64,000 bases of DNA from Candidatus Vecturithrix sp. (GTDB lineage: Bacteria; Moduliflexota; Moduliflexia; Moduliflexales; Moduliflexaceae). The notes under the pieces were generated by a model. That model ran no database searches, was not told the origin of the DNA, and was given only the letters and a program-made list of their open reading frames with translations. Of the stretch, positions 1 through 64,000 are shown one piece after another; within the stretch, counting starts at the first letter, position 1, and each line of letters starts with the position of its first letter. The stretch covers positions 5,048,545-5,112,544 of the forward strand of contig JAXGYF010000001.1 of assembly GCA_040772385.1 (NCBI GenBank), read 5' to 3'. Made by a program: the position numbers and the translations under genes.

Positions 1-1138
1 AGTCATGATACCGCCGTGATAGCCGTCAATTGCGGCCCGCAATGAGGCCAAATCTTTCGCGCTGCGTTGGCGGTACGGATCAGGATACACATCCGGCGGC
101 ACATCATTGACGATCGTGACAGAGCCTTTTTTGAGATTGAAGTTTTTCTGCCCCTCATTCGACATGCAGATTTCGAGCCAGCTTAACGCCAGTTCCGGAT
201 GCGGCGCGCCTTTGGCGAGTGGAAAGCTATCGGCATGACCAAACCACAGATCTTTGGGAATCGCGGTGGCGCTGAAGTCTTTCTCAGGCTCCATCCCAAT
301 TGCCAGGTAATATCCTAACACCCAGTCGCCCATCCAATACATCGCCGCTTGCCCGTCTTTCAGCAACGCGCCGGCTTCATCCCAGCTTTTGGTGGCATGA
401 AAGGGGTAGAAATAGGGAATCAGAGCTTTATATTTTTCCATGGCATCGCGGAAGGTCGGATCTGTTTTGAAATCGATCATTCCGGTATTGGCCTTTTCAT
501 AAAAATCCGGACCGCCAGCAGCAATCAAACACATATCGTAGGGATATGTGGCCCAGACTTTTTCCCGTGTGCCTAAAGAAATCGGAGCGATATCCGGTTT
601 GGCCTCTTTAATTTTTTTACAGGTTTCAAGCAAGGCATCATAGGTTTCCGGCGGAGTCAGTCCGAGTTCTTCAAACAGCGGTTTGTTGTACCACAACCAG
701 TTTGTACGATGCGCATTAATCGGCACAGAATAGACTTTGCCGTCAAATTTCAGGCTTTTGACCCAGGCCGGGTTAATGCGGCTTTCAAAATTGGTTTTTT
801 CCCAGAGATCGTTGATTTCTTCCAGATAGCCGGCATCAATATAACTTTTCTGCTGGTTGCCCTGATGATCCTGGAAAATATCAGGCGGATTGCCGGATTC
901 AAGATTGCCCATCAGCACCGCCAGCATATTGGCTCCACCGCCGCCAGCCACAGGATTTTCAAGAATATTCACATTCGGATGTTTTTCCTTGAATAGTTTA
1001 AAAAGTTCATCAATCGCTTCCTTCTCGCCGCCTGCCGTCCAATAATGGAAGATGATGAACTCGTCGGCCGCAAATAACTGCACGGCTCCTACACACATAA
1101 TTGCCAAAACAAGTCCGAGAATACCAAGCTTTTTCATT
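1..1138 (-). CDS. ABC transporter extracellular solute-binding protein (family 1, sugar-type); C-terminus runs off the window start
   Basis: Manual minus-strand translation from the ATG at 1136-1138 gives MKKLGILGLVLAIMCVGAVQLFAADE..., a signal peptide followed by SBP-like sequence. It is absent from the ORF track because no stop codon falls inside the window. Confidence 0.7.
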
Positions 1139-1354
1139 GCACTCCCTCCTGTTGTGCAGGTTTTTATACTTGCCTGAGCAGCATAGACGCCTGCCTGTTC
1201 TCGTTATAAAGATAATTTGACGCCGATTCTCTCCGAATGAAGAGCGTTGCATATTCTTGACCAGGGAAGGAAAAGTCTGTCAAGAAAATTTTCATTTAAA
1301 AATTCTCCATTTTCACTTGAAGCTCCTATTTTTCAGAAAGATATTTGCCAGTCA

Positions 1355-1389
1355 AAAAAACCGAGTTTTTTGGAAAAACTCGGTTTTTC
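1355..1389. terminator. Palindromic hairpin AAAAACCGAGTTTTTTGGAAAAACTCGGTTTTT (REP-type-1 family, bidirectional terminator-like)
   Basis: Perfect inverted repeat flanked by A and T runs. It is one member of a family of seven such copies in this window. Confidence 0.6.
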
Positions 1390-1392
1390 GTT

Positions 1393-2562
1393 TTATCTCA
1401 TAAAAAAGGGAAAATCCTCGGCCTGTCCGATCTGTTCCTGCCCACGTTTGCGCTGGATTTCGGTTTTGGCAGCCTTTACGGCATCCGTGCCTTCGAAGAG
1501 TTCGATCCAGTGTGAAAAGCTCACCTCTGCGCCCGGTTGGATTCGGGCGACACGTCTGCCTTCACGTTCTATTCTGCGAGGATTCGGTAAATCCGAACAG
1601 GGATTGAAGCCGGCTACATAGCCATCGCGCATTCCGCTGCAGCGTTTCCAGAGGATCGTATAGGGCAGCGTCGCAACCTGGTAACTGACTTTTGCCGCTA
1701 AATTCTCGGCAGCATTAACGAGCAGTTGGTGCGCAAAGCCGTGTTCATCCGGGCAGCCTTGCAACAGAAAGACTTGCTCAATAAATCCGGGCGTGGGGCC
1801 GGGGAAGGTGTTAAGATTTTGAATTCCGGCGGCGGCAAATTGATCGCGCGGCACAAGTTTATCGTAAGTTCCCAGAAATTGCGAACCTGCTTCCAGAAAA
1901 GGGGGGCCAAAATTGGTGTGATACAGCATTTCATATTCTCCGTCCGCGTCGCCGAGATTCGAGAGCGTATCTTCAATGCGAATCCGCGCGCGCCCTTTTT
2001 CCAGAATCAGTTGTGTGTGCAATACGTAATTGACACCGAAGACGATCTGTTCAGGAACGTCGCCCTCGATCATGAGTGTCTCATCCTGACAGCGCAGCGC
2101 AACCCGACTGGCCGGGGTCCAGCCGACTTTGCCGTGCAGGGGCAAGAAAATACGGTCGGTGTTCCCCATGTTATTGATAATTTCATCATCCCCCATAGCT
2201 CCTGACCATTCGATGCCGCAGCGATTGAGAAATTCGTTAAACCCGTAATGGCATCCACGTCCGCCCATTTCCAGCAGATGGATGTACTGCGGATGCACAA
2301 TTTCCCGTACCGGCGACTGCCAGCCAAGCGGATACGGGCCGAAACGTCCGTCAATAATTCCCATGCCGCGAGTAGGGCATACGCGCAGAGTCAGCAGGCC
2401 GTTGGAAATTTCAATCATTTCGACACCCGTCTGGCGTCCGCCGCTCAGCGTCATTTTACGGCAATAGGCTGTGTTGTCAAAGCCGAATTCAGGCCCCGGA
2501 ATGCAGAAATCAGAGGCTGAAAAAGAGGCATTAGTCTCTGTGATGATCCAAATTTTTTCCAT
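1393..2562 (-). CDS. Conserved protein of unknown function (DUF4432 / aldose-epimerase-like fold, frequently sugar-operon associated)
   Basis: 389-aa ORF co-oriented with the GH4 glycosidase and sugar-binding-protein genes. The family call rests on recall only. Confidence 0.35.
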   Translation of the reverse strand: MEKIWIITETNASFSASDFCIPGPEFGFDNTAYCRKMTLSGGRQTGVEMIEISNGLLTLRVCPTRGMGIIDGRFGPYPLGWQSPVREIVHPQYIHLLEMGGRGCHYGFNEFLNRCGIEWSGAMGDDEIINNMGNTDRIFLPLHGKVGWTPASRVALRCQDETLMIEGDVPEQIVFGVNYVLHTQLILEKGRARIRIEDTLSNLGDADGEYEMLYHTNFGPPFLEAGSQFLGTYDKLVPRDQFAAAGIQNLNTFPGPTPGFIEQVFLLQGCPDEHGFAHQLLVNAAENLAAKVSYQVATLPYTILWKRCSGMRDGYVAGFNPCSDLPNPRRIEREGRRVARIQPGAEVSFSHWIELFEGTDAVKAAKTEIQRKRGQEQIGQAEDFPFFMR

Positions 2563-2575
2563 GATGAATACCCTA

Positions 2576-2610
2576 AAAACTGGGTTTCTTCAAGAAACCC
2601 GGTTTTTTTA
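2576..2610. terminator. REP-type-1 hairpin AAAAACTGGGTTTCTTCAAGAAACCCGGTTTTTTT
   Basis: Inverted repeat with a T-tract, same family as 1355-1389. Confidence 0.6.
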
Positions 2611-2612
2611 TT

Positions 2613-3977
2613 TTAGCGAATATATCCAAGATAGTCCTGTTGATATTCAAGAATCGCGTCTAAGGCGGCCTCGGCTGCGGCCACATGATCAACCACCGGA
2701 TCGACTAATAACGCTTGCAAGGCCAATTCGCGCGAACCGGCCAGCACTGCTTCAACAGTCAAATCGTTCACTGCAACCTGATTATTGAGCAATCCCGCAA
2801 ATCCTCTGGGCAATTTCCCAAGTTTAACGCCGTGTACGCCATCTTTATCAACCGTCGCCGGAACTTCAACGACCATTTCGGATGTTAAATTCTCGATCAA
2901 ACCGTTATTGGGAATATTGACTGCCAGTTCTTCTTGATGAGAATCGGTTAAAATGCCCTCGATAATCGGGATTTCGCGCCAGTATTCAATTTCCAGGGTT
3001 CCCTTGATTCTCGATTCCGGCACTTGCTCCAAACACCATTTTTTGTAAAAGTTGTAGAAATCTAAGATGCCTTTGTGATCAACCACCGAATGCGCCCATT
3101 GGATATATTCGCCCACATGGCTGTCAGTGGTAATCGGCAGCAGTCCGAATTTTTCCAGAATCACCTTAAACAATTCGCGTTCGGCCCAGATATGCTGCCG
3201 ACTGGGAAGCCGTTCACCGCTGCCGCGTGCTGCATCCAGCATCTCTTTCATCGCGCCCAGATTTTCATAAGATTGTTCCGGCAGACGCTCAAAATAGGCC
3301 GGAGCTTTGGCGCGGATTTCAGGATACGCGTCTTTGTCTGTATCTTTATAGATCGCTTCGAGCAGCACGCTGAAATGATTCAATCCGCCAGCCTTGATCT
3401 GAAGATTCTTCCAGGGTGTGTTTAAAATTTTCGGCAAGTGTTCCATTAAAGAAACGACTTCATGACACAAGCCAACGACTTTGAGTTCAGGGAATTTACG
3501 TGAAATTGCCAGACAGATACGGGTCATAGGGTTGCTGAGATTGAACAAATAGGCTTCTGGACAAAGTTTCTGAATGTCGCTGCAAATCTCAAGAATCGGG
3601 GGGATAATTCGCAAAGAATGGAATAATCCGCCAGGGCCGCCGTTTTCGCCGTACACCTGATGAATACCGTATTGCAGCGGGATTTTCCAATCCTGTTCCC
3701 ACAATTCATAACGGTTGCCGATTTCAATGGCAAGAATGCAAAAATCCGCTCCTCGCAGTGCTTCCTGCCGCGAAGTCGTCGCAACCAGGGTATATTGAAG
3801 TTGATTGTCTTCCATATATCGCCGGGCAATCCTCTCAACTTTGCTCAGAGCCTGTGGATTAATATCGTGCAGCACGACTGTACTGCCTTGCAACGCTTTG
3901 TTTTTGAAAATATTACCGACTGAACCAAGTCCAAACATTGCGCTTCCTGCGCCAATCAGAACAATTTTATTGCTCAT
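2613..3977 (-). CDS. Glycoside hydrolase family 4 (NAD+/Mn2+-dependent alpha-glucosidase / alpha-galactosidase / 6-phospho-glycosidase type)
   Basis: N-terminal Rossmann motif MSNKIVLIGAGSAMFG and the GH4 GLCHEV Cys-His motif. Start is placed at the ATG 3977-3975, which has an upstream GGGG/AGAGG RBS; the ORF track gives a longer 4010 start. Confidence 0.85.
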   Translation of the reverse strand: MSNKIVLIGAGSAMFGLGSVGNIFKNKALQGSTVVLHDINPQALSKVERIARRYMEDNQLQYTLVATTSRQEALRGADFCILAIEIGNRYELWEQDWKIPLQYGIHQVYGENGGPGGLFHSLRIIPPILEICSDIQKLCPEAYLFNLSNPMTRICLAISRKFPELKVVGLCHEVVSLMEHLPKILNTPWKNLQIKAGGLNHFSVLLEAIYKDTDKDAYPEIRAKAPAYFERLPEQSYENLGAMKEMLDAARGSGERLPSRQHIWAERELFKVILEKFGLLPITTDSHVGEYIQWAHSVVDHKGILDFYNFYKKWCLEQVPESRIKGTLEIEYWREIPIIEGILTDSHQEELAVNIPNNGLIENLTSEMVVEVPATVDKDGVHGVKLGKLPRGFAGLLNNQVAVNDLTVEAVLAGSRELALQALLVDPVVDHVAAAEAALDAILEYQQDYLGYIR

Positions 3978-4106
3978 GATTTTTCCCCTCTTAGAAAGAT
4001 TGTTAAACACTACAACAGATTTGAAAATAGAATGAATGTCTTTACTATAATACTTTGGGACTGAAATTCATATTAACAAAGCGTGTCGGATAATAGTTCC
4101 CCAAAA

Positions 4107-6521
4107 CTAAATTACGTGTTCGGTACGAGCGATAATATCATCTTGCGTATCCGGCGCTAAGGTCGTGAAAAATGCGGAATATCCGGCGACGCGCACGATC
4201 AGATCGCGGTATTGCTCAGGGTGCTTTTTGGCGTCGAGCAGCGTAGCGCGATCCACAATATTATACTGCACGTGCCAGCCTTTTAAATCAGTGAAAAACG
4301 TGTGCAGCATCGCAATGAGCTTTTTCTTCTCCTGCTCTTGTTTGATGGCGGTCGGCGACAATTTCTGATTCAAGAGCACACCGCCTAAAATCTTGTTGGT
4401 CGGGAGTTTGGCAATTGACTTAAAGACCGCTGTAGGGCCGAGTTCATCGGTGCCTGAAGAGGGCGAACTCCCTTCAGCCAGGGGTTGAAAGGCTTTTCTA
4501 CCGTCTGGCGTAGCCGGGACAACCGCTCCGGATGGCACATTCGCGGAAATACTTGAGGTTCCGGCGTAATACCGACAGCCAATCGGGCCGCGTCCGTAGC
4601 GCGTGGTGTGATATTTTTTAAGCTCATTGATATAATCCATGTAGGCTTCACGCAGCAAAATATCCACATAATTCTCATCATTGCCGAATTTGGGCGCGTA
4701 ATTCAGCAGAATTTGCCGCACTCTTTCCCCTTCAGTTTTTTCAAAATTGGTTTCCAGATGGCGCAGGAGTTCCGCTTTAGAAATTTTCTGTTCCTCAAAT
4801 ACCAGCTTTTTGATGGCTGCCAGAGAATTGCCGAGGTTCGCAATGCCGACTTGTAAGCCGGAGATAAAATCATATTTTGACCCGCCTTCTTTGATGGTTT
4901 TGCCTCTTTTTAAACAATCATCCACAAAAGCCGAACAAAGAATATCAGGCACTTCTTCCTCTAGGATCGTATCCACAGCCGTATCAATCGCCACACCGGC
5001 CCGGGCGTAATATTTAACCTGTTGCTGCCAGGCTCGCAACACATCATCAAAGGACTCGAAGTCAGTTAATTTCCCACGTCCTTTCTTAAAGGTATTGCCA
5101 GACATAGTATCTTTCCCGTCATTCAGGGCTGCGAGCAACACACGCATAAAGTTCAAAAAATGCATCCCGGTGCAGCGATAGCCCCATTTACCAGGTACAG
5201 CCACCTCAATACAGCCGATTGCAGAATAATTATACGCATCTTCTTTGTCAACTCCAAGTTTAAGAAAAGAAGGGATCACAATTTCATCATTGTTAAAGGC
5301 CGGCATTCCAAAGCCTTTTTCAATGACTTGCAGACATTCGAGCATAAACTCGTCGCTGATATGCTTATGATAGCGAATTGAGAGATTCGGCTGTGTTAAT
5401 TTCGTTTCGCCTACTGAGCGCAGAATAAGATAACTAAGTTCATTTACTGCGTCTTCACCAGTAACGGTTTGGCCGCCGATGGTCACGTTTTGATATAACG
5501 GACTTCCCGCGGAAAATCGGGTATGGGACCAGGAGCGAATCTTCAAAAAGGAAAGAAGTTTGATCCAGGTATTTTCTAACAATTCCATGACAAAATCATC
5601 CGTGATTTTTTCCTCCTGTTTATCCTGTTTATAGAAAGGATAGAGATATTGATCCATGCGTCCCAGGGAAACGGAATGGCCGTTACTCTCGATTTGCAGC
5701 ACAAGTTGGATAAAATAAGCCAGTTGCAGGGCCTGGTAAAAATCTTGCGGCGGATACTGTGCAATCTGGCGGCAGTTTTCATGAATTCTGATCAATTCGG
5801 CTTTGCGTTCTGAATTGTTCTCCTGTTCACTCATAGAAAGGGCGAGTGCGGCGTAACGATTGATAAAATCGCACAAAGCGCGTAAGCTGATTTCCACGGC
5901 CTGATAAAACTGCGCTTTTTTGAGATCCGCCCAATCCGTCAGGTCGAGTTGTTTACGTTTAAATTCCACTTTATCCAGATACCCCTGGATGCCGAGTTTC
6001 AGGATTTTTTCAAAATTGACCGCAATATGCCCATCGCCTGAGGTTAAATTGCCTTCAGCGCGGATGATGCCGGCCGCATGGATCTCGCGCAGCGTGTCCG
6101 TCATCAGTTCCCGTCCCTTTTCCAGTGTGGTTTTTCCGTGCCAATAGGCGCAAATCTCTTTTAATTCCTCTTTGGTTTCCTCTGAAAGATAAAAGGCATC
6201 GCCGGGACGTTTGTCAAATTCATCCAGTTCTTTGAGAATCCATTCAACCGCATATTCGGGAAAAATCGGCGCGGCTCTCAATTTTGACGATTGATTGCCC
6301 ACAATCAATTCGCCGCCATCAATAAAAACAGTCATTTCCTGCAAGGTTTTTTCCAGCGCGAACGCACGTCTGAGAATGACCGGTTTCGCCGCGTGCTGCT
6401 GGTAAGCTTCAGTATAAAATCGGGCGCGTTCGGTGCAGACCGTGGGTCTGGCGTTTAACACCTGTTCGCGTAGAGTGTGAATACGTGTTGATAAACCTGG
6501 TTTGGTAGCAATGTGTATCAT
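4107..6521 (-). CDS. Glycyl radical enzyme, pyruvate formate-lyase superfamily, dehydratase/lyase clade (CutC / glycerol-dehydratase / HypD-like Cys-x-Glu active site)
   Basis: 804 aa. The C-terminal glycyl radical motif RVAGYSAFF is present. A single catalytic Cys in GCIEVAVPG, rather than the CC pair of PFL, points to the dehydratase/lyase clade. The cognate activase gene lies just upstream. Confidence 0.9.
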   Translation of the reverse strand: MIHIATKPGLSTRIHTLREQVLNARPTVCTERARFYTEAYQQHAAKPVILRRAFALEKTLQEMTVFIDGGELIVGNQSSKLRAAPIFPEYAVEWILKELDEFDKRPGDAFYLSEETKEELKEICAYWHGKTTLEKGRELMTDTLREIHAAGIIRAEGNLTSGDGHIAVNFEKILKLGIQGYLDKVEFKRKQLDLTDWADLKKAQFYQAVEISLRALCDFINRYAALALSMSEQENNSERKAELIRIHENCRQIAQYPPQDFYQALQLAYFIQLVLQIESNGHSVSLGRMDQYLYPFYKQDKQEEKITDDFVMELLENTWIKLLSFLKIRSWSHTRFSAGSPLYQNVTIGGQTVTGEDAVNELSYLILRSVGETKLTQPNLSIRYHKHISDEFMLECLQVIEKGFGMPAFNNDEIVIPSFLKLGVDKEDAYNYSAIGCIEVAVPGKWGYRCTGMHFLNFMRVLLAALNDGKDTMSGNTFKKGRGKLTDFESFDDVLRAWQQQVKYYARAGVAIDTAVDTILEEEVPDILCSAFVDDCLKRGKTIKEGGSKYDFISGLQVGIANLGNSLAAIKKLVFEEQKISKAELLRHLETNFEKTEGERVRQILLNYAPKFGNDENYVDILLREAYMDYINELKKYHTTRYGRGPIGCRYYAGTSSISANVPSGAVVPATPDGRKAFQPLAEGSSPSSGTDELGPTAVFKSIAKLPTNKILGGVLLNQKLSPTAIKQEQEKKKLIAMLHTFFTDLKGWHVQYNIVDRATLLDAKKHPEQYRDLIVRVAGYSAFFTTLAPDTQDDIIARTEHVI

Positions 6522-6554
6522 AATTATCTTCCCTCAATATTTTCCCCTCATCCC

Positions 6555-6800
6555 TCCCAGGAGCTGACAGGAATAGGTATTTTGTGCTGATGCCTCGTCC
6601 GGCCCAGCCATCAATGGCCGGTCTCAAAGCTGAAGCAGGCTGAAGCCCGCTCCCAAATTCCACAGGACGCTTCGGCGTCCTTCAACGTTGAGACTGGCGA
6701 TTGATCGCCAGGAGACAAGGCACACGAGTTTGCCCCTCACGTGATACCTACCCCTGGCAGCCTCCCAGGAGGCAGGGCTGTTAAGTTCTAAGACCTCACC
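6555..6800. repeat. Repeat family A intergenic element (contains near-palindrome CTGGCGATTGATCGCCAGG and GCTGAAGCAGGCTGAAGCCCGCT)
   Basis: Related copies occur at 20725-20885, 31745-31835, 35925-35965 (partial) and 37120-37215. This copy sits between the GRE-activase and GRE genes. Confidence 0.7.
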
Positions 6801-6816
6801 CCCGGCCCCTCCGAGA

Positions 6817-7710
6817 TTATCCTCCTATCATGACAATAAGCCCCTTGTTTTTGGCGTATTCAACGTAAGATTGTATTTCGTCTTCTGACACTGAGGCGGC
6901 CGGAAGGTCGTAGGTTCGGCCTAACAGTGCGTATTTCTGTCGCCCCAGAGCATGATAGGGGATCAAATGAACTTCGTGAATATTGGTCAACGAGGCAGCA
7001 AAGTCAATAATAGCGCACATTTCAGTTTCGCTATGGTTAAATCCAGGAATGACCGGAATGCGAGCGACAACCGGAACCTGCGCTGTTTCCAACTGCTTGA
7101 AATTCGAGATGATCAGGTCTAATCTCCCTCCGGTTGTAGTCTGAAATTTTTCAGGATCAGTATGTTTCAGGTCTGCCAGAAACAGATCGATATATTGGAG
7201 ATGTCTTTCGATCTGTTGCCAGGGCACGTGCAGACAGGTTTCCACGGCAACATGAATATCTAAGTTTTTGAGCTGCGGCAGTAATTCCGATAATATCTCC
7301 GGTTGGGCAAACGGTTCACCCCCGGAAACGGTCACTCCGCCGCCGCTTTTGCTGTAAAACGGAAGGTCTTTGCTGATTTCTGTCAGGATGTCCGTCACGC
7401 TCTTCTCTTCGCCGATCACCGTAATCGCTTTCGATGGACACACATCGTTAAAGGCGAAAGGCTGTTTGAGATGGTCGCGTTGCAGTCTGACCTGTCCATT
7501 ATCATTTATAAACTCCTGAAACTGTGAATGCTGGACGCATTCGAGACAGCCAATACATTTACGCGGTTCGAACATGAGATCATAGCCAAAAGATTGACTT
7601 TCAGGATTACTGCACCAGGAACAGCGCAAAGGACAGCCCTTGAAAAAGATCACCGTGCGAATGCCTGCGCCGTCATGCGTGGAAAAGCGTTGAATATTAA
7701 AAATCATCAA
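6817..7710 (-). CDS. Glycyl-radical enzyme activating enzyme (radical SAM)
   Basis: The CPLRCSWC CX3CX2C motif lies near the N-terminus, and a Gly-rich SAM motif GGGVTVSGGEP is present. The 297-aa size fits a GRE activase. Confidence 0.9.
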   Translation of the reverse strand: MMIFNIQRFSTHDGAGIRTVIFFKGCPLRCSWCSNPESQSFGYDLMFEPRKCIGCLECVQHSQFQEFINDNGQVRLQRDHLKQPFAFNDVCPSKAITVIGEEKSVTDILTEISKDLPFYSKSGGGVTVSGGEPFAQPEILSELLPQLKNLDIHVAVETCLHVPWQQIERHLQYIDLFLADLKHTDPEKFQTTTGGRLDLIISNFKQLETAQVPVVARIPVIPGFNHSETEMCAIIDFAASLTNIHEVHLIPYHALGRQKYALLGRTYDLPAASVSEDEIQSYVEYAKNKGLIVMIGG

Positions 7711-8122
7711 ATGGGGTACTCCATATATTCATCAATGGTGCTCAAACATTTTTTAGTTACCCCCCTCAATCCCACGCAAGTGAGGGAGACCAATCCCTTT
7801 CCCCGCGCTTATAGGGAGAATAAGAGAAGAGCGCAGCATAAGTTATCTGGGGTATTTTCATTTGAAGATTGAAGTGCTTCATTTAAAAGTCAAGGGATTT
7901 TTGATAAAATTTTCATGCTGATTTTTAGGGATATTTTATTTTACGTAATTTCAAAAAATCTCTGCTTCTGAGAAATCCTTTGTACTTACTGAGAAGAAAT
8001 AAGTTGACACTTGCACGCAGATATTTATGATTGTGTTGAGCAGTGATATGCTATGCATATGACGTATTTTAAGTCAGATTGAAATCAACTTCTATATTCC
8101 AAAGACAGGGAGGATAAGTCAC

Positions 8123-9028
8123 ATGAGAGAATTACTTATTCTGTTCGGGGCCTTGATTGGGTGGATACTTGGCTATGTTTTCCAACTCTATATACCCAAA
8201 AAGAGGAGAGAAAAAGGATTGGATCTCCAAAGGGAACTTGAAGAAGCCAAAGAGACGAATCGCCGCCTTGAAGCCCGACTCAGCCAATATCACAACCTGG
8301 AAGAACAACTCAATACTTGCAAAACCCAACGACAGCAGCAAACTGAAGAACTGGAAAATGTTCGCGCGAAACTCACCTCAGCCGAAGCACAGATTGCAAC
8401 CTTACAACAAGGGATAGCTTCCCTGGAGCAGAGAATTGAAACAGAAACACCAGCCTCTCCGGCAGAAGTCTCGCCGGAGATTAAGACGCAAACGCCTCCA
8501 ATAGAAACCTTTTTGGACATTGGAACGACAATTCCCACAATAGTTGAACGAGAAACTCCGCAAGACGTTGAAGTCGAAACGGTCTCTCCCGAAGTTGAAA
8601 TACATGTCCCTGAGAAAGTTCAATCAGAAACTACACCAGCCGAAACCTCGCAAGCGGTTATAGCAGAAACGTTGTTCGAAGACTCATCACCAGCGACAGA
8701 CGTAGAAATACCTTCAGAAGACATTCACCCGGAAAGCGAATCGAAATTATCGCGTTCAACTCCTGAAAAACCGGATAATCTTCGTAAAATTGAAGGAATT
8801 GGCCCCAAAGTTGCTCAACTCCTGAATGAAGCCGGCATTTTGACTTTCGAACAGCTCGCGCAAACCGAAAGCGACCGTCTACGAACTATTCTGGAAGAGG
8901 CCGGAGGTGTCTTTAAAGCCATGGATCCGGCAAGCTGGCCCGAACAAGCAGGTTTAGCTGCGAAAGGTGATTGGGAAGCGTTGAAAATCCTGCAAGACCA
9001 ACTCGACGGCGGACGCTATAAATCCTGA
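8123..9028 (+). CDS. Membrane-anchored coiled-coil protein with a C-terminal helix-hairpin-helix-like domain
   Basis: An N-terminal TM helix is followed by a long acidic coiled-coil and low-complexity region. The C-terminus carries an HhH-like motif, LRKIEGIGPKVAQLLNEAGILTFEQLA. A GGAGG RBS lies upstream. Confidence 0.5.
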   Translation: MRELLILFGALIGWILGYVFQLYIPKKRREKGLDLQRELEEAKETNRRLEARLSQYHNLEEQLNTCKTQRQQQTEELENVRAKLTSAEAQIATLQQGIASLEQRIETETPASPAEVSPEIKTQTPPIETFLDIGTTIPTIVERETPQDVEVETVSPEVEIHVPEKVQSETTPAETSQAVIAETLFEDSSPATDVEIPSEDIHPESESKLSRSTPEKPDNLRKIEGIGPKVAQLLNEAGILTFEQLAQTESDRLRTILEEAGGVFKAMDPASWPEQAGLAAKGDWEALKILQDQLDGGRYKS

Positions 9029-9165
9029 CATAGCCTCTGGAGACCAACTCTTGTGGTGGTGTCTCCTCATGGTTTTTTTATTTCTAAAGAGTTATAGAGA
9101 AATGAAACAGGTATAAACACAACTTTAACATTGTGAGTGTTGGCGCATAAAAAGGAGGGAATACG

Positions 9166-10167
9166 GTGACTATGAAAAAATTCATCAATGATCCGGCGAA
9201 TTTGACACGGGAACTGTTGGAAGGGTATTGCCTGGCTTACCCTGATAAGGTTGCTCTCAAATCGGAAAAGCTCGTGGTACGAGCAACTCCCAAGCCAGAA
9301 GACAAAGTGGCGATTGTGACGCTCGGCGGGGCCGGCCATGAACCGGCGTTGAGCGGATTTGTCGGTGAAGGTATGCTGGATGTGAGTGTGGTCGGCGATA
9401 TCTTTGCCGCCCCTGGACCGCCCAAAGTACTCGAAGCCCTGCGCATGATGAACCGGCCGGCCGGAGTCTTGCTTGTGGTGCTCAACCATGCCGGCGATGT
9501 GATGAGCGCAAATATGGCGATGCAGATGGCAAAAAAAGAGGGATTGAACGTCAAAATGCTTCTCACGCATGAAGATATTGCGCCGGGCCTTGATGCACCG
9601 GCTGAAGATCGCCGCGGACTTGTCGGGTGCGTTCCGTTGTATAAAATCGCCGGAGCCGCAGCAGAGGCTGGAAGATCCCTGGAAGAAGTTTATGCGTTGG
9701 CCGAACGTTTCAATCAGAATATGGCGACCCTGTCCGTGGCATTAAAAACTGCCACTCATCCGGTTTCAGGCGAATATATCTCCACCCTGGAAGAGCATGA
9801 AATGGAAATCGGCATGGGGCAGCATGGCGAAGGCGGCGGCGGACGTATGAATGTCAAAACAGCAGATGAAACCGCTGAAATCATGCTGGAAAAACTGCTC
9901 AAGGCTATTCAGGCCAGACGCGGCGATCAAGTCTTTGTGATGCTGAACGGCAGCGGCGCAACCACCTTAATGGAGATGTTTATTGTCTATCGTCAGGTCA
10001 AACACCTGCTGGATCAGAAAGGCATTGAAGTGGTTGATGCAATGGTGGATGAATATCTGACCGTGCAGGAAATGGCCGGCTTCCAGATGTTCGTGGCTAA
10101 GATGGATGATGAATTGACAGTGTTGTTACAAGCGCCGTGCAATACCCCTTACTGGGTCGTGCGATAG
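9166..10167 (+). CDS. dhaK: Dihydroxyacetone kinase, DhaK subunit (Dak1 domain)
   Basis: A Dak1-like sequence with a GGGH-containing motif (LGGAGHEPALSGFVGEGMLD). It has a GTG start with a strong AAGGAGGG RBS. Confidence 0.8.
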   Translation: MTMKKFINDPANLTRELLEGYCLAYPDKVALKSEKLVVRATPKPEDKVAIVTLGGAGHEPALSGFVGEGMLDVSVVGDIFAAPGPPKVLEALRMMNRPAGVLLVVLNHAGDVMSANMAMQMAKKEGLNVKMLLTHEDIAPGLDAPAEDRRGLVGCVPLYKIAGAAAEAGRSLEEVYALAERFNQNMATLSVALKTATHPVSGEYISTLEEHEMEIGMGQHGEGGGGRMNVKTADETAEIMLEKLLKAIQARRGDQVFVMLNGSGATTLMEMFIVYRQVKHLLDQKGIEVVDAMVDEYLTVQEMAGFQMFVAKMDDELTVLLQAPCNTPYWVVR

Positions 10168-10198
10168 ACACGGATTTGACTCCGTTCAGAGTTCAGGA

Positions 10199-10232
10199 GA
10201 AAAAACCGGGTTTCTCAAAGAAACCCGGTTTG
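10199..10232. terminator. REP-type-1 hairpin AAAAACCGGGTTTCTCAAAGAAACCCGGTTT
   Basis: Same palindromic family as the other six copies. Confidence 0.6.
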
Positions 10233-10314
10233 TAGAGGTTTGACTTTGCTCAGTGTGCGCGGTCTGTCGAGCGGAGTCGAGACCGGAGTAAGTTCAGATC
10301 TGAAAATCTCTTGC

Positions 10315-11019
10315 TCAAGCAGGTAATCTGGTCAACATATTGAGCACCAGAGTTGCTGAGTTTTGAGCGGCGGTGGTCATGCAGGCGTGGTACATGGCAG
10401 GGCTGGCTTCAGCCGTCACCAGATCGGAGATCGAGCGGATAATCACAAAGGGCGTTTGAAAGAGATAACAGGTTTGGGCAATCGCCGCGCCTTCCATTTC
10501 TACAGCCATGACTTCCGGGAATTTCTGGCGAAGCGCACTAATCTGCTCATGCTGGTGGATAAAGGAATCGCCGGAGATAATCTGTCCCTGATGAATGCTG
10601 ATCTGTGCCTGCTCAGGTAACGAGTCGCACGCCAGCGCGACGAAGGTTTTATCCGGAAAGTAGGCGGCCGGCATCCGCGGAATCTGACCGTATTCATATT
10701 GAAAGATGGTGGCGTCCGCATCGTGATGCCGGACTTCCTTTGAGACCACAATATCTCCAACGCGCAGCACTTCCGGCGGAAATCCGCCGGCCACGCCGGT
10801 ATTGATCACCGCGTCCGGGTGGAATTTATCAATGAGCAAGGTCGCGCCTACGGCCGCATTCACTTTGCCAATCCCGCACAACAGCAAGGCAACCTCGTGT
10901 CCGCCCAGCCGACCGGTGTGATAGTGAAGCGGGCCGTATGCGGTCACGTGCTCTGCTTCCAGTCGGTGTTTCAAGTGCTCTAATTCTTCCGCCATGGCGG
11001 CAATCATTCCGATTTTCAT
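10315..11019 (-). CDS. mtnN: 5'-methylthioadenosine / S-adenosylhomocysteine nucleosidase
   Basis: A 234-aa sequence of the PNP_UDP_1 family. Motifs MKIGMIAAMAEE, GIGKVNAA and AVEMEGAAIAQ are typical of MtnN/Pfs. Confidence 0.8.
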   Translation of the reverse strand: MKIGMIAAMAEELEHLKHRLEAEHVTAYGPLHYHTGRLGGHEVALLLCGIGKVNAAVGATLLIDKFHPDAVINTGVAGGFPPEVLRVGDIVVSKEVRHHDADATIFQYEYGQIPRMPAAYFPDKTFVALACDSLPEQAQISIHQGQIISGDSFIHQHEQISALRQKFPEVMAVEMEGAAIAQTCYLFQTPFVIIRSISDLVTAEASPAMYHACMTTAAQNSATLVLNMLTRLPA

Positions 11020-11035
11020 ATTGTGCTTACTCCTA

Positions 11036-11211
11036 TGAAACTACAAGGATTTCTCATAAGCAAGGATGTGTTATCCCTGGTTATGTGAAATCCCTGTAGT
11101 TTCACCTGCCTGGTGAGCATTCCGCTCATGATAACTCCTTTGAAACTACAAGGATTCCTCATAAGCAAGGATTGTTATCCCTGGTTATGGGAAATCCCTG
11201 TAGTTTCACCC
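11036..11211. repeat. Two tandem copies of repeat family B stem-loop element (CTACAAGGATTTCTCATAAGCAAGGAT...CCCTGGTTATGnGAAATCCCTGTAGTTTCAC)
   Basis: Each 65-70-bp copy is internally palindromic. Further copies lie at 17040-17111 and, partially, at 37008-37045. Confidence 0.7.
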
Positions 11212-11448
11212 TGCCGGGTTAAGCATACGCTCATTGATACTGCTCAAGGAATCAACCTGTCATTCTGCCTAATCGTGTCAACAAGAATGTATGCGAAAAT
11301 TATGACGACGCGCCGTGAAAACTTTCTTGACATGCGATGGCTTTTGTTATTCATCATTCGCAGAAGATGACATCATTTGCTTGGCATGGTATCTGTTTGG
11401 CGATGCCGTGATTTATAATCCTTGTTTCCAAAAGAAGAGGAAAGCATC

Positions 11449-12096
11449 ATGAAAACTGTGATTGATATTGAAGATCTAAAGCGGATGGTCAATGGCGCGA
11501 TTGCCCAAATTCGAGCGCAGCATGCGTACCTGTCGTCCTTAGACGCTGCAATTGGCGACGGAGATCACGGTACGACTATTTTGCGCGGCATGAATAATCT
11601 GGCCAATGTGCTGGAAACCACCTCAGCCAGCGATTTGAAAAGCTTGCTCTCTGAACTTGGCTGGTCTTTTTTGGGCGTTGATGGCGGCGCTTCGGGACCC
11701 TTATTGGGCAGTTTCTTGTTGGGAATGTCAGAAGCGGTTGGTGAACAGATGACACTGGATTGTCAGGCTTTTGCCGCGATGTTCGCCGGCGGATTGGCCT
11801 CGATTCAGCAGCAAACCAGAGCCAAAGCGGGCGATAAAACCTTGCTCGACGCGCTTATTCCGGCTGTTGAAGCCCTGCGCAATGCCGCTGCCGATGGTGA
11901 TCGCATTCTTACAGCTTTGCAAAACGCCGTCAACGCCGCCGAAGCAGGCGCAATCGCCACCAAAGAGATGCAGGCGCGGATGGGCAGGGCTAAAAATCTG
12001 GGAGAACGTGCCATCGGACACCAGGACCCCGGAGCAACCTCAATAGTCTTAATTTTCAAGGGTTTTTTGGAAGGATTGTCACAACCACCACAATGA
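11449..12096 (+). CDS. dhaL: Dihydroxyacetone kinase, DhaL subunit (Dak2, ADP-binding)
   Basis: A Dak2-like sequence with DAAIGDGDHGTT and LGVDGGASGPL motifs. The start is placed at the ATG with a GAGGAAAG RBS; the ORF track gives a longer 11422 start. Confidence 0.8.
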   Translation: MKTVIDIEDLKRMVNGAIAQIRAQHAYLSSLDAAIGDGDHGTTILRGMNNLANVLETTSASDLKSLLSELGWSFLGVDGGASGPLLGSFLLGMSEAVGEQMTLDCQAFAAMFAGGLASIQQQTRAKAGDKTLLDALIPAVEALRNAAADGDRILTALQNAVNAAEAGAIATKEMQARMGRAKNLGERAIGHQDPGATSIVLIFKGFLEGLSQPPQ

Positions 12097-13532
12097 TCAT
12101 CAATTCAAGTTTACGAACAAAGATTTCTTTTGCGGTCGGATTGGTTATTTTTATTGTGCTGGGAACAAGCACCTTTGTTCATATTCAACAGTTAGAACGG
12201 GATTATCTGCAAGCGGTTGAATGGCGCGCTGAAGCTCTGTCGCAGGGGATTCTCAACCAGATTATGAACAACCAGGAATATGATCCGAAGTATTATATTC
12301 ATAATCCCGGCCTGTTAGGCGTGTTTTCGTTGCAATGTATGCAATTATATGAGCGCAATAGAGCGCAGAATGTCGCGCATATCAGTATTATTAATGCGGC
12401 CAACGTCATCGCGGCGCATAACGACAGAAACCTCTGGGACACCCCGATAGAGAATGCTCTGCTCCGTGAGAGTCTTGAGCGGCAGGAATTAGTGACTGTC
12501 CTCGCCGGAAATACCTATCATACCCTTGTGCCGATTGTGTGGAATCGAAATATTTATTTGGGAAGCATTGATATTGGGTTTCCCAAGCAGGTCGTTGACC
12601 GCAAAGCGCGGGAATTGATGATGAATTCGGCGATCTTATTCTGTATTTATTTGATTATGGCGGTTTTTGCCAGTTCGACCCTCATGCATATCATGTTGAG
12701 AAATATCAGTCGTATTCGCCAGGGGATCGAAACGCTGTTTCAGGATCCTACCTATACTCTGCCGCCGGTGAAAGGGGAATTCAATGTGATTGTCGAAAAG
12801 ATTAATGAATTAGTTACTAATGTAGCGGCAATGAAAAAATATGAAGACGAGCTGGAGAAACGGGAACGTATGGCGGTGCTAGGCGAGATGGCCCTGGGCG
12901 TGGCGCATGAGATTAAAAATCCTCTCACCTCAATCAAAGGTTTTACCCAGATGTTGCAGCGCACAGCCCCGGACAATGCCAGAACAGTCAAGTACCTGGA
13001 TTTAATCGACGCGGAACTCAATCGGGTCAATAAGCTGCTGAATGAGCTGCTTGTGTATGGAGGCCGGACGTCATTACAATTCACAGAGGCAGATCTGGAA
13101 CAGATTATTTCGGAATTCATTGATAAATTACACATAAACCATCCCCAAATCCGCGTGAAGAAACGTCTGCAAGGACAAAACTTTCGGGTACGGCTTGATA
13201 AGCACAAAATGATTCAGGTCTTTGATAATCTGCTCAATAACGCGGTTGAGGCCCTGAGCGAGAGAGAGAAGCCAGTGATTGGCATTTTTATGCAGGCGCG
13301 AGAAACAGGCGTGACAATTACTTTTATGGATAATGGCTGCGGCATTCAGACCGCCTATCTTGACAAGGTGCTGCATCCCTTTTTCACCACCAAACCAAAC
13401 GGCTATGGCTTCGGATTGGCGATTTCCTATAAAATCCTTGAACAACACGGCGGTAATTTGCAATTGTTTTCGCGTGAGGCGTGCTATACCAAAATTGTCC
13501 TCACGCTGCCAAAATGTCAGGCCCAAAAATGA
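12093..13532 (+). CDS. Sensor histidine kinase (two N-terminal TM segments, HisKA + HATPase_c)
   Basis: The H-box HEIKNPLTSIKGF is followed by N, G1 and G2 boxes (NLLNNAVEA, DNGCGI, GYGFGLAIS). It overlaps the dhaL stop by 4 nt. Confidence 0.8.
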   Translation: MIINSSLRTKISFAVGLVIFIVLGTSTFVHIQQLERDYLQAVEWRAEALSQGILNQIMNNQEYDPKYYIHNPGLLGVFSLQCMQLYERNRAQNVAHISIINAANVIAAHNDRNLWDTPIENALLRESLERQELVTVLAGNTYHTLVPIVWNRNIYLGSIDIGFPKQVVDRKARELMMNSAILFCIYLIMAVFASSTLMHIMLRNISRIRQGIETLFQDPTYTLPPVKGEFNVIVEKINELVTNVAAMKKYEDELEKRERMAVLGEMALGVAHEIKNPLTSIKGFTQMLQRTAPDNARTVKYLDLIDAELNRVNKLLNELLVYGGRTSLQFTEADLEQIISEFIDKLHINHPQIRVKKRLQGQNFRVRLDKHKMIQVFDNLLNNAVEALSEREKPVIGIFMQARETGVTITFMDNGCGIQTAYLDKVLHPFFTTKPNGYGFGLAISYKILEQHGGNLQLFSREACYTKIVLTLPKCQAQK

Positions 13533-13616
13533 TCCTACGTGAGTTGTGTCATGACACTTCGACTCCGCTCAGTGTCCGGAGCGGGGGTCGAGACATAAAT
13601 CATTCAGGATGTCTAT

Positions 13617-14957
13617 ATGAAATATAAACTGCTGATTACAGATGACGAACAGAGCGTCAGAATTTTCTTAAAAGATCTGTTTCTTGAGGAAGGATTTGAT
13701 GTCTGTGAAGCCAAAGATGGCAAAGAAACCCTTGAGGCCGTCAGAAATGACGCGCCGCATATTATTATTCTTGATCTTAAACTTCCGGATTTGAATGGCC
13801 TGGAGTTGATTTCACAGATCAAAAAAGAGCAGCCGCTTGCCGAAATCATCATTATTACAGCCCTGGGCACAGTCGAAAATGCGGTGAAAGCGATCAAATT
13901 CGGCGCGTATGATTTTATCACCAAGCCTTTTGATATCGAAACGATTCTGATCGTGGTCAAACGCGCGGTGGAATATATCACTGTCAGCCGCGAGAATATT
14001 GCGTTAAAGCAGTTACAAAAAAATAAAATCTATTTTGAGGAATTTATTGGGGAATCCGAAGAGATTCGCACTATTAAAAATCTGATTGTCAAACTCGCGC
14101 ACACGGACGTGCCTATTCTGATTACGGGGGAAACCGGGACAGGGAAAAATATTTTAGCCCAGCAGATTCATTTTACCTTATCGGCCCATGAAACGCCGCT
14201 GGCCTATATCAATTGCCCCGGGATTCCCGATTCGCTGTTTGAATCGGAATTTTTCGGACATGAAAAAGGGGCCTTTACCGGCGCAAATACCCAGAAAAAA
14301 GGACGTATTGAGGAAGCGCGCGACGGCACGTTGATTCTTGATGAAATCTCAGAGCTGCCCCTGAGCATTCAAGCCAAACTCTTAGATTTTCTACAAACCA
14401 GGAATTTTTACCGGGTCGGAAGTAATCACCAGATTTCGCTCAAAACCCGGGTTGTTGCTCTTTCGAATAAAAATCTTCAGGCCGAGATCGAACAAGGACG
14501 ATTTCGAAAAGACTTGTTGTATCGTTTGAATGTGATCCATCTGCACATCCCCCCGCTGCGGGAGAGAACTGAGGACATCATGCTGTTCGTCGAATATTTT
14601 TTGAAAACTTTCCGCAAACGGTATGCCAGGAACATCAGCGGAATTTCGGATTCCTGTCGACAGCTTCTGTTGAATTATCCCTGGCCGGGCAATGTGCGTG
14701 AATTGAAAAATGTGCTGGAACGCGCCTGCATTGTGTGCGAACATCCGATCATTGATGAACATGCCATCATTTTTGAAACCTCGCATCAGCAGTCAGCACC
14801 AAAAGATTTGAAGAACTTGATGAACGCTTATGAAAAACGTCTGCTGATTCAAGCCCTGGCCCGACATAATGGCAACCGGGTGAAAACCTCGGAAGAATTG
14901 CAGATTTCTCTGCGAAATTTGCACTATAAATTGAGTAAGTATCAGATTAGCGGCTAG
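13617..14957 (+). CDS. Sigma-54-dependent response regulator (REC + AAA+ sigma-54 activator + Fis-type HTH), NtrC family
   Basis: A REC domain with a DLKLPD phospho-acceptor region is followed by Walker A GETGTGKN and a GAFTGA-like segment. The C-terminal HTH region matches the NtrC-family layout. Confidence 0.85.
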   Translation: MKYKLLITDDEQSVRIFLKDLFLEEGFDVCEAKDGKETLEAVRNDAPHIIILDLKLPDLNGLELISQIKKEQPLAEIIIITALGTVENAVKAIKFGAYDFITKPFDIETILIVVKRAVEYITVSRENIALKQLQKNKIYFEEFIGESEEIRTIKNLIVKLAHTDVPILITGETGTGKNILAQQIHFTLSAHETPLAYINCPGIPDSLFESEFFGHEKGAFTGANTQKKGRIEEARDGTLILDEISELPLSIQAKLLDFLQTRNFYRVGSNHQISLKTRVVALSNKNLQAEIEQGRFRKDLLYRLNVIHLHIPPLRERTEDIMLFVEYFLKTFRKRYARNISGISDSCRQLLLNYPWPGNVRELKNVLERACIVCEHPIIDEHAIIFETSHQQSAPKDLKNLMNAYEKRLLIQALARHNGNRVKTSEELQISLRNLHYKLSKYQISG

Positions 14958-14990
14958 TGCAAGTTTTTGCACGTCATGGTGCAAGATTTT
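14947..14990 (+). promoter_or_regulatory. Candidate enhancer (UAS) for the sigma-54 regulator: TGCAAG / TTGCAC...GTGCAA half-site palindromes
   Basis: TGCAAGTTTTTGCACGTCATGGTGCAAG lies about 120 bp upstream of the -24/-12 element. This arm pattern is typical of NtrC-family activator sites. Confidence 0.4.
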
Positions 14991-15107
14991 TCGTGATGAT
15001 TTCCAGACAACGAATCTTTCGGAAAAAATCATGTTGCATCCATTTTTCTTGACAATAAGGGGAAATATTCCACATCAATAATCGTTATTTGTGCTACGGA
15101 GTTCCTG

Positions 15108-15123
15108 TTGGCATAATGTTTGC
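15108..15123 (+). promoter_or_regulatory. Sigma-54 (-24/-12) promoter TGGCATAATGTTTGCT upstream of the lactate permease gene
   Basis: GG and GC fall at the canonical spacing of TGGCAC-N5-TTGCW. The site is about 110 bp upstream of the ATG at 15232, and the adjacent gene encodes a sigma-54 activator. Confidence 0.55.
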
Positions 15124-15152
15124 TTTCTGTCATAACGTTGTGTCATAAAACA

Positions 15153-15187
15153 AGAAACCAGGTTTTTTTGAAAAAACCTGGTTTCTC
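15153..15187. repeat. REP-type-1 hairpin AAGAAACCAGGTTTTTTTGAAAAAACCTGGTTTCTC, here in a 5' leader
   Basis: Palindrome of the same family, located between the sigma-54 promoter and the lactate permease start. Confidence 0.55.
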
Positions 15188-15231
15188 CTTTGATTTGTCC
15201 TGCTCACAAGATAAACAAAAAATAAAGGAGG

Positions 15232-16932
15232 ATGGGTATGCCATTAGGAGTTCTTGCAATTATCGCTGCGATCCCCATTGTGTTAGTACTGGTATTGATG
15301 GTAGGGCTGCGTTGGCCTTCGACCAAAGCGATGCCGTTGGCGTGGGTCGTCACTGGGTTACTTGGCATGGTGATCTGGAAAATGTCACCTGGGTTTATTT
15401 TGGCTTCCACTTTAAGTGGGTTTGGGAGTGCAATCAATGTGTTAGTAATTGTTTTTGGCGCGGTGTTGATTTTATACACCTTGCGGGAAAGTGGTGCAAT
15501 GGATACCATCAGTTACGGGTTTCTGCATCTTTCTCGCGATCGCAGAGTTCAGGCGATTATCATTGCATTTATGTTCGGCGCGTTTATCGAAGGCGCGGCC
15601 GGGTTCGGTACTCCTGCGGCGTTGGCTGCGCCGCTGCTCCTCGGACTTGGTTTTCCGGCCATGGCTGCCGTCTGTCTGGCTCTGATCTGCAACTCTGTGC
15701 CTGTAACGTTCGGGGCGGTCGGCACGCCGATCTGGTTCGGCTTGACTCCTATAGAACCCTCGATTGAAGAGGCTATTGCTCAGGGAACGGCCAACGGCTT
15801 TACGACCTTTGACGGGTTTCTAAGAAACGTGTCTGTGTGGTCTGCGCTGATTCATGGGCTTGTTGCAATCGTTCTGCCGTTGTTTCTTGTCTGCTTTATG
15901 ACCCGTTTTTTTGGCAAGAATAAACTCTGGAGCGAAGGTCTGGGGGCCTGGCAATTCTCGCTATTTGCCTCAGTCTCATTTATTATTCCTTATTTTCTCA
16001 TGGCCGTGTTATTTGGTTCTGAATTTCCTTCCTTGATCGGCGGCTTGATCGGATTGGGAATCACCATGACCGGGGCGAAAAAGAAATGGTTTACGCCAAA
16101 GCGGGTCTGGGATTTTGCGGAACGATCGCAATGGGAAAAAGAGTGGGTCGGGGAAGTCGAACCCGGTTCGACAACCATCACGCCCAAAATGAGCCAGTTA
16201 GCCGCCTGGACGCCTTACATTTTGATTGCCATTCTCCTGGTACTCACCCGTGTGAATTTCCTGCCCTTCAAAGCATGGCTGAATACCTGGGGCAAAATCT
16301 CTTTCACTCATATTCTGGGGTATGAAACGGTGAATTTCAGTATGACTCCTCTCTATCTGCCAGGAACAATTCCGTTTACGCTGATCGCGATCATCACAAT
16401 TTTCCTGCATAAAATTCCGGCGGAGAAAGTTAAAATAGCCTGGACACAATCCTTTCAACGATTGAAAAGCCCAACGATTGCATTGTTATTTGCTGTCGCC
16501 ATGGTGGAAATTTTAAAACAATCAGGCGTCAATCCGGCCGGATATAAATCCATGCCATTGACGATGGCGTTGGCAGTGGCGGCCATTGTTGGCAAAACCT
16601 GGCCGTTCTTTGCCGCCTATGTCGGTTCTTTAGGGGCCTTTATTGCCGGCAGCAATACCGTCTCGAATCTGTTGTTTTCAAGTTTTCAATATGGACTGGC
16701 GTCCACCGTGGGCATCAGCCGCGAAATTATCGTGGCCTTACAAGCTGTGGGCGGCGCAATGGGTAATATGATCTGCGTGCACAATGTGGTGGCAGCGTTA
16801 GCAACGGTAGGTCTGGTCGGGATCGAAGGGCTTATCATTCGCCGTACCCTCGTTCCGATGATTTTATACGGCATTCTGGCCGGCACGCTTGGTTTGCTCT
16901 TCTCGTATGTCTTTTTTATTGGAATATTTTAA
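15232..16932 (+). CDS. L-lactate permease (LctP/LldP family)
   Basis: A 566-aa polytopic membrane protein whose N-terminal third (MGMPLGVLAIIAAIPIVLVL... through GFGTPAALAAPLLLGLGF) fits the lactate permease family. The internal ORF at 15120-15767 is an overlapping artefact. Confidence 0.8.
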   Translation: MGMPLGVLAIIAAIPIVLVLVLMVGLRWPSTKAMPLAWVVTGLLGMVIWKMSPGFILASTLSGFGSAINVLVIVFGAVLILYTLRESGAMDTISYGFLHLSRDRRVQAIIIAFMFGAFIEGAAGFGTPAALAAPLLLGLGFPAMAAVCLALICNSVPVTFGAVGTPIWFGLTPIEPSIEEAIAQGTANGFTTFDGFLRNVSVWSALIHGLVAIVLPLFLVCFMTRFFGKNKLWSEGLGAWQFSLFASVSFIIPYFLMAVLFGSEFPSLIGGLIGLGITMTGAKKKWFTPKRVWDFAERSQWEKEWVGEVEPGSTTITPKMSQLAAWTPYILIAILLVLTRVNFLPFKAWLNTWGKISFTHILGYETVNFSMTPLYLPGTIPFTLIAIITIFLHKIPAEKVKIAWTQSFQRLKSPTIALLFAVAMVEILKQSGVNPAGYKSMPLTMALAVAAIVGKTWPFFAAYVGSLGAFIAGSNTVSNLLFSSFQYGLASTVGISREIIVALQAVGGAMGNMICVHNVVAALATVGLVGIEGLIIRRTLVPMILYGILAGTLGLLFSYVFFIGIF

Positions 16933-16946
16933 TGTGATTTTTGGGT

Positions 16947-16978
16947 AAAAACCGAGTTTTTTCAAAAAACTCGGTTTT
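16947..16978. terminator. REP-type-1 hairpin AAAACCGAGTTTTTTCAAAAAACTCGGTTTT
   Basis: Palindrome directly after the lactate permease stop codon. Confidence 0.6.
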
Positions 16979-16989
16979 ATACGTATCAA

Positions 16990-17017
16990 TGACAATTTTA
17001 TTTTATGAGAATTGTCA
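16990..17017. promoter_or_regulatory. Operator-like palindrome TGACAATT-N12-AATTGTCA upstream of etfB
   Basis: Perfect 8-bp inverted arms in the etfB leader, adjacent to a family B repeat. Confidence 0.3.
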
Positions 17018-17039
17018 TGAGTTTACGATCGCCCGACAT

Positions 17040-17111
17040 CATGAAACTACAGGGATTTCACATAAGCACGGATAACACACTCTTGCTTATGAGTGTGATC
17101 CTTGTAGTTTC
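17040..17111. repeat. Repeat family B stem-loop element
   Basis: GAAACTACAGGGATTTCACATAAGCACGGATAACAC...CTTGTAGTTTCAC, ending just before the etfB start codon. Confidence 0.65.
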
Positions 17112-17126
17112 ACAGGAGAAAACTTT

Positions 17127-17930
17127 ATGAAAATAATTGTTCCGATTAAACAAGTTCCGGAAACCAGCAATGTGAAAATGGATGAAACCACCGGAACCAT
17201 GATTCGTGAAGGTGTTGAAAGTATTATCAACCCTCTCGATCTGTATGCAATTGAAATCGGCATCCAACTGCGCGAGGAATATGGCGGATCCCTCACGGCA
17301 ATCTCGATGGGGCCGCCAAGCTGCAAAAAAGCTTTAAAGGAAGCCATTGCCATGGGCTGCGACGACGCGATCCAGATCAGCCATAAAGCCTTTGCCGGCG
17401 CGGATACCTGGGCGACATCCTATGTGCTGTCGGAAACCATTAAACGCCAGATCGGGCAATTCGATCTAATCCTGTGCGGAGAACGGGCGACCGATGGCGA
17501 TACCGGACAGGTTGGCCCCGGAATTGCGTCATTCCTCGATTTGCCGCTCGCCACATATATCAGTAAAATTTATGCGATTGAAAACGGCAGTCATTTTCGC
17601 GTGAATCGCCTGATAGAAGGCGGCTACGAAGTCTTGTCGCTGCCTTTCCCGGCTCTGCTGACCGTCGTCAAAGAAATCAGCTTTCCGCGCCTGCCCACGC
17701 TGCGCGGCAAACAGAAAGCCAAAACCGTGGATATCCCTGTCATCACGCCGGACGTGATTGGGGCAAAACCGGAGTGTATCGGCCTAAATGGGTCGCCCAC
17801 GCAAGTCGTCAAGATTTTTCGCCCGCAAGTGTCCAGACAGGGAGAAAAATACGTGATCAAAGAAGAAGCTGATCTTGAAAACGCCGTCAATAAACTCGTG
17901 GATTTCTTGCAGCAAAAATTATTGATATAG
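17127..17930 (+). CDS. etfB: Electron transfer flavoprotein beta subunit (EtfB / LctB-like)
   Basis: MKIIVPIKQVPET... with a conserved AMP-binding region. It pairs with the etfA gene immediately downstream. Confidence 0.85.
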   Translation: MKIIVPIKQVPETSNVKMDETTGTMIREGVESIINPLDLYAIEIGIQLREEYGGSLTAISMGPPSCKKALKEAIAMGCDDAIQISHKAFAGADTWATSYVLSETIKRQIGQFDLILCGERATDGDTGQVGPGIASFLDLPLATYISKIYAIENGSHFRVNRLIEGGYEVLSLPFPALLTVVKEISFPRLPTLRGKQKAKTVDIPVITPDVIGAKPECIGLNGSPTQVVKIFRPQVSRQGEKYVIKEEADLENAVNKLVDFLQQKLLI

Positions 17931-18123
17931 TCTTTTGTCATGTCTTAAATGACGGGTTCGTACCGCGGACATCCTTGTCCGCAATGCCCGGACAGGGATG
18001 TCCGGGGTACATAACAACCCATCACTGTCAACTTGACAAAATAGCAGATACAATCAGAGCTTATGCAGCTTACTCAGATGAAACCATTCCGGTTACTCTG
18101 CGGACCGTTTATCTGGAAACGCT

Positions 18124-19146
18124 GTGAAACTTCTGGTTTTGAATATGGATTATCAAGGTGTATGGACATTATCAGAACAGAAAAACGGAATGATCCACTC
18201 TGTTTCTTACGAACTGTTGAACCGGGGGAAAGCCCTGGCGAAAAAGCTAGACGTTCCGTTAAGCACGGTGTTATTCGGGCATAATATCGCTGAAAGCGAA
18301 CTTCAGGAAGTGATCTATCGCGGCGCAGACCAGATCTACCTGGTCAATTATCCGATCTTCGCTCATTTTTTAGCTGAACCGTATCAAAAAGCATTGAAAT
18401 TTTTGATCAATCGATTTCGCCCTGAAATTATGATTGCGGCCGCGACAACCACCGGGCGCACGGTGATGCCCTATGTCGCCACGCAGATGTTCGCCGGATT
18501 AACGGCTGACTGCACGCTGCTGGATATTGAAGAAGGTACGCGCAACTTATTGCAGACCCGGCCCGCCATCGGCGGCAATATTTTAGCCACCATTAAAACG
18601 CCAAACGCGCGGCCACAAATGGCGACCGTGCGCCCCCGATCAATGAAACCGGCTGAACGCGACGTCTCGCGCACCGGTAAAATTATTCCGGTCGAACTCC
18701 CTGCCGACTGCCTGCAATCGCGTGTCACCTTTGAAGAATTTGTAGCAGACGCCTCGCTATGCACGCCGCTCCAGGATGCCGACATTATTGTGTCGGGAGG
18801 TCGCGGACTGGCCAAAGGCGAGAATTTTGCCCTCATTCGCAAACTCGCCAGGATGATCGGAGCGGAAATCGGCGCATCTCGTGACGCCGTTGATCGCGGA
18901 TGGATTGAATATCCGCATCAAATCGGTCTCAGCGGCAAAACCGTGTCGCCCAAATTGTATCTGACCTGCGGGATCTCCGGATCAATCCAGCATATTGCCG
19001 GAATGCAGACTTCTGAAACGATTGTCGCGATCAATAAAGATCCGGATGCCCAGATTTTCAAGCTTGCTGATTTTGGGATTGTCGGCGATTTATTCGAAGT
19101 TGTGCCTGCTCTTATTCGCAAACTTGAGGAAAGAACCGTATCATAA
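18124..19146 (+). CDS. etfA: Electron transfer flavoprotein alpha subunit (EtfA / LctC-like)
   Basis: C-terminal FAD-binding signature SGGRGLAKGENF...AEIGASRDAVDRGW...LYLTCGISGSIQHIAGM. The start could instead be the Met at 18145. Confidence 0.85.
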   Translation: MKLLVLNMDYQGVWTLSEQKNGMIHSVSYELLNRGKALAKKLDVPLSTVLFGHNIAESELQEVIYRGADQIYLVNYPIFAHFLAEPYQKALKFLINRFRPEIMIAAATTTGRTVMPYVATQMFAGLTADCTLLDIEEGTRNLLQTRPAIGGNILATIKTPNARPQMATVRPRSMKPAERDVSRTGKIIPVELPADCLQSRVTFEEFVADASLCTPLQDADIIVSGGRGLAKGENFALIRKLARMIGAEIGASRDAVDRGWIEYPHQIGLSGKTVSPKLYLTCGISGSIQHIAGMQTSETIVAINKDPDAQIFKLADFGIVGDLFEVVPALIRKLEERTVS

Positions 19147-19254
19147 AGTACGTAAAGGACTGGAAGTGCTTGAAGTGTAAGATTCCGTTTGACCTGCTTT
19201 CAAGTGTGGCGCGGCAATGCACTTCACTTACTTTCATTCACTTTTCACGCAGTT

Positions 19255-20682
19255 ATGACAAGAGCATATAACACAGTGACTCCGGCAATCGTCGCGGAAT
19301 TGAGGCGGATTGTCGGCGACCGCAATGTGCTGTTCGGCGATCCTGACCAATTAGAAGCGTATGGTCACGACGAAGTGGCTGATCCGCATTATGCCCATGC
19401 GCCTGAAGCGGTCGTAAAACCGGTGACGGCGGAAGAGATTTCCCGAATTATGCAATTAGCCAACCGGGAATTGATTCCGGTCACGCCGCGAGGGGCGGGC
19501 AGCGGACTCTCGTGCGGGGCTGTTCCGATCCATGGGGGCATTGTGCTCTCGGTGGAACGCATGAATAATGTGTTGGAGATCGATCCTGGTAATATGATGA
19601 TTACCGTCGAATCCGGGATTGTGACCAACCAAATCAATACCATCCTGGAAGAATATGGCCTGTTTTATGCCGGGTATCCGATGAGCCTGGAAACCTGCTT
19701 TATCGGTGGTAATGTCGCCGAAAATGCCGGCGGCGGAAAAGCCATTAAATACGGCGTCACCGATCGCTATGTGCATGGCCTGGAAGTCGTGCTGCCAACC
19801 GGCGAGATCATTGAATTAGGGGGAAAGCGGGTTAAGGATGTCACAGGCTATGATCTGCTGCACCTCATGGTGGGGTCTGAGGGCACGCTGGGAATTTTTA
19901 CCAAAGTCACACTGAAACTCCTGCCCCTTCCAAAAGCCAAAGTTGACTTGCTGGTGCTCTTCAAGACCGTCCAGGAGGCCATTGATATGGTGCCGGTTAT
20001 CATGACAGAAACCGGCATTATTCCGACCGCCATCGAATTTATGGATAAATTGTCTGCGCAAACCTCTTGCCAATATCTCAATGAACAATTTGCGTATCAA
20101 GAAGCCGGGGCCATGCTCTTAATCGAGCTGGATGGCACGAATGATGAGATTGTGGAACAGCAATACGAAGTTATTGGCGACACCTGCTTGAAGCGCGGGG
20201 CAATAGAGGTGTATGTGGCAGATAATTACACGACTCAGGAACGGGTTTGGAAAGTTCGCAGAAATATTGCCGAGGCCTTTAAAGTCTATAGCCCGGTGCA
20301 GAGCCTTGAAGATATTGTTGTGCCTTTCGCCCAAATCCCGGACTTAATCAGAGAAATTGATCTGCTCTCAAAGAAATATGGAGTGATTATACCAAGTTAC
20401 GGTCATGCCGGCGATGGCAACCTGCACTCGACCCCGATTAAGCCCCCTGAAATGACGATGGAACAATGGTACGAGATTTTGCCGAGCATTCTGGAAGACC
20501 TCTATATCAGTACCGCCAAATTGGGAGGGACAATCAGCGGCGAACACGGAATCGGGTCAAAACGCAAAGGGTTTATGAAGCTCGTCATGCAGCCGGAGGT
20601 GATTGATGTCATGAAACGGCTGAAGGTCACGTTTGATCCAAACAATGTCTTAAACCCGGGGAAAATTTTCCCTGAGAATTAA
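19255..20682 (+). CDS. FAD-dependent lactate dehydrogenase (GlcD / FAD-linked oxidase family; LctD-like partner of EtfAB)
   Basis: An FAD_binding_4 N-domain (RGAGSGLSCGAVP) precedes an FAD-linked oxidase C-domain. The gene lies downstream of etfBA and upstream of larA. The start is ambiguous between 19189 and 19255. Confidence 0.75.
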   Translation: MTRAYNTVTPAIVAELRRIVGDRNVLFGDPDQLEAYGHDEVADPHYAHAPEAVVKPVTAEEISRIMQLANRELIPVTPRGAGSGLSCGAVPIHGGIVLSVERMNNVLEIDPGNMMITVESGIVTNQINTILEEYGLFYAGYPMSLETCFIGGNVAENAGGGKAIKYGVTDRYVHGLEVVLPTGEIIELGGKRVKDVTGYDLLHLMVGSEGTLGIFTKVTLKLLPLPKAKVDLLVLFKTVQEAIDMVPVIMTETGIIPTAIEFMDKLSAQTSCQYLNEQFAYQEAGAMLLIELDGTNDEIVEQQYEVIGDTCLKRGAIEVYVADNYTTQERVWKVRRNIAEAFKVYSPVQSLEDIVVPFAQIPDLIREIDLLSKKYGVIIPSYGHAGDGNLHSTPIKPPEMTMEQWYEILPSILEDLYISTAKLGGTISGEHGIGSKRKGFMKLVMQPEVIDVMKRLKVTFDPNNVLNPGKIFPEN

Positions 20683-20724
20683 TTGAATCATCTGATGTAC
20701 TCCACCCCGGCCCCTCTCCAAAGG

Positions 20725-20885
20725 AGATCTGACAAGGGTAGGTATTTGATGCTGACGCCTCGTCCGCCCAGCCATTAATGGCCGGTCTCAAGGCCGAAGC
20801 AGGCTGAAGCCCGCTGCTGAATTCCGAAGGGCGCTTCAGCGTCCTTCGGCTTTGAGACTGGCGATTGATCGCCAGGACGGGTCTT
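20725..20885. repeat. Repeat family A intergenic element
   Basis: Near-identical to the 6560-6715 copy: CCTCGTCCGCCCAGCCATTAATGGCCGGTCTCAAGGCCGAAGCAGGCTGAAGCCCGCT...CTGGCGATTGATCGCCAGG. Confidence 0.7.
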
Positions 20886-20923
20886 TTGGGGAGGAGTTGG
20901 AGAGGGGATGCGTAATATGAATT

Positions 20924-22192
20924 ATGAAAGTAGATCTTAAATACGGCAAACAGGGATTGACTGTTGAATTTCCTGATGAACATGTGACCGTAATCGAACC
21001 GGAATTTGTCGCCGGTCTTGCGGATGAAAAATCCGCGTTTTTTGAGGCGTTGCGCCAGCCAATCGGCTCGAAGCCGCTCAAAGATCTGATTAAGCCGGAG
21101 GATACGATTGCAATCGTGTTCTCTGATTTGACGCGGCCGGTTCCGAATACACGGATTATTCCATGGTTATTGGAAGAATTAGCGTTTCATCCCAAAGAAC
21201 GCATCACGCTGATCAACGCTACCGGAATGCACCGGATTAATACGGAAGACGAACTGATCAGCATGCTGACGAAAGATGTGGTACAACAGTACCGGATTAT
21301 CAATCACGTTTCCACAGAGAAGGAAACGCTGACCTCTCTGGGGACAGATTCGTTTGGCGGCCCAATTTATGTCAATTCAGAGTATTATCGCGCCGATGTC
21401 AAAATTTTGACCGGCTTTATTGAACCGCACTTCTTTGCAGGCTTTTCAGGCGGGCCAAAAGCGGTGCTGCCGGGCGTGGCCGGCGCAGAAACCGTCATGT
21501 ACAACCATAACGCGCGCATGATCGGCGATCCAAAGGCCACGTGGGGCATTACCAAAGGAAATCCGCTCTGGGAAGAGATTCATGAAGTCGCTGTCATGAC
21601 CCACCCCACCTTTCTGATCAATGTCACTCTCAATAAAGATCGCGCGATCACCGGGATTTTTGCGGGCGACCTGGATCAAGCTCATGCGCAGGGCGTAGAA
21701 TTCGTCAGAAAAACTGCTATGCAGCCGGTCGAACACGCGTTTGATATTGTAGTCACCACCAATTCCGGTTATCCCTTAGATATTAATCTGTATCAAACCG
21801 TGAAAGGCATGTCTGCGGCCCGAAAAATCGTCAAAAAGGGCGGGAGCATTATCGCGGTGTCCGAATGTTGGGATGGGATTCCGGAACATGGCAACTATAA
21901 GAAAATTTTACATGAAGCGACCTCGCTTCAGAATATCCTGGATACAATTCATGCGCCCGGATACTCGCAATTCGATCAGTGGGAAGCGCAAATCCAGGCC
22001 ATGATTCAGCTCTGGGCCGATGTGTACCTCTATTCTTCGCTGTCTGAAGATGAAGTGAAAAAAACGCATATTACCCCAATTCCGAGCATTGAAGCGTGTG
22101 TTGCAGAATTGCAGCACAAATACGGTCCAAACGCCTTAATTGCCGTCCTGCCCGAAGGCCCGCAAACTATCCCGTATCTGCTTGAGAATTGA
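20924..22192 (+). CDS. larA: Nickel-pincer-dependent lactate racemase (LarA family, DUF2088)
   Basis: A 422-aa LarA-like sequence in the same orientation directly downstream of the EtfAB-LDH genes, matching the A. woodii lctF position. Confidence 0.8.
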   Translation: MKVDLKYGKQGLTVEFPDEHVTVIEPEFVAGLADEKSAFFEALRQPIGSKPLKDLIKPEDTIAIVFSDLTRPVPNTRIIPWLLEELAFHPKERITLINATGMHRINTEDELISMLTKDVVQQYRIINHVSTEKETLTSLGTDSFGGPIYVNSEYYRADVKILTGFIEPHFFAGFSGGPKAVLPGVAGAETVMYNHNARMIGDPKATWGITKGNPLWEEIHEVAVMTHPTFLINVTLNKDRAITGIFAGDLDQAHAQGVEFVRKTAMQPVEHAFDIVVTTNSGYPLDINLYQTVKGMSAARKIVKKGGSIIAVSECWDGIPEHGNYKKILHEATSLQNILDTIHAPGYSQFDQWEAQIQAMIQLWADVYLYSSLSEDEVKKTHITPIPSIEACVAELQHKYGPNALIAVLPEGPQTIPYLLEN

Positions 22193-22198
22193 GAATGA

Positions 22199-22236
22199 CG
22201 AAAAACCGGATTTCTTCAAGAAACCCGGTTTTTTTA
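22199..22236. terminator. REP-type-1 hairpin GAAAAACCGGATTTCTTCAAGAAACCCGGTTTTTTT
   Basis: Palindrome after the larA stop codon. Confidence 0.6.
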
Positions 22237-22368
22237 TAGGCTATTCTCTTATTCTTCACTTTTTCTGCTTGCCAAAAAATGCGCTATCGTATAGGGCGTT
22301 TTCACAACAACGCTTATGGCCTTGTCTGTCGTTCATCATTCTCAAAGAAGGCAGAAGGAGGGGAAAAC

Positions 22369-23523
22369 ATGAAACCTGTTGTCAGAGTATGCCTCAGTGT
22401 TTTGGTATGTTGGGGGTTAATCGTCAATACGGCCCATGCGGAAGATTCATCACGCAAATTGGGAGTGGACAAACGCCATGTGCTTGCCCAAGACATCCAA
22501 TTTTCGCCTTCAAATGAGGTGTTTCACTGGAAAATGGTGACACCCTGGTCAAGAGAGCTGCTTTTCTATGATATTGCCGCGCACTTCTGCGACAGCGTGC
22601 GTCTGGCTTCGGCCGGTCGTTTGGATATTCGGCCATTTTCAGCTGACGAGTTAGTCCCTGCCATGCAAACGTTCGATGCGGTCAGCCAGGGAATTGTCGA
22701 AGTCGGGCATGATTTTCCGGGCTACTGGAAGGAGAAAAATGAAGCCTTTGTAGCCTTTGCCTCTGTGCCTTTTGGGCTGGATGCCGAGGGGTATAACATC
22801 TGGCTCTATGAAAAAGGCGGACTTGAAATGCTGCAAGAGCTGTACGGCCGCTTCAATCTGTACGCCTTGCCCGGAGGGCAGGTCGGACAGGAAATGGGGC
22901 TGTTTTCCAACAAACGCGCCACGAAAATGGAAGATTTCGCCGGGATGCGCGTACGCACGGTTGGCTGGTATATGGAGATTCTTCACACCCTGGGCGCACT
23001 GGTCAGCCCGCTGCCCGGCGGCCAGGTCTATCTGGCCCTGGAACGCAACATGATTGACGCGGCAGAATTTTCGTCCCCGGCGATGAATTATGCCATGCGA
23101 TTTGACGCCGTGACAAAGTACAGCTTGCAGCCCGGCGTACACCAGCCGGGACTGCAGTGCAATCTCTTTTTCAACCAGGAGGCCTGGGACACGCTGCCGG
23201 AAGACCTGAAATGGATCGTAGATATTGCCGCGCGCGAAACCCAGCTTTGGAGCTACACCTGGGTCAATAACCTGAATGCCGAAGCCATTCGCAGATTTCA
23301 AGAACATATTGAAATCGTCATGATGGATCAAGCCACGCTGATTTCATTTCGAAAAATAACAAAACAGTACCTCGACGATTTGAAACAGCAAGATCCGGAT
23401 GTCAAGAAGGTGCTGGATTCTCAGGAAGCATTTCTCGAAGAGTATGCAGTGTGGCGCAACGCCAGAAGCGGCGCAGCCCCCTGGCCGTATAAAACCTATA
23501 TCTCCGGCAGAACCACAGAATAA
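22369..23523 (+). CDS. TRAP transporter substrate-binding protein (DctP family), orphan with no DctQM permease genes adjacent
   Basis: Signal peptide MKPVVRVCLSVLVCWGLIVNTAHA followed by a DctP-like fold. The ATG at 22369 has a GAAGGAGGGG RBS; the ORF track gives a longer 22279 start. Confidence 0.65.
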   Translation: MKPVVRVCLSVLVCWGLIVNTAHAEDSSRKLGVDKRHVLAQDIQFSPSNEVFHWKMVTPWSRELLFYDIAAHFCDSVRLASAGRLDIRPFSADELVPAMQTFDAVSQGIVEVGHDFPGYWKEKNEAFVAFASVPFGLDAEGYNIWLYEKGGLEMLQELYGRFNLYALPGGQVGQEMGLFSNKRATKMEDFAGMRVRTVGWYMEILHTLGALVSPLPGGQVYLALERNMIDAAEFSSPAMNYAMRFDAVTKYSLQPGVHQPGLQCNLFFNQEAWDTLPEDLKWIVDIAARETQLWSYTWVNNLNAEAIRRFQEHIEIVMMDQATLISFRKITKQYLDDLKQQDPDVKKVLDSQEAFLEEYAVWRNARSGAAPWPYKTYISGRTTE

Positions 23524-23705
23524 GCCGTTCGTCGTTCGCGCTTGAGCGCGTTCTTCCGCCTGAAGGCGGAACTACAAACGGAATAGGCCGTTCGTCGTTC
23601 GCGCTTGAGCGCGTTCTTCCGCCTGAAGGCGGAACTACAAACGGAATAGGCCGTTCGTCGTTCGCGCTTCAGCACGTTCTTCCGCCTGAAGGCGGAACGA
23701 CGAGC
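23523..23705. repeat. Three head-to-tail copies of a ~61-bp double-hairpin unit (repeat family C: GTTCGCGCTTGAGCGCGTTCTTCCGCCTGAAGGCGGAAC)
   Basis: Direct tandem repeats with no unique spacers. Each unit has two GC-rich stem-loops. They lie between the convergent TRAP-binding-protein and DeoR genes, and a fourth copy is at 29495-29560. Confidence 0.8.
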
Positions 23706-23714
23706 GTTGTGGTC

Positions 23715-24542
23715 TTAGGCCATTTGTACCTCTATCCCCAGCCTTTGCAGCGTCGCCTGGGCTTCTTCAGATAGCTCGTTATCGGTGATGACCATGTCAA
23801 AATCCTGCAAATCGGCAAAATAGGCCACCTTGACTTTGCCGAATTTGGTGGAGTCAACCACAAGAATTTTCGTTTTTGCCGATTGCAGTACGGCTTTTTT
23901 GGTGTCAATCTCATACGGATTCGCGCAGGTCACGCCTAAGGTCTCGCTGACGCCGGCTGCAGAAATAAAGGCTTTATCCGCTCGAATTTTTCGGATTAAA
24001 TTGATCCCGTCCGAACTTTCGAACATGAGGGTATTTTCGTGGAAATAGCCTCCGGCAAAAATCGGACGACAGTTCTTTTTGCGGTAAATATCCACTAAAA
24101 TGTTAAGCGCGTAACACAAGATAGTGACCGGGAAATCTTCGCGGATAAATTGGGAAATATTTTCTGTCGTTGAGCCGACATCAAGAATAATCGTATCATT
24201 TGGTTCAATCAGGGCGGCCGCTTTTTTCGCGATCTTGACTTTTTCTCGGGTGCGTTTGGTTTCTTCATTAGAGATAAAATATTTATCTTCATCCTCTTCA
24301 GATCCGTTCTCACTTTTTAGAATCGCTCCTCCAGAGATGAGTTCGATAATGTTGTCATCCGATAGCAGCGACAAATCTCGACGGATCGTCATTTCAGACA
24401 CGGCAAACTGTCTGGTGAGTTCTTTAATGCTCACCGCATTTTTCATTTTTAACAGATTAATAATCTGCTTAATCCTCTGGTTTTTATCGAATTGGTGCAC
24501 AGATTTTTTTACACAGGTGTTCATAAGTAACGACATTATCAA
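23715..24542 (-). CDS. DeoR/GlpR-family transcriptional regulator
   Basis: An N-terminal HTH with ...VSIKELTRQFAVSEMTIRRDL is followed by a DeoR C-terminal sugar-phosphate-binding domain. It is divergent from the ABC transporter operon. Confidence 0.8.
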   Translation of the reverse strand: MIMSLLMNTCVKKSVHQFDKNQRIKQIINLLKMKNAVSIKELTRQFAVSEMTIRRDLSLLSDDNIIELISGGAILKSENGSEEDEDKYFISNEETKRTREKVKIAKKAAALIEPNDTIILDVGSTTENISQFIREDFPVTILCYALNILVDIYRKKNCRPIFAGGYFHENTLMFESSDGINLIRKIRADKAFISAAGVSETLGVTCANPYEIDTKKAVLQSAKTKILVVDSTKFGKVKVAYFADLQDFDMVITDNELSEEAQATLQRLGIEVQMA

Positions 24543-24803
24543 AATCGTTGATATAATCTCGACGGAAATTGTTACATATTTACCATGTTAAATCTAACAA
24601 AGAGACTTGTCAAGAAGTTAATAGATCTTTCCCCTGATAGAAGGAAAAATTTCATCAAATAAAAGGGAATGTAAAAAATATTTCTCAACAAGAATTCTTC
24701 TTGACATAGATAAATTCATTTCTTATGGTGTTAAAGGATTATCAAGAACTGTGACGATAATCTCAAACCAATCATTTTAACCTTAAAGAAAGGAGTCACC
24801 ATT

Positions 24804-25763
24804 ATGCAGAAAAAATTAGGGATAATCAGTGTATTCATGGTCTTGACTGTCACTCTTTTAGGTCTTGAAGGCGCGCTTGCCCAGGAAAAAATTTTGCTGG
24901 GCTTTTCACATGTCGCCATGAACTGCCCGTATTACCTGGCGATGGAACAGGCGGCAAAGGATACGGCGGCGGCTCGCGGCGCAGACATTATTGTATTGAA
25001 TGCGGAAGAAGATATTTCGAAACAAATCGCTGACATTAACAGTCTTTTTGTGAAGGGGATCAAAGGGTTGATCGTGAATTCCACGACAGAATACGGAACG
25101 ATGCCTGTGATTAAAATTGCGAATGGGATGGGGATTCCGGTTGTGGCAATTGATCGCCCGTTGTATGGCGATTATCTGGCGTATGTGGGAATCGATCAGT
25201 GGAAAGCCGGAGAATTACAAGGGGAATATATCACGAAAGAACTTTTGCCCGATGGCGGCAATATTGTGCTGATTATCGGCGACCCCGGATGCCCGGCCTC
25301 AATCGGTCGCGGAAACGGCATGAAGAGCATCCTGGATAAACCTGAAAACGCTGGTAAATATAAAATCCTGGCAACCTATAAAGCCAGTTACAACATGATG
25401 CTGGGGATGCAGAAGATGGAAGAAGCGATCGCGGCGTTTAAGGATGAAATTGATCTTGTGTATTGCGCGAATGATTCGATGGCCTTAGGGGCATTGGAAG
25501 CATTGCGTCAGGCTAAAATGACAGATGTGCTGGTATGTGGAGTTGATGGCCAGAAAGAAGCGTATGAAGAGATCCTTAAAGGCGACCAATATAAATCAAC
25601 CGTGATTAATAATCCGACGGAGATTACCATAAAAGCCGTCAATCTGTTGATAGATTATCTTGAAAAAGGCGAAGAACCAGCAGAACGCGATGTCATTACC
25701 GGAACAATTCTCGTGACGCCTGAGAATGTGAAAGAATACTACGATCAGAATTCGGTGTTCTAA
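24804..25763 (+). CDS. Sugar ABC transporter periplasmic binding protein (RbsB / Peripla_BP_4 family)
   Basis: A signal peptide precedes a ribose-binding-protein-like sequence. It is the first gene of a binding-protein, permease, ATPase, permease operon. Confidence 0.85.
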   Translation: MQKKLGIISVFMVLTVTLLGLEGALAQEKILLGFSHVAMNCPYYLAMEQAAKDTAAARGADIIVLNAEEDISKQIADINSLFVKGIKGLIVNSTTEYGTMPVIKIANGMGIPVVAIDRPLYGDYLAYVGIDQWKAGELQGEYITKELLPDGGNIVLIIGDPGCPASIGRGNGMKSILDKPENAGKYKILATYKASYNMMLGMQKMEEAIAAFKDEIDLVYCANDSMALGALEALRQAKMTDVLVCGVDGQKEAYEEILKGDQYKSTVINNPTEITIKAVNLLIDYLEKGEEPAERDVITGTILVTPENVKEYYDQNSVF

Positions 25764-25778
25764 GCGTATTGGCTTTCA

Positions 25779-25900
25779 TGAGAGAACCCGTTTAAGCTTT
25801 AGTAACTACTTCGCGTTGACGCAAAGGCTCCTTTGCGCTCCTGTTTCAGTTGTATACTTATTTACGAAATCATGTAGTAGTTACTTAAACGGGTTCTCTT
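25779..25900. other. Long intercistronic inverted repeat (~28-bp arms AGAGAACCCGTTTAAGCTTTAGTAACTACT / AGTAGTTACTTAAACGGGTTCTCT around a ~60-bp loop)
   Basis: A perfect long hairpin between the binding-protein and permease genes. It probably acts as an mRNA-stabilising or attenuating stem-loop. Confidence 0.6.
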
Positions 25901-25957
25901 TTCATTTTCGGTTGTTCTGCTTCTCACTTAGAAGTCTTGTAATCATGGGAGACGCCT

Positions 25958-26965
25958 ATGTCGCACAAAATCATTCCCATAATATCGAATTACGGCTTAT
26001 TTTTCATTTTACTTCTACTGATTATCTTTTCATCAATTCTGTCGCCGCTCTTTTTCTCGTACCTGAACATTACGAATTTACTCATCCAATCGAGCTTTAC
26101 CGGAATTTTGGCTATTGGAATGACATTTGTGATTCTCACCGCCGGCATCGATCTGTCCGTCGGAGCGATTGTCGGATTTTCTTCGATTCTGTTTGCGTCG
26201 TTGTTACATGGGGCGATCTTTACCTTCATGCCGGATACGATTTTTATATATGAGGGCGCTCCGAAATTAACCCCGGTCTTCCCCATGCCGTTCAATTTTG
26301 TGTTTGTGCTGTGTATTGGCGTATTGATTGGTTTTCTCAGCGGCTTGATGTCATATAAATTGGGCATCCATTCTTTTATTATCACCCTGGCGGTCATGAT
26401 TTTTACACGAGGATTGGCGATTTCTTACACTCACGGTCAACCGCTGTTTGGCATGCCTGAGTATATCAATTTTCTGGCGTATGGACAATTTCTGCGTATT
26501 CCGATGCCAGTGATTGTCTGGATTATTGCGTCGCTTTTTTCCTTTTTGCTCTTGAAGTACACACGTTTTGGGCGGGGAATTTATGCGGTCGGCGGCGGAG
26601 AGGAAGCCGCGCGGTTATCCGGGATCAATCCGGGACTGTACCGTATCTTTCCTTTCATGGCTTCGGGGTTTTTTGCAGCCCTGGTGGGTGTCATGATGTC
26701 GGGACGCATGGCCTGTGGGGACCCTAAAATTGCTGAAGGATGGGAATTAGATGCGATTGCGGCGGTGGTGATTGGCGGCACCAGTCTGTTTGGCGGCAGA
26801 GGCGGGATTGGAGAAACGGTGGTCGGCGTGCTGATCATGGGCTTGATTATTAATATGATGAATTTATTGGAAATTTCCGCCTATCCCCAACAAATGGTCA
26901 AGGGCGTCATTATCATTCTGGCCCTCGCCTCGCAAAATTTTATGATGAAGAGGAGCTATACATGA
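25958..26965 (+). CDS. Sugar ABC transporter permease (RbsC/BPD_transp_2 family)
   Basis: A polytopic membrane protein with a GIDLSVGAIVG motif. Confidence 0.85.
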   Translation: MSHKIIPIISNYGLFFILLLLIIFSSILSPLFFSYLNITNLLIQSSFTGILAIGMTFVILTAGIDLSVGAIVGFSSILFASLLHGAIFTFMPDTIFIYEGAPKLTPVFPMPFNFVFVLCIGVLIGFLSGLMSYKLGIHSFIITLAVMIFTRGLAISYTHGQPLFGMPEYINFLAYGQFLRIPMPVIVWIIASLFSFLLLKYTRFGRGIYAVGGGEEAARLSGINPGLYRIFPFMASGFFAALVGVMMSGRMACGDPKIAEGWELDAIAAVVIGGTSLFGGRGGIGETVVGVLIMGLIINMMNLLEISAYPQQMVKGVIIILALASQNFMMKRSYT

Positions 26966-28488
26966 GCCAACCGGGAGAATCCGAAACCTTATTATTAGAA
27001 GTGAAAAACATCGAAAAGACGTATCCGGGCGTGCGTGCGCTGGATAATGTGAATTTTGATGTGCGCCGCGGAGAAGTTCACTGCCTGGCTGGCGAAAACG
27101 GGGCCGGAAAATCCACGTTGATCGAAATTATCGGCGGCACGCATAAAGCGGATCAGGGCGCAATTTTACTTAATGGCGTTCCTGTCGAGTTTGCCAGCCC
27201 GAAGCATGCTCAGGAACATGGGATTGCTGTCTTACATCAGGAATTACCGGTGCTTCCCTATCTGACAGTCGCAGAAAATATTTTCCTCGCCCGGCAGCCG
27301 CGAACGAAATTGAAAACCGTGAATTATGCCGAGATGAACCGGCAGGCCAAACAGTGGTTGGATATGATCGCCGCTGATATTCATCCAAAAACCCTGTTAG
27401 GAAAGCTGCCAGTGGCAAAACAACAGATCGTGAGCATTGCTAAAGCTCTTTCCCTTGAAGCAAAGGTCATTATTCTAGATGAACCCTCGGCTGTGTTGAC
27501 CAATGTGGAACTGAAACGATTATTTGAAATTATTCAGGACTTAAAAAAAGAAGATCGCGGCATCGTGTATATTTCCCATCGTCTGGAAGAAATCTTCGAA
27601 ATCGGCGATCGTGTTACGGTGTTACGCAATGGGGGGCTGGTTGGGACCAAAGATATACGCGAGACCACCAAAGAATTGTTGATCAAAATGATGGTGGGCA
27701 AAGACATTGCTGAAAATGAATGGCTGGCGCATGAGACGGTGGTCAAATCTCGATTGCAGAAGAGTTTTTCCGTCAAAGGACTGACGCGCCAGGGCGTGCT
27801 TCAAAATATTTCTTTTGACGTGCATGCCGGAGAAATTCTCGGTATTTTCGGACTGGTCGGGTCAGGCCGAACGGAATTGGCCCGTGCGATTATCGGAGCA
27901 GACCCGCTTGACGCCGGGGAAATCTTTGTACAGCAGAAAAAGGTTCAGATTCGTTCCCCGAAAGAAGCCATTCGATCCGGAATTTGCCTGGCACCCGAAG
28001 ATCGCAAATCGCAAGGCTTATTGTTAGGAAAATCAGTGCAAGAAAATATCACGCTGCCCAATTTGAAAAAACTTAAAGGCATATTCATGCTGAGTTATAA
28101 CAAAATCACGGCATACGCCACTGACTTTGTCCGTAAACTGAATGTCGCCACTCCCTCAGTTCATCAAAAAGTCCGCTTGTTAAGCGGGGGCAACCAACAA
28201 AAAGTCGTTCTGGCCAAATGGCTTGGCATGAATTCACAGGTCTTTATTTTTGACGAACCCACCAGGGGCATTGATGTTGGCGCAAAAGAGGAAATTCGCA
28301 CTTTGATCCGGCAATTAGCGCAAGAAGGAAAGGCGATTATCCTGATCTCCTCGGAATTGCCTGAAATCATGAGTATGGGGGATCGGATCATCGTGATGCA
28401 CAAAGGCGCGGTTACCGGAGAGTTGTTGCGCGAACACGCGACCAAAGAAAAATTACTTGCCTATTCGATGGGGGTGACGCCAGCATGA
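26962..28488 (+). CDS. Sugar ABC transporter ATP-binding protein with duplicated nucleotide-binding domains (RbsA-like)
   Basis: Two Walker A motifs (GENGAGKST and GLVGSGRTE) and two ABC signatures (LSGGNQQK and one in the N-terminal domain). Confidence 0.9.
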   Translation: MSQPGESETLLLEVKNIEKTYPGVRALDNVNFDVRRGEVHCLAGENGAGKSTLIEIIGGTHKADQGAILLNGVPVEFASPKHAQEHGIAVLHQELPVLPYLTVAENIFLARQPRTKLKTVNYAEMNRQAKQWLDMIAADIHPKTLLGKLPVAKQQIVSIAKALSLEAKVIILDEPSAVLTNVELKRLFEIIQDLKKEDRGIVYISHRLEEIFEIGDRVTVLRNGGLVGTKDIRETTKELLIKMMVGKDIAENEWLAHETVVKSRLQKSFSVKGLTRQGVLQNISFDVHAGEILGIFGLVGSGRTELARAIIGADPLDAGEIFVQQKKVQIRSPKEAIRSGICLAPEDRKSQGLLLGKSVQENITLPNLKKLKGIFMLSYNKITAYATDFVRKLNVATPSVHQKVRLLSGGNQQKVVLAKWLGMNSQVFIFDEPTRGIDVGAKEEIRTLIRQLAQEGKAIILISSELPEIMSMGDRIIVMHKGAVTGELLREHATKEKLLAYSMGVTPA

Positions 28489-29486
28489 AGCACGCACGTA
28501 CCAGTCAGAAAAGTTATCGGCTTAGCTCTGTAAAAACCGCGCTCGGCCCTTATGTGGTGCTGATGCTCTTGATCATCATCGCCTCGATTCTTGCGCCCGG
28601 ATTTTTAACAGTGCAAAATGTGTTGAATTTACTCAGAAGTTTTTCCTTTCTCGGATTTATCAGTATTGGTATGACCTTTGTGATCCTCTCGGCCGGCATT
28701 GATTTATCCGTCGCTTCGGTTCTTGCGCTGTGTGGGGTCGTAACCGCTCTCCTCCAGCATTGGGGCATCTATTTAGGCTATACCGACGAGCTTTCCTTTA
28801 TCTATCCTGTGCCCTTGATTTTTTTTACTGTGCTCGTCATCGGCGCGGCGCTCGGCTTTATAAACGGACTGGTTATCGCAAAATTGAAAATTGCTGATTT
28901 TGCGGCGACTTTGGGTATGATGGTCTTTGCCAGAGGATTGGCATTTGCTATCAGCGGGGGGCGGACGATCTTTGGCGTGAGTGAAGCAACGCTCTTTATG
29001 GGACGGGGCACAATCGGAAACATCCCCTTTGTCGCACTTTTGTGGATTGCGGCGATTCTGATCAGCGGGTTTGTCCTGAAATACACAATTTTCGGAAAAA
29101 ACCTCTATGCCAGCGGAGAAAATCCTGAAGCAGCCAGACTGTCAGGAATCAATCCTGATTTTTATAAAATCGCAGTCTATACGATCTCCGGATTTTTGGC
29201 CGCCCTGGCCGGAATCTGCATGACCGGACGTTTGAACGTCGGCGAACCCCGAGTCGCACAGGGCTGGGAATTGGATGCGATTGCAGCGGTCGTGATTGGC
29301 GGCACATCTTTTGCCGGAGGAGAGGGAGGAATCGTCAAAACCATTGTCGGCGTTATGATTATCGCCTTGATCCGAAACATCCTGAGTTTACTCGGTATTC
29401 TGCCGGAACCTCAGCAGATGATCATGGGTGTTGTGTTGTTAGGGGCTGTGATCCTCCAACACTGGAGCGCCAAAAGAGAGGTATAA
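28485..29486 (+). CDS. Sugar ABC transporter permease (second RbsC-like subunit)
   Basis: Paralog of the 25958-26965 permease, with GIDLSVASVLA and GWELDAIAAVVIGGTS motifs. Confidence 0.85.
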   Translation: MKHARTSQKSYRLSSVKTALGPYVVLMLLIIIASILAPGFLTVQNVLNLLRSFSFLGFISIGMTFVILSAGIDLSVASVLALCGVVTALLQHWGIYLGYTDELSFIYPVPLIFFTVLVIGAALGFINGLVIAKLKIADFAATLGMMVFARGLAFAISGGRTIFGVSEATLFMGRGTIGNIPFVALLWIAAILISGFVLKYTIFGKNLYASGENPEAARLSGINPDFYKIAVYTISGFLAALAGICMTGRLNVGEPRVAQGWELDAIAAVVIGGTSFAGGEGGIVKTIVGVMIIALIRNILSLLGILPEPQQMIMGVVLLGAVILQHWSAKREV

Positions 29487-29494
29487 TATGAACT

Positions 29495-29560
29495 TCTATG
29501 CTCGTAGTTCGCGCTTTAGCGCGTTCTTCCGCCTGAAGGCGGAACTACGAACTCATCTAC
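29495..29560. repeat. Single copy of the repeat family C double-hairpin element
   Basis: CGTAGTTCGCGCTTTAGCGCGTTCTTCCGCCTGAAGGCGGAACTACG. Confidence 0.7.
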
Positions 29561-29587
29561 GCTAACTTACCAGGAACTCTATTCATT

Positions 29588-30355
29588 ATGAACACATACG
29601 ACACACAGAAAAGATTTACAGAAAAAGTGGCCATTATTACCGGAGCCGGACTGGGGATGGGACGCCAGACAGCGTTGGATATGGCAGCAGAAGGGGCTAA
29701 CATTGCTGCGGTTGATATTCTTGAAGACCATATTGGCTCGCTACAGCAAGAGATCGAAACAGGCGGCGGGCAATGCCTTGCCATCCGCTGTGATATTGCC
29801 GACCGGCAGCAAGTGGAGGCGATGGTCAAAAAAACCTTCAAAACTTTCGGGCGGATTGATATTCTGATTAACAACGCCGGGTTGCTGATTCCGGGTACAA
29901 TTGAGGAAACCACGGATGAATTGATTGATAAAACCCTGGCTATTAATGTCAAAGGCGTGTTATATGCCATCCGGGCCGTGACGCCGATTATGAAAGCCCA
30001 GAAATATGGCCGAATCGTGAATGTTGCTTCCATCACAGGGAAACGGGGAGATAACTCTACGATCTTTGTCTATGGCGCATCCAAAGGTGCGGTGATCTCG
30101 CTTACCCGTTCGACCGCCAGACAACTAGGGCCTTTTGGCATTACCTGCAACGCCATCGCGCCCCATGCTGTCATGACAGAGATGATGAAATATTGGGATG
30201 AAGACAAAAAAGCGCGCATGGCGGAATCCATCCCGCTCAAACGCCTGGGCACCGTCGCAGATATGTCCAATCTGATGAGGTTTCTGGCGTCCGATGAAGC
30301 CTCGTTTATTACCGGAGAAACGATAAATATTAACGGCGGTTATTATATGGATTGA
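29588..30355 (+). CDS. Short-chain dehydrogenase/reductase (SDR) family oxidoreductase
   Basis: TGAGLGMG cofactor-binding motif, NNAG, and the catalytic YGASK Tyr-x3-Lys. The protein is 255 aa. Confidence 0.85.
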   Translation: MNTYDTQKRFTEKVAIITGAGLGMGRQTALDMAAEGANIAAVDILEDHIGSLQQEIETGGGQCLAIRCDIADRQQVEAMVKKTFKTFGRIDILINNAGLLIPGTIEETTDELIDKTLAINVKGVLYAIRAVTPIMKAQKYGRIVNVASITGKRGDNSTIFVYGASKGAVISLTRSTARQLGPFGITCNAIAPHAVMTEMMKYWDEDKKARMAESIPLKRLGTVADMSNLMRFLASDEASFITGETININGGYYMD

Positions 30356-30401
30356 CAAATTTATGTTGTTCTTGATAGTGGTGAATTGTAGAAAAAACCG
30401 A

Positions 30402-30427
30402 GTTTTTTCAAAAAACTCGGTTTTTAA
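30402..30427. terminator. REP-type-1 hairpin AAAAACCGAGTTTTTTCAAAAAACTCGGTTTTT
   Basis: Palindrome after the SDR gene. Confidence 0.6.
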
Positions 30428-30457
30428 GAGAATACGCAACATCTACAAGGAGGAACT

Positions 30458-30769
30458 ATGGCAGAGAAAAATACAGAGGCATTAGGAATGATCGAAACGC
30501 GAGGGTTCGCCGCTATGGTGGAAGCTGCTGATGCAATGGTGAAAGCGGCAAAGGTGGACCTGGTGGGCTATGAAAAAATCGGCGGCGGCTATGTGACGGC
30601 TATTATCAGAGGCGATGTCGCGGCTGTGAGAGCCGCTGTTGACGCAGGAGCCCGCGCGGCCGAACGTGTCGGAGAAATCGTATCCACCCATGTTATTCCC
30701 CGGCCTCACGGTAATGTGGATTGTGCGCTGCCGCTTGGCCGCAAGCCTGAAGAAGGGAAAGAGTTATGA
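30458..30769 (+). CDS. BMC shell protein, BMC-H (PduA/EutM-like hexamer)
   Basis: Canonical BMC domain: [58 protein letters not shown]. Confidence 0.9.
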
Positions 30770-31398
30770 ATATTGACGTAAGAACCTATATTTTTTTAGA
30801 TTCATTGCAATTACAAATGGCCTCGTTTCTTGCGACGATTTCACGCGGCTATTATCCGGTGGCGGATCAGGCCTGCTGCATCATTGAAATCGCTCCTGGC
30901 ATTGAAATTAACCGCTTAACGGATATTGCCTTAAAAGCGACCAATGTTGCGCCCGGCTTGCAGGTGGTCGAACGCGCCTTTGGACTGCTGGAAGTTCATT
31001 CGGATGAACAAGGCGATGCGCGTCAGGCCGGCGAAGCTATTTTGCAAGAAATCGGGAAAACCGAAGCCGATCGTCTCAAACCGCGCATTTTGACCAGCCA
31101 ATTGATTCGCCATGTTACCGATCATCACGCTCAATTGATTAACCGGACGCGCTATGGCAACATGGTGCTGCGCGGCGACACCTTATATATTCTGGAAGTC
31201 GAACCCGCTGGCTACGCGTATTACGCCGCGAATGAAGCAGAAAAGGCGTCGCATATCAACATTATCAATGTCCAGGGGTTCGGAAAATACGGTCGTGTGT
31301 ATATTGCCGGTGACGAGGCTGAGGTGATTGAAAGTCAGACAATCGTCGAGGCTCGTTTAGAGGGCCTGACAGGTCGAACAGTTTCATCTTCTGATTAA
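30766..31398 (+). CDS. Probable tandem-BMC-domain shell protein (BMC-T)
   Basis: A 210-aa protein with two BMC-like halves ([22 protein letters not shown]... and [31 protein letters not shown]...). The call rests on manual pattern matching alone. Confidence 0.55.
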
Positions 31399-31409
31399 CA
31401 AGTGAGGAT

Positions 31410-31715
31410 ATGAACATGGCAGAACAACAGACAGATGCTTTAGGCATGATTGAGACCCGCGGATTTGCGGCCATGGTGGAAGCCGCTGATGCAATGGTCA
31501 AGGCCGCAAAAGTCGAACTGATTGGATATGAACAGATTGGCGGCGGTTATGTGACCGCCATCGTGCGCGGTGATGTGGCGGCCGTACGCGCTGCCGTTGA
31601 CGCTGGTGCGCGCGCGGCAGAACGGATCGGCGAAATCGTCTCAACGCATGTTATTCCACGGCCCCATACAAATGTGGACAACGCCCTGCCGCTCGGGCGC
31701 CAGGCGCAAGAATAA
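31410..31715 (+). CDS. BMC shell protein, BMC-H (second paralog)
   Basis: Near-identical core to the 30458 gene: [58 protein letters not shown]. Confidence 0.9.
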
Positions 31716-31744
31716 CAAGGCTTAAGCCTTGACATCAATGTCAA

Positions 31745-31835
31745 GGCTCAAAGCAAAAGCAGGCTAAAGCCAGCTAGAGTGCGCTTTAGCGTACTTCAGC
31801 TTTGAGCCTGGCGATTGATCGCCAGGCTTAAGTCT
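31745..31835. repeat. Repeat family A element (partial) plus a CTTAAGCCTTGACATCAATGTCAAGGCTCAAAG hairpin, inside the BMC operon
   Basis: Contains AAGCAGGCTAAAGCCAGCT...CTGGCGATTGATCGCCAGGC. Confidence 0.6.
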
Positions 31836-31847
31836 GAAAGGAAAACC

Positions 31848-32153
31848 ATGGTACTGGCACGTGTCGTAGGGACGGTCGTCTCAACGCATAAAAGCAAAAA
31901 AATTGAAGGGATCACATTTTTACTCCTGGAACACCTGGACCCATCTACCATGCAAGGGAAAAATAGTTACATCGTGGCCATGGATGCGGTTGGAGCAGGA
32001 ACAGGGGAAGTCGTGTTTTACGTTAGCGGGAGCAGCGCACGCATGACGCCCGTCACTGAAGGAAAACCGGCGGACGCCTCAATTATCGCTATTGTTGATA
32101 GCATTGAAAAAGACGGGCAGTATGTGTATCAGAAAGCCAGGGAGGAGCGATGA
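31848..32153 (+). CDS. BMC vertex protein, BMC-P (EutN/CcmL family), paralog 1
   Basis: MVLARVVGTVVSTHK... is typical of EutN_CcmL. Start is placed at the ATG with an AAGGAAAACC RBS. Confidence 0.85.
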   Translation: MVLARVVGTVVSTHKSKKIEGITFLLLEHLDPSTMQGKNSYIVAMDAVGAGTGEVVFYVSGSSARMTPVTEGKPADASIIAIVDSIEKDGQYVYQKAREER

Positions 32154-32437
32154 TTCTTGCAATGGTTGTGGGGACAGTTGTCAGCCGTGAACGCGCTGAT
32201 GGTCTCGAGGCCCCTACCTATCTCTTAGTCGAACGCTGCGATCAGCAAGGAACCGGCAAACGCGATTTTCTGGTCGCTCTGGATTTAATTGGGGCCGGAT
32301 ACGGGGAAGTTGTGCTCCTGAGTCAGGGCAGTGCGGCCCGTCAAACACCGACTACCGATGATCGCCCGATTGATGCAGCCATCGTCGGCCTTGTTGATCT
32401 GATCGATCAAGAAAACAAGGTACTCTACCGGAAATAG
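32150..32437 (+). CDS. BMC vertex protein, BMC-P, paralog 2
   Basis: MILAMVVGTVVSRER...ALDLIGAGYGEVVLLSQGSAAR. Confidence 0.85.
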   Translation: MILAMVVGTVVSRERADGLEAPTYLLVERCDQQGTGKRDFLVALDLIGAGYGEVVLLSQGSAARQTPTTDDRPIDAAIVGLVDLIDQENKVLYRK

Positions 32438-32490
32438 GCGTACCACACGCAGGAATGAACATTTCATTTATGTAGGAGAAGAAAAGGATT

Positions 32491-33912
32491 GTGGAAACGC
32501 TTGAACAAAATATTCGCGTTTTAGTTGAACAAGTCTTACAAGAGATCCATCCGCACAGTGTGCAATCCGAACCACCCTCTGAAAGCGGAATTGGGGTGTT
32601 TGCAGACATCAACAGCGCCATTGCTGCGGCTCGTATTGCCCACAACGAGTTGATGAAGCTGACGCTGGAAACCCGAAAAGCTCTCATTCAGAACATGCGA
32701 CAGACCATTCTGGATCACAATGAAGTGCTCTCAAAAAAGGCGGTCGAAGAAACAGGGCTGGGACGTTGGCAAAATAAACTCGCCAAGCACGAATTGGTCG
32801 CCCTGAAAACTCCGGGCGTGGAAGATCTGGAGCCGGTGTCATATACCGATGATCACGGCCTGACCCTGGTTGAACGCGCGCCTTATGGCGTCATCGGCGC
32901 GATTACGCCCAGTACGAACCCTTCTTCGAGCATTGTGAATAACAGCATCGGGATGATTGCGGCCGGAAATGCGGTCGTCTTCAATCCTCATCCTGCCGCC
33001 AAAACGATTTCAGCCATGACTATCTCTCTGCTAAACGAGGCGATTGTTCGGGCTGGCGGACCGCGTAACCTCCTTACGGCGATTGCAGCGCCAACTATTG
33101 AATCAGCGCAAGCCCTGATGAAACATCCCTATGTTGATTTGTTAGTGGTGACAGGCGGACCGGCGGTGGTGCGCGTGGCGATGAACAGCGGCAAAAAAGT
33201 CATTGCCGCGGGGCCGGGGAATCCGCCCTGCGTGGTGGATGAAACCGCAGATATCGAGAAAGCCGGCAAAGATATTGTGGATGGGGCCAGTTTCGACAAT
33301 AACATTGTGTGTATCTGTGAAAAAGAAGTATTGGTCGTAGCCTCGGTTGCCGACCGCTTAAAAACCGTGATGAAAATGCACGGCGCGTATGAACTGAATG
33401 AAGAGCAGATCGCGCAGATCACGAAATTAGTGATTGCTGAGCCTGGCGGTCCGGGCAGAGAAGGTGTTCCAAATAAAAAATATGTTGGCAAAACCCCAGA
33501 ATATATTGCAAAAGAGATCGGATTAAAGATTCCTGAGTCTATAAAACTCCTGCTGTGTGAAGTCGGACGCGAACATCCGCTGGTCTGGACCGAACAACTC
33601 ATGCCCGTCTTACCGCTTGTCCGCATGAGAAGCGTTGATGACGCCATTGAGTTAGCGGTTGAGTGCGAACATGGATTCCGGCATACCGCAATCATGCACT
33701 CCCTGAACATTAAAAAACTCTCGAGAATGGCGCGGATGATGAATTGTTCAATCTTTGTCAAAAACGGTCCCTGTTATGCAGGTCTGGGGCATGGCGGGGC
33801 TGGATTTACCTCGTTTACCATTGCCAGCCCCACGGGCGAAGGCTTAACCCGCGCTCGCACCTTTACGCGCGAACGACGCTGTACGCTGGTTGATTATTTT
33901 CGAATTGTCTGA
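32491..33912 (+). CDS. CoA-acylating aldehyde dehydrogenase (PduP/EutE-like) with an N-terminal encapsulation-peptide-like amphipathic helix
   Basis: The N-terminus LEQNIRVLVEQVLQEI is followed by an ALDH fold with a catalytic Cys in NNIVCICEKEV. Its position among shell genes supports the call. Confidence 0.85.
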   Translation: METLEQNIRVLVEQVLQEIHPHSVQSEPPSESGIGVFADINSAIAAARIAHNELMKLTLETRKALIQNMRQTILDHNEVLSKKAVEETGLGRWQNKLAKHELVALKTPGVEDLEPVSYTDDHGLTLVERAPYGVIGAITPSTNPSSSIVNNSIGMIAAGNAVVFNPHPAAKTISAMTISLLNEAIVRAGGPRNLLTAIAAPTIESAQALMKHPYVDLLVVTGGPAVVRVAMNSGKKVIAAGPGNPPCVVDETADIEKAGKDIVDGASFDNNIVCICEKEVLVVASVADRLKTVMKMHGAYELNEEQIAQITKLVIAEPGGPGREGVPNKKYVGKTPEYIAKEIGLKIPESIKLLLCEVGREHPLVWTEQLMPVLPLVRMRSVDDAIELAVECEHGFRHTAIMHSLNIKKLSRMARMMNCSIFVKNGPCYAGLGHGGAGFTSFTIASPTGEGLTRARTFTRERRCTLVDYFRIV

Positions 33913-33974
33913 ATAGAACACAGATTAGACTGATTGATCAGTCTCATCAGTCCAATCAGTGTTCTATTCCCCCT

Positions 33975-34253
33975 ATGAAATTAGGAAAAGTGATCGGACG
34001 AGTGGTCTGCACTCAAAAGTTAGAATATTTTGACGGCCTGAAATTGCTGCTGGTGCAGCCGCTCGATGAACAGCAGCGCGCCGCCGGCGATGCCCTGGTT
34101 GCGGTTGATACGGTTCAAGCCGGCGAGCAGGATCTGGTATTTTATGAAACCAGCAAAGAAGCCGGCTGGGCTTTGCCGGCATGGTACACCCCGGCTGATG
34201 CTGCCATTATGGGTATTATCGATCACCTGGAAGCAGGAGGAACGCCGTCATGA
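33975..34253 (+). CDS. BMC vertex protein, BMC-P, paralog 3
   Basis: MKLGKVIGRVVCTQK...AVDTVQAGEQDLVFY. Confidence 0.85.
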   Translation: MKLGKVIGRVVCTQKLEYFDGLKLLLVQPLDEQQRAAGDALVAVDTVQAGEQDLVFYETSKEAGWALPAWYTPADAAIMGIIDHLEAGGTPS

Positions 34254-34519
34254 TCCTGGGAAAAGTCGTTGGCAATGTGGTATCAACCGTCAAATGTCCT
34301 GATTATGATGGGTATAAATTACTGATTGTCCAGCCTGTTGATCCTGCCGGAGCGCCCAGCGGCAAGTCTCTGCTGGCGGTGGATGCCGCGCAGGCCGGCA
34401 TTGGGGATACGGTGCTGGTGATTGATGAAGGCGGCTCTGGCAGAGCCGTTTTGGAGGCTTCTGACAAACGCACGATCCGCACTGTCATTGCTGGCATTGT
34501 GGATGAAGTGTCTGTTTGA
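34250..34519 (+). CDS. BMC vertex protein, BMC-P, paralog 4
   Basis: MILGKVVGNVVSTVK...AVDAAQAGIGDTVLV. Confidence 0.85.
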   Translation: MILGKVVGNVVSTVKCPDYDGYKLLIVQPVDPAGAPSGKSLLAVDAAQAGIGDTVLVIDEGGSGRAVLEASDKRTIRTVIAGIVDEVSV

Positions 34520-35142
34520 ATATCATGGCAGAACAATCTCTTGAAAAACTTGTTGAAAATATTGTCAGAGAAATGTTGACCCGACAGGCGTCAGCCTCCT
34601 CTGATCCTGCGTCGTCTCAAGCAGAGGTGTCCCAGGCCAAAACGGTGAACGAGAAAGACCAGGTGCGGCGCGTGGCGATTGGCTCGGATCATGGTGGATT
34701 TGAGGCCAAAGAAACGCTGAAGATCTATTTACAGGGCCTGGGGTATCAGATCATGGATGTGGGCACGTATTCCAAAGAGAGCGTTGATTACCCTGATATT
34801 GCCGTGAAAGTCGCCCGGAAAGTTACCAGCGGCGATTGTGAGCGCGGCATTATGATTGACGGCGCGGGCATCGGATCGTCCATGGTGTGCAACAAAGTGT
34901 GCGGCATCCGCGCGGCCTTGTGTTATGATCTGCGCACGGTGGTCAACAGCCGGGAACATAACAACGCCAATGTCTTAACCTTAGGCGGCCCGCTGCACAG
35001 CGCGGATCAATTGTGCGAAATGGCAAAGGTCTGGCTGGAAACCAGATTTGGCGGAGGAAGACACTGGCCCAGAATCAATAAGATGATGGCTATTGAACGA
35101 AGGGAACGCCCTTACGAGGAACGAAAACATGGATCAGAATGA
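34516..35142 (+). CDS. rpiB: Ribose-5-phosphate isomerase B (RpiB/LacAB family) with a ~60-aa N-terminal extension (amphipathic helix plus Ser/Ala-rich linker)
   Basis: Core [14 protein letters not shown]...[26 protein letters not shown] matches RpiB. The extension [28 protein letters not shown] looks like an encapsulation peptide. Confidence 0.8.
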
Positions 35143-35917
35143 ACTCATTGAAAAAATTACCAAAGAAGTGATGCAACGTTTACAGGCCGAACTCAGCCGG
35201 CAGGGGATGGGAACCGCCGTGCCGGCGGCCGGCGGCGTTCAGCTTTCAGCGGCTGAACTGGCAAAATATATTGATCACACCCTCTTAAAACCGGATGCCC
35301 TGCAAGGTGCGATTGATAAGGTTTGTGAAGAGGCGATTCAATATAAATTCAAATCCGTCTGCGTCAATTCAACCTGGGTGCCTTATGTGGCGAAAAAGCT
35401 GCAACGTACCGGCGTGCTGGTGTGCTCGGTGGTCGGATTTCCATTGGGCGCGATGGAGAGCCGCGCGAAAGCTTTTGAGACGCGTCAGGCGATTGAAAAC
35501 GGCGCGCGGGAGATTGACATGGTCATCAATGTCGGCGCGTTAAAATCCGGAGATTTGAAAACCGTGGAAGAAGACATTCGCGCCGTGCGGCGGGCTACGC
35601 GCGGCACCACCATTCTGAAAGTGATTCTTGAAACCTGCCTGTTGAAGGATGAGGGAAAAGTGATTGCCTGCGAGCTTGCCAAAAAAGTCGGCGCAGATTT
35701 TGTGAAAACCAGTACCGGATTTGCCGGCGGCGGTGCGACCGTGGAAGATGTGACCTTAATGCGGCGGGTTGTCGGCCCGAATATCGGCGTCAAAGCCAGC
35801 GGCGGTGTGCGCGACTACGAGACAGCTATTGCCATGATTGCCGCCGGCGCGACCCGGCTCGGCACGTCGTCCGGCGTCGCCATTGTCACCGGCGCACAGG
35901 GGAAAGGCGCGTATTAA
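35129..35917 (+). CDS. deoC: Deoxyribose-phosphate aldolase (DERA) with an N-terminal encapsulation-peptide-like extension
   Basis: The DeoC core ([25 protein letters not shown], Schiff-base Lys in DFVKTSTGF) is preceded by [19 protein letters not shown]. Start is placed at the ATG with a GAGGAA RBS; the ORF track gives a longer 35093 start. Confidence 0.85.
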
Positions 35918-36021
35918 GGGCGTATTAAGTCCGCCCAGCCATCAATCGCCAGGAGACCGGGTACACGAGGTTGTCCTTCAAGTTATCCCTCCCCCTGTCA
36001 GCGCAGGGAGTTTATGTCCCT

Positions 36022-37008
36022 TTATTTATCGAGCGGACTCTTGACCGCGAGTGCGCCTGTTTGCATGACATGCGTGTAGATCATGGTGGTTGATACCTCT
36101 TCATGTCCGAGTAACTCCTGGACGATATGGATGTCATAGCCGTCTTCCAGCAGATGCGTGGCAAAACTGTGGCGGAACGCATGGCAGGTGACGCGTTTGG
36201 AAAGACCTGCGGCGCGGGCAGCCTGTTTGACAGCGCGCTGGAATCCTTCCCCGCTGGCATGATCGCGATAGGCCTTTCCGGATTGGGGATCGGTCGAAAG
36301 GGTTGCTGAGGGAAATACGTATTGCCAGATCCAGGCGGTTTCGGCGTGAGGATATTTTCGGGCCAGAGCAAAGGGCAAAGGCGTCCTGCCATGGCCAGCT
36401 TTCAGGTCATCTTCATGTAAGCGTTTGACCCTGGCAAGGTGATGCTGCAAAGGTTCTTGTAACACATCCGGCAGCATAGTGCGTCGGTCTTTCATCCCTT
36501 TACCGGAGCGGACGGTGATCTCACGCCGGGCAAAATCGAGGTCCTTGATGCGTAAGCACAGACATTCCATCATACGCAAACCGCTGCCATACAGCACCTG
36601 AGCCATGAGTTGATAGGTGCTTGAAAGCTGGTTGAGCACCCGTTGCACCTCTTCTCTGGTCAAGACGGTCGGAATATAGCTGGACTCTTTGGCTCGCTGA
36701 ACATGAATTTTGCCGGGCAGATCGATATTCAGGACTTTGCGATAGAGCAGAATGAGCGCGCAGAGCGCCTGACGCTGGGTCGTCGCCGTGACATGGCGTT
36801 TTACAGCTAAATGAGTGAGAAAGGCCTCGATCTCTGTTGTCCTCATCGTTGCCGGATGACGATAGCCATGAAAGCGTAGATATTGACGAATCCAGTCGAG
36901 ATACACTTCCTCCGTCCGCGGCGAATAGTGCTTGAAACGTATGGTTTTCCGGACTTGATCCAGCAGTTTGTTCAGTTCATCTGTTGATAACGTTCGTGTG
37001 CGATTCAT
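36022..37008 (-). CDS. intI: Integron integrase (IntI, tyrosine recombinase with the integron-specific additional domain)
   Basis: The IntI-specific insertion [24 protein letters not shown] aligns, by recall, to IntI1 [20 protein letters not shown]. Catalytic motifs [39 protein letters not shown] and a C-terminal AVKSPLD are present. Confidence 0.85.
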
Positions 37009-37215
37009 AAGAAACTACAAGGATTTCTCATAAGAAAAGGATTTCATTCAATCGTTCCAGAATCACAACAACGAATTCGTTCGTTTCTCAATTTGTTGTT
37101 GTGCTGGACAAGATTTCCTGGTGATCAATCGCCAGTCTCACAGCGGAAGGACGCTGAAGCGCCCTCCGGAATTCAGCAACGGGTTTCAACCTGCTTCAGC
37201 TTTGAGATCGGTCAT
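37008..37215. repeat. Inter-intI spacer with a partial family B repeat (37008-37045), hairpin CACAACAACGAATTCGTTCG...GTTGTTGTG, and a family A repeat (37120-37215)
   Basis: Direct sequence comparison with the other copies of families A and B. Confidence 0.6.
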
Positions 37216-37269
37216 TGGGTTGGATAGGCTTCCAGTAAGAAATTCTTGGCATTTCCTGACATCCACCAG

Positions 37270-38253
37270 TCAGCCTCTCCCATCCAGCGGACTTTTTATT
37301 TGTTGTCCGATCTTGTTCAACACATGCGAATAGATCATTGTGGTTTCCACATCCTTATGGCCTAACAGTTCCTGGACTGTTCGGATATCATAGCCGTCTT
37401 CCAGGAGATGCGTGGCAAAGCTGTGGCGCAGGGTACGACAATCGGCCGGTTTTGTGACCCCGGCAATATTTGCTGCTTCCTTGACCGCGCGTTGGAGCGT
37501 TGACTCATCGAGATGATGTCGCCGGGTTATGCCTGAGCGGGGATCCGCAGAGAGCTTACTGGCCGGGAAGACATATTGCCAGTTCCAATTTTTGTTGTCC
37601 GATTGATATTGCTGGGCCAGAATTGGCGGCAGGTAGACCGTGCCGCAGCCTTGCTTCAGATCGTATTCATGCAAAGCTCTGTCATAGCTCAGTTGCAACT
37701 TGATCAGCGGTTCCAGGCTGTGAGGCAGCACGGTGACATGATCTTCGTGTCCCTCGATGGTTCGTACCTGAATCTGGCTCTGCTTGAAATTCAGGTCATT
37801 CACGCGAAGTCGGAGACATTCCAGTACCTGGAGCCCGGCGCCATAGAGGAGGCGAATTGGAAGCTGATAGGCCGGAACGACCGCATTCAGGATGCGGTAC
37901 ACCTCATCTTTGGAGAGGATGTTTGGGAGATGCTGAGGGCATTTAGCGTACAAACGGTTGAGGTGTTCGGCGGTCTCTTCCATCTGAAGCACCTCGCGAT
38001 ACAAAAAACTCAGGGCACTCAGGGCTTGATTTTGGGTTGAGGCAGCCACGCCATCGTTGGCGGCCAGGTGAGTTAGAAAGGTCTTCACTTCTGCCACGCC
38101 CATATTTTGCGGATGCCGCTTCTCATGAAACAGAATAAAGCGTCGAATCCACTGAATGTAGGTCTTTTCGGTCCGTTTGGCGTACTCCAGCGTTTGGAGG
38201 AGATCGCTGACCTGATCAAGCAATTTTTTTTGCTGAGGCGGGTGGAGTGCCAT
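37270..38253 (-). CDS. intI: Integron integrase (second IntI paralog, tandem with the first)
   Basis: Carries the same additional domain ([25 protein letters not shown]) and catalytic region ([37 protein letters not shown]...IKSPLDG). The ORF track extends to 38322; the Met at 38253 gives a typical IntI length. Confidence 0.8.
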
Positions 38254-38473
38254 GGTATTCTTTCCCCCTACATCAAGGTTCTTTAGTAGAATTTCACCAG
38301 GACATGCCTTTTTGCTTGACAAAAATTGAAAAAACCCGAAGATTTTTTTACACCTGCATAACTACAAGAACAGAGGAATACGTAAGAATTTTCAGTGGAG
38401 ATGTTTTTGTCAAGTATTTTCTTCCGGGAAACTCTCTTTTCGTGTATGAACGCGAGGGGGGGGCATCAGAGTG

Positions 38474-38849
38474 TATGAAAACCCGATCGACATTGAAGCG
38501 AGGGCAACGAGGCACGCTCAAACTGGCTCAGCACTATGGCGACCAGTTATTATATGTGCGGTACCGGTATGATCCGGTTCGGAAGAAACGTTTAAAAACC
38601 GTTGAACTGATTATTGAGGAAACTGATTGGGAGCCTGCTGAACAGTTTGCGCCGGATCAGATTGTTGGGGTTCAGGTTGCCATGGAAGAGACCGCTCTTC
38701 AGAAAGCGATTAGAAAGGCCGGAGGGGTCTGGAACCGACGTCGGAAAGTGTGGGAGGTTCGATACGATCGAGTGTGTGAGTTAGATTTGGAAACTCGAAT
38801 GGTTGCCGAAGTTGAAGAGATGTATGCAGCGGTGCAGGGGGTTGAGTAG
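38474..38849 (+). CDS. Hypothetical protein, first ORF downstream of the intI upstream region (possible cassette)
   Basis: An ORF with no recognisable domains. The start at the MKTRSTLKRGQRG Met is inferred, and the track ORF begins earlier at 38247. Confidence 0.3.
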
Positions 38850-38924
38850 GCTGCGGCGGATGCACTGTTGTTTTTTCTAGGCGACACAAGTTTCGTCTCA
38901 GAAACAAGACGAGAGAGAGGTTCT

Positions 38925-39100
38925 GAAATGTTTCGTATATACGAAACAAGTTTATTATATGCGAAACATGTTGCGTATATAATAAACCGGAGCACATGGC
39001 TGGCGGAAAAGTTTCGTATATACGTAACTTTTTTTGTGTCGTATATACGTAACAAATTTCGTATATACGTAACATGTTACGTATATACGAAACGGTTTCG
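38925..39100. repeat. Array of ~6 copies of a perfect 16-bp palindrome TTTCGTATATACGAAA (variants GTTACGTATATACGTAAC, TGTCGTATATACGTAAC) within ~180 bp
   Basis: Copies at about 38931, 38962 (degenerate), 39011, 39037, 39056 and 39077, with irregular 5-15-bp spacing, lying immediately left of the IS91-like element end. Confidence 0.8.
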
Positions 39101-39266
39101 GCCGCAAGTACGCAGCCTAATTCCTGTTGAACAAAGCCGCAGGGCGGCAGAAGAGTTTCGTGCTCCTCCCCACCATTTTTCTCTTGCCATGATCTGAACA
39201 GGTGTCATCCTCCTCCATGATGTATTCATCCTGCGTATGAACCTCATTCATCATGGAGGAGATACG

Positions 39267-40133
39267 ATGACCGCTCTGAGACACCGTTTCATTGAAGACC
39301 TGCAATTGCAGGGGAAGTCCGACCGGACGCAACAGGCCTACGTCCGCGCCGTGCGGATGCTGGCCGACCACTTCCACACCCCGCCGGATCAGCTCACCGA
39401 CGAGCAGATTCGGCAGTATTTCCTGTACGTCAAGAACACTCGACACTGGTCGTTTTCGACCATGAAACAGGCCCTGTGCGCTATCAAGACCTTGTATACG
39501 CAGACGCTGCACCGGGACTGGGGCATTCTGGACGTGATTCGTCCGCCGACATCGCAGACGCTGCCCGATGTCCTGACCCACGACGAGGTGCAGCGGCTGC
39601 TTCAGGCGGTGCGTCTGCCGCACTATCGGCTGTGCTTGACCACGATCTACTCGTGCGGATTACGCCTGACCGAAGGCGCCCAACTCCGGGTCACGGACAT
39701 TGACAGTGCCCGGATGCTCGTGCATGTGCGCCACGGGAAAGGGGACAAAGACCGCTATGTGCCGTTACCCCAACGTACCCTGGAGCTGCTGCGCCAGTAT
39801 TGGCTGACGCACCGCCATCCGGTGTGGCTGTTTCCGGCTGGCGGCGCTGGGCCGGTGCAGCGCCAGCCTGCTTCCGCCCCTCTCTCCGTCAGCACGCTGC
39901 AAAAAGCCTGTCGTCTCGCGAAGCAGGAGGCCGGGATCACCAAAACCGTCTCGGTCCACAGTCTGCGCCATGCCTATGCCACCCATCTGCTGGAAGCCGG
40001 CGTGAGCCTGCGCATGATTCAAGCCTATCTCGGACATACCTCTCCCCAGACCACGGCTCGTTACACGCATCTGACCTCCCAGGCGCAGACCAGCGCGGGC
40101 GTCGTCATTGACACCCTGATGCAGGATCTCTAA
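39267..40133 (+). CDS. Tyrosine recombinase (phage-integrase family) encoded upstream of the IS91-family transposase
   Basis: C-terminal catalytic region HSLRHAYATHLLEAGVSLRMIQAYLGHTSPQTTARYTHL. Such upstream recombinase genes occur in a subset of IS91-family members. Confidence 0.8.
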   Translation: MTALRHRFIEDLQLQGKSDRTQQAYVRAVRMLADHFHTPPDQLTDEQIRQYFLYVKNTRHWSFSTMKQALCAIKTLYTQTLHRDWGILDVIRPPTSQTLPDVLTHDEVQRLLQAVRLPHYRLCLTTIYSCGLRLTEGAQLRVTDIDSARMLVHVRHGKGDKDRYVPLPQRTLELLRQYWLTHRHPVWLFPAGGAGPVQRQPASAPLSVSTLQKACRLAKQEAGITKTVSVHSLRHAYATHLLEAGVSLRMIQAYLGHTSPQTTARYTHLTSQAQTSAGVVIDTLMQDL

Positions 40134-40154
40134 GCCCCTCATCGGAGGCCCGAG

Positions 40155-41291
40155 ATGCTGGAATTGGCTGACATCTTCCAGGCCTACGGTCCCGCGTATG
40201 AGGCGAAATACGGCGACCGCATGCCGCCCAGCCATCACGACGCGCTGTGGGACATCGCCCACTGCCGCACGCCCCTGATGGGGGGCGAGGTGTTCTGGTG
40301 TGCCCAGTGCCAGGACTTTGTCTACAGTTATCATTCCTGCGGCAACCGCCATTGTCCCAAATGCGGCGGTGACCGGGCCGACGCCTGGCGCGACGCCCAA
40401 CTCAAGAAGCTGCTCCCCGTGCCGTATTTTCTCGTGACGTTCACTCTGCCCCATTCCCTCAACGCCATCGCCCGTTCCCATCAACACGTGATCGATGACC
40501 TGCTCTTCAAAACGTCCGCGGATGCACTCCACACGCTCGCCTTGAATCCGGAGTGGCTCGGCGGCACGATTGGCATGGTGGGCGTCCTCCACACCTGGGA
40601 TCGGGCGATGGGCTATCACGTGCATGTCCATTATCTTGTGCCGGCCGGGGGGATCGATCCGGGCACCGGGGCCTGGATCCCCTCCCATCCGAAATTTCTC
40701 GTGCCCGCCTCGGCCCTGCGCGAGGTCTTCCGGGCCAAATTTCGCGACGCCCTGTACGCCGCCGATTCAGCCCTCTTCGCCCAGGTCCCGCCGGAGACCT
40801 GGAGCAAACAGTGGGTCGTGCACTGCAAGGCCGTCGGAGACGGACGCACGGCCCTGAAATACCTGGCCCCCTACGTCGCCCGCGTGGCCCTCTCGAATCG
40901 GCGACTGGTGACACTCGATGAGGGACAGGTCACGTTCCGCTATAAGCCCCACACGAGGCCCTGGACGACCATGACGCTCGACGTGATGAGCTTCATGCAG
41001 CGCTTCTTACAACACGTCCTGCCCAAAGGCTTCCAGAAAATCCGGTACACCGGCTTCCTGCACCCCAACGCCCGCACCATGTTCACGGCCCTACAAGCGC
41101 AGCTCGTCGCAGAGGCCGCCTCCGAGCGTCTGCCAGAGGTGCTGGCCGCCACGTTCGGCCTGGAGATCGGCAACGGGACGCCCAACGACGACCCGCCTGA
41201 CGACCCCCCGCGCGGTTGTCCGCACTGCGGTGGTCCGCTGGCCTTCGTCGGTCGCTTCCCTCGCGCCCCCCATCGACGAGGTCCTCCATGA
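40155..41291 (+). CDS. IS91-family transposase (N-terminal Zn-binding domain plus Y2 HUH transposase domain)
   Basis: CxxC...CxxC zinc-binding region (WCAQCQD...CGNRHCPKCG), an HUH-like HVHVHYLVP, and the catalytic Tyr region KYLAPYVARVALSNRRL. Confidence 0.8.
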   Translation: MLELADIFQAYGPAYEAKYGDRMPPSHHDALWDIAHCRTPLMGGEVFWCAQCQDFVYSYHSCGNRHCPKCGGDRADAWRDAQLKKLLPVPYFLVTFTLPHSLNAIARSHQHVIDDLLFKTSADALHTLALNPEWLGGTIGMVGVLHTWDRAMGYHVHVHYLVPAGGIDPGTGAWIPSHPKFLVPASALREVFRAKFRDALYAADSALFAQVPPETWSKQWVVHCKAVGDGRTALKYLAPYVARVALSNRRLVTLDEGQVTFRYKPHTRPWTTMTLDVMSFMQRFLQHVLPKGFQKIRYTGFLHPNARTMFTALQAQLVAEAASERLPEVLAATFGLEIGNGTPNDDPPDDPPRGCPHCGGPLAFVGRFPRAPHRRGPP

Positions 41292-41708
41292 CACGACGAA
41301 TACAACAGCGGACGATTGCCCCACCACGACGGGTTCGGAAAGTCTCCATTTTTCGGCGCACCGTCCCCGTCTGCCCATCGCCCAATGATCGCCTCATCTC
41401 TGTCCGATCACCAGGTGTTCACGGCCTCAACCTTCCATCATGGAGGTACTTGTCGCGAACAACGAAGAGGCATCTTCCCCCATCTGTGCCCCGCACACCG
41501 TCTCCACACTCACGTCATTTCGGAGCAAAATCCAAATAAGACCTTCTGAGAATTTTTTCCTTGACATGATGGGAAATCGCCCCCATATAACGAGGGGTGG
41601 GCTTGTTCAACAGAGATTATGTGCCGGATACTCGTCACATGAATCTTTAATCCGTTAGAACCTCCTTATAATAAGAGAAATTTACTCAATAAATCATAAG
41701 ATTATGTT

Positions 41709-44114
41709 ATGAATATACCACCAAGATTACAACATAGAATTGTTGATTTTCTTATATCTCTTCCGAGTATTCATGATAATAATAGTCAACGATCATTAAT
41801 CTACCAAGCCGGTCTAGATACAGAGTTACAAGGTCAGATTTCATTTGATAAACCAGCTATGCAGTTTGCCCTCTTCCTTGTGTCAACCTTAATAAAATAT
41901 GGTAAACTTAGTGATGGGCGATACGCTATTGAAGCTATTTTGGAGGCAGCAAAGAATTTTGTAGGACAAGATAGGAAAATATATTGTGAAACATTGATAA
42001 ATGAACTGCATGATTATACAATTGAAAAAGCTGATACACCATTATCAGATGATATCCCATTTTTAAAAAAGAGAAATTCTATAGTAGATGCTAAATACGA
42101 TCCCAAATTAGTCACAGAAATAAGGATAACTCCACCTGACTTGACTAATCAACAACAGTTACAAAATACTGGTGATAATTCTTTTGAGATAGATGCTTTT
42201 AAATCAAAGCTCTTAGATTATGAATTGAGTCAGTTAGGCTTACCTTCCTTGATTTTCCATCGGAACAATTTAGAAAGTGAGGGATTGCAGCTTATTCGTG
42301 AGGGTATTCTGCCTGTCATTTTGATTCAAGGTCTCCCTGGCTATGGAAAGACTGTATTGCTTGGTGAACTTGCCAAAAAGATTGGCCATGAATTTCAATA
42401 TACTTTGGTGTTAAATTTTTCTGGTCCAGCTTCTATAGAACCTTCTTATGTCATCGAAGAAATAAATACATTTCTCAATAAACTTGGCCGTGGTATTGAT
42501 ACAGAAATACTCAGAAAACAGAGTACTCAACGCTCTCTTCAAATTCTTATTCCTCAGATGATGGATCTACATCTTCTTCTACTTTTAGACGCAGTAGATG
42601 GTGTACCTCCTGGACAAATTGAAACATTTTTGCAATTCTTAACGGCAACCCCTAAAAATCGACTCATTATGACCGCTCGTTATAGAATCGTAAATAGGTC
42701 GAATGCTCATATATTACATGTGCCTCCATTATCGAACAAAGAAACTGCCGATTTTGTTGAACAGTATACTAAATCAATGAAGATCGGGGTTAATATAAAG
42801 GATTTATTGGAAAAACTCCCCAACAACATTAAAGAACATCCTCAAGCATTAAGCATGATTTTAGCAAATTTAGTTGATATTCCATTTGAACTTTTAGTAA
42901 TGCAAAGCTTCCATGACGATACATTAATCCTTCAACAGTTGGCTAAAAACATCCTTCTTGCTATAGATAAGGAAGTGTTGACTTGTTTAGTATTTATGAT
43001 AGTATTAGATGATCTTGACTTTATGGATACCCTTAAAATTTTAGAAATAAATCCTCCTAAAGGTCTGGTGAATTCTATTAATCTGTTATTGGAAAAGTCT
43101 TTGATTTATCGCCATGAAAATTCTTATCGTGTGCCTTCAATTATACATGAAGGGGTATTAAATTTAATTCCTGATATTGCAGAGACTATTCTAAATCAAA
43201 TAGGTTATATCTTAGAATTAAAAATCAACAGAATGCATTTACAAAGGGTATCAGATCATTTTGATAATCTTATTCCCATAGTTGTTACTATTATTCATCA
43301 TTTTTATCAAATGCGATCTTATGAATGGGTAACTAAACTTGTTATTGATGAATTCTTAGAATTTATCAATATGCGGGGTTTTTGGAAAGAATATTGGCTC
43401 ATTTTACGAATATCTTTTGATGCTGCAAAAAGAATAAACCAATTAAATATCTTTTCCAAAATAGGGTTTAGGATTGCTCGTAAATCTTTACAAATCCACG
43501 ATATTGATACTGGGAGTCAGGTATTAAGTGATGTGGAACGAGTTATTGGTGTTGATGGTAATACAATGGAGCATGCAGAATTTTGGAGTCATAAAGCTCT
43601 TTTCACCGAATTAACTGGATATACGGAGAATGCCAAAGAAGAACTACTGAAAAGTCTCCAAATTCGAGAATCGCTCTATGATGCTGAAGGTATTGCTGTT
43701 ATCCAAAAACTTTTAGGTAATATTCATTTGCGTTTAAAAGAATCAGATATAGCACGTCAATATTATGAGTCAGCATTGATATCTATCAATGAAAATACTT
43801 CCCAATTCAAACATATTATCGAAGTGGAAACGAGTCTCGCTTTGTGTGATCTGATAGATAATAAATTGGAATCGGCTGAATCCACACTTAGAAAAGTTAT
43901 TCAAAATTGTAAGAGTAAAGGCTATTTAGCTGGACTATCAAGAGCTTACTACAATTTGGCTTTAGTACTTGATCGTCAAAAACGTGTTGCTGAAGCTTTT
44001 TATTATGCTGAAATTGCTTCTAAGGAAGCTTTAAAAACAGATAAAGATATTATACTCGGTTCAGGAATACTTATGTGGCGATTAAAAAATTTAAAAGGAA
44101 CCTCTTGTAAATAA
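41709..44114 (+). CDS. STAND-class NTPase (NB-ARC-like P-loop) with an N-terminal alpha-helical adaptor/effector-associated-like domain and C-terminal TPR-like repeats
   Basis: Walker A LIQGLPGYGKTVLLGELAKK, Walker B HLLLLLDAVDG, a helical C-terminal half with TPR-like periodicity, and a 100-aa N-terminal helical domain. AT-rich at ~36% GC. Confidence 0.65.
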   Translation: MNIPPRLQHRIVDFLISLPSIHDNNSQRSLIYQAGLDTELQGQISFDKPAMQFALFLVSTLIKYGKLSDGRYAIEAILEAAKNFVGQDRKIYCETLINELHDYTIEKADTPLSDDIPFLKKRNSIVDAKYDPKLVTEIRITPPDLTNQQQLQNTGDNSFEIDAFKSKLLDYELSQLGLPSLIFHRNNLESEGLQLIREGILPVILIQGLPGYGKTVLLGELAKKIGHEFQYTLVLNFSGPASIEPSYVIEEINTFLNKLGRGIDTEILRKQSTQRSLQILIPQMMDLHLLLLLDAVDGVPPGQIETFLQFLTATPKNRLIMTARYRIVNRSNAHILHVPPLSNKETADFVEQYTKSMKIGVNIKDLLEKLPNNIKEHPQALSMILANLVDIPFELLVMQSFHDDTLILQQLAKNILLAIDKEVLTCLVFMIVLDDLDFMDTLKILEINPPKGLVNSINLLLEKSLIYRHENSYRVPSIIHEGVLNLIPDIAETILNQIGYILELKINRMHLQRVSDHFDNLIPIVVTIIHHFYQMRSYEWVTKLVIDEFLEFINMRGFWKEYWLILRISFDAAKRINQLNIFSKIGFRIARKSLQIHDIDTGSQVLSDVERVIGVDGNTMEHAEFWSHKALFTELTGYTENAKEELLKSLQIRESLYDAEGIAVIQKLLGNIHLRLKESDIARQYYESALISINENTSQFKHIIEVETSLALCDLIDNKLESAESTLRKVIQNCKSKGYLAGLSRAYYNLALVLDRQKRVAEAFYYAEIASKEALKTDKDIILGSGILMWRLKNLKGTSCK

Positions 44115-44123
44115 GGAGTATGT

Positions 44124-44342
44124 ATGTGGTTTCAAGAAAGTAGTGAGATTATCACTCGATTATTCAGTTTATCAATTTTGTACTATGAGGCTAGTGGTGA
44201 CGCTAATTGTAATTGGCGAGAATTGGACAAGCAACTCACAATAGAAAAAGAATTTCTTTTATCAAATGGTCATGATTTGATAGGAATAGATGCTATTTTT
44301 GAAGAAGTCAACATGATTATTGGGTTTATCCTAAGTAAATAA
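44124..44342 (+). CDS. Small hypothetical protein (72 aa) immediately downstream of the STAND NTPase
   Basis: An ORF tightly coupled to the STAND gene, starting 10 nt after its stop with a GGAG RBS. Confidence 0.35.
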   Translation: MWFQESSEIITRLFSLSILYYEASGDANCNWRELDKQLTIEKEFLLSNGHDLIGIDAIFEEVNMIIGFILSK

Positions 44343-44449
44343 ACTATAGCATTATTCATTCCCGTTGATCGTAACCCTGACAGGGTTCCAAACCCTGTCA
44401 GGGTTGTAAATGATCAATGTCGATGCATAATGCTATATTACGCTGAGAT

Positions 44450-46405
44450 ATGTGGAAAGAAGAGACGATAAATAAGCTTAAAATTCTTTTAGATGTTGCG
44501 AGAAGGGAGGTTCCTTATTATACAAGTATATTACCTCCAGTATCCATTCAATTACCGGATGATATTTTTGGTTACCTTAAAAATTTTCCTCTCCTTTCTC
44601 GTCAAATTTTGCAAACTCAAAAAGCACTATTATGTTCTTCACATGGAGATATATCTTCTTGGCGCAAAATACGAACCACAGGGACTACAGGTGAACCGGT
44701 AGAAGTTATTTTAAATAAAGAGACTTGGACACTTGAAAGTGAGTTGTTTGCCTCACATATAGATCGTTATTTACAACGCCTTGATTGGCATCAAAAAAAG
44801 ATATTTTATTTAAATCTACATCCTAGTGCAAGCTCCCGAACTCTTCCTTCTAAATGGCATGATGAAGCACAAATGATAAAATGGAATCTAATTCGAATTT
44901 GGCAATTATCTGATGAAAAATTTATGAATTCCATTGAATGCCTTAATGAAAGTATTATTACTACCATGGCTTCTGTCGTAGAACTCATTTGCTCTCGCAT
45001 ATTAAAATCAGGCATCATAAACAAAATTCATCCTTCCCTTATTGTTTTATCAGGAGAAACTATCCTTCCAGAGACAAGAATGCTTATAAACGAGGTGTTT
45101 AAATGTCCTGTTACCTCTCTCTATACAATGGCTGAGGTTGGAATTATTGGATCAGAACAAATAGATCCAAATGTTTATCAAGTAGAAGAATCTGCTGTAA
45201 TAGTAGAAATTGTTGACGAAAACGGTAATCGAGTTCCTCAAGGAATTGAAGGAGAGATTATTATTACCCCTTTAAACAATGTGGTAATGCCACTTATTCG
45301 GTATCGTACTGGAGATCGGGGTTATTGGGTTGACATTGATTCGTCTCCTCCAATTTTTAGATTAGTTGAGGCTCGCCGTTCCTATCACTTGATTACAGAA
45401 AATAATGCTTCGATGAACGTTGTTAGATTTACAAAGATGTTAGCTTCTCTCAATGTTGATCGTTATCGGATGGATCAGAAACAGGATGGGACTGTTATTT
45501 TCTCTTATTATTCTCAAAAGAGCGCATTTAGTGAAATGGACTATTCCCTTGTTAAATCAGTAATTCGTGGTGCCTTTGGTCCTGAAGTCAGGATAGAGTT
45601 TTATCAGGTTGAAGATCGTAACACTCTTAGTCAAGCTCCAGATCAGATTCAACCATCACGAGAATATATTACTTCTCCTAACGCGGAACCATTAGACCCG
45701 AGTTTAGTAAAATTAGCTTCTTGGCTTCGTCAACAATTATTTGATGAGATCCAGATAGATGCCGCTATTCTTACGGGCTCTGCCCTTGATCATAGGACAA
45801 CAACTCGTTTTAGCGATATTGACTTAGTAGTTTTAGTTCAGAATAATCCAATGGACTCTTATTGGATTAAGGTATCACGTAACCTTATATCTCATATTCC
45901 ACAGCTTTCCATAAATTTTGACTATATACGTGGTCTTTCATATCGCTCACCATTGCTTGCTTGTCGTTTATTATGTGAACAAATCCCAGTAATTGGTAAA
46001 GTAGATGAATATATTCTGCCATGGCCTAAACTGGAAAATTTACGACTTCAAGGATTATATTGGTCTCAAGATACTATCGGAACACTTTGGTTAAGGCTTG
46101 TAAATTTAAAAGTATTAAGTATGGATCCAATACGTGAGGCATGGATAGCTACAAAGCTTATTCTGGAGGCTCTTCGTTACCGTTATCTTGTTCGAAGTGA
46201 GCACGAGACATCATCTGTTTGCATATTAAATAAGCTAGAGAAAGATATTGAAATTCCGGATTTATGGAAAAGAGACTTATTTGACATGTTTAATGTTGCA
46301 AGAGAACATCTCCCTCCACCTCTCATTAATAGTAATATAGTTGAACATTATTTACAATTAGCTTTGTCATATATTCGTTTTATTCAGATTGACTTAATGC
46401 GATGA
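44450..46405 (+). CDS. Fusion protein: PaaK/F390-synthetase-like adenylate-forming enzyme (N-terminal ~430 aa) plus minimal Pol-beta-type nucleotidyltransferase domain (possibly followed by a HEPN-like helical region)
   Basis: ANL motifs IRTTGTTGEPVEV and IRYRTGDRGYW. A C-terminal GSALDHRTTTRFSDIDLVVLV minimal nucleotidyltransferase signature. The tail carries an RYLVRSEH R-x(4-6)-H-like motif. Confidence 0.6.
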   Translation: MWKEETINKLKILLDVARREVPYYTSILPPVSIQLPDDIFGYLKNFPLLSRQILQTQKALLCSSHGDISSWRKIRTTGTTGEPVEVILNKETWTLESELFASHIDRYLQRLDWHQKKIFYLNLHPSASSRTLPSKWHDEAQMIKWNLIRIWQLSDEKFMNSIECLNESIITTMASVVELICSRILKSGIINKIHPSLIVLSGETILPETRMLINEVFKCPVTSLYTMAEVGIIGSEQIDPNVYQVEESAVIVEIVDENGNRVPQGIEGEIIITPLNNVVMPLIRYRTGDRGYWVDIDSSPPIFRLVEARRSYHLITENNASMNVVRFTKMLASLNVDRYRMDQKQDGTVIFSYYSQKSAFSEMDYSLVKSVIRGAFGPEVRIEFYQVEDRNTLSQAPDQIQPSREYITSPNAEPLDPSLVKLASWLRQQLFDEIQIDAAILTGSALDHRTTTRFSDIDLVVLVQNNPMDSYWIKVSRNLISHIPQLSINFDYIRGLSYRSPLLACRLLCEQIPVIGKVDEYILPWPKLENLRLQGLYWSQDTIGTLWLRLVNLKVLSMDPIREAWIATKLILEALRYRYLVRSEHETSSVCILNKLEKDIEIPDLWKRDLFDMFNVAREHLPPPLINSNIVEHYLQLALSYIRFIQIDLMR

Positions 46406-46422
46406 GGTAAAGCAGAGAAAGG

Positions 46423-46534
46423 TTCTAACGATCTGCTTGCACCGGAGCGCAAAGGGCGGGCGGAAAAATGGGTTGCTGAATGTCGGGCTTGGGTGCCGCC
46501 CGCCCTTTCCGCCCGGTGAAGCAGGGCGTTCGGC
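46423..46534 (+). other. attC-like cassette recombination site (~110 bp): TTCTAAC ... GGGCGGGCGG ... CCGCCCGCCC ... GCAGGGCGTTCGGCG
   Basis: An imperfect inverted repeat with an RYYYAAC-like 5' end and a GTTCGGC 3' end. It sits immediately after the stop of the 44450-46405 gene. The same architecture recurs at 55512-55621, 59898-60008 and 61102-61215, and the 3' end alone matches at 63986-63992. Confidence 0.55.
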
Positions 46535-46564
46535 GTGTACGCTTTGTAGAAAAGGAACAAATCT

Positions 46565-47389
46565 ATGGATGCTAATAATGAAAAAATACAAGGCGAAGTT
46601 AAATGGTATGATCCTCATAAAGGATATGGGGTGCTTGTTGATGATAATCAAAATGAATATTTTATTCACCATACAAATCTAAGCTTTGAACAAAAACAAC
46701 TATTTGCCTTTGAGCGAGTCGCATTTCTCTTAAAACCACGACAACATGGTAAAGAAGGTCTTGAAGCATATGAGATAGATATACTCCCTCCATCCCCTGT
46801 CGAAGAAAACGATGAGCACTCGATTCGGGTTCAGGATATTCTACGCAAAATGCAAGGGTGGTTTAGAATGCGTGCTTCATTTCAACGAGAATATGCTGAA
46901 CAAAAAGCTAAATGGAATGTTTGGGATGATATGGCTGATGAATATATCGAATTTCAAGAACCATTGATACATATTCAGAATACATTTAATTTAGAAATGA
47001 TTCCTGCCCATCCTGACATAATCGCTAAAGCCTTTACTCCTGGGAATGATATGCCAGTTGGGGCGTTTACACGAGCAGTAGATATTGATGATTATGAAAG
47101 ACGTAGAGGAGTTTACGCCTGTATGGGAAATGATGAATTGATTCTTATTGTTCATGCGTTCTATAAAAGTCGTAAGACTCGCATAGATTGCTGGAGGGCT
47201 AAAATATTTCGTCGCAGAGATGGAAAGATTATCTCAATGCCTGATAAAGGAACATACACAGGACATTTCAAAAGAAATATCTGGAGAGAGCGGTTTGATT
47301 ATTTTTTACAGGATATTCAGCATATGATGGCAATAGCGACACGAAACAGAATGAGTACAAACGATATGGATATAAATGATCTTTTTTAA
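46565..47389 (+). CDS. Cold-shock-domain protein with a C-terminal extension of unknown function (274 aa)
   Basis: The N-terminal GEVKWYDPHKGYGVLVDDNQNEYFIHHTNL matches CspA-type RNP1/RNP2 motifs. The remaining ~200 aa are unassigned. Confidence 0.6.
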   Translation: MDANNEKIQGEVKWYDPHKGYGVLVDDNQNEYFIHHTNLSFEQKQLFAFERVAFLLKPRQHGKEGLEAYEIDILPPSPVEENDEHSIRVQDILRKMQGWFRMRASFQREYAEQKAKWNVWDDMADEYIEFQEPLIHIQNTFNLEMIPAHPDIIAKAFTPGNDMPVGAFTRAVDIDDYERRRGVYACMGNDELILIVHAFYKSRKTRIDCWRAKIFRRRDGKIISMPDKGTYTGHFKRNIWRERFDYFLQDIQHMMAIATRNRMSTNDMDINDLF

Positions 47390-47556
47390 GAATTTTGAAT
47401 TATGGATACTGCTCGCTTTATTATACGATGCAAAATATGTCCACCTGTGCAAAGCTAAATTTATAAAAATTTATAGACAAAGATCATCTGGGTATGAGAA
47501 TACGGTTGAGACGGGAAAATTGTCAAGAAGAATCCTAACGCCAGAGGAGGTCTCTC

Positions 47557-49088
47557 ATGAACGCCTATAAAATTCGTATCAATATTGAAATCACGCCAAC
47601 CACCGACACACCACATTCCTGCCCTACTCACCGTGACGATGGGGGGCTTGAGGTCGTCATTCCAGAAACGGAGGCGAGCAGCATCGATCTCTGTGAGCGA
47701 CGCCTTCTGGAGACCAGCCATCCGGCGATTCGTGACGCCCTGGCCCGCCATTTGAGTGCCTTGTCAAAAAAAAAGCCTTGGCCCACGGAACTGACACAAT
47801 GATTCGTGACAAGGCGTATCCATATTGGGTTGATGGGGAAGTTGGTCGCTTCGAATTTACGACCCATCAGGTGTGTGATGGCGAGCGGACGCTGTATGAC
47901 ACCGCCTCCGAGTTCTTTCCTCAACGAGGACGATGGGAATGGTACAAGACAAGCGGGTTCAAAGAAGTGGCCTATATCCATGGTGTGACGGAAGCCTCCT
48001 ACCGGAAAACCAGTCGGTGGCTCAATCGTGTGCGCGATCAGTCGGAGCGCGAGGGCACCCCGGCGCGCAGTCTTCAAGCCCAGGCGGAAGGGGAAGGCAT
48101 CAGACTGTGAGAGACGCTTGACCGCAAAGCGAGTCAAATTTTGGCGATCTCTCATGTCTCCGAGTCCAATGGCCGAATGAGTGTGCCGGACGTCCTGCCC
48201 CCGTCCTCGTCGCCAACGATCCCCCAGGTTCGAGTGGACGCGGCGATTGAGAGGTGTCAGCACCGCATGAAGACGCCTCAGAACCTCTGGAGCAATCCAG
48301 TGCCTTACGAAATGCCGGAACTGACCGTGAACCTGTCGGTGGATGATGTAGGCGTGAAACGGCAAAAGGCTGAACGGGGCTCGTCAGCGCCCCCTCCATC
48401 TCCCCCTGGTCAAGGGAACAAGACACGCACGTATGCTCACACGACCGTGGTGCATCTTGAGCGACAAGGACAGACCTATGTGCTGGCAGGCCATGGCATG
48501 ACCGCTGTCTTTCGCGTGGTGCTGGCATTTTTACTCTCAAATAATCTGAAGGCGTGCCATCTTCAATTTTTTACCGATGGGTATGGGGTGTTACATGAGG
48601 CCATTCGTCGCAGCTTTTCGTGGTGTTCGACGATGGTCATTGTGGTGGATTGGTATCATGTTCTCAGGAAGTGCCAGGTGCAACTCAGTCTGGCGTTCAC
48701 AGGGCGAGAGCGTCGCAATGCCGTCTTGAAGGAGGTATTGCCTCTCTTGTGGCATGGACTGGTTGATCACGCCATTCGCGTTCTCACCTCACTCGATATG
48801 AAGCAGGTCAAAGATCCCAACGCTCTCGCCAGATTAGTCGGCTATTTTGAGCGTAATCGTGCGCATATCCCCTGTTATGCCGTCAGGAAAGAACTTGGCT
48901 TACGAAATTCCAGTCAGATTGGCGAAAAAATGAATGACTTGCTGGTGTCAGAGCGTCAAAAGCATCACGGGATGAGTTGGTCGATTGCCGGCTCTGTTGG
49001 CCTGGCAGCTCTTGCTGCCCTGGGAAGGAACAAGGAATATGCCCAATGGTTTGACGAAGGGGATATTCCGTTTAAGCTTGTCGCATAG
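47557..49088 (+). pseudogene. IS transposase remnant split over three reading frames (47557-47802, 47778-48110, 48141-49088); family uncertain, possibly ISKra4/ISAzo13-like
   Basis: Three consecutive ORFs in different frames, GC-rich at ~58% within an AT-rich array. The family assignment is from recall and is weak. Confidence 0.4.
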
Positions 49089-49091
49089 GCA

Positions 49092-49281
49092 TACAGGAGC
49101 TTTGCACAGGTGGAAATTTATCTTTGTGAAGCAACTTACGGAGAAATTCTTGAAGAAGGAAAAGATGGATTAATTGCTCTTCGTGAGAATCAAAAATTAT
49201 TCATATTAGGCAAGCCTGGTTCGGGTAAAACCACTTTTCTCAAATATATCGTGATAGAGGCAATTGATAACTTACCATTCG
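49092..49281 (+). pseudogene. N-terminal fragment of a NACHT/STAND NTPase gene (Walker A FILGKPGSGKTTFLKYI), truncated on both sides by IS insertions
   Basis: Manual translation gives ...EILEEGKDGLIALRENQKLFILGKPGSGKTTFLKYIVIEAIDNLPFA, stopping at the IS1634-like element boundary. Confidence 0.55.
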
Positions 49282-51300
49282 CTTAATAAAATCTAATAAT
49301 GGTGAATTTCAAGATTTTGATACAAAACATCATCCAATCCTAATCTGTTCAAGATCTCTTTTTGGAGTTCTGATAGAGGCGTAAGATGACGGATTATGTG
49401 ATCCTTCAGATGAATAATTGTCAGGGTAATCCCCTCAAATGCCTTCAGCAACCGTTCGCTGGTCGGCCTGTTAGTGGTCTTTCGTATATTCTCAGGATGC
49501 AATCCTGGGAAAGCCTTCTTTTCCCGCTCTAATGAACGTCTTACAACAAACTCGATACGCGTTAACGTTCGAACTCCCAATGTCAATAAGTGGTTTAAGC
49601 CTTTGACTTGATCCGGTTCCGTCACATACATCGGAGCAATATTCAAACGGTTTTTGAGACGATCGAAGAGCCGTTCAATTCGACATTCTTGCCGGTATAA
49701 TCGTACCGCATCTTCCAAACATCACCTGTCACCGGACGTATCAGTCACGTAGGCTCTCCACCCGAACGGCTCCTTGACGTGCTCAATCTTCGCGGCATCC
49801 CGGGTAACAGCCGTGATGTGATAGCGAATGCTTTCGACCACCTCTTGTTGACGATTCGCCCCTCCTCGGCCTCGGCCCCTGTATTTCGTTGTACGCTCAA
49901 CTTCGCGTTCATACTCAACACGAAGCAGACCGTCAACCCGATGCTGCTTCTCAATCGCCTCAATGGCAGCCTTCAAACTCTGCTCATCGGTTATCTGTTT
50001 TTTCCCTCGGCCACGCGGCGGGGTAAGGGCATACAGTTTCTGCTCGGCCTGGTCCAAACGGGTATCGAACCCACGTTCCTGCTGCCCGGCATGATTGAAG
50101 GACTTGACGACCAACACCCGTTCAGTCCATTCAAGCGTCTGGCCGTTGACCACCCCGGAGCACCGACGTTCAACCTCATACCCTGCGGCCACGATGGCCT
50201 CTTCACCGTTGGCATCTGTGACCACCACAGGTTGAAGGGCTTTCTCCTTTTCCAGGGCAATACCGTCTCGAACCCACTCTGCCATCACTTCCGGCGTCTT
50301 CCCGGTTTGAGGCAGAGGGCAAAGATAATGACCGCCCAGCCCTTTAATATGCAAACGCGTCTCAATGGCACTGAGCTTGCAATCGCCAACATAGAGAACG
50401 CCCTGTCTCTCAAGGACGGCATGAATGCGATTAATCACCGGAACATATAAGCCGTCATCCGCACGCTCGCCTGACACGACATCGGTCGCTAGCGGCATAC
50501 CAAGCGGATCAAGTGCCCCTGTCATGAGCTTGATGTGAGGTAAACTCGGGTCGTCTTTACTATGACCGAATTGAAAAAGACCTCCCTCCCTCACCTCATG
50601 GTAGCCCGAAACCGTCGTCGCGTCACACCTAACGACATCCGTTTCTAAATCATAGGCACGGATGCTCTTCTGATTTAGCTCGGCCTCGATCGGTTCCCAA
50701 TACGACGGCTTGCTCAAGTTCTTCAGCAAAATACCCAGGCGGTCATCCGTAAAATCAAGCTCCCTGACAGTTTGGCCACTCACCGTGCTCAACGTCTGCT
50801 CCAGGTTCTTCACATACTGCCTGACGACGACTTTTCGATGATCGCCCTCAGAAAGAATATAGGCTAACCAGATCACCGCTGTCCAGCCCCAGCTTAATTC
50901 ACGCTGTTTCCAATGGACCGGAATATGGTTGTCGAGAACCTCAGGTAAGCCCATCTGAACCAGCACTCCAATGATTAACACAATATCATCGACCCGCTCT
51001 GAGCGAATCTCGAAGTCTTTTCTTGACTCAACGTGCTCTTTTGTTAACATACGCCTCTATACCTCCTGTGATTTTTTTCTATCATCGCCTCACAGAGGGG
51101 CATATTGCGCAAATTAAATTTTACCTGTCAAAATAAAGCGAATGATGAGTGATAATAATATTGATAAGAAGTTAACTCAAATTCCTATTTTTGTGCCTTT
51201 AAGAAGCTTTGCTGAGTCAGGCTTATCCCTATTTGAATTCATTGTTCGCCAGTTTAAAATTTGTAATTTCCCTGATGCTGGCCCTTTTATTGAAACGATC
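49282..51300 (-). mobile_element. IS1634/IS4-like insertion sequence inserted in the NACHT gene; its transposase reading frame carries an in-frame TGA
   Basis: ORFs 49722-51050 and 49293-49718 are in the same frame, separated by the TGA at 49722-49724. Together they give a ~585-aa DDE transposase-like protein (C-terminal ...GWRAYVTD and ...YRQECRIERLFDRLK). The element boundaries are approximate. Confidence 0.55.
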
Positions 51301-52274
51301 TTGAGAAAAAGAGGTAATTTTAAGCTAACACCTCAGGTTTTCGCTCGACTGAAAGAGAACAATTTACCTAAGAAATATCTGAGTAAATTAAAAAATTTGG
51401 AAAATAAAGAATTCTCTACTGAAGAAGAGCTTTTTACTAATGTCCAAACATTTGTAGATGATAATAAAATTTTTGAAGAATATAAGGCATTATTTTTGCG
51501 ATACGCAAAAAACGAAAAGTGGAAAACTATTATTTTATGTGATGGATTAGATGAAGTTCCTAAAAAAGAAGACAAACGACAGAAAATTATTCAAGAATTA
51601 ATTGATTTCAGTAATGAATTTGAGGAAAGTCAGTTTGTTATCACATGTCGTATTGCTGCCTCAGAATATCATTTTGAAGGTTTTACCTATGTTGAAATTG
51701 CAGATTTTGATGAAAAACAAATTGCCTCTTTTATTAGGAATTGGTTTATGAATAGTTCTTCATTGGCGAACAATTTTCTCGAAGAGTTTGGGAAAATTGG
51801 TAATGAACGACTTCGTGATCTTGCTAGAACCCCTCTGATTCTTACACTTTTATGTATTTCTTATGAGAACACTCTTGAACTACCAATTCGACGCTCAGAA
51901 ATTTATAAAGAGGCTCTTGATGCATTATTGGTGAGATGGAGTGCTACTCGGGGAATTAAACGAGATGAAATATATAACCATTTATCTCTTGGCAGAAAAC
52001 AACAAATGTTTGCCCGTATTGCTGCGGAGACTTTCCAAAAGAGTCAGTATCTCATTAAACAAGAAGTTCTGGAAGAAAAAATTATTAAGTATTTAAGAAA
52101 TTTACCGCAAGTAAGTATGGATGAAGAGATTAATGGAACAGCAATTCTTAAAGCTATTGAATCCCAACATGGGATTTTTGTTGAGAGAGCCCAGGGCATT
52201 TACTCATTTTCTCATCTAACCTTTCAAGAATATTATGCCGCAAAATATATTTATGAACACCTTGATAAAGATAT
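51142..52274 (+). pseudogene. C-terminal fragment of the NACHT NTPase gene (Walker B ILCDGLDEV, TCR sensor, TPLILTLLC), truncated at its 3' side by IS91-family copy 2
   Basis: The 51142-52341 ORF lacks a Walker A motif. Its last residues (...LNKAAGRQKSFASLPTIFLLP) are encoded by the IS91-like left end. Confidence 0.6.
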
Positions 52275-52415
52275 GTTGAACAAAGCCGCAGGGCGGCAGA
52301 AGAGTTTCGCGTCCCTCCCCACCATTTTTCTCTTGCCATGATCTGAGGCGGTGTCATCCTGCTCCATGATGTATTCATGAGATCTCTGAACCTCTTTCAT
52401 CATGGAGGCCCTCCT

Positions 52416-53282
52416 ATGACCGCTCTCAGACACCGATTCATCGAAGACCTGCAGTTGCAAGGCACGTCTGACCGGACGCAACAGGCGTACGTCCGCGCGG
52501 TGCGGATGCTCGCCGAACACTTTCACACCCCGCCGGATCAGCTCACGGACGAGCAGATTCGGCAGTATGTCCTGTACGTCAAAAACACCCGACACTGGTC
52601 GTGTTCGACCATGAAACAGGCCCTCTGCGCCATCAAAACCTTCTACACCCAGACCGTACACCGGGAGTGGGGTCTGCTGGACGTGATTCGCCCGCCAAAA
52701 TCGCAGACCCTGCCCGATGTCCTGACCCACGACGAGGCGCAACGACTGCTTCAGGCGGTGCGCCTGCCGCACTACCGGCTGTGCTTGACGACCATCTACT
52801 CGTGTGGCTTGCGCCTGACTGAAGGCGCCCAGCTCCGGGTGACAGACATCGACAGCGCCCGGATGCTCGTGCATGTCCGCCGCGGCAAAGGGGACAAAGA
52901 CCGGTATGTGCCCCTCCCACAGCGCACCCTGGAACTCCTGCGCCAGTATTGGCTCACGCACCGCCATCCAATCTGGCTCTTTCCGGCCGGTGGGGCCGGC
53001 CCGGTGCAGCGTCACCCCGCCTCGACGCCCATCTCCGTGAGCACGCTGCAAAAAGCCTGTCGCCTCGCGAAGCAGGAGGCGGGCATCACCACACGGGTGT
53101 CGGTCCACAGTCTGCGCCATGCCTACGCCACCCATCTGCTGGAAGCCGGGGTCAGCCTGCGGATGATTCAAGCGTATTTGGGACATACGTCGCCCCAAAT
53201 CACGGCCCGTTACACCCATCTCACCTCCCAGGCCCAGACCAGCGCGGGCGCCGTCATTGACGAGCTGATGCAGGATCTGTAA
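52416..53282 (+). CDS. Tyrosine recombinase of IS91-family copy 2
   Basis: Paralog of the 39267-40133 gene. Confidence 0.8.
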   Translation: MTALRHRFIEDLQLQGTSDRTQQAYVRAVRMLAEHFHTPPDQLTDEQIRQYVLYVKNTRHWSCSTMKQALCAIKTFYTQTVHREWGLLDVIRPPKSQTLPDVLTHDEAQRLLQAVRLPHYRLCLTTIYSCGLRLTEGAQLRVTDIDSARMLVHVRRGKGDKDRYVPLPQRTLELLRQYWLTHRHPIWLFPAGGAGPVQRHPASTPISVSTLQKACRLAKQEAGITTRVSVHSLRHAYATHLLEAGVSLRMIQAYLGHTSPQITARYTHLTSQAQTSAGAVIDELMQDL

Positions 53283-53309
53283 CCCTCCACACATCTTAGG
53301 AGGCAACGG

Positions 53310-54446
53310 ATGCTGGAATTGGCCGACATCTTTCAGGAATATGGCCCTGCGTATGAGGCGACGTACGGCGACCGCATGCTGCCCAGCCACCGGGATGCGC
53401 TGTGGGATATCGCCCACTGCCGCACGCCTCTGATGGGGGGCGAGGTGTTCTGGTGCGAGCACTGCCAGGATGTTGTGTACAGCTACCACTCCTGCGGCAA
53501 CCGCCATTGTCCGAAATGCGGCGGCGACCGGGCCGATGCCTGGCGCGACGCCCAACTCAAGAAGCTGCTGCCCGTCCCCTATTTTCTCGTGACCGTCACC
53601 TTGCCCCATGCCCTGAATCCGATGGCGCGATCGCACCAGCAGCTCGTCTATGATCTGCTGTTCAAAACATCGGCGGACGCGCTCCAGACCCTGGCCCTGA
53701 ATCCAGAGTGGCTCGGCGGCACGATTGGCCTGGTGGGCGTCTTACACACCTGGGATCGGGCGATGGGGTATCACGTGCATGTCCACTATCTTGTCCCAGC
53801 CGGCGGGATCGATCCGGACACCGGAGCATGGATGCCGTCGCATCCGAAATTCTTGGTCCCCGCTTCGGCCCTGCGGGAGGTCTTCCGGGCGAAATTCCGC
53901 GACGCTCTGCACGCCGCCGATCCGGCCCTCTTCGCGCAGGTCCCACCCGAGACCTGGAGCAAACAGTGGGTGGTGCACGGCAAGGCCGTCGGAGACGGAC
54001 GCACCGCCCTGACATATCTGGCCCCCTACATTGCCCGCGTCGCCCTGTCCAATCGGAGACTGGTCGCCCTGGAAGCCGGGCACGTCACGTTCCGCTATAC
54101 GCCGCGCACGAAGCCCTGGAGGACCATGACGCTCGACGTCATGCGCTTCATGCAGCGCTTCTTACAGCATGTGTTGCCCAAAGGCTTCCCAAAAATCCGG
54201 TATACCGGCTTCCTGCACCCCAACGCCCGGACCACGCTGGCGGCCCTCCAGGAGCAGCTCGCCACAGAGGCCGCTGACGAACGCCTGCCAGCGGCGTTGG
54301 CGGCCACCTTCGGTCTGCAGATTGGCGCCAGCGCGTCCGACGACGCCCCCCCTGACGAGACGCCACGCTGTTGTCCGCACTGCGGCGGGCCGCTGGCCTT
54401 CATCGGCCGCTTCCCGCGATCCCCTCATCGCCGAGGTCCCCCATGA
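53310..54446 (+). CDS. IS91-family transposase, copy 2
   Basis: Paralog of the 40155-41291 gene. Confidence 0.8.
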   Translation: MLELADIFQEYGPAYEATYGDRMLPSHRDALWDIAHCRTPLMGGEVFWCEHCQDVVYSYHSCGNRHCPKCGGDRADAWRDAQLKKLLPVPYFLVTVTLPHALNPMARSHQQLVYDLLFKTSADALQTLALNPEWLGGTIGLVGVLHTWDRAMGYHVHVHYLVPAGGIDPDTGAWMPSHPKFLVPASALREVFRAKFRDALHAADPALFAQVPPETWSKQWVVHGKAVGDGRTALTYLAPYIARVALSNRRLVALEAGHVTFRYTPRTKPWRTMTLDVMRFMQRFLQHVLPKGFPKIRYTGFLHPNARTTLAALQEQLATEAADERLPAALAATFGLQIGASASDDAPPDETPRCCPHCGGPLAFIGRFPRSPHRRGPP

Positions 54447-54829
54447 CACCACGAGCCCGACACCTCACCGTCATCTTCCCACAACCGGTTCGGAAAATCC
54501 TCTTTTTCCGGCGCATCGTCCTCGTCTGCCCATCGCCCGGAAATCGCCTCATGGCGGTGCGAATACACCATACTCACGGCCTCGATATTCCCTTCTGGCG
54601 GCACTCGCCGCGCGCATGCAAGGGGCACATTCCGCCATTCCCGAGGATTTTTCAGCCTCCACAGCCTGGTCATTTCGGAGCAAAATCCAAAGAACACATT
54701 CTCCATATTTTTTCCTTGACATGTCGGCAGATCGCCCCCATACAAAGAGGGGTGGGCTTGTTCAACAGAGATTATGTGCCGGATTCTCGTCACATGAATC
54801 TTTAATCCGTTAGCAGGGAAAAGGTGAGA

Positions 54830-55060
54830 AGGAAGACGAGCACGCACGACACATGCAACACAAACGTCGCGAAACAAAAAACTTGACACCCGAAGATCGA
54901 AGAGAGAACATGTAAGCAAGAGACAACGACACAAAGAAACACCCAATACACAAACAGGCAAGCAAGAAACACACAAGGAAGGAAGAAACAAACAAACAAG
55001 TAAGTAAGTAAGCAAGCAAGAAAGCAACCAACAAACAAACAAGCAACAAGCAACAAGAGA
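54830..55060. repeat. AC-rich low-complexity / microsatellite-like tract (CAAACAAG, AAGCAAGC, AAGTAAGT units)
   Basis: About 230 bp of strand-asymmetric A+C-rich simple sequence, immediately right of IS91-family copy 2 and upstream of hicB. Confidence 0.7.
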
Positions 55061-55069
55061 GGAGAACGA

Positions 55070-55273
55070 ATGAAATTACGAATTCTACTTGAGCCAAGTG
55101 ATGAAGGAGGCTATACGGTCATTGTGCCCGCTCTTCCTGGATGTATCAGCGAAGGAGATAGCCGAGAAGAGGCGTTGAGAAATATTCAGGAAGCGATCAC
55201 CTTATATCTTGAACCGATCGAAGATGATCTGGACTTTATGCCACAGGCTGAACTCTTGGAGCTTGCCGTATGA
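55070..55273 (+). CDS. hicB: HicB-family antitoxin (UPF0150)
   Basis: MKLRILLEPSDEGGYTVIVPALPGCISEGDSREEALRNIQEAITLYLE. Confidence 0.8.
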   Translation: MKLRILLEPSDEGGYTVIVPALPGCISEGDSREEALRNIQEAITLYLEPIEDDLDFMPQAELLELAV

Positions 55274-55497
55274 GTAAAGTACCGAGTGTGAATTATGAGC
55301 AAGTGATTCGGGCGTTGCGTCGAGATGGATGGGTCGTTGTTCGGCAGCATGGCAGCCATATTCGCCTACAAAAACAATTACCCGCAGAAACGTTAAAATT
55401 AACAGTTCCGGCTCACCGCCCGATTAAACGAACGACCTTAGCGCATATTTTGAAACAAGCCAGATTATCGGTGGAACGGTTCAAGAAGCTCTTATAA
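55270..55497 (+). CDS. hicA: HicA-family mRNA interferase toxin (YcfA-like)
   Basis: ...VIRALRRDGWVVVRQHGSHIRL..., overlapping the hicB stop by 4 nt. Confidence 0.8.
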   Translation: MSKVPSVNYEQVIRALRRDGWVVVRQHGSHIRLQKQLPAETLKLTVPAHRPIKRTTLAHILKQARLSVERFKKLL

Positions 55498-55511
55498 TGA
55501 GCGAAGAGCAG

Positions 55512-55621
55512 ATCTAACAATGGCTTGCAGGTGACGCGGGAAGGCGGGCGGAAAAATTGGTTGCTATCATTCAAGCTTAGTTGCGCCCGCCTTCCCGCGC
55601 CCCTGAAGCGGGGCGTTCGAT
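55512..55621 (+). other. attC-like site (ATCTAAC ... GACGCGGGAAGGCGGGCGG ... GCCCGCCTTCCCGCG ... GGGGCGTTCGAT)
   Basis: A perfect RYYYAAC 5' core and the cognate GTTCGAT at the 3' end. Nested inverted repeats. It begins 15 nt after the hicA stop. Confidence 0.6.
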
Positions 55622-55778
55622 TTCCCCATGTATAGTTCAAGCCAAATCGTCATCATTATAAAATCATATCGGCATGACAAACAAAGTTGACAAATTTCTT
55701 GATGCCTGTATAGTGAAATTAATTTGTTTGCTGATAATGCAAAAATGAATCAGGTGGCATATAGGTGAATGTAAGAAT

Positions 55779-56087
55779 ATGAATATACTACAACAAATAC
55801 CTTGGCTTGAGATAGGGCTATATTTTAGCATGATAATGGGTATGGCCGCCAAATATCTCTATGATGAACTTAGTTTAGTCAAAAGAAAAAAGTTCAGGTT
55901 CCGTAAGTGGCAATTTCTTCGACCTATTATCATTTCTCCAATTGTGTTTGGGGTAATTTATGGTCTTACTGATGAGACTACTTCTCCTATACTCCTATTC
56001 ATGTTTTCTTTTCAAAATGGTTTCTTTTGGCAAACAATTTTAAATAAACCTGAAACAAGAGATTCAAGTAACTTTGATGCTTTCTAA
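55779..56087 (+). CDS. Small integral membrane protein (3 predicted TM helices)
   Basis: Hydrophobic segments LEIGLYFSMIMGMAAKYLY, IISPIVFGVIYGL and ILLFMFSFQNGFFW. It overlaps the start of the next gene. Confidence 0.45.
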   Translation: MNILQQIPWLEIGLYFSMIMGMAAKYLYDELSLVKRKKFRFRKWQFLRPIIISPIVFGVIYGLTDETTSPILLFMFSFQNGFFWQTILNKPETRDSSNFDAF

Positions 56088-56109
56088 AACTTCTATGAGG
56101 GTGAATACA

Positions 56110-56988
56110 ATGCCAATAATTCCAATACCTTATCATTTCAGTACAACAATCACACAAAAGGATCTATTCATTAACCGGAAAAATGATATTGGTAAAATTG
56201 TTCGAGCATTATCTGGATTTCAGATGAACAACATTTCTGTCATTGGCGAAAGGAAAATAGGAAAATCTTCGTTGCTTTATTATATTTCGAAGTATGAAGA
56301 ATTGCCAGATATAAAGACAGTATTCTTCGATTTTCAAAATAAAGCTGAAGCAAAGATTTTTTATGAACAAATTTGCTCAGAACAAATTACGGATTCTTCA
56401 CAAAAAATAGCGTATTTTCTTGATGAACTTGAATCCGCCTCAAGCTTCGGAGAAACTTTTTTTAAAAAGTTACGCTCTGTTGCCAATAAACCTAATATTG
56501 CGTTAGTTACAGCATCAAGAGCCCCACTATCTACAATTTGTCCCGAGTTTTCTGATGATTCCTCTCCCTTTTATAATATTTTTGTTCCACAAAGTTTAAC
56601 GAATTTTTCTAAGGAGGATACTATCGAACTAATAACAGAAACACCAAAAAGAGTGGGATTGAAACTAAAGCCCGAACAATTTTTTACTCATGACGAAATT
56701 AGATTAATTGTTAAACTCTCAAATTGCCACCCATGGAAGATTCAACTCTACAGCTACTATTTCTTTGAAGCAAAAGTCAACAATATCATCGAAAAAAATG
56801 AAGTTAAGCTGCAAATTAGAGAGGCTTTAAAAATGCAAAGTGGGCAAAAAGAATTGCTGCCCGTCTTAAATTCAGATATTGATATTAGAGAAGTTCTGTC
56901 TACAGATGTTAGCCCTTTGATAAAAAATCTTTTCCAGTTTTTGATCGAAATAGCAACTGAATATGCCACGAAAAAATATATCGGCTAA
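56110..56988 (+). CDS. P-loop ATPase of the Arch_ATPase / AAA-like family
   Basis: FINRKNDIGKIVRAL...VIGERKIGKSSLLYYI (Walker A) and IAYFLDELE (Walker B). The start could be the upstream Met at 56074. Confidence 0.5.
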   Translation: MPIIPIPYHFSTTITQKDLFINRKNDIGKIVRALSGFQMNNISVIGERKIGKSSLLYYISKYEELPDIKTVFFDFQNKAEAKIFYEQICSEQITDSSQKIAYFLDELESASSFGETFFKKLRSVANKPNIALVTASRAPLSTICPEFSDDSSPFYNIFVPQSLTNFSKEDTIELITETPKRVGLKLKPEQFFTHDEIRLIVKLSNCHPWKIQLYSYYFFEAKVNNIIEKNEVKLQIREALKMQSGQKELLPVLNSDIDIREVLSTDVSPLIKNLFQFLIEIATEYATKKYIG

Positions 56989-57022
56989 ACTTCCTTATAT
57001 GTTAAACATATTCAATCCATAA

Positions 57023-57233
57023 TTGTGATGTGAAGGCACATCGTGGAGTGTTTTGGTGAAAGCACTCCATAAAAATTGAAAAAGGATGTACTGCAATCAC
57101 ATCGTAGCCTATTATGATCCTGTTTTTTCGTAATATGGCGTTTTTTCAGATAAGCTGCTGATACGCCGACTCTACGAAGTGCTTGCACGAATGTAGTAAA
57201 TCATCCTAAGCTACGATGTGCCTTCACATCACA
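57023..57233. repeat. MITE-like ~210-bp element bounded by perfect 20-bp terminal inverted repeats GTGATGTGAAGGCACATCGT / ACGATGTGCCTTCACATCAC
   Basis: A perfect 20-bp inverted repeat at 57023-57042 and 57214-57233. A third partial copy, CACATCGTAGC, lies inside. Confidence 0.55.
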
Positions 57234-57254
57234 CATAATAATATTCATATAATT

Positions 57255-58835
57255 ATGATCTCGTTAAATAAAGTACTAGAGCTTCTTGGAATTATCAAGC
57301 AATTGCGTTCATGTGAAACATTAGCGGAAATTGCTAAACAAGAGGATAATTTACAGAAAGCAAGTGTAGGGTTACTATTCAAGAAAGAACTAAATACATT
57401 ACGAAAGATTGTTGCCGATATTAACAAGTTTTTGACAGTCAGCAACAAGATTGAGAAGCATGAGCTATTAGAAGAAATAGTTGCTTTAATCGAAGGAACT
57501 GAATATTATCTAAACCCTAAGTTGGCTGGTGTAATTTATGGACTGATTTATCTTGTAATTTTTGTTGTATTGGCTAGTATAACTATAACTCCATTTCAAG
57601 CGATTATTATCGTTTTTTCATTAGGAGTTTTATCCTATTTTTCGATGGGATTCATTTATACGCTTTACATATTCCCCTTCTATAATAAAAGCTTATCTTT
57701 GATCTTGAAGGAAGAAGAATTACTTATTGCTTCTTTAAATATCAAACACATCCCGAACAATTATATAGTAGGACCTCCTATTCGGCCTGGAAAACATAAT
57801 CTGTTCGTTGGGAGGGAGTTAATTTTTAGGAGGATTTTGGGGTTATTAGAGAATCAATTTGATAAACCATCTATTATTCTACACGGGCAACGAAGAATGG
57901 GCAAAACCTCAATACTATATCACATAGAAGACTATTTCAAAAACTCCTCTACTAAATTTAATATTATCACAATATTGGCCGATATGCAATCTGTTACGCA
58001 AGTCAAAAATGTAGGTGAGTTTCTTTATAATGTCTGTCGAATAATTCGAAATACAGTAAGTAAATATGGAGTAATGGTAGAACTCCCCACTGTTGAATCT
58101 TTTGAAAAACGACCGTTTCTTAGATTTGACGAGTTTTTGGATGAATTAACTAAGCTCATATCTCCGTATAGTTACATCTTTTTAATGTTAGATGAATTCG
58201 AGGAAATAGAGTATAAAATAAAGCAAGGTATCTTTCAAAAAAATCTGCTGGAAGAATTTCGAAGTATAATGCAACATCGAGAAAAGCTGTTCCTAATTTT
58301 TTCAGGTTCACATGCTTTGAATGAGATGTGCAAAGATTTTTGGTCTCCATTTTTCCACATAGCAGAGCCTATTAAAATAGGGTATTTATCTGACGAAGCT
58401 GCAACAAGACTGATAACCACTCCATGGGAGAATTTTCCCATTAGCTATGAGTTAGCCGCAGTGAAGGAAATTATGCGAATTACCGGCAATCAACCGATGC
58501 TAATTCAGGTTATTTGTCGTACACTCATAGATCAAATGAATGAACAGTTGGATTCACAACAAATTCTTCCATATAAGTTTCCAAAACTTAGAATCCAAAA
58601 TGTACATGAGGCGATTGGGCAAAGTCTGACTGGAAGTTATTATTTTGAGGCAATGTGGAACAGTTTGGAGAAATCAGAGCAAATGCTATTAACAAATATG
58701 GCAAGAGGGAAGGAAGAGACATCTCAGAATATTGACGATGATGTAGTACATTCGCTTCAAAAAAAGGAATTGCTGACCAATGATAATAAATACAGAATTC
58801 CCTTGTTGCATGATTGGATTCGAGAGAATAAATAG
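57255..58835 (+). CDS. Membrane-anchored P-loop ATPase (N-terminal TM helices plus Arch_ATPase/AAA-like domain)
   Basis: LFVGRELIFRRILGLLE...ILHGQRRMGKTSILYHI (Walker A), IFLMLDEFEE (Walker B), and TM helices at about residues 90-150. Confidence 0.5.
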   Translation: MISLNKVLELLGIIKQLRSCETLAEIAKQEDNLQKASVGLLFKKELNTLRKIVADINKFLTVSNKIEKHELLEEIVALIEGTEYYLNPKLAGVIYGLIYLVIFVVLASITITPFQAIIIVFSLGVLSYFSMGFIYTLYIFPFYNKSLSLILKEEELLIASLNIKHIPNNYIVGPPIRPGKHNLFVGRELIFRRILGLLENQFDKPSIILHGQRRMGKTSILYHIEDYFKNSSTKFNIITILADMQSVTQVKNVGEFLYNVCRIIRNTVSKYGVMVELPTVESFEKRPFLRFDEFLDELTKLISPYSYIFLMLDEFEEIEYKIKQGIFQKNLLEEFRSIMQHREKLFLIFSGSHALNEMCKDFWSPFFHIAEPIKIGYLSDEAATRLITTPWENFPISYELAAVKEIMRITGNQPMLIQVICRTLIDQMNEQLDSQQILPYKFPKLRIQNVHEAIGQSLTGSYYFEAMWNSLEKSEQMLLTNMARGKEETSQNIDDDVVHSLQKKELLTNDNKYRIPLLHDWIRENK

Positions 58836-58853
58836 ATAATCATAGACTAAGAA

Positions 58854-58995
58854 ATCGAACAAAGCAATGCACGTGACTTCGGCCCGCTGTCGCCAATTTC
58901 CGCATACGCCTCTCGCATAACAGTTTGGTGGCAGCATCAAATGCGTTGCCCGTCGTGAGGAGCGGGCCAAAGCCACGTGATTGCAGGCGTTAGGC
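58854..58995 (+). other. attC-like site of a second type (ATCGAAC ... CACGTGACTTCGGCCCGCT ... AGCGGGCCAAAGCCACGTG ... GCGTTAGGC)
   Basis: It ends in a perfect GTTRRRY core, GTTAGGC, with an 18-bp inverted repeat inside. It starts 19 nt after the stop of the 539-aa gene. Confidence 0.5.
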
Positions 58996-59052
58996 CAGTC
59001 AAATGGACTGTAATGAAATAATCGCAAGAAAAAGAGATGAGCTACGAGTACC

Positions 59053-59430
59053 TTGAAAAGAGACAACAATATCATGCATAAGTACACATCACGCTCAGCA
59101 ATACAACATCGTGCCATTCAGGCATGTCTCTTCTCGCTTTTTCTTGGCGTGGTCACAGGACTTGTCGTGGGCGGTATCATGATGTCGATTGCTTGGGAAC
59201 ATAATCCTCAAGGAGAGTTTCATGGATATGGAACGATTCATTGGGGACATTGGTTCTTACTTGGGTTTTTATGGTTCATTCCCACCTGTGTTGTGGCCAC
59301 CCTGCTGTATGCATGTTTTGCTGTAGGAACTGTGTTTGTTATCTCACGTGGTCGAAGGGGTTTTTCGTACCTGTGTGAGGAATCACAACATCAAGAACAT
59401 GAGAAGAAAAGAAAACTTGACGGGATATAA
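59053..59430 (+). CDS. Small integral membrane protein (cassette ORF)
   Basis: Three hydrophobic helices; GC about 42%. Confidence 0.4.
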   Translation: MKRDNNIMHKYTSRSAIQHRAIQACLFSLFLGVVTGLVVGGIMMSIAWEHNPQGEFHGYGTIHWGHWFLLGFLWFIPTCVVATLLYACFAVGTVFVISRGRRGFSYLCEESQHQEHEKKRKLDGI

Positions 59431-59515
59431 ATGTTGCTATATGCATCGGTTCTTGGGCGATAAAGGCGTAGAACATCCCTAAAAATGGCGGTGTACGCGT
59501 ACACAAAAAGAGGCT

Positions 59516-59875
59516 ATGGCAACCTATAAAGACCAACTTCTCAAGGCATTATCCGAAAGTGGGTGGGAACAACTTGAGGTGAACGAGGAGGGGATCGACT
59601 GGTGGGGCGATGAAATGTGGAAGATGCGATCAATTCGAGAACAGTGGGGGATGGAACTCTATCTCACATTTCTTGTTGATCCTCTCTGGGAGGGACCACG
59701 AAAAAAGAGCCAAGGGATTTGGGCAATTCTGGCAACATCCGAATTCCCGACCGATTGGCGGCAACCTCATGGCAAAATTGCGACACTCTCTATGGCAAAA
59801 CGAAAATTTGGACCAAAACTAAACGCATTTATTCGTGATATTCATGCCTACAGGATTGCACAACAGAGGGTATAA
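59516..59875 (+). CDS. Hypothetical protein (cassette ORF)
   Basis: An ORF with an AGAGG RBS that ends 22 nt before an attC-like site. Confidence 0.4.
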   Translation: MATYKDQLLKALSESGWEQLEVNEEGIDWWGDEMWKMRSIREQWGMELYLTFLVDPLWEGPRKKSQGIWAILATSEFPTDWRQPHGKIATLSMAKRKFGPKLNAFIRDIHAYRIAQQRV

Positions 59876-59897
59876 GCATTTTAGAATCAAAGGGTTG

Positions 59898-60008
59898 GCC
59901 TAACACTCGCTTGCAGGGGACGCACAACAGCGGGCGGGGAAAATGGGTTGCCAGATGTCAAGCGCGGCTGCGCCCGCTGTTGTGCGCCCCTGAAGCGGGG
60001 CGTTCGGC
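59898..60008 (+). other. attC-like site (GCCTAAC ... CGCACAACAGCGGGCGG ... GCGCCCGCTGTTGTGCG ... GGGGCGTTCGGC)
   Basis: A perfect RYYYAAC and a GTTCGGC end, with the same architecture and length as 55512-55621. Confidence 0.6.
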
Positions 60009-60044
60009 GTCTTTTATAGCAACGTCAAATAACATAGGTAACAT

Positions 60045-61094
60045 ATGAGAATATTTGGCATTGACGATGATGGAACATTCAAAGAATATGGAGAAATACC
60101 ATTCCAACAGGAACATACAGAAGCTCTACTTGAGAGTTGGTTAGAAGCCAATCCCCAAAATATTCTTGAAGACGGTAATTTGCTCATTATTGGGCGACAA
60201 GTGACCACAAATTTAGGTAGTGTCATTGATTTGCTCGGTATTGACCGACAAGGCGATCTCGTCGTCCTTGAATTAAAACGGGATCGAACCCCGCGAGAAA
60301 CGCTTGCGCAAGTTTTAGAGTATGCCTCTTTTGTAGAAGAACTCGGAGCTGAACAATTAGAAACCATTCTACGAAACTATCTCAACGACGAATCTATCAG
60401 TTTAGCCGAATACCATCAACAGTATTTCACCATTGCCCCAGAAGAAGCGGTCGTCTTGAACAATGATCAGCGATTAGTCATTGTCGGTCAGCGTATCACC
60501 GAAGACATCCTGCAAACAGCCCTATTTTTACGGAAAAAAGGCCTACGTGTCACCTGTTTAGAATTCTCATTTTTCAAAACAGCCGAAGGGCTGAAACTTC
60601 TCTCATATGATATTGTGGTTGGCAGAGAGACTTACAACGTCAAACAAATTGCGTCAGGAGCCTTACCAATCATCTCACGGGAGGCATTTCTGGCCTCTTT
60701 AGATGATACCGGACGAGAGGTCTTTCAAACGATTTTAACCTATGCTGATGAGGAAGCCTTACCCATTCATTGGGGGAGTAAGGGATTTTCGCTCAATGTT
60801 GATAAGCATGGGATGCATGTGGCTATTTGCTTTGGCTATCCTCCGCATTCCGTCTATAAACAATCATTATATACAGCGCTTGTTGGACGAGGCGGGTTAC
60901 TCAGTAAACTCACTATCCCTGAAGAACAGATCACGCAATTATGGCAAAAAGCGGAATCTACCGGGTTATTTCAACGTGCTGGAAAAGAATTAAAATGTGT
61001 ACTTGACAAAGAGTTCTCACACGAGCAAATCAAGGTCATCGTAGCATGGCTGAAAGATGTTGTCGCAATGGTTCAACAATATGAGACGAAGTGA
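60045..61094 (+). CDS. PD-(D/E)xK nuclease-superfamily protein (NucS/DUF91-like N-terminal domain) with a C-terminal extension
   Basis: GSVIDLLGIDRQGDLVVLELKRDRTPRETLAQVLEYASF contains the D...E-L-K catalytic triad typical of restriction-endonuclease-like folds. Confidence 0.5.
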   Translation: MRIFGIDDDGTFKEYGEIPFQQEHTEALLESWLEANPQNILEDGNLLIIGRQVTTNLGSVIDLLGIDRQGDLVVLELKRDRTPRETLAQVLEYASFVEELGAEQLETILRNYLNDESISLAEYHQQYFTIAPEEAVVLNNDQRLVIVGQRITEDILQTALFLRKKGLRVTCLEFSFFKTAEGLKLLSYDIVVGRETYNVKQIASGALPIISREAFLASLDDTGREVFQTILTYADEEALPIHWGSKGFSLNVDKHGMHVAICFGYPPHSVYKQSLYTALVGRGGLLSKLTIPEEQITQLWQKAESTGLFQRAGKELKCVLDKEFSHEQIKVIVAWLKDVVAMVQQYETK

Positions 61095-61101
61095 TAAGAA
61101 C

Positions 61102-61215
61102 GCCGAACAAGGCGTTTGCAGCGGACTCCGGGAAGGCGGGCGGAAAAATTGGTTGCTCTTTCCCGAAGTTTGGTTGCGCCCGCCTTCCCGAAGCCGCTGA
61201 AACGCGGTCATTAGT
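61102..61215 (+). other. attC-like site (GCCGAAC ... GCGTTTGCAGCGGACTCCGGGAAGGCGGGCGG ... CCGCCCGCCTTCCCGAAGCCGCTGAAACGC), 3' core degenerate or disrupted
   Basis: The 5' half is typical of the family. A 3' GTTCGGC-like core is not found, and the sequence runs into the GC-rich block. Confidence 0.45.
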
Positions 61216-61995
61216 GTGCCAAGCGAAGCTTGGTGTATCTTGCAGGGTGCAAGTCCCTGCCGGGACCCACCCGTAGCGAGTGTTGCGTCATGGGCGGACA
61301 TGAGAGTGGTGATGGTATGCAGGTCTTTGAGGCACGGAAGGGGACACCCGGACACAGACGACTCCTGAAACCTCAAGACCTCTCATGGAACACGCATGAC
61401 GAAGCGTCCACAGCGAATCGTGCAGGCCGTAGGGGAGACCGTGACTCCCTGAACGTTGACATCGCTCCGAACTCGCTCTTTCAGTCGTCGAGGGAGGTCA
61501 CGCAGACCGACGACTCTCTCAAGCATCCGTGAGGAGAGCATGGCCACCGCTGAGGCGACCCGTGAGTGCAAGGATGTGGCGGGCTGGCGGAGTTCACTGG
61601 AAACGGTGGCATGGATGAAGAGATACAGACAAGCACGTGGGAAGCCCCGGAGATTGTCTCACATTCCAACGTGAGAACAGACGTGGAGTCCCCTCACCGG
61701 GAAAGCGTCTGCTCCGAGGTGGCGGATGCCCTCGTCGTACTCCGAGGAGGAGAAAGACCGCTCCATGGGAAAGGGGGGCACGGGAGGACGTAGCCGTACA
61801 GGAAACGTCTGCCGGACATGCAGGGTCGGAGACCAGGAGCCAACCTCACTGCGGGGAAGAGCACATCAGGAAATGAAGTGACTTGTCTGACACGGAAGCG
61901 AGTCCAACCGAGGAGCCTTGTGAGGGAACACTTCACGCAGGGATCTGTGCGGGGGGAGCCGGGTGACCGGCTTTCCTACCGCGTCGCCCTCTTTT
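61216..61995 (+). other. GC-rich (~58%) ~780-bp segment without a credible ORF, wedged after an attC-like site; candidate ORF-less group II (class C-attC-like) intron or other structured RNA / foreign fragment
   Basis: Only short overlapping ORFs on both strands. The 5' end begins GTGTGCC..., and a GNRA-capped hairpin GAGCCGGGUGACCGGCUUUC lies near the 3' end. The composition is discordant with the flanking ~38% GC cassettes. Confidence 0.3.
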
Positions 61996-62038
61996 AGGAT
62001 ATTAACATGGATTTAAGAATCAGGAGATCGAGATAATC

Positions 62039-63457
62039 ATGAGTAAGCTTTTGAGAGTATGGATGTACATCAAAACAAGGAAACTGAGATCGGTTGTCAT
62101 TCTTTTCTTTCTGTGTATTCTTTTCGGCTCGACGTACTTCTCTTTCGAATATGGATACATGTTTCACCCTCCAACAGCCAGGATTCCTCTTGGAAGCCAT
62201 TTTCCAGATCTGCCTCCCGATGAACGGCATCATTACCTTGAGTTTTTCGTTGATCATGACGAGCCCTCTAGGGGGACATTTATGGGATTTTTTCGGCTCA
62301 GTCCGAATTTTCAAAAAGGCTCGGAAGTGATTTTCTATCTCACAGACGGTCAGCAGGAAAAGGTTGGCCTTTCACCATGGGACGAATATTTTGAAGGAAA
62401 ACTTGAAGGGCTCTCTTACGTCACCATCTGCCGACGAGGGCATTATCCGATATTGTTTCCTGAGGTGTTCGATGCCGAGGGAAAGCCAGATTTGAAGGAG
62501 GCACTTCAGCTCTATGGAACATCCCAACAAATTGAAGACATTGAAACTGTGCGCTTGGCGATGCTTGCCAAAGGACTCATTCCTCCTCATGGAAAAATTA
62601 TGCTCTACGGAACCTCTGGAGGAGGGATTCTTATCGAGCAATATCTCGCGAAATATGGGAGAAACGTCTCACGCGCTTTGATCGAAGCCTCATACGGTGG
62701 CGATGTCTTCAGAAAACGAAAAGGCTCATATGACGACTGGCTCCTAGACAGGATGGCAACGCACTCTCCAGAGACATTGGCAAAACTCACTGAAATCGTT
62801 GAGTCGGGAGATGTGGATCGAACACAATTTTCCTTCCTGCTTCAGCGGCCATGTTATTTTTCGTTTCAAGGTGAACAATTCGTTCTGGACCTCATTGACG
62901 ATGTGCACTCCGGAGGAAAATGGGCATACTGGAAAGCGTTATGTCATCCTGGCTACAATTTCACGGTTGTTGATTTCATGATGCAGCTTCCCATTGAATT
63001 GGCCGTGAAGGTCAGATGCTATGAAATACTGGGAGAACGTATTGTTGAATACCGGAAGAGGACGTCGAAGCGAATCAATTTGATGTATGAATGGGCACAG
63101 CATACGATTTCTGATTTCATCACGGCGAGGGAAATGGGAGCAATCAGCGCTGTGAATCTTGGAATTGAGGGGCAGCGACAGGCGTTCACAGGGGAAATTG
63201 TCTTCATGGCCGCCGATGGCGACCACGTGTTCCCAAGTGAAGCCGTTCAATTGTCCGCCATGGAATACCCGACATCCCGTTTCGCCCTTTTTCATGATAC
63301 TCACATCTTTGGAGTGGAGGACAACCAACAGTATTATCGTGATGTCCGCCGAACGTTCTTCGAGCATGGACTACACTCACCTGAATTCGACACGGTGATG
63401 TCTGATGGACGTCAATTGAACAGGGAAGAGAGTCGAACACATGATGGCAGCTCTTAA
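62039..63457 (+). CDS. Alpha/beta-hydrolase-fold protein with N-terminal TM/signal anchor (GxSxG nucleophile elbow GTSGG)
   Basis: IMLYGTSGGGILIEQY and an N-terminal hydrophobic segment VVILFFLCILFGSTYF. Confidence 0.45.
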   Translation: MSKLLRVWMYIKTRKLRSVVILFFLCILFGSTYFSFEYGYMFHPPTARIPLGSHFPDLPPDERHHYLEFFVDHDEPSRGTFMGFFRLSPNFQKGSEVIFYLTDGQQEKVGLSPWDEYFEGKLEGLSYVTICRRGHYPILFPEVFDAEGKPDLKEALQLYGTSQQIEDIETVRLAMLAKGLIPPHGKIMLYGTSGGGILIEQYLAKYGRNVSRALIEASYGGDVFRKRKGSYDDWLLDRMATHSPETLAKLTEIVESGDVDRTQFSFLLQRPCYFSFQGEQFVLDLIDDVHSGGKWAYWKALCHPGYNFTVVDFMMQLPIELAVKVRCYEILGERIVEYRKRTSKRINLMYEWAQHTISDFITAREMGAISAVNLGIEGQRQAFTGEIVFMAADGDHVFPSEAVQLSAMEYPTSRFALFHDTHIFGVEDNQQYYRDVRRTFFEHGLHSPEFDTVMSDGRQLNREESRTHDGSS

Positions 63458-63513
63458 CGACCGTTGGCATGGGCTGGAGTCAGCCTTGTTTTCAACACCG
63501 AGTATGAAAAGTC

Positions 63514-63735
63514 ATGTGTCGTGATAAAACCATTCAGTACGAGATCTTTGAACAAATGGCACACAACTCAACGAAGTTGAATCTCCCTGAAGAAGATGAG
63601 AGGAAAGACTTGATAGACACGAAAAAGAAGAAAGACATGCTCATGGGTGATCCCCAGAGTTATTCCGGGAATCATGGAAAATGGAACGAATTTATCATCA
63701 GTTGGAGGATGTCACTGAAACAAACGTTAAGTTGA
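63514..63735 (+). CDS. Small hypothetical protein (cassette ORF)
   Basis: ORF only. Confidence 0.25.
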   Translation: MCRDKTIQYEIFEQMAHNSTKLNLPEEDERKDLIDTKKKKDMLMGDPQSYSGNHGKWNEFIISWRMSLKQTLS

Positions 63736-63899
63736 ATCGAGAAGCATGGGATCTGTGGTGGAACCAGGAACAACAAGAATGTGATTCAATACCGTAAAAG
63801 CTGGGAACAGGAGAGGATGAACACTTAAATGTTGGTATTTAAAAAGAATTGGGGGCTAACAATGGCTTGGAGGACGATTTCAAGCCCGCTGGCGTCAAT

Positions 63900-63992
63900 T
63901 CACGAAATGAGCATGTCTTAAGGCTCAGAGGAATTTCAGGCGTGGTCGGCGTCGGTCAGGGCGGGCTTCAAACGCCTCAAGCCGGGCGTTCG
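63900..63992 (+). other. Probable attC-like site at the window edge (…CAGGGCGGGCTTCAAACGCCTCAAGCCGGGCGTTCGGCG)
   Basis: Shares the GGGCGTTCGGCG 3' end and the GGGCGGGC motif of the other sites. Its 5' boundary is unclear. Confidence 0.4.
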
Positions 63993-64000
63993 GCGTAAAA

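Follow-up and report, generated by a model that had tools for sequence, protein, structure and literature searches.

The closest described relative of the locus considered here is the "anhydroglycolysis" of Escherichia coli, which depends on the glycyl radical enzyme (GRE) YbiW and its activase YbiY (Ma et al., JACS 2024, doi 10.1021/jacs.4c07718; summarized in PMC13450708 and PMC12441222). As outlined in section 5.7 of PMC13450708, YbiW is a 1,5-anhydroglucitol-6-phosphate C–O lyase whose product is 1-deoxy-fructose-6-phosphate, and a crystal structure with bound glycerol exists. The B12-independent glycerol dehydratase (GDH) of Clostridium butyricum, DhaB1/DhaB2 (1r8w/1r9d), and the propanediol dehydratase of Roseburia (5i2a) share the GRE fold and the Cys-x-Glu eliminase-type loop, with a context of diol metabolism or microcompartments. 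In the bacterial levoglucosan pathway, LgdA/B1/B2/C, an anhydro sugar is cleaved by C3 oxidation, C1 beta-elimination, hydration, and reduction, according to the account in PMC7676230. This stepwise chemistry equals what a GH4 enzyme does within one active site, although the proteins differ, being of the Gfo/Idh/MocA type and xylose-isomerase-like barrels.

The locus belongs to Candidatus Vecturithrix (candidate phylum KSB3) and stands at the start of the window, i.e., the 64-kb stretch of DNA that was analyzed. A sequence-only reading had placed five genes on its minus strand in the order activase, GRE, GH4, DUF4432, and sugar-binding protein, and all five were found at those sites: a YbiY-like GRE-activating radical SAM enzyme of 296–297 amino acids (6817..7710); a YbiW-type GRE of 804 amino acids, predicted to be a 1,5-anhydrohexitol-6-phosphate C–O lyase (4107..6521); a GH4-family NAD+/Mn2+ enzyme of the non-phospho "CHE" type (2613..3977); a DUF4432 protein of 389 amino acids with an aldose-1-epimerase fold, of the Asn320 subfamily (1393..2562); and the first 379 amino acids of a glucose-type CUT1 ABC substrate-binding protein (SBP; 1..1137), an SBP_bac_1 gene interrupted by the window edge. 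Two terminator-like hairpins lie on the same strand. One (2575..2607), between the GH4 and DUF4432 genes, consists of GGGTTTCTTGAAGAAACCC with a T-run behind it, and the start codon of DUF4432 comes approximately 20 nt later; the other, a strong one (1356..1388), is 3' of the DUF4432 gene and is separated from the binding-protein gene by promoter-like hexamers upstream of the latter. Because these hairpins stand 3' of GH4 and DUF4432, one transcript for the cluster is not assured, and they may split it into separate transcripts.

The activase and GRE genes are 295 bp apart (6522..6816), while the spacer is just 2–6 bp in three relatives (L003, L027, and L029). The repeat element noticed earlier at this point, which sets the locus apart from E. 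coli YbiW/YbiY, proved to be a palindromic multi-copy repeat (MITE/REP-like) with 40-nt inverted arms at 6607–6646/6669–6708 and outer 18-nt arms at 6563–6580/6744–6761. Further copies in the 64-kb window (20726–20880, 31733–31826, 35945–36002, and 37116–37217) are 74–86% identical and match on both strands.

The activase matches TIGR02494 with 340 bits (cutoff 174) as well as PF04055 and PF13353; its CX3CX2C radical SAM cluster motif is formed by Cys26/30/33 and its auxiliary cluster cysteines are Cys52/55/58/91. The GRE scores 687 bits with PF02901, 113 bits with PF01228, and 1026 bits with TIGR01774, and far under the cutoff of each of the NCBIfam equivalogs HpsG, HypD, and CutC. In phmmer comparisons with the PDB, YbiW gave 1033 bits (8id7/8yjn) and 1045 bits (6xs4), with much lower values for GDH (643), propanediol dehydratase (572), PflD (517), CutC (469), and HypD (428); identity is 58% to E. 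coli YbiW and 39% to PflD. By sequence, YbiW is its nearest characterized relative by far, and in view of this close resemblance the enzyme is not expected to be a glycerol dehydratase. The Cys-x-Glu, non-PFL type assigned earlier is confirmed by a single Cys loop, G436-C437-I438-E439, in which C437/E439 align with C441/E443 of YbiW; the glycyl loop, RVAG780YS, also equals that of the E. coli enzyme. The insertions YGRGPI and RCTG are common to both and differ from GDH, and the positions of GDH D447 and Y640 are G452 and S656, as in YbiW; the equivalents of GDH H164, H281, S282, and Y339 are kept. The predicted identity of the pocket with that of YbiW rests on these motifs. Ten YbiW-like GREs, drawn from four phyla, have 348 of the 804 columns invariant; the window lineage has just nine changes of its own, and one of these, S454H, close to the Cys loop, was counted against the main reading. 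The N-terminus has no extension relative to YbiW, in line with the earlier statement that an encapsulation peptide is lacking. The proposed role as a dehydratase or diol enzyme acting on an aglycone was not upheld: the GRE is closest to a ring-opening C–O lyase/isomerase, and in the phylogenetic placement named as a check, it groups with YbiW.

The GH4 enzyme possesses both domains of its family (PF02056, 163 bits; PF11975, 127 bits), in common with the alpha-galacturonidase LplD of B. subtilis (3fef), AglA of T. maritima (1obb), and the MelA type of E. coli. Translation more probably begins at the ATG at 3977 (454 amino acids, good RBS) than at the GTG at 4010. The motifs GAGS (9–12), C171-H172-E173, H201, and TDSH (284) supply the GxGS NAD site, the Cys171/His201 metal ligands, and the D-x-H motif shared by GH4s of non-phosphorylated substrates, and the C-H-E motif is as in LplD, the only full-length match among solved structures; identity to any solved member is only approximately 25–30%. 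Among NCBIfam models, that of the MelA-type subfamily scores highest, with 285 bits, below its cutoff of 486. A 32-residue insertion (aa 234–265) is conserved in DUF4432-paired GH4s and missing from unpaired relatives and from the LplD, AglA, and MelA types; beyond it, paired and unpaired members differ little. The unpaired GH4s are 65–69% identical, and their neighbors, GH65 and Opp-type transporters, suggest ordinary disaccharide hydrolysis.

The DUF4432 protein matches PF14486 with 257 bits and PDB 3ty1, a hypothetical aldose 1-epimerase from Klebsiella of the same family, with E=4e-58. Both mutarotase histidines, H143 and H215, are kept, but the catalytic Glu of the L-E-P motif of aldose 1-epimerases is an invariant Asn (N-P-C-S-D) in the GH4-linked subfamily. 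N320, R102, H105, and D324 occur in all 56 of 56 subfamily members, the last three being specific to it, while position 320 is Glu in 45 of 45 outgroup members. Judged by these residues, the protein is not a normal mutarotase, its catalytic Glu being replaced by Asn320.

The binding protein matches PF01547 with 139 bits. Its full-length orthologue in a related locus (L025) is 95% identical and best matches glucose-binding proteins of T. thermophilus (2b3b, 176 bits) and Pseudomonas, so that it is assigned by similarity to the glucose (monosaccharide) clade. This clade is neither a disaccharide nor a glycoside type and does not support the glycoside pathway proposed earlier. In L025, the order is activase–GRE–GH4–DUF4432–SBP–two permeases–ROK–DeoR, and the part from SBP to DeoR recurs in L008. 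Similarly, another KSB3 locus (L027) has activase–GRE–ROK–DeoR–CUT2 ABC, and L030–32 have DeoR–ROK–GRE–CUT2 ABC–activase. Across the L025, L027, and L030–32 settings, ROK is 46–65% and DeoR 47–74% identical, and both accompany YbiW-type GREs in other phyla too. For the window locus, ROK and DeoR lie outside the window and are predicted from relatives with 89–96% protein identity. Given the importer and kinase in these relatives, a DeoR-regulated combination of ABC uptake and ROK kinase would replace the PTS of E. coli. Homologues of FsaA/FsaB, GldA, and YbiV, another difference from E. coli, were found neither in the 64-kb window nor in any related locus, which leaves the later half of the pathway unseen.

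The GH4 and DUF4432 genes are adjacent in 14–15 of 16 loci from five phyla, with DUF4432 placed immediately behind GH4, and a YbiW-type GRE with its activase lies within 10 kb of the pair in six of the 16. Pair and GRE point the same way in KSB3 and toward each other in Spirochaetota, and we estimate chance co-location of the pair with such a GRE at approximately 1% per locus; recurrence in two phyla with differing gene orders speaks for the functional link between GH4/DUF4432 and GRE suggested earlier. Approximately 20 kb separate GRE from GH4 in Ca. Vecturithrix granuli UASB270, which has an Opp-type ABC upstream of GH4. In L023, SBP, permeases, GH4, and DUF4432 are contiguous and co-oriented. 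In six loci that lack a GRE, the pair stands under LacI together with TRAP/MR_MLE/DUF4867 or M24 genes, a setting that the main reading does not explain. GH4–DUF4432 is a two-gene module linked to the GRE yet separable from it. In L009, a levoglucosan-dehydrogenase-like (LgdA-like) gene adjoins GH4, and in L008 the neighbor of GH4 is a xylose-isomerase-like TIM-barrel gene, a likeness to the levoglucosan pathway.

On the strand opposite the GRE cluster, dhaK (9166–10167) and dhaL (11422–12096) are separated by mtnN and adjoin a lactate-utilization cluster. They are split and within 5 kb of the cluster, as had been pointed out, but they recur in 0 of 15 related loci, which does not support a role in the pathway. 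The statement that no shell genes are nearby is true only for approximately 17 kb, but a microcompartment locus lies at 24.8–35.9 kb of the same window.

Taken as a whole, the gene identities and the GH4/DUF4432–GRE link of the sequence-only reading were supported, but its glycerol/diol dehydratase pathway was not. With somewhat better than even confidence, we see the locus instead as an anhydroglucitol-type catabolic regulon with an embedded GH4/Asn320-DUF4432 module, the core GRE pathway being drawn from strong homology and the upstream steps from relatives. Through the activase, the GRE would gain its radical at G780; as in E. coli, a 6-phosphorylated 1,5-anhydrohexitol is expected as substrate. 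C2 of 1,5-anhydro-D-glucitol-6-phosphate, or of a compound very much like it, would lose H to the C437 thiyl radical, E439 would remove the 2-OH proton, and the C1–O5 ring bond would break. The product, 1-deoxy-fructose-6-phosphate, would be split by an aldolase encoded elsewhere into glyceraldehyde-3-phosphate and hydroxyacetone. A glucose-type ABC importer would begin at the cut binding-protein gene and continue with two permeases beyond the window, where a ROK kinase would also make the 6-phosphate and DeoR would act as repressor. The GH4 module may use NAD+ oxidation at C3, C2 deprotonation, and C1 elimination to cut a C1–O bond in a glucose-sized substrate supplied by the SBP importer; levoglucosan or another small or intramolecular glycoside is a candidate, as is 1,5-anhydroglucitol with O5 leaving. 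The ROK kinase of the regulon would then phosphorylate the product of the module. Asn320-DUF4432 probably works with GH4, or on its product, at C1/C2.

The position of the pair between the GRE and the importer/kinase genes could also mean that GH4 and Asn320-DUF4432 prepare a GRE pro-substrate from a glycoside, which we consider unlikely. The pair would hydrolyze a glycoside of 1,5-anhydroglucitol, or the GH4 lyase would skip water addition and yield 2-hydroxyglucal (the enol of 1,5-anhydrofructose), to be ketonized by the partner and passed on to a reductase, then to the ROK kinase, and finally to the GRE. A Gfo/Idh/MocA dehydrogenase and a GMC oxidoreductase adjoin the pair in Spirochaetota loci, and the remodeled DUF4432 active site suggests C1/C2 chemistry without an anomeric OH; however, at least nine loci have the pair without a nearby GRE or ROK, GRE-less loci include Gemmatimonadales and Planctomycetota, lineages not expected to use GREs, and thousands of YbiW-type GRE contexts are without GH4. 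The monosaccharide-type importer, the KSB3 operon without a reductase, and the small difference between paired and unpaired GH4s beyond the insertion also argue against it. Ranking next, and distinctly unlikely, is a redundant route: GH4 and its partner would handle the same substrate as the radical enzyme in an NAD-dependent way that tolerates oxygen, and the ether ring of unphosphorylated 1,5-anhydroglucitol would be opened or hydrolyzed to glucitol or 1-deoxyfructose, or anhydromannitol epimerized to anhydroglucitol via a 3-keto intermediate. The levoglucosan pathway, as described in PMC7676230, is a precedent for such oxidation–elimination–hydration–reduction of an anhydro sugar. The canonical GH4 steps would be feasible with ring O5 as the sole leaving group on C1, the pair is kept in taxa without a GRE while anaerobes have both, and the pair shares the glucose-type importer. 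Against this, we know of no GH4 enzyme that cleaves a ring ether, one operon rarely holds redundancy, no polyol dehydrogenase was seen nearby, and the LacI/TRAP/MR_MLE setting is left unaccounted for.

It is improbable that the genes are neighbors by coincidence, the GRE regulon merely adjoining the pair in a sugar island; GH4 would then be a plain alpha-glucosidase or alpha-galactosidase that acts on an unrelated disaccharide, and DUF4432 an accessory protein, either sugar-binding or epimerase-like. Public annotation of close homologues as alpha-galactosidase or alpha-glucosidase, the sub-cutoff MelA-type match, the GH65 and Opp-type ABC genes of unpaired relatives and the latter in UASB270, and the hairpins that set the genes apart would fit; but two phyla, each with its own gene order, came to have the pair next to a YbiW-type GRE, the ROK/DeoR and importer genes that go with the GRE are interleaved with the pair, and the DUF4432 partner is without the mutarotase base. 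The model of the sequence-only reading, in which GH4 hydrolyzes a glycosyl-glycerol-like glycoside, the GRE dehydrates the aglycone, and DhaKL handles C3 products, could draw on the Cys-x-Glu loop with the four conserved GDH residues, on the glycerol-bound YbiW crystal (PMC13450708), and on the nearby dhaK and dhaL. It is contradicted by the YbiW-type phylogenetic placement of the GRE, and the bit scores, the Gly/Ser replacements and YbiW-specific insertions, the glucose-type importer, the absence of dhaKL from every related locus compared, and conserved partners that are a ROK sugar kinase and DeoR rather than 1,3-propanediol or aldehyde dehydrogenases make it very improbable indeed.

In Candidatus Vecturithrix, the favored anhydroglucitol-type regulon reads as one for glucose analogues blocked at C1, and its novelty would lie in the tightly conserved GH4–DUF4432 gene pair, foreign to the E. 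coli YbiW/YbiY system, that is embedded inside the operon of an otherwise YbiW-like anhydroglucitol system.

The five genes lie on the minus strand between positions 1 and 7710, in the order reported by the sequence-only reading. The glycyl-radical enzyme (GRE) activase (7710..6817) comes first, followed by the GRE of 804 amino acids (6521..4107; PF02901, 687 bits; PF01228, 113 bits), the GH4 protein of 454 amino acids (3977..2613 from its most likely start; PF02056, 163 bits; PF11975, 127 bits), the DUF4432 protein (2562..1393; PF14486, 257 bits), and a family-1 sugar ABC binding protein (SBP; 1137..1), whose gene runs past the window edge. For each of the five, the predicted family is beyond doubt from its Pfam and NCBIfam scores. 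The activase and GRE genes are separated by a 295-bp spacer (between 6817 and 6521) carrying a palindromic repeat, and because this gap is just 2-6 bp in relatives, the repeat is an insertion, as had been proposed. Copies of this repeat family were found at 6563-6761, 20726-20880, 31733-31826, 35945-36002, and 37116-37217; they are 74-86% identical to one another with matches on both strands, are built of inner inverted arms of 40 nt and outer inverted arms of 18 nt, and include two copies in or beside a microcompartment locus. Rfam gave no matches on the whole window. Terminator-like hairpins follow GH4 (2582-2600, within 2575-2607) and DUF4432 (1356-1388) on their 3' sides, and promoter-like hexamers stand upstream of GH4 and of the SBP gene, so the five genes may be transcribed as more than one unit. 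Both hairpins share the form AAAAAC-CGRG-TTT...AAA-CYCGG-TTTTT, symmetric on both strands, and may represent a small repeat family of bidirectional terminators or RNA-stabilizing elements.

The GRE has the glycyl radical motif RVAG780YS at its C-terminus and a PFL-like fold according to PF02901/PF01228. Its best matches among all solved structures are E. coli YbiW (8id7 and 8yjn) and the YbiW orthologue 6xs4, at 1033-1045 bits, compared with 643 bits for the glycerol dehydratase (GDH) of C. butyricum, 572 for propanediol dehydratase, 517 for PflD, 469 for CutC, and 428 for HypD. The GRE shares 58% of its residues with YbiW and 39% with PflD; PDB 8ID7 is the complex with 1,5-anhydroglucitol-6-phosphate (AG6P). 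Alignment revealed motifs common to the GRE and YbiW on every active-site strand, comprising TSGDGH, ESNGHSVS, AGSPLYQNVTIGGQ, GFGMPAFNNDE, IGCIE..GKWGYRCTGM, YGRGPI, and YYAGTSSISANVP; the two enzymes also have in common insertions of 2 and 6 residues that are absent from GDH. When ten YbiW-like GREs were compared (KSB3, Spirochaetota, E. coli, and a widespread metagenomic type), 348 of 804 columns proved invariant, and the window lineage stood apart at no more than nine positions. Basic residues common to YbiW-like and PflD-like GREs were uninformative as markers of a phosphate site, all of them being conserved in GDH too. Metagenome contigs scanned with the GRE returned only two loci. The single Cys-x-Glu loop noticed earlier is present, with C437/E439 aligned to YbiW C441/E443, whose roles are taken from published work (PMC13450708). 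YbiW is a C-O lyase that converts AG6P to 1-deoxyfructose-6-phosphate, and PflD carries out the same reaction on the mannitol epimer (PMC13450708; PMC12441222).

The sequence-only reading had proposed that the GH4 enzyme hydrolyses a glycoside and that the GRE then dehydrates a glycerol or diol aglycone. The 643 bits to GDH against 1033 to YbiW speak against a role as a B12-independent glycerol/diol dehydratase. So does the HMMER alignment, in which D447 and Y640 of GDH, which bind glycerol at its distal hydroxyl, correspond to G452 and S656 in the window GRE. Firm placement of the GRE in a non-dehydratase clade was the result that the proposal itself had named as telling against it, and with the YbiW placement the dehydratase reading fails. 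The GRE is a further member of the known YbiW family, predicted to be an AG6P C-O lyase and not a glycerol or diol dehydratase. Sulfoquinovose, the sulfonate of which could mimic phosphate, was considered as a substrate and dropped, since neither the ROK sugar kinase of the related loci nor conservation at the level of YbiW agrees with it, and sulfoglycolysis genes did not turn up.

Membership of dhaK/dhaL in the system was rejected. The dhaK (9166-10167) and dhaL (11422-12096) genes are indeed close to the GRE operon, on the opposite strand and with an oppositely oriented mtnN gene between them, but they recur in 0 of 15 related loci and adjoin a lactate-utilization cluster (12093-23523, plus strand). 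This cluster, just downstream of dhaK/dhaL, is governed by a two-component sigma-54 system and encodes a histidine kinase, an NtrC-type regulator, the L-lactate permease LctP, EtfB, EtfA, an LDH-like FAD-linked oxidase, the lactate racemase LarA, and a DctP-type binding protein. Between the activase and dhaK, a plus-strand gene (8123-9028), divergent from the activase, encodes a membrane-anchored protein of 301 residues in which a coiled coil and a Pro/Glu-rich linker precede a helix-hairpin-helix domain at the C-terminus, and its position is kept in Candidatus Vecturithrix granuli UASB270. The statement that shell genes are absent nearby holds next to the GRE, the nearest being 24 kb off, but not for the window, which contains a microcompartment locus at 24.8-35.9 kb. 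Situated at 24804-35917 (plus strand) and preceded by a DeoR gene (23715-24542, minus strand), this locus is of a sugar-phosphate-utilizing type without a GRE; it has two PduA-like BMC-H genes (30458-30769 and 31410-31715, plus strand), four EutN-like BMC-P genes (31815-32437 and 33975-34519, plus strand), a CUT2 sugar ABC transporter, and an SDR. A weak BMC domain marks a further protein of 210 residues in the locus, and its enzymes include an aldehyde dehydrogenase, an N-terminally extended RpiB, and an aldolase of the DeoC family. The GRE has neither of the marks of a GRE-associated microcompartment, namely adjacent shell genes and an encapsulation peptide, the latter having been correctly described as absent since the protein does not extend beyond YbiW at its N-terminus. 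A link between the microcompartment and the GRE operon was dropped, the locus being at least 17 kb away, of a different type, and equipped with its own importer and regulator. Apart from the UASB270 position of the 8123-9028 gene, neither this gene nor dhaK/mtnN/dhaL, the lactate cluster, or the microcompartment locus recurs beside the GRE or the GH4-DUF4432 pair in related loci. Farther along, the window encodes an 801-residue, defence-like STAND-type NTPase (41709-44114, plus strand; NB-ARC/NACHT with TPR) having an N-terminal Effector-associated domain 8.

The probable continuation of the operon past the window edge is seen in homologous loci of other genomes and contigs. The whole operon is preserved in L025 as activase-GRE-GH4-DUF4432-SBP-permease-permease-ROK-DeoR, with proteins 89-95% identical to those of the window, and UASB270 (L008) has GH4-DUF4432-SBP-permease-permease-ROK-DeoR; over the two loci, identity is 89-96%. 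UASB270 is the best match among named genomes (GH4 96%, SBP 95%, and DUF4432 90% identical). The GRE cluster closest to the window GRE, at 93% identity, has members assigned to Candidatus Vecturithrix sp. or granuli, and the window accordingly comes from candidate phylum KSB3 (Modulibacteria). In UASB270 (L033/L008, DF820480.1), activase-GRE is on the same scaffold as GH4-DUF4432-SBP-ROK-DeoR, about 20 kb away, and the DNA separating GRE from GH4, which the window genome does not have, contains an Opp-type ABC system and, directly upstream of GH4, a xylose-isomerase-like TIM-barrel gene. For GREs 70-72% identical to that of the window (type P0147, 108 contigs), the commonest setting is DeoR-ROK-GRE-monosaccharide ABC transporter-activase; a KSB3 MAG (L027) has activase-GRE-ROK-DeoR-ABC, and ROK/DeoR are also found beside the GRE in L030. 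Across these settings, the ROK kinases are orthologous at 46-65% identity and the DeoR regulators at 47-74%. The closest solved relative of the SBP is the T. thermophilus glucose-binding protein 2b3b (176 bits), followed by Pseudomonas glucose-binding proteins (5xpj, 5dvf, and 8hqq; 112-136 bits), with oligosaccharide binders at 78 bits or less; by these scores, it is a CUT1 protein of the glucose-binding clade.

This conserved ROK, DeoR, and importer context, together with the glucose-clade SBP, suggests that the operon core is an anhydroglucitol pathway working without a PTS. In it, the importer would bring in a glucose-sized sugar, the ROK kinase would phosphorylate it at the 6-position, and the GRE would open the ring by radical chemistry. 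In the E. coli AG6P pathway, by contrast, a PTS supplies the 6-phosphorylated sugar, and the FsaA/FsaB aldolase and GldA are encoded nearby; tblastn of the E. coli proteins FsaA, FsaB, GldA, and YbiV gave no match at E<=1e-4 in the window and L001-L025 (E. coli loci excluded). Neither the aldolase nor the hydroxyacetone reductase of that pathway thus turned up in the DNA searched; such neighbors characterize the pathway and not the enzyme. L029 (2164-7787) and L024 (369-7335) each have an additional GRE near the YbiW-like one; it is PflD-like, with 49% (L029) and 43% (L024) identity to the E. coli enzyme. The additional GRE of L029 is grouped with a ROK kinase, a Zn-dependent alcohol dehydrogenase, and an activase of its own, and that of L024 with a CUT2 ABC transporter, a pattern suggesting that systems for anhydroglucitol and anhydromannitol occur as a pair, as they do in E. 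coli.

In GH4 catalysis, a bound NAD+ oxidizes C3, C2 loses a proton, the substituent on C1 is eliminated, water is added, and C3 is reduced again; the phospho-glycoside members of the family bear a C-D-M-P or C-N-V-P signature after the metal Cys. The window GH4 retains the NAD site (GAGS, 9-12), the metal ligands C171 and H201, and a C-H-E motif, so it looks catalytically competent. Its metal-Cys motif, G-L-C-H-E-V, resembles G-C-C-H-E-V of LplD and differs from the 6-phospho enzymes 1s6y and 6dux; the phospho-glycoside signature is not present, which places the protein, on its motifs, in the group acting on unphosphorylated substrates. The closest characterized GH4 is only about 30% identical, and the NCBIfam alpha-galactosidase subfamily model gives 285 bits against a cutoff of 486. 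GH4s paired with a DUF4432 gene have an insertion of 32 residues (aa 234-265), in which SYENLGA is conserved to at least 95%. Chloroflexota GH4s of 65-69% identity lack this insertion; apart from it, just two conserved positions set them off, and they are unpaired in both of the contexts examined. The DUF4432 partner (PF14486) matches PDB 3ty1 at E=4e-58. Its homologues divide between a close-knit subfamily, with identities of 52% or more, and distant proteins at 42% or less. The mutarotase histidines H143 and H215 are invariant, whereas position 320 is Asn (N-P-C-S-D) in 56/56 GH4-linked members and Glu (mutarotase L-E-P motif) in 45/45 outgroup proteins and in 3ty1. Replacement of this catalytic Glu, along with R102, H105, and D324, which are invariant and specific to the GH4-linked subfamily, makes it unlikely that the partner is a mutarotase.

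The DUF4432 gene directly follows a GH4 gene, 70-96% identical to that of the window, in 14-15 of 16 subfamily loci, which are distributed over KSB3, Spirochaetota, Planctomycetota, Gemmatimonadales, and Armatimonadota. A YbiW-type GRE and its activase are within 10 kb of the pair in six of the 16, co-oriented and upstream in KSB3 (window, L003, and L025) and convergent and downstream in Spirochaetota (L009, L023, and L024). Two arrangements in two phyla, interleaved with the kinase, regulator, and importer of the GRE, argue for a functional link between pair and GRE. The two modules are nevertheless separable: in six loci, the pair is under LacI, with MR_MLE, TRAP, and DUF4867 genes or a Peptidase_M24 gene and without a GRE, and most YbiW-type GREs have no GH4 nearby. 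At about 8600-16300 in L006, L017, and L018 (Planctomycetota/Oceanispirochaeta), the pair heads a LacI-controlled operon with a TRAP transporter, DUF4867, and an enolase-superfamily dehydratase that resembles GalD and matches 2ox4 and 2o56 best in the PDB. This setting implies an acidic substrate or product; L015 has the pair and DUF4867 only, at a contig end. In the Planctomycetota loci, the annotated neighbors of the pair gave no clear hint of a substrate. In Spirochaetota (L009, 3003-8436; L023, 1080-3418), a ribulose-phosphate-3-epimerase-like protein and a GMC oxidoreductase are encoded beside the pair and GRE, and L009 additionally has a Gfo/Idh/MocA enzyme next to GH4 resembling levoglucosan dehydrogenase (237 bits to 6a3f); these accessory enzymes possibly add steps in 3-keto or 2-keto anhydro-sugar chemistry. 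A literature search found no paper on the GH4-DUF4432 gene pair.

The glucose-type importer, the levoglucosan-dehydrogenase-like neighbor in L009, and the xylose-isomerase-like barrel in L008 lead us to favor a role of the pair on a glucose-sized, C1-blocked sugar, with a product accepted by the ROK kinase. Such a role may take several forms. The pair may convert a parallel substrate, levoglucosan or a small glycoside, to glucose; it may process the same substrate as the GRE by a non-radical route, in which ring O5 is the leaving group and glucitol or 1-deoxyfructose results; or it may be a feeder producing anhydrofructose or anhydroglucitol, which, as an obligate arrangement, is disfavored by the separable distribution of the two modules. 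All three leave the LacI/TRAP/MR_MLE setting unaccounted for. In a more far-reaching reading, GH4 and the Asn320 pseudo-mutarotase would constitute an unrecognized two-protein NAD-dependent anhydro-sugar system, either an oxygen-tolerant hydrolase or isomerase opening the ring of 1,5-anhydroglucitol or levoglucosan or a glycoside lyase of GH4 type making anhydrofructose, a proposal that we regard as speculative and rather improbable.

The glucose analogue 1,5-anhydroglucitol is widespread, yet a radical-based route for its catabolism was reportedly described only in 2024, in E. coli. Here, a YbiW-type enzyme is found in a wastewater phylum without cultured members, and the place of the PTS is predicted to be taken by an ABC importer and a ROK kinase together with a DeoR regulator. 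The strongly conserved pair of GH4 and an altered mutarotase accompanies this pathway in two phyla and is the part that deserves experiments; solving its role would correct the current annotations as alpha-galactosidase, aldose 1-epimerase, and formate acetyltransferase and could reveal new NAD-dependent chemistry on C1-blocked sugars. If the two-protein system proved true, bacteria would have a route that either parallels the YbiW pathway without radical chemistry or feeds into it.

What the first reader, a model, noticed from the sequence alone, without database searches (positions are those of the whole stretch)
6555..37215. Two further dispersed repeat families (A: ~150 bp with CTGGCGATTGATCGCCAGG; B: ~70-bp stem-loop GAAACTACAAGGATTTCTCATAAGCAAGGAT) inserted inside operons
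Family A has five copies (6555, 20725, 31745, 35925 partial and 37120). Family B has four (11036 twice in tandem, 17040 and 37008 partial). Copies lie between co-transcribed genes: the GRE activase and GRE genes, the BMC-H and BMC-P genes, and the lctP and etfB genes. Copies of both families also lie just upstream of the first intI. They look like non-autonomous mobile elements (MITE-like) or small-RNA genes.
Basis: seen in the sequence. Interest (0 to 1): 0.5.

Follow-up and report, generated by a model that had tools for sequence, protein, structure and literature searches.

The report
Nested hairpin mini-transposons inside operons
The two repeat families are real. They are best read as small non-coding mobile DNA elements (MITE-like) of an uncultured KSB3/Modulibacteria bacterium that have recently landed between, and in a relative inside, genes: a clear but fairly ordinary kind of genome parasite, not small-RNA genes.

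Summary

**Family A** is a ~115-nt core of four short hairpins plus one long-range stem. The window has four full copies (6597-6715, 20761-20879, 31719-31829, and 37113-37232 reversed) and one collapsed copy (35929-36001). The core also occurs in Bacterium UASB270 (Ca. Vecturithrix granuli) and in a 'Ca. Moduliflexus' MAG.

- Copy A1 sits in a 197-bp element with terminal inverted repeats and a perfect 11-bp target-site duplication. That element is nested in a ~282-bp insertion.
- The insertion is missing from three orthologous loci, where the activase stop and the GRE start are only 2-6 nt apart.
- Four related elements in other KSB3 loci have flanking repeats of about 11 bp. Three are near-perfect and one matches 8 of 11. 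All targets are short palindromes, which explains the nesting.
- In UASB270 a copy lies in frame inside an AddB-like gene.

**Family B** is a 30-bp hairpin kept intact by compensatory changes. In four copies an AGGAG follows 3 nt after the hairpin. No TIR/TSD or empty site was found for it.

There is no Rfam match, and no promoter or terminator consensus at the Family A copies. The MITE-like reading is supported; the small-RNA reading is not. These are new members of a known kind.

The parts
6597..6715 (+). Family A core, copy A1 (H1, long-range stem P, H2, H3, H4), antisense to the activase-GRE operon
   Evidence: nhmmer 124 bits; alignment A1; structure counts
6564..6760 (+). 197-bp 'O-type' MITE that carries A1. 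TIRs are CTGACAGGAATAGGTAT / CTGCCAGGGGTAGGTAT (13 of 17)
   Evidence: script check of TIR and flanks
6553..6563 (.). Left 11-bp target-site duplication CCTCCCAGGAG
   Evidence: 11/11 identical to 6761-6771
6761..6771 (.). Right 11-bp target-site duplication CCTCCCAGGAG
6534..6815 (.). Whole ~282-bp composite insertion between the activase stop (6817-6819) and the GRE start (6519-6521). Flanked by an imperfect duplication, ATTATCTTCCC (6523-6533) / ATTATCCTCCT (6816-6826). Contains a lone CAGGGCTGTTAAGTTCT TIR at 6773-6789
   Evidence: Orthologous loci L109, L110 and L111/L112 have a 2-6 nt spacer, GGAGGATAA(nn)ATG; flank match 9/11
20761..20879 (+). Family A core, copy A2, between the FAD-oxidase (lctD-like) and larA genes, in sense orientation
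   Evidence: nhmmer 128 bits; absent from L102, which is 95% identical in the flanks
20702..20760 (+). Left side of A2: outer palindrome arm CCACCCCGGCCCCTCTCCAAAGG (20702-20724) and the O-type left arm CTGACAAGGGTAGGTAT... (20729-20760). The right O arm is missing, so the element is truncated
31719..31829 (+). Family A core, copy A3, between BMC-H (stop at 31715) and EutN/BMC-P (start at 31848). A solo core with GGCTTAAG on both sides and no TSD
   Evidence: identical in Logan contig L114
37113..37232 (-). Family A core, copy A4, between the two integron-integrase genes. A degraded solo core
   Evidence: nhmmer 118 bits on the - strand. Folding z-scores only -1.1 and -1.5, so not distinguishable from shuffles
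35929..36001 (+). Collapsed Family A copy A5: the 5' half of H1 fused to the 3' half of H4, plus a complete O-type right arm ending ...CCTGTCAG
   Evidence: (D17)
11037..11105 (-). Family B hairpin B1. On the PNP-gene sense strand it ends 3 nt before AGGAG, then 10 nt, then the ATG at 11019
11142..11210 (-). Family B hairpin B2, the tandem 105-bp duplicate of B1
   Evidence: (D11, D18)
17043..17110 (+). Family B hairpin B3, just upstream of the etfB SD and start (17127). Conserved in L102
37011..37042 (-). Family B half copy (one arm), abutting the start codon of the integron integrase at 37008
7957..7995 (-). Degenerate Family B remnant upstream of the activase gene. A matching half copy lies upstream of the activase gene in L109
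   Evidence: nhmmer E=0.024, weak; L109 1228-1261

Best explanation

- Two TIR frames carry it. The O-type begins CTGACAGG... and the M2-type begins CAGGGCTGTTAAG....
- A transposase supplied in trans (not identified) makes staggered cuts 11 bp apart at short palindromic targets. This produces the 11-bp duplications.
- Because the elements are themselves palindromic, they become targets for further insertions. This gives the nested, mosaic composites seen here. (Inference.)
- The window's lineage gained A1 and A2 recently.
- Insertions survive where they do not break expression. At A1, the duplication around the composite preserved the activase stop codon on one side and a Shine-Dalgarno-like GAGGGAAG plus spacer for GRE on the other.
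- Once transcribed within an operon mRNA, the core would fold into four local hairpins. These may act as barriers to RNA decay or as processing sites. This step is inferred, not shown.
- Solo cores without TIR or TSD are read as old or truncated copies.

**Family B** is a second dispersed palindromic element, older and more widespread in KSB3.

- It is a ~30-bp perfect-stem hairpin with conserved flanks.
- In one subfamily the flank includes an AGGAG, so the unit supplies or replaces the ribosome-binding region of the downstream gene.
- Its mode of spread is not shown.
For: **Shown**
1. Family A copies are highly significant. The family also occurs in UASB270 and in a Moduliflexus MAG.
2. TIR plus a perfect 11-bp TSD at window 6564-6760. 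The same TSD length appears at L040 2178-2315 (11/11) and L003 5842-5984 (10/11), both of which carry the A core. It also appears at L111 9696-9795 (12-bp CCTTTACGAAAG repeat) and L102 1556-1679 (8/11), which carry other cargo.
3. Empty sites: the activase-GRE spacer is 2-6 nt in L109 (GRE 93% identical), L110 (84%) and L111/L112 (83%), against 295 nt in the window.
4. L102 is 95% identical in the flanks but lacks the A core at the A2 site. It carries its own 293-bp nested palindromic insertion where the window is empty, near 14995.
5. A 40-aa in-frame insertion in the UASB270 AddB-like protein is absent from an 83%-identical ortholog.
6. The local-hairpin structure is 88.6% paired, with 8 compensatory pairs against 2.3 in shuffles (0/500). 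The rival single long hairpin gets no support.
7. Orientation relative to transcription is 4 sense to 3 antisense, as read from the flanking ORFs.
8. No Rfam family matches. No promoter or terminator consensus lies at the Family A copies.
9. Family B: a 30-pair hairpin with 8 compensatory pairs among 7 sequences, copies at unrelated loci in three KSB3 genomes, and AGGAG 3 nt after the hairpin in 4 copies.

**From the literature**
MITEs are defined as under 500 bp, with TIRs of 4-30 bp and direct repeats in young copies that wane with time. In-operon and in-frame insertions are known (PMC10969869).
Against: - No autonomous element with matching TIRs was found.
- Five of eleven A cores have no TIR or TSD. 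The core may therefore spread by another route, such as recombination, gene conversion or a hairpin-recognising HUH transposase.
- The outer A1 insertion has a 9/11 flanking duplication but no TIRs.
- Family B has no TSD and no empty site. Its consistent position next to an SD could reflect a conserved function rather than mobility.
- No expression data are available, so every RNA-level effect is inference.
- Compensatory changes in related repeat copies can exceed shuffle controls without selection.
Confidence: 0.72

Rival explanations
1. REP/BIME/REPIN-like elements. The short imperfect palindromes (H1-H4, and the Family B arms) would be recognised as single-stranded hairpins by a REP-associated tyrosine (HUH/Y1) transposase. 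They would spread without TSDs and form mosaics of palindromic units.
For: - Modular mosaic of 18-20-nt palindromes. H1 resembles reverse-complemented H4, and H2 resembles reverse-complemented H3.
- Conserved mismatches in the stems (A·C in H1 and H2 in 9-11 of 11 copies).
- Solo cores with sharp edges and no TSD.
- Intergenic position within operons.
Against: - Five elements have clear TIRs and flanking repeats of about 11 bp. RAYT-type transposition does not make these.
- No conserved GTAG-type head is visible in the alignment.
- No Y1 transposase appears in the window or the loci examined. The only transposases seen are IS91-type Y2 and IS1634.
Confidence: 0.12
2. Conserved cis-acting RNA structures: intercistronic mRNA stabilisers or processing sites for Family A, and a 5'-UTR stabiliser or translation module for Family B. 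They would be maintained by selection at fixed places and would not be mobile.
For: - Compensatory changes keep the hairpins intact.
- Positions between genes that need unequal dosage (BMC-H/BMC-P, activase/GRE).
- B hairpin placed 3 nt before AGGAG in four copies.
- B3 is conserved in L102.
Against: - A1 and A2 are absent from close relatives at the same sites.
- Copies occur in both orientations and, in a relative, inside an ORF.
- No strand bias. Wobble pairs and mismatches are split between the strands for A. Folding energies favour the sense strand in 5 of 7 B copies (one of these by only 0.4 kcal/mol) and the antisense strand in 2.
- The downstream genes are functionally unrelated.
Confidence: 0.1
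3. Independent small-RNA genes, or integron attC-like recombination sites scattered through the chromosome. The second idea arises because two intI genes lie next to copies A4, A5 and B4.
For: - Stable folds, with z-scores of -4 to -8 for A1-A3.
- Proximity of three copies to two integron integrases.
Against: - No Rfam hit.
- No sigma-70-like promoter or intrinsic terminator at the Family A copies.
- Most copies lie 5-30 kb from the integron, inside metabolic operons.
- The stem ends do not fit the attC R''/R' consensus (RYYYAAC...GTTRRRY) on inspection of the alignment (consensus recalled from memory).
- TSDs are not produced by IntI recombination.
Confidence: 0.04

Closest known systems
Prokaryotic MITEs inserted in operons, e.g. 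Chunjie of Geobacter uraniireducens (as described in review PMC10969869)
   Same: Under 300 bp, non-coding, with TIRs and flanking direct repeats. Many full and partial copies of variable size. Insertion inside an operon without destroying it. Strongly folding transcripts.
   Different: No sequence relationship was tested or expected. Here the conserved repeat is an internal hairpin cargo shared by two TIR frames. The targets are short palindromes and the elements are nested. The TSD is 11 bp. No parent IS is known.
Rickettsia palindromic elements (RPEs) and intragenic ERIC/RU elements (PMC10969869, PMC2759123)
   Same: Palindromic repeats of about 100-150 bp that can sit in frame inside protein-coding genes. 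The UASB270 AddB-like protein carries a 40-aa insert encoded by an A core.
   Different: Only one clear in-frame case was seen here, plus one overlap with the 5' end of a permease gene. Most copies are intergenic. The phylum and the sequence are different.
E. coli BIMEs/REPs and REPINs (Delihas review PMC3184786)
   Same: Mosaic combinations of short imperfect palindromes in transcribed intergenic spacers. Inverted pairs of units. Palindromic units serve as insertion targets for other mobile elements.
   Different: TIR/TSD-bounded elements are present. There is no GTAG head and no RAYT was found.
IS4-family transposition (IS231/IS4-type, 10-13-bp TSD at symmetric targets). Recalled from memory, so a lead only
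   Same: An 11-bp duplication of a target with dyad symmetry. Element ends begin with C(A/T)G.
   Different: No transposase gene is linked. The IS1634-family gene in the window (49722-51050) has no matching TIRs nearby. The family assignment is untested.

Membership tests
MITE | Short (under ~500 bp) and without a transposase gene | tested here: met
   Elements are 100-293 bp. The only ORFs that overlap window copies run off into flanking sequence.
MITE | Terminal inverted repeats | tested here: met
   O-type TIRs match at 13 of 17 positions (window 6564-6760). M2-type CAGGGCTGTTAAG is present at both ends in L040, L003, L102 and L111. Not met for solo A cores or in the strict sense for B, which is a whole-length palindrome.
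MITE | Target-site duplication flanking the element | tested here: met
   Matches of 11/11, 11/11, 10/11, 12/12 and 8/11 at five elements. None for solo cores or for B.
MITE | Multiple dispersed copies and insertion polymorphism (filled versus empty sites) | tested here: met
   At least 13 A cores in the window and eight KSB3 loci. Empty sites for A1 in L109, L110 and L111, for A2 in L102 and for the AddB-like gene in L113.
MITE | A related autonomous IS with the same TIRs that can mobilise it | not testable with these tools
No matching transposase was found in the 64-kb window or the fetched loci.
REP/BIME/REPIN | Imperfect palindromes of about 20-40 nt occurring singly, in inverted pairs and in mosaics | tested here: met
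   H1-H4 are 18-20-nt palindromes. H1 and H4, and H2 and H3, form inverted pairs.
REP/BIME/REPIN | Conserved 5' GTAG-type tetranucleotide and no TSD | tested here: not met
   No such head appears in alignment A1. TSDs of 11 bp are present on the TIR-bounded copies.
REP/BIME/REPIN | A cognate RAYT (Y1 transposase) gene flanked by the repeats | not testable with these tools
   None in the window. The whole genome could not be searched.
Known structured RNA or sRNA family (Rfam) | Match to a curated covariance model | tested here: not met
   No hit at gathering threshold over the whole window. Over 6400-38000 at E<=1 there were only chance-level hits.
Independent sRNA gene | Own promoter and terminator | tested here: not met
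   No consensus promoter or terminator at the Family A copies. One promoter-like match overlaps the 3' end of B3. This is a consensus scan only; RNA-seq was not available.
Integron attC site | R''/L''...L'/R' architecture with a GTTRRRY core, located in a cassette array | tested here: not met
   By inspection of alignment A1, the stem ends read TCTCAAAG...CTTTGAGA. Copies lie in metabolic operons far from the intI genes. No dedicated attC model was available.

The most novel reading that the evidence does not exclude
The ~115-nt A core may not be mere cargo. It could be a self-contained structured module, made of four covarying hairpins with conserved mismatches, that moves between TIR frames, operon spacers and ORFs by a hairpin-directed (HUH/RAYT-like or recombinational) route distinct from the 11-bp-TSD transposition. 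The host would then use it as an intercistronic RNA element that sets the ratios of neighbouring gene products (BMC-H to BMC-P, activase to GRE). In parallel, Family B could be a mobile 'hairpin + Shine-Dalgarno' cassette that supplies translation-initiation regions to the genes it lands in front of.
Probability: 0.15. Interest if true: 0.65.

Novelty: new member of a known kind. Interest (0 to 1): 0.35.

Why it matters
- These appear to be the first repeat elements described for the candidate phylum KSB3/Modulibacteria. The KSB3 genome paper mentions only CRISPR and rRNA repeats.
- They account for most of the large differences between two genomes that are 95% identical over 17 kb.
- They break short-read assemblies. 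Logan contigs L100 and L101 end in hairpin repeats: both end inside the terminator-type hairpin at 16946-16983, and L100 starts inside Family B copy B2.
- They can mislead gene callers, because ORFs extend into or across them.
- The preference for palindromic targets with an 11-bp TSD gives a simple mechanism for 'Russian-doll' nesting.
- The A1 case shows how an insertion between translationally coupled genes can be tolerated.
- None of this overturns current ideas about MITEs.

Tried and rejected
- **Genome-collection scan.** The pattern CTGGCGATYRATCGCCAG was too permissive.
- **Metagenome scan with a 23-mer.** One hit, L108, which proved to be a chance match inside an AcrB gene.
- **Two viral-contig scans.** Nothing found.
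- **Exact-protein look-ups.** LarA and BMC-H were not on record. EutN returned only the same strain.
- **Single ~55-bp extended hairpin for Family A.** Rejected: 75.6% paired, no better than shuffles, with five positions that never pair.
- **Strand-specific RNA function.** Rejected for lack of any strand bias.
- **14-nt direct repeat around A3 (31636/31876).** Rejected as a TSD. It encodes the same VSTH motif in the BMC-H and EutN genes.
- **Candidate autonomous partner in L040 (448-aa ORF near a TIR-like motif).** It is a sugar-binding protein, not a transposase.
- **Rfam at a permissive threshold.** Only chance-level hits.

Full report
**1. Observation**

The Family A 19-mer hits 5 places against 0.04 expected. 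The Family B 31-mer hits 3 places against 0.00 expected.

A repeat scan and a profile search define Family A as a core of about 115 nt:
- 6597-6715 (+)
- 20761-20879 (+)
- 31719-31829 (+)
- 37113-37232 (-)
- a collapsed copy at 35929-36001

Family B is a hairpin of about 70 nt:
- 11037-11105 and 11142-11210, a 105-bp tandem duplication
- 17043-17110, inverted on the + strand
- a half copy at 37011-37042
- a weak remnant at 7957-7995

**Gene context**
- A1 lies between a glycyl-radical-enzyme activase (6817-7710, -) and its GRE (4107-6521, -).
- A2 lies between a GlcD-type FAD oxidase and LarA, in an lctP-etfB-etfA-lctD-larA lactate cluster.
- A3 lies between a BMC-H gene and EutN (start at 31848).
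- A4 and the B half copy lie between two genes that both score as integron integrases (TIGR02249 scores 440 and 406, cutoff 265).
- B3 follows a strong terminator-type hairpin after lctP (16946-16983). 'Between co-transcribed genes' is therefore doubtful for that copy.

**2. Where else it occurs**

A pattern scan of one genome per species returned eight informative loci. Six are from 'Bacterium UASB270' and two are from an 'uncultured Candidatus Moduliflexus' MAG. All contain full A cores. NCBI names the UASB270 protein set Candidatus Vecturithrix granuli.

The window is therefore from a KSB3/Modulibacteria relative. Its proteins have no 100% match in the NCBI part of the protein collection, but identical genes occur in Logan assemblies. 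The KSB3 genome paper mentions only CRISPR and rRNA repeats.

Family B occurs in UASB270 (L090), the Moduliflexus MAG (L003), and a 'candidate division KSB3' genome, GCA_002748445.1 (L111/L112). L109 has a half copy. Family A was not found in L102, L109-L113 or L103-L107.

**3. Anatomy of Family A**

The core reads:

H1 (CCAGCC-ATCAAT-GGCCGG) | P 5' strand (TCTCAAAGCTGA) | H2 (AGCAGGC-TGAA-GCCCGCT) | linker of about 12 nt | H3 (AGGGCGC-TTCA-GCGTCCT) | P 3' strand (TCAGCTTTGAGA) | H4 (CTGGCGA-TTGA-TCGCCAG)

The whole core is a quasi-palindrome, so two folds compete. They were compared on 11 aligned copies:

| Fold | Cells paired | Compensatory pairs | Shuffle control |
|---|---|---|---|
| Four local hairpins plus stem P | 88.6% | 8 | 2.3 expected; 0 of 500 shuffles reach 8 |
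| Single extended hairpin | 75.6% | 5 | no better than shuffles; five positions never pair |

The never-pairing positions are exactly where H1 differs from H4, and H2 from H3, in ways that keep each local hairpin intact.

Wobble pairs do not favour one strand. H1 and H2 carry an A·C on the aligned strand, which would be U·G on the other. H3 carries G·U. Orientation relative to transcription is 4 sense to 3 antisense. Together these argue for a DNA-level, or strand-indifferent, origin of the symmetry.

**4. Evidence for mobility**

*a) A1 lies inside a bounded element.* Window 6564-6760 is 197 bp. Its ends are CTGACAGGAATAGGTAT and CTGCCAGGGGTAGGTAT in inverted orientation. It is flanked by CCTCCCAGGAG at 6553-6563 and again at 6761-6771, an 11/11 match.

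*b) The same flank length recurs* on elements with a second TIR, CAGGGCTGTTAAG:

| Locus | Flanking repeat | Match | Cargo |
|---|---|---|---|
| L040 2178-2315 | CCTGTTCGCAG | 11/11 | A core |
| L003 5842-5984 | CACGTCGAACG / CACATCGAACG | 10/11 | A core |
| L111 9696-9795 | CCTTTACGAAAG | 12/12 | AT-rich |
| L102 1556-1679 | CTCCCCAAAGG / CTCCCCTTTGG | 8/11 | G-rich hairpins |

Every one of these targets is a short palindrome: CCTCC-CA-GGAGG, GCGAAC...GTTCGC, CACGT-CGA-ACGTG, CCCCCTTT-ACG-AAAGGGGG and CTCCCCAAAGGGGAG.

*c) Empty sites for A1.* In three orthologous loci the activase stop and the GRE start are 2-6 nt apart (...GGAGGATAATTATG...). These are L109 (GRE 93% identical), L110 (84%) and L111/L112 (83%). 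The window has 295 nt there. The inserted block, about 6534-6815, is flanked by ATTATCTTCCC and ATTATCCTCCT (9/11). The copy on the activase side keeps GGAGGATAA, that is Gly-Gly-stop. The copy on the GRE side keeps a GAGGGAAG-ATAATT-ATG initiation region.

*d) Comparison with L102.* L102 is a JGI contig that is 95% identical and collinear with window 13526-30902. The A2 site holds a different palindromic filler between similar outer arms. L102 carries a 293-bp nested palindromic insertion where the window is empty, near 14995. A 63-nt tandem unit is present once in L102 and three times in the window. A fourth indel, at 25796-25932, is again a palindromic filler. All four large differences in 17 kb are therefore at palindromic repeats.

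*e) Insertion inside a gene.* In UASB270 an A core with a left O-type arm lies in frame inside a 1219-aa AddB-like ORF. That ORF is annotated as such at NCBI. The 83%-identical ortholog (P0242, locus L113) lacks exactly 40 aa there. The DNA alignment shows a sharp left junction. In L090 an A core overlaps the 5' end of an ABC-permease ORF.

*f) Copies without boundaries.* Five cores (A3, A4, L027, L059, L075) have no TIR or TSD. A2 has only a left arm. A5 has lost most of the core.

**5. Family B**

Seven sequences align to a 30-pair hairpin, with 8 pairs showing compensatory change. Conserved blocks are the stem ends (GAAACTACARGGAT...ATCCYTGTAGTTTC) and an inner ATAAGCA/TGCTTAT block. The stem sequence between these blocks differs between copies but stays complementary.

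In B1, B2, B3 and the L090 copy, read on the strand of the downstream gene, the unit is CCRRCAnnnTG-hairpin-CAnAGGAG. A start codon follows 5-10 nt later. L111 and L003 lack the AGGAG.

Folding energies do not consistently favour the sense strand. Five of seven copies do (one by only 0.4 kcal/mol) and two favour the antisense strand.

B1 and B2 arose by tandem duplication in situ. An ORF starting after the AGGAG of B2 ends in ATGA on the PNP start codon. This may be chance.

I found no TSD, no TIR beyond the palindrome itself, and no empty site. B3 is conserved in L102.

**6. What it is not**
- No Rfam family matches.
- No promoter or terminator consensus lies at the Family A copies.
- The stem ends do not fit the attC consensus, and most copies are far from the integron.

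**7. Interpretation**

The best-supported reading is a set of nested, MITE-like, non-autonomous elements. The review definition of a MITE is: under 500 bp, TIRs of 4-30 bp, direct repeats in younger copies that wane with time, and stable stem-loop transcripts. In-operon and in-frame insertions are documented (PMC10969869; see also PMC3184786 and PMC2759123).

It also persists as solo, probably decayed, copies.

The 11-bp duplication of dyad-symmetric targets points to a transposase dimer that cuts 11 bp apart. From memory, this is typical of some IS4-family elements (IS231/IS4). That is a lead only; no partner gene was found.

The preference for palindromic targets explains the nesting. It may also explain the position of copies in intercistronic and terminator-like hairpins.

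RNA-level consequences, such as decay barriers, processing sites or altered translational coupling, are plausible but untested.

Family B is filed as a second, older palindromic repeat, with lower confidence about how it spreads.

**8. Verdict**

The MITE-like interpretation is supported, with the refinement that the repeat is cargo in nested elements. The small-RNA interpretation is not supported.

Novelty: new members of a known kind, in a phylum where none had been described. Interest is moderate to low (0.35).

Noticed in passing
window 23515-23703 and 29488-29550; L102 10178-10240 and 16033-16095: A third repeat family. The unit is 63 nt: a 12-bp stem enclosing two GC hairpins, GCGCTTGAGCGC and TTCCGCCTGAAGGCGGAA. 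This is the same architecture and loop type (CTGAAG/CTTSAG) as the inner part of Family A. It is present 3 times in tandem after the dctP-like gene in the window but only once in the 95%-identical L102.
   Followed up: partly
window 1356-1392, 2575-2611, 10201-10237, 15154-15190, 16947-16983, 22201-22237, 30393-30429: A family of near-identical bidirectional terminator-type hairpins (AAAAACCGGGTTTC-loop-GAAACCCGGTTTTT) at gene ends. Logan contigs L100 and L101 end inside one of them.
   Followed up: partly
window 35909-35929: An 11-bp tandem duplication, GCGTATTAAGG / GCGTATTAAGT, covering the stop codon of the DeoC-like gene and directly abutting the collapsed copy A5. Its length equals the TSD of the MITEs, so it could be an excision footprint.
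   Followed up: no
window 36022-38322: Two integron-integrase genes in tandem on the same strand (TIGR02249 scores 440 and 406). A 40-nt inverted repeat (CACAACAAC...GTTGTTGTG, 37066-37105), a Family B half copy and A4 lie between them.
   Followed up: partly
window 39125-41658 and 52274-54813: Two copies, 87-89% identical, of a ~2.5-kb unit that encodes a tyrosine recombinase plus an IS91-family Y2 transposase. The unit has high GC (0.57-0.59) and sits in a low-GC island that also encodes NACHT/STAND NTPases and an IS1634-family transposase (49722-51050).
   Followed up: partly
window 46455-46536, 55543-55623, 59930-60010, 61135-61184: A repeat of about 80 nt (GGCGGGCGGAAAAATKGGTTGC...GCGCCCGCC...GCGCCCCTGAAGCGGGGCGTTCG) spaced 1.2-9 kb apart, downstream of the two intI genes. 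These are possibly the attC sites of the cassette array. Not tested.
   Followed up: no
L102 1470-1762 (empty site at window ~14995): A 293-bp, three-layer nested palindrome. The layers are AT-rich outer arms, then CACCCCCGACCCCTCCCCAAAGG arms, then a CAGGGCTGTTAAGTTCTC-TIR element with G-rich hairpins. It is present in the relative between the sigma-54 activator and lctP and absent from the window.
   Followed up: partly
window 25796-25932 versus L102 12333-12477: The orthologous spacer holds unrelated palindromic fillers in the two 95%-identical genomes. The window version has arms GAGAACCCGTTTAAG...AGTAACTAC, reminiscent of the ends of Family B.
   Followed up: no
window 11019-11131 (- strand): A 37-codon upstream ORF starts after the AGGAG of B2, reads through B1, and stops at a TGA that overlaps the ATG of the PNP-family gene (ATGA). 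It could give translational coupling or be chance.
   Followed up: no
L090 1476-1838 and 2107-2667 (UASB270): A Family B copy with AGGAGG sits directly in front of an ORF that begins like the C-terminal part of a GH13 amylase (MKKQGVPTIYYGDE...). An A core supplies the first ~30 codons of the longest ORF of an ABC permease. Both suggest that the repeats reshape gene starts, or mark gene fragments.
   Followed up: partly

Follow-up and report, generated by a model that had tools for sequence, protein, structure and literature searches.

A predicted lactate-catabolic gene cluster with a two-component system and a sigma-54-type promoter in Candidatus Vecturithrix sp.

Candidatus Vecturithrix is an uncultured wastewater "bulking" bacterium of the candidate phylum KSB3 (Moduliflexota). 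One region of its genome raises the question of whether it imports and oxidizes lactate, by which chemistry, and how far a two-component system found next to the lactate genes controls them. The region lies at positions 12093 to 22192 of the 64,000-nucleotide stretch of DNA that we analyzed (the window). We favor a cluster for lactate catabolism, in which LctP, LarA, and a confurcating Ldh-EtfAB complex are placed under the control of a kinase and a sigma-54 activator (probability of about 0.7).

Gene content and the lactate enzymes

The original prediction had listed a sensor kinase, a sigma-54 regulator, a lactate permease, EtfB, EtfA, a GlcD-like lactate dehydrogenase, and LarA, and Pfam and NCBIfam matches confirmed this inventory:

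12093 to 13532, plus strand: sensor histidine kinase, 479 aa (HisKA and HATPase_c, Pfam)
13617 to 14957, plus strand: sigma-54 enhancer-binding response regulator, AtoC family, 446 aa (Response_reg, Sigma54_activat, AAA_lid_14, HTH_8)
15238 to 16932, plus strand: LctP lactate permease, 564 aa (PF02652, E 3e-117; TIGR00795, 373 bits versus a cut-off of 341)
17127 to 17930, plus strand: EtfB, predicted bifurcating type, 267 aa (PDB matches and Gly124)
18145 to 19146, plus strand: EtfA, 333 aa from ATG 18145 (340 aa from GTG 18124, the longest ORF; ETF and ETF_alpha)
19255 to 20682, plus strand: GlcD-type FAD-dependent lactate dehydrogenase, 475 aa (longest ORF from TTG 19189; FAD_binding_4 and FAD-oxidase_C)
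20924 to 22192, plus strand: LarA nickel-pincer-dependent lactate racemase, 422 aa (Lar_N and LarA_C; NF033504, 528 bits versus a cut-off of 460)
22369 to 23523, plus strand: orphan TRAP-type solute-binding protein (DctP), 384 aa with a signal peptide (PF03480)

For lctP, the distance to the AAGGAGG ribosome-binding site favors ATG 15238 over ATG 15232, and the recorded protein has 564 aa. Models for malate racemase and other LarA homologues scored under their cut-offs on the LarA protein. The cluster had also been called complete, a label that the sequence does not bear out: larB, larC, and larE were absent among the ORFs scanned. The gene set for lactate import and oxidation is normal-looking, with enzymes of known kind, and is unusual only in its regulatory wiring and in the many hairpin repeats between genes. 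We found the etfB-etfA-ldh core in ∼45 of 80 metagenomic loci with dehydrogenases 62 to 77% identical to this one, sometimes joined by lctP and larA (loci L149, L162, L134, and L167). The kinase/sigma-54 activator pair was present in none of these 80 related dehydrogenase loci.

We then analyzed the sequences of the enzymes. The best PDB match of the dehydrogenase is 7qh2_C (Acetobacterium woodii LctD; E 1.3e-103), and the alignment keeps the equivalents of Arg328, His377, His384, Glu422, and His423, the roles of which in LctD have been described (PMC9232219). EtfB likewise has A. woodii LctB (7qh2_B) as its best match; each of its five top matches is a bifurcating ETF (E 1e-55 to 7e-60), ∼30 orders of magnitude above the canonical ETFs, which reach only 1e-18 to 1e-25. 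EtfB Gly124, within a TDGDTxQVGP motif, aligns with A. fermentans Gly123, an invariant position at which glycine discriminates bifurcating ETFs (PMC12630350). From its sequence, we predict that this Etf belongs to the two-FAD (bifurcating) type.

EtfA aligns to residues 68 to 392 of CarE and 70 to 393 of LctC, i.e., beyond their ferredoxin domains. It lacks such a domain, as do the 46 related EtfAs that we examined, none of which carries the CxxCxxC N-terminal extension. Deletion of the [4Fe-4S] domain abolishes confurcation by the A. woodii enzyme (PMC9232219), and the missing domain thus counts against confurcation here. The Etf might then be a canonical one-way carrier, as in the Ldh-ETF-Bcd system of Fusobacterium nucleatum, delivering the electrons of lactate to an acceptor whose gene lies elsewhere, without any confurcation assisted by ferredoxin; canonical ETFs do occur linked to Ldh (PMC12630350). 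We consider this quite unlikely, given the glycine, the motif, and the structural relatives of EtfB described above. Moreover, the cluster contains no bcd or other electron-acceptor gene, and both Bcd-EtfAB and CarCDE without its ferredoxin domain still bifurcate (PMC9232219).

In the confurcating scheme that we prefer, lactate would enter via LctP and be racemized by LarA to the form accepted by the dehydrogenase, which would turn it into pyruvate with NAD+ as the final acceptor. The uphill step would be paid for by co-oxidizing reduced ferredoxin at the EtfB flavin, as in the A. woodii Ldh-EtfAB complex. Because EtfA lacks a ferredoxin domain, ferredoxin would need to dock directly, in the style of Bcd-EtfAB.

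The reaction is reversible in principle, and the complex could run reductively in vivo, from pyruvate and 2 NADH to lactate and reduced ferredoxin, for lactate fermentation and export. The KSB3 genome paper predicted lactate as a fermentation end product and not as a substrate (PMC4312070), which counts against a lactate-catabolic role. An inducible sensor of external signals, a permease gene in first position, a racemase, and a periplasmic binding protein of the pyruvate/lactate type nevertheless form a pattern of uptake and catabolism, so that we regard net lactate production as very unlikely. An equivalent gene set reportedly supports growth of A. woodii on lactate (Weghoff et al. 2015, cited in PMC9232219), which also speaks against the reductive direction.

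Promoter, enhancer, and sensor

Upstream of lctP, we delineated four candidate regulatory elements:

14958 to 14971, unstranded: enhancer site 1, perfect dyad TGCAAgtttTTGCA (conservation; sole exact match)
14981 to 14994, unstranded: enhancer site 2, degenerate dyad TGCAAGATTTTTCG (kept in all four lineages)
15040 to 15071, unstranded: A/T-rich block CCATTTTTCTTGACAATAAGGGGAAATATTCC that separates the enhancer from the promoter (conserved almost identically in L089, L083, and the window; partly in L088)
15109 to 15124, plus strand: sigma-54 promoter TGGCATAATGTTTGCT (GG 15110-11, GC 15122-23; motif search and conservation)

The promoter motif had been placed at 15108; the motif is there, one base further on. 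It lies about 103 nt before lctP, with a predicted start site at ∼15135. The strict pattern TGGCAY-N5-TTGCW has two matches in the 64 kb (0.21 expected), and among the sigma-54-type matches in the window, TGGCATAATGTTTGCT alone is intergenic. The second match, at 50366, falls within the gene for an IS1634 transposase on the opposite strand. Related loci each contain exactly one such site (at 1874 in L089, 11534 in L083, and 2406 in L088, TGGTATGCAGTTTGCT), in every case after the response regulator gene and before the first gene for a transporter, and a 40-nt block around the promoter is invariant in the window, L089, and L083.

Enhancer site 1 (full form GTGCAAgtttTTGCAC at 14957 to 14972) begins with its core one base past the stop codon of the regulator gene, at about -170 relative to the predicted start of transcription. 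No other sequence in the window matches TGCAA-N4-TTGCA exactly, and the site is kept in L089, L083, and L088 although the sequence beyond it diverges. It also resembles a site in the AtoSC-like locus L086; that site adjoins genes for an AtoSC-like pair (60% identity), which has a sigma-54 promoter of its own. The two dyads are 23 bp apart, center to center, and span 115 to 151 nt upstream of the -24 element; palindromes ∼120 bp upstream, as originally predicted, are thus real, with a distance that fits the second site and not the first. Since both promoter and enhancer are conserved in independent related loci, we consider them to be beyond chance. The A/T-rich block between them may be a site for a bending protein.

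The regulator has an intact D53, intact Walker A/B motifs, and an intact AAA+ domain, and GAFTGA is encoded at nt 14268. Its best NCBIfam model is AtoC (438 bits, under the cut-off of 714), and for the kinase core the nearest model is AtoS (NF008468, 237 bits, under the cut-off of 646). The kinase gene, the start of which overlaps the dhaL stop by 4 nt, encodes TM1 (∼aa 10 to 30), a single extracytoplasmic Cache/PDC-like domain (∼aa 31 to 178), TM2 (∼aa 180 to 202), HisKA, and HATPase_c. In four relatives, sCache_3_2 was detected below threshold (E 1e-5 to 6e-3). An AF2 model of the sensor domain (pLDDT 76 to 90 in the sheet) has a fold that matches the sensor domains of WalK, CitA, DcuS, DctB, and KinD, and the modeled domain is accordingly classed with carboxylate-sensing PDC domains.

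Because the kinase stems from the AtoSC family, its ligand could be pyruvate or another short-chain acid instead of lactate. The closest homologues of the kinase, with an identity of ∼60%, adjoin and control genes of the ato type (CoA-transferase/thiolase) or PFOR/PTA genes, which counts against lactate, and the KinD sensor domain binds pyruvate. The best PDB matches of DctP are 4pet, 5cm6, 7ug8 (a "ketoacid-binding protein"), 2hzk (TakP), and 2zzv/7e9y (lactate-binding TTHA0766), so pyruvate and ketoacid binders are among them. We still judge a ligand other than lactate to be unlikely: the homologues have 598 to 599 aa and PAS domains versus 479 aa and a Cache-like domain here, a search with the sensor domain returned close relatives only, and the target genes in the cluster are all lactate-specific.

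By its matches, DctP is assigned to the TakP/TTHA0766 subfamily, which binds pyruvate or lactate. The window encodes neither of the membrane subunits, DctQ and DctM. DctP is 72% identical to its counterpart in L088, which is encoded immediately after the orthologous regulators and their sigma-54 promoter and is itself followed by DctQ. A DctP of this type both here and under the orthologous promoter of L088 points to a 2-hydroxy/2-oxo monocarboxylate as signal or substrate. We propose that the membrane kinase would sense external lactate, or possibly pyruvate, and phosphorylate the activator, which would assemble on the two TGCAA-N4-TTGCA-type sites and open the sigma-54 promoter.

Hairpins and the reach of sigma-54 control

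All genes of the cluster are set apart by repeat-filled spacers, and those after lctP measure 108 to 241 nt and are structured. The following elements, all unstranded, were identified:

15153 to 15186: terminator-like palindrome in the lctP 5' leader (stem of 15 to 16 bp; about +19 to +52)
16947 to 16978: terminator-like palindrome AAAAACCGAGTTTTTTCAAAAAACTCGGTTTT, 15 nt past the lctP stop (-23.6 kcal/mol, z = -6.8)
17043 to 17111: REP-like hairpin, member of the GAAACTACARGGAT...ATCCYTGTAGTTTC family, which stops 15 nt short of the etfB start (-34.4 kcal/mol, z = -6.0)
17960 to 18010: G+C-rich hairpin in the etfB-etfA spacer (-57 kcal/mol, z = -7.1)
20700 to 20907: MITE-like element between ldh and larA, ∼210 nt long and bearing the terminal inverted repeats CCACCCCGGCCCCTCTCCAAAGG / CTTTTGGGGAGGAGTTGGAGAGGGG (-119 kcal/mol, z = -6.4)
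22200 to 22235: terminator-like palindrome 8 nt past the larA stop, with a 7-U tail

The leader hairpin had been called a REP element. The hairpin exists, but the label is better replaced by that of a bidirectional terminator-like palindrome family, which occurs at seven places in the window (21 pattern matches with ≤3 mismatches versus 3.3 expected) and of which all copies other than the leader copy, among them the one after lctP, sit just past stop codons. Folding of the leader gives -29 kcal/mol (z = -3.4), and its palindrome is followed by an interrupted U-tract, UUUCUCCUUUGAUUUG. This palindrome is found in the window, L089, and L090; L083 lacks it at that place and has a similar hairpin upstream of its promoter instead. 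The GAAACTACARGGAT...ATCCYTGTAGTTTC family has seven arm matches in the window versus 0.33 expected. The etfB-etfA spacer hairpin is kept in L089, and L083, with a spacer of 70 nt, is without the corresponding ∼120 nt. L089 lacks the MITE-like element in its ldh-larA spacer; a sibling that shares the ends of this element lies instead between its enhancer and promoter.

The whole cluster had been placed under the sigma-54 system. On sequence grounds, this assignment stands for lctP, the first gene, only. Because the palindrome at 16947 to 16978 and the structured spacers intervene, we can only infer co-transcription and sigma-54 control for etfB-etfA-ldh-larA; the leader palindrome also counts against a single transcription unit. 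It is possible, but in our view doubtful, that the sigma-54 promoter serves lctP only and that the palindrome ends its transcript, with etfB-etfA-ldh-larA transcribed from a non-sigma-54 promoter of their own in the 194-nt spacer and the enzymes outside two-component control. The palindrome past lctP is stable and has a U-run, but this tail is short (UUUUAUAC) compared with the 7-U tail past larA, and the palindrome is absent from L083. Upstream of etfB, the window shares with L089 and L083 a conserved block, TTGTCATGAG..ACG.TC.CCCGACA..ATGAAA, that might act as a promoter of its own, yet it has no convincing -10 hexamer, and the sole sigma-70-like match in the spacer (17109 to 17137) crosses the etfB start codon at 17127. 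Control of a transporter has parallels, as the L088 copy of the regulator pair controls DctPQ and the effect of Desulfovibrio LurR is strongest on a permease gene (PMC6456213). Against a split unit, gene order and orientation are the same in all relatives, and the absence from L083 of both the post-lctP palindrome and a second sigma-54 site suggests a single ancestral operon. We therefore retain the single unit, in which the transcript would certainly cover lctP and probably continue through the weak terminator-like and REP-like hairpins into etfB-etfA-ldh-larA, to stop at the strong terminator past larA; the palindrome at 22200 to 22235 is likely the end of the transcription unit.

Comparison with known systems

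The cluster was said to mirror A. woodii lctBCDEF. The likeness holds for the five functions of lctABCDEF/Ldh-EtfAB (PDB 7QH2), i.e., EtfB, EtfA, GlcD-type FAD Ldh, permease, and racemase, with LctD and LctB as the best solved relatives, the Arg/His/His/Glu/His active site kept, and an EtfB of bifurcating type. It does not extend to gene order (the permease is fourth in A. woodii and first here), to regulation (a GntR-type LctA versus a kinase and sigma-54 activator), to the N-terminal [4Fe-4S] domain of EtfA, or to the repeat-filled spacers, and A. woodii is an acetogen whereas Ca. Vecturithrix is a KSB3/Moduliflexota filament and not a Firmicute.

Megasphaera elsdenii encodes a GlcD-type D-lactate dehydrogenase together with an ETF devoid of a ferredoxin domain. 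So does F. nucleatum, with a canonical ETF; its EtfB has Phe where bifurcating ETFs and the Vecturithrix EtfB have Gly, and its cluster contains bcd (PMC12630350), which is missing here. The TRAP binding proteins TakP and TTHA0766, which bind pyruvate, ketoacids, or lactate, are the best solved relatives of DctP, which differs from its L088 orthologue in having no membrane subunit gene nearby.

In Escherichia coli AtoSC, the output is also sigma-54 dependent, AtoC and AtoS are the best models for the activator and the kinase core, and the experimentally defined AtoC site core TGCAGAAATTTGCA (PMC3118216) resembles the core of enhancer site 1. The Vecturithrix proteins nevertheless score far under the equivalog cut-offs, the sensor domain is different, and AtoSC targets acetoacetate/short-chain fatty acid genes and not lactate genes. 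The functional precedent for sigma-54 two-component control of lactate genes is Desulfovibrio vulgaris LurSR (DVU3022/3023), which controls a lactate oxidation operon and lactate permeases (PMC6456213). The two systems share a sigma-54 activator as response regulator, a position directly upstream of lactate genes, multiple upstream sites, and a -24/-12 promoter, and LurSR has a strong effect on a permease gene. They are not orthologous, and they differ in their sites (GTCCGC..TTTTTCAGAC-like for LurR versus TGCAA-N4-TTGCA) and in their targets, which are Por, Dld-II/LldEFG, Pta, and Ack in Desulfovibrio and Ldh-EtfAB in Vecturithrix.

Gene content and the Ldh-EtfAB enzymes

Ca. Vecturithrix is a member of candidate phylum KSB3 (Modulibacteria/Moduliflexota), whose filaments cause bulking in anaerobic wastewater treatment (PMC4312070), and not a Firmicute acetogen; the G+C content of the window is 47.5%. 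The original prediction was a lactate cluster resembling lct of Acetobacterium woodii and placed under a sigma-54 two-component system. Pfam and NCBIfam domain and equivalog matches located all seven of its genes at the predicted coordinates. The finding is real and its first reading was largely correct: the cluster is an ordinary catabolic set whose regulator is not the standard one, in a host that is uncultured and of interest. Ribosome-site spacing, the gene calls of relatives, and the alignment to LctD point to the likely starts listed below for lctP, etfA, and ldh.

Features of the cluster and its downstream neighbor (window coordinates)
12093-13532, sensor histidine kinase (HisKA and HATPase_c domains)
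13617-14957, regulator (receiver, sigma-54-interaction, AAA-lid, and Fis-type HTH domains)
15109-15124, sigma-54 motif
15238, probable start of lctP
18145, probable start of etfA
19255, probable start of ldh
22369-23523, dctP, TRAP binding protein with a signal peptide, directly after the larA terminator

The GlcD/VAO-fold dehydrogenase aligns over its full length with A. woodii LctD (7qh2_C; E value, 1.3e-103). The cryo-EM structure of LctD implicated an arginine, two metal-binding histidines, and a Glu-His pair in lactate binding and catalysis (PMC9232219), and LctD residues Arg328, His377, His384, Glu422, and His423 are identical in the window protein at all five positions. The ldh gene is adjoined by etfB and etfA. 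A PDB search with EtfB returned LctB as the top solved relative and the remaining structurally known bifurcating ETFs as the next four, canonical ETFs matching about thirty orders of magnitude worse. A 2025 study reported that Gly123 (A. fermentans numbering) marks bifurcating Ldh-linked ETFs, the position being occupied by Phe in the canonical protein of F. nucleatum (PMC12630350); Gly124 of the window EtfB, inside TDGDTGQVGP, aligns with Gly123 of the EtfB structure 4kpu_B. EtfB therefore has both features that go with a second FAD, a small residue at the Gly123 position and a sequence of the bifurcating group.

EtfA has no N-terminal [4Fe-4S] ferredoxin domain (C(x)17CxxCxxC). The protein begins at a position corresponding to residue ~70 of LctC, its alignments to CarE and LctC start only past their N-terminal ferredoxin domains, and the longest etfA ORF extends the start by just 7 codons. 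We ruled out a remnant of the domain in the 194-nt gap between etfB and etfA: this gap holds an inserted G+C-rich hairpin (-57 kcal/mol), which is missing from L083, a related locus with 70 nt between the two genes. Metagenomes searched with the dehydrogenase as the query yielded 80 loci (62 to 77% identity), approximately 45 of which have the order etfB-etfA-ldh, a few adding lctP and/or larA; a CxxCxxC extension was found in none of the 46 related loci with a visible EtfA N terminus. From this gene order and the consistent absence of the extension, the window Ldh-EtfAB belongs to a widespread clade without the ferredoxin domain. The prediction of an A. woodii-type Ldh-EtfAB thus stands for the LctD residues, the gene adjacency, and the bifurcating EtfB, but not for EtfA. 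In A. woodii, deletion of the EtfA ferredoxin domain abolished confurcation (PMC9232219). Despite this result, confurcation by the window enzyme is likely, since Bcd-EtfAB never had such a domain and truncated CarCDE still bifurcates (PMC9232219).

LctP scored over the TIGR00795 cutoff. LarA reached 528 bits against the lactate racemase equivalog NF033504 (cutoff, 460), while its scores with the malate racemase models (376 and 332 bits) stayed under their cutoffs and other models of LarA homologues failed too. The subset of window ORFs that was scanned contained no larB, larC, or larE. Elsewhere in the window, region 4107-7710 encodes a glycyl-radical enzyme of the PFL2/glycerol-dehydratase family (804 aa; TIGR01774, 1026 bits) and, close to it, a radical-SAM activase; the gene at 32491-33912 encodes an acylating aldehyde dehydrogenase.

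The sigma-54 promoter and the regulator pair

The predicted sigma-54 motif is present upstream of lctP and in its orientation, one base away from the coordinate first given, with its -24 GG and -12 GC elements at the exact spacing. The strict consensus has two matches in the 64 kb (0.21 expected), and the second, at 50366, was rejected because it is antisense within the IS1634 transposase gene. A relaxed search (2 mismatches) gave 18 hits where 21.6 were expected, none of them in the cluster spacers, and we found no sigma-54 promoter or enhancer 5' of dctP or etfB. The RpoN box had no match in the six frames of the window. The enhancer palindromes are present: the dyad GTGCAAgtttTTGCAC begins one base past the regulator stop codon, and a second, degenerate putative site, TGCAAGATTTTTCG, lies 23 bp downstream of it. 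The dyads, both conserved, are centered on about -170 and -147 and are putative activator sites within 80 to 200 bp of the promoter.

We compared the locus with three independent versions of it: L089, from a Ca. Vecturithrix MAG (proteins 95 to 98% identical, same order through dctP); L083 (87 to 98% identical), which carries HK-RR-lctP-etfB-etfA; and L088, whose regulator is 80% identical. Every one of them has exactly one sigma-54-type site, situated in each case in the interval from the regulator gene to the first gene for a transporter. A 40-nt block around the promoter is invariant in the window, L089, and L083 while its flanks diverge, and past the regulator stop codon all four loci stay conserved for ~40 nt, a stretch that takes in both dyads, before conservation is lost. 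A conserved noncoding block, CCATTTTTCTTGACAATAAGGGGAAATATTCC, was also seen at 15040-15071, between enhancer and promoter. L083 carries a second activator gene, which speaks for an rpoN gene in the genome indirectly at most.

In the regulator, the GAFTGA motif, Asp53, and the Walker motifs are all intact. AtoC and AtoS were the best NCBIfam models for regulator and kinase, at 438 bits versus a cutoff of 714 and 237 bits versus a cutoff of 646, respectively, and the core of the dyad, TGCAA-N4-TTGCA, is similar to that of the experimentally defined AtoC site of E. coli, GCTATGCAGAAATTTGCACA (PMC3118216). Given this AtoC-like core and these top models below their cutoffs, the pair is an offshoot of the AtoSC family with a different sensor and not AtoSC itself. 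A similar site, CATGCAAAAAATTGCG, precedes a sigma-54 promoter of L086, a related locus in which a genuine ato-type operon lies beside a regulator pair of 60% identity. Activator homologues with 53 to 62% identity flank ato-like or PFOR/PTA genes; they are members of the family but not orthologues and were left out of the footprinting. Scanning a genome collection with back-translated AAA+ words of the activator produced no orthologue, only generic NtrC-type proteins with 36 to 42% identity.

The kinase sensor comprises ~150 extracytoplasmic residues between two TM helices. Pfam sCache_3_2 matched it below threshold in four relatives (21 bits versus 28.4). The AF2 model, built on a four-sequence alignment, shows the PDC topology, in which an antiparallel sheet of five strands comes after a long N-terminal helix, with a pLDDT of 76 to 90 over residues 80 to 170. 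A protein search with the sensor domain returned just two hits, so the alignment is shallow and the model is of moderate confidence. Foldseek matched it to the sensor domains of WalK, CitA, DcuS, DctB, and the pyruvate-binding KinD (E values of 3e-5 to 5e-4). With this fold and these matches, the most economical reading of the model is that the kinase would directly sense a small carboxylate, whose identity we infer from the target genes. The kinase start overlaps the stop of dhaL (~11449-12096) by 4 nt, so the two may be cotranslated; the upstream neighbor of the L083 kinase is different (URO-D). In the window, dhaL is separated from dhaK (9166-10167) by an MTA/SAH nucleosidase gene in the opposite orientation (10315-11019) and two REP hairpins.

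The neighboring DctP bears on the ligand as well. Its best solved relatives (4PET, 5CM6, 7UG8, TakP, and TTHA0766) bind pyruvate, ketoacids, or lactate. The window has no DctQ or DctM, leaving DctP an orphan, and in L088 a 72% identical DctP is the first gene past the orthologous regulator pair and sigma-54 promoter, with DctQ next. In two lineages, and with two transporter types, the regulator pair is therefore linked to the import of 2-hydroxy/2-oxo monocarboxylates, which strengthens the lactate/pyruvate assignment. This arrangement suggests that the lct block occupies the place where a TRAP operon once began; the orphan DctP may be a remnant or a cosensor.

Intergenic repeats and the extent of sigma-54 control

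The lctP leader contains a hairpin (15153-15186) that had been read as a family-1 REP element. It belongs to a family of near-identical palindromes, in AAAAACCGAGTTTTTTCAAAAAACTCGGTTTTT and AAAAACCGGGTTTCTTnAAGAAACCCGGTTTTTT forms, with seven places in the window.

Places of the palindrome family (window coordinates)
1355-1389
2574-2608
10200-10234
15153-15186, leader of lctP
16947-16978, 15 nt past the lctP stop codon
22200-22235, 8 nt past the larA stop codon, with a 7-U tail
30392-30424

All seven are intergenic, and six directly follow stop codons in an A-tract/stem/T-tract form, three of these six being nearly identical. The REP reading holds insofar as this is a short repeated intergenic palindrome, but a bidirectional intrinsic terminator also fits, and the palindromes look like such terminators spread as a repeat family. 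At gathering thresholds, Rfam had no hit anywhere in the window; the leader hairpin thus does not belong to the known riboswitches or leaders.

A second REP-like family is conserved at its ends (GAAACTACARGGAT...ATCCYTGTAGTTTC) but varies in between, with 7 arm matches in the window versus 0.33 expected.

Copies of the second REP-like family
11037-11103
11142-11207
17043-17111, 5' of etfB
37011-37024
~13330 in L083

The two tandem copies overlap an 85-aa ORF (11113-11370) that is probably spurious. A MITE-like element of ~210 nt (20700-20907; -119 kcal/mol) precedes larA. L089 has none there; a sibling (L089 1530-1712) with the same ~25-nt terminal inverted repeats, CCACCCCGRCCCCTCYCCAAAGG, and a different interior sits between enhancer and promoter, setting the enhancer ~430 nt from the sigma-54 promoter. 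Different insertion sites in two strains whose proteins are 95 to 98% identical imply recent mobility. L083 is without the leader hairpin, the palindrome after lctP, and the hairpin between etfB and etfA, and has a similar palindrome upstream of its promoter. The positions of the repeats in the cluster spacers are thus not conserved among the window, L083, and L089. Breaks in short-read contigs of the same strain in the lctP-etfB spacer (L001 and L172; Logan assemblies, SRR23426541), and in the NCBI MAG GCA_034005185.1 between the kinase and regulator genes, are consistent with repeats confounding assembly. The window is also rich in mobile elements in two other regions, 36022-41291 and 49722-54446.

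Genes of the mobile-element-rich regions
36022-37008, tyrosine recombinase
37270-38322, tyrosine recombinase
39237-40133, tyrosine recombinase
40155-41291, IS91-type Y2 transposase
49722-51050, IS1634 transposase
51142-52341, NACHT-type protein with a weak antiphage (EruA-like) match
52377-53282, ORF preceding an IS91-type gene
53310-54446, IS91-type Y2 transposase

Sigma-54 control had been proposed for the whole cluster. The promoter before lctP supports it, but its reach past hairpin-filled spacers is the weakest part of the claim. No second sigma-54 site occurs in any cluster spacer of the window or the related loci, and no convincing sigma-70 promoter precedes etfB. A conserved block 5' of etfB (16990-17040; TTGTCATGAG..ACG.TC.CCCGACA..ATGAAA), in the window and L089 part of a dyad TGACAATT-N12-AATTGTCA, leaves a separate etfB promoter possible. 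In our reading of these sequences, the ancestral unit was a single sigma-54 operon, lctP-etfB-etfA-ldh-larA, and in this strain transcription probably reads through hairpins acquired later. We give little credence to a broader scenario in which the palindromes are mobile cassettes and not fixed operon punctuation, one having landed in the sigma-54 leader and one behind lctP. Were they to terminate, sigma-54 activation would need read-through, and their mobility would repartition the genes that respond to the lactate sensor; the TakP-like binding protein might be a periplasmic cosensor of the Cache kinase instead of a transporter part.

Comparison with known lactate systems

To our knowledge, all described lct clusters use a GntR-type LctA, whereas the window has a kinase and a sigma-54 activator instead. 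No gene for a GntR/FCD regulator lies within 12093-23523, and a DeoR gene (23715-24542), on the opposite strand, stands beside a sugar ABC system. The metagenomic locus L162 has a GntR/FCD gene beside its lct-type cluster. Enzymatically, the window cluster belongs to the Ldh-EtfAB kind, as a variant without the ferredoxin domain. Ldh-linked EtfA proteins thus include a large environmental clade devoid of a domain that is essential in the sole structurally characterized enzyme, and whether and how such an Ldh-EtfAB confurcates is a testable biochemical question.

The founding KSB3 genome paper presented lactate solely as an end product, and neither it nor its supplements mention sigma-54 (PMC4312070). 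The cluster gives Ca. Vecturithrix a plausible route of lactate consumption, a point relevant to the substrates behind bulking and to efforts at cultivation. A comparison of sigma-54 regulons among Clostridiales placed etfAB only in butyrate operons and did not mention lactate.

LurSR of Desulfovibrio vulgaris, the precedent in function, was reported as the first activator of lactate consumption to be a two-component system and the first to depend on sigma-54 (PMC6456213). LurS is a hybrid kinase with three PAS domains and a receiver, whereas the window kinase (479 aa) has a Cache-like domain and neither PAS nor receiver; LurR recognizes a 16-bp site of the GTCCGC..CAGAC type (PMC6456213), different in sequence from the window site; and the target enzymes differ. 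As architecture, site, and targets all differ, the window pair represents an independent recruitment. Neither a kinase nor a sigma-54 activator occurs in the retrieved flanks of any of the 80 related environmental loci; these flanks cover at least 2.5 kb upstream of etfB in about 25 of the loci. The window pair is thus, after Desulfovibrio LurSR, a second independently recruited two-component/sigma-54 switch of lactate catabolism and the first seen attached to an Ldh-EtfAB cluster.
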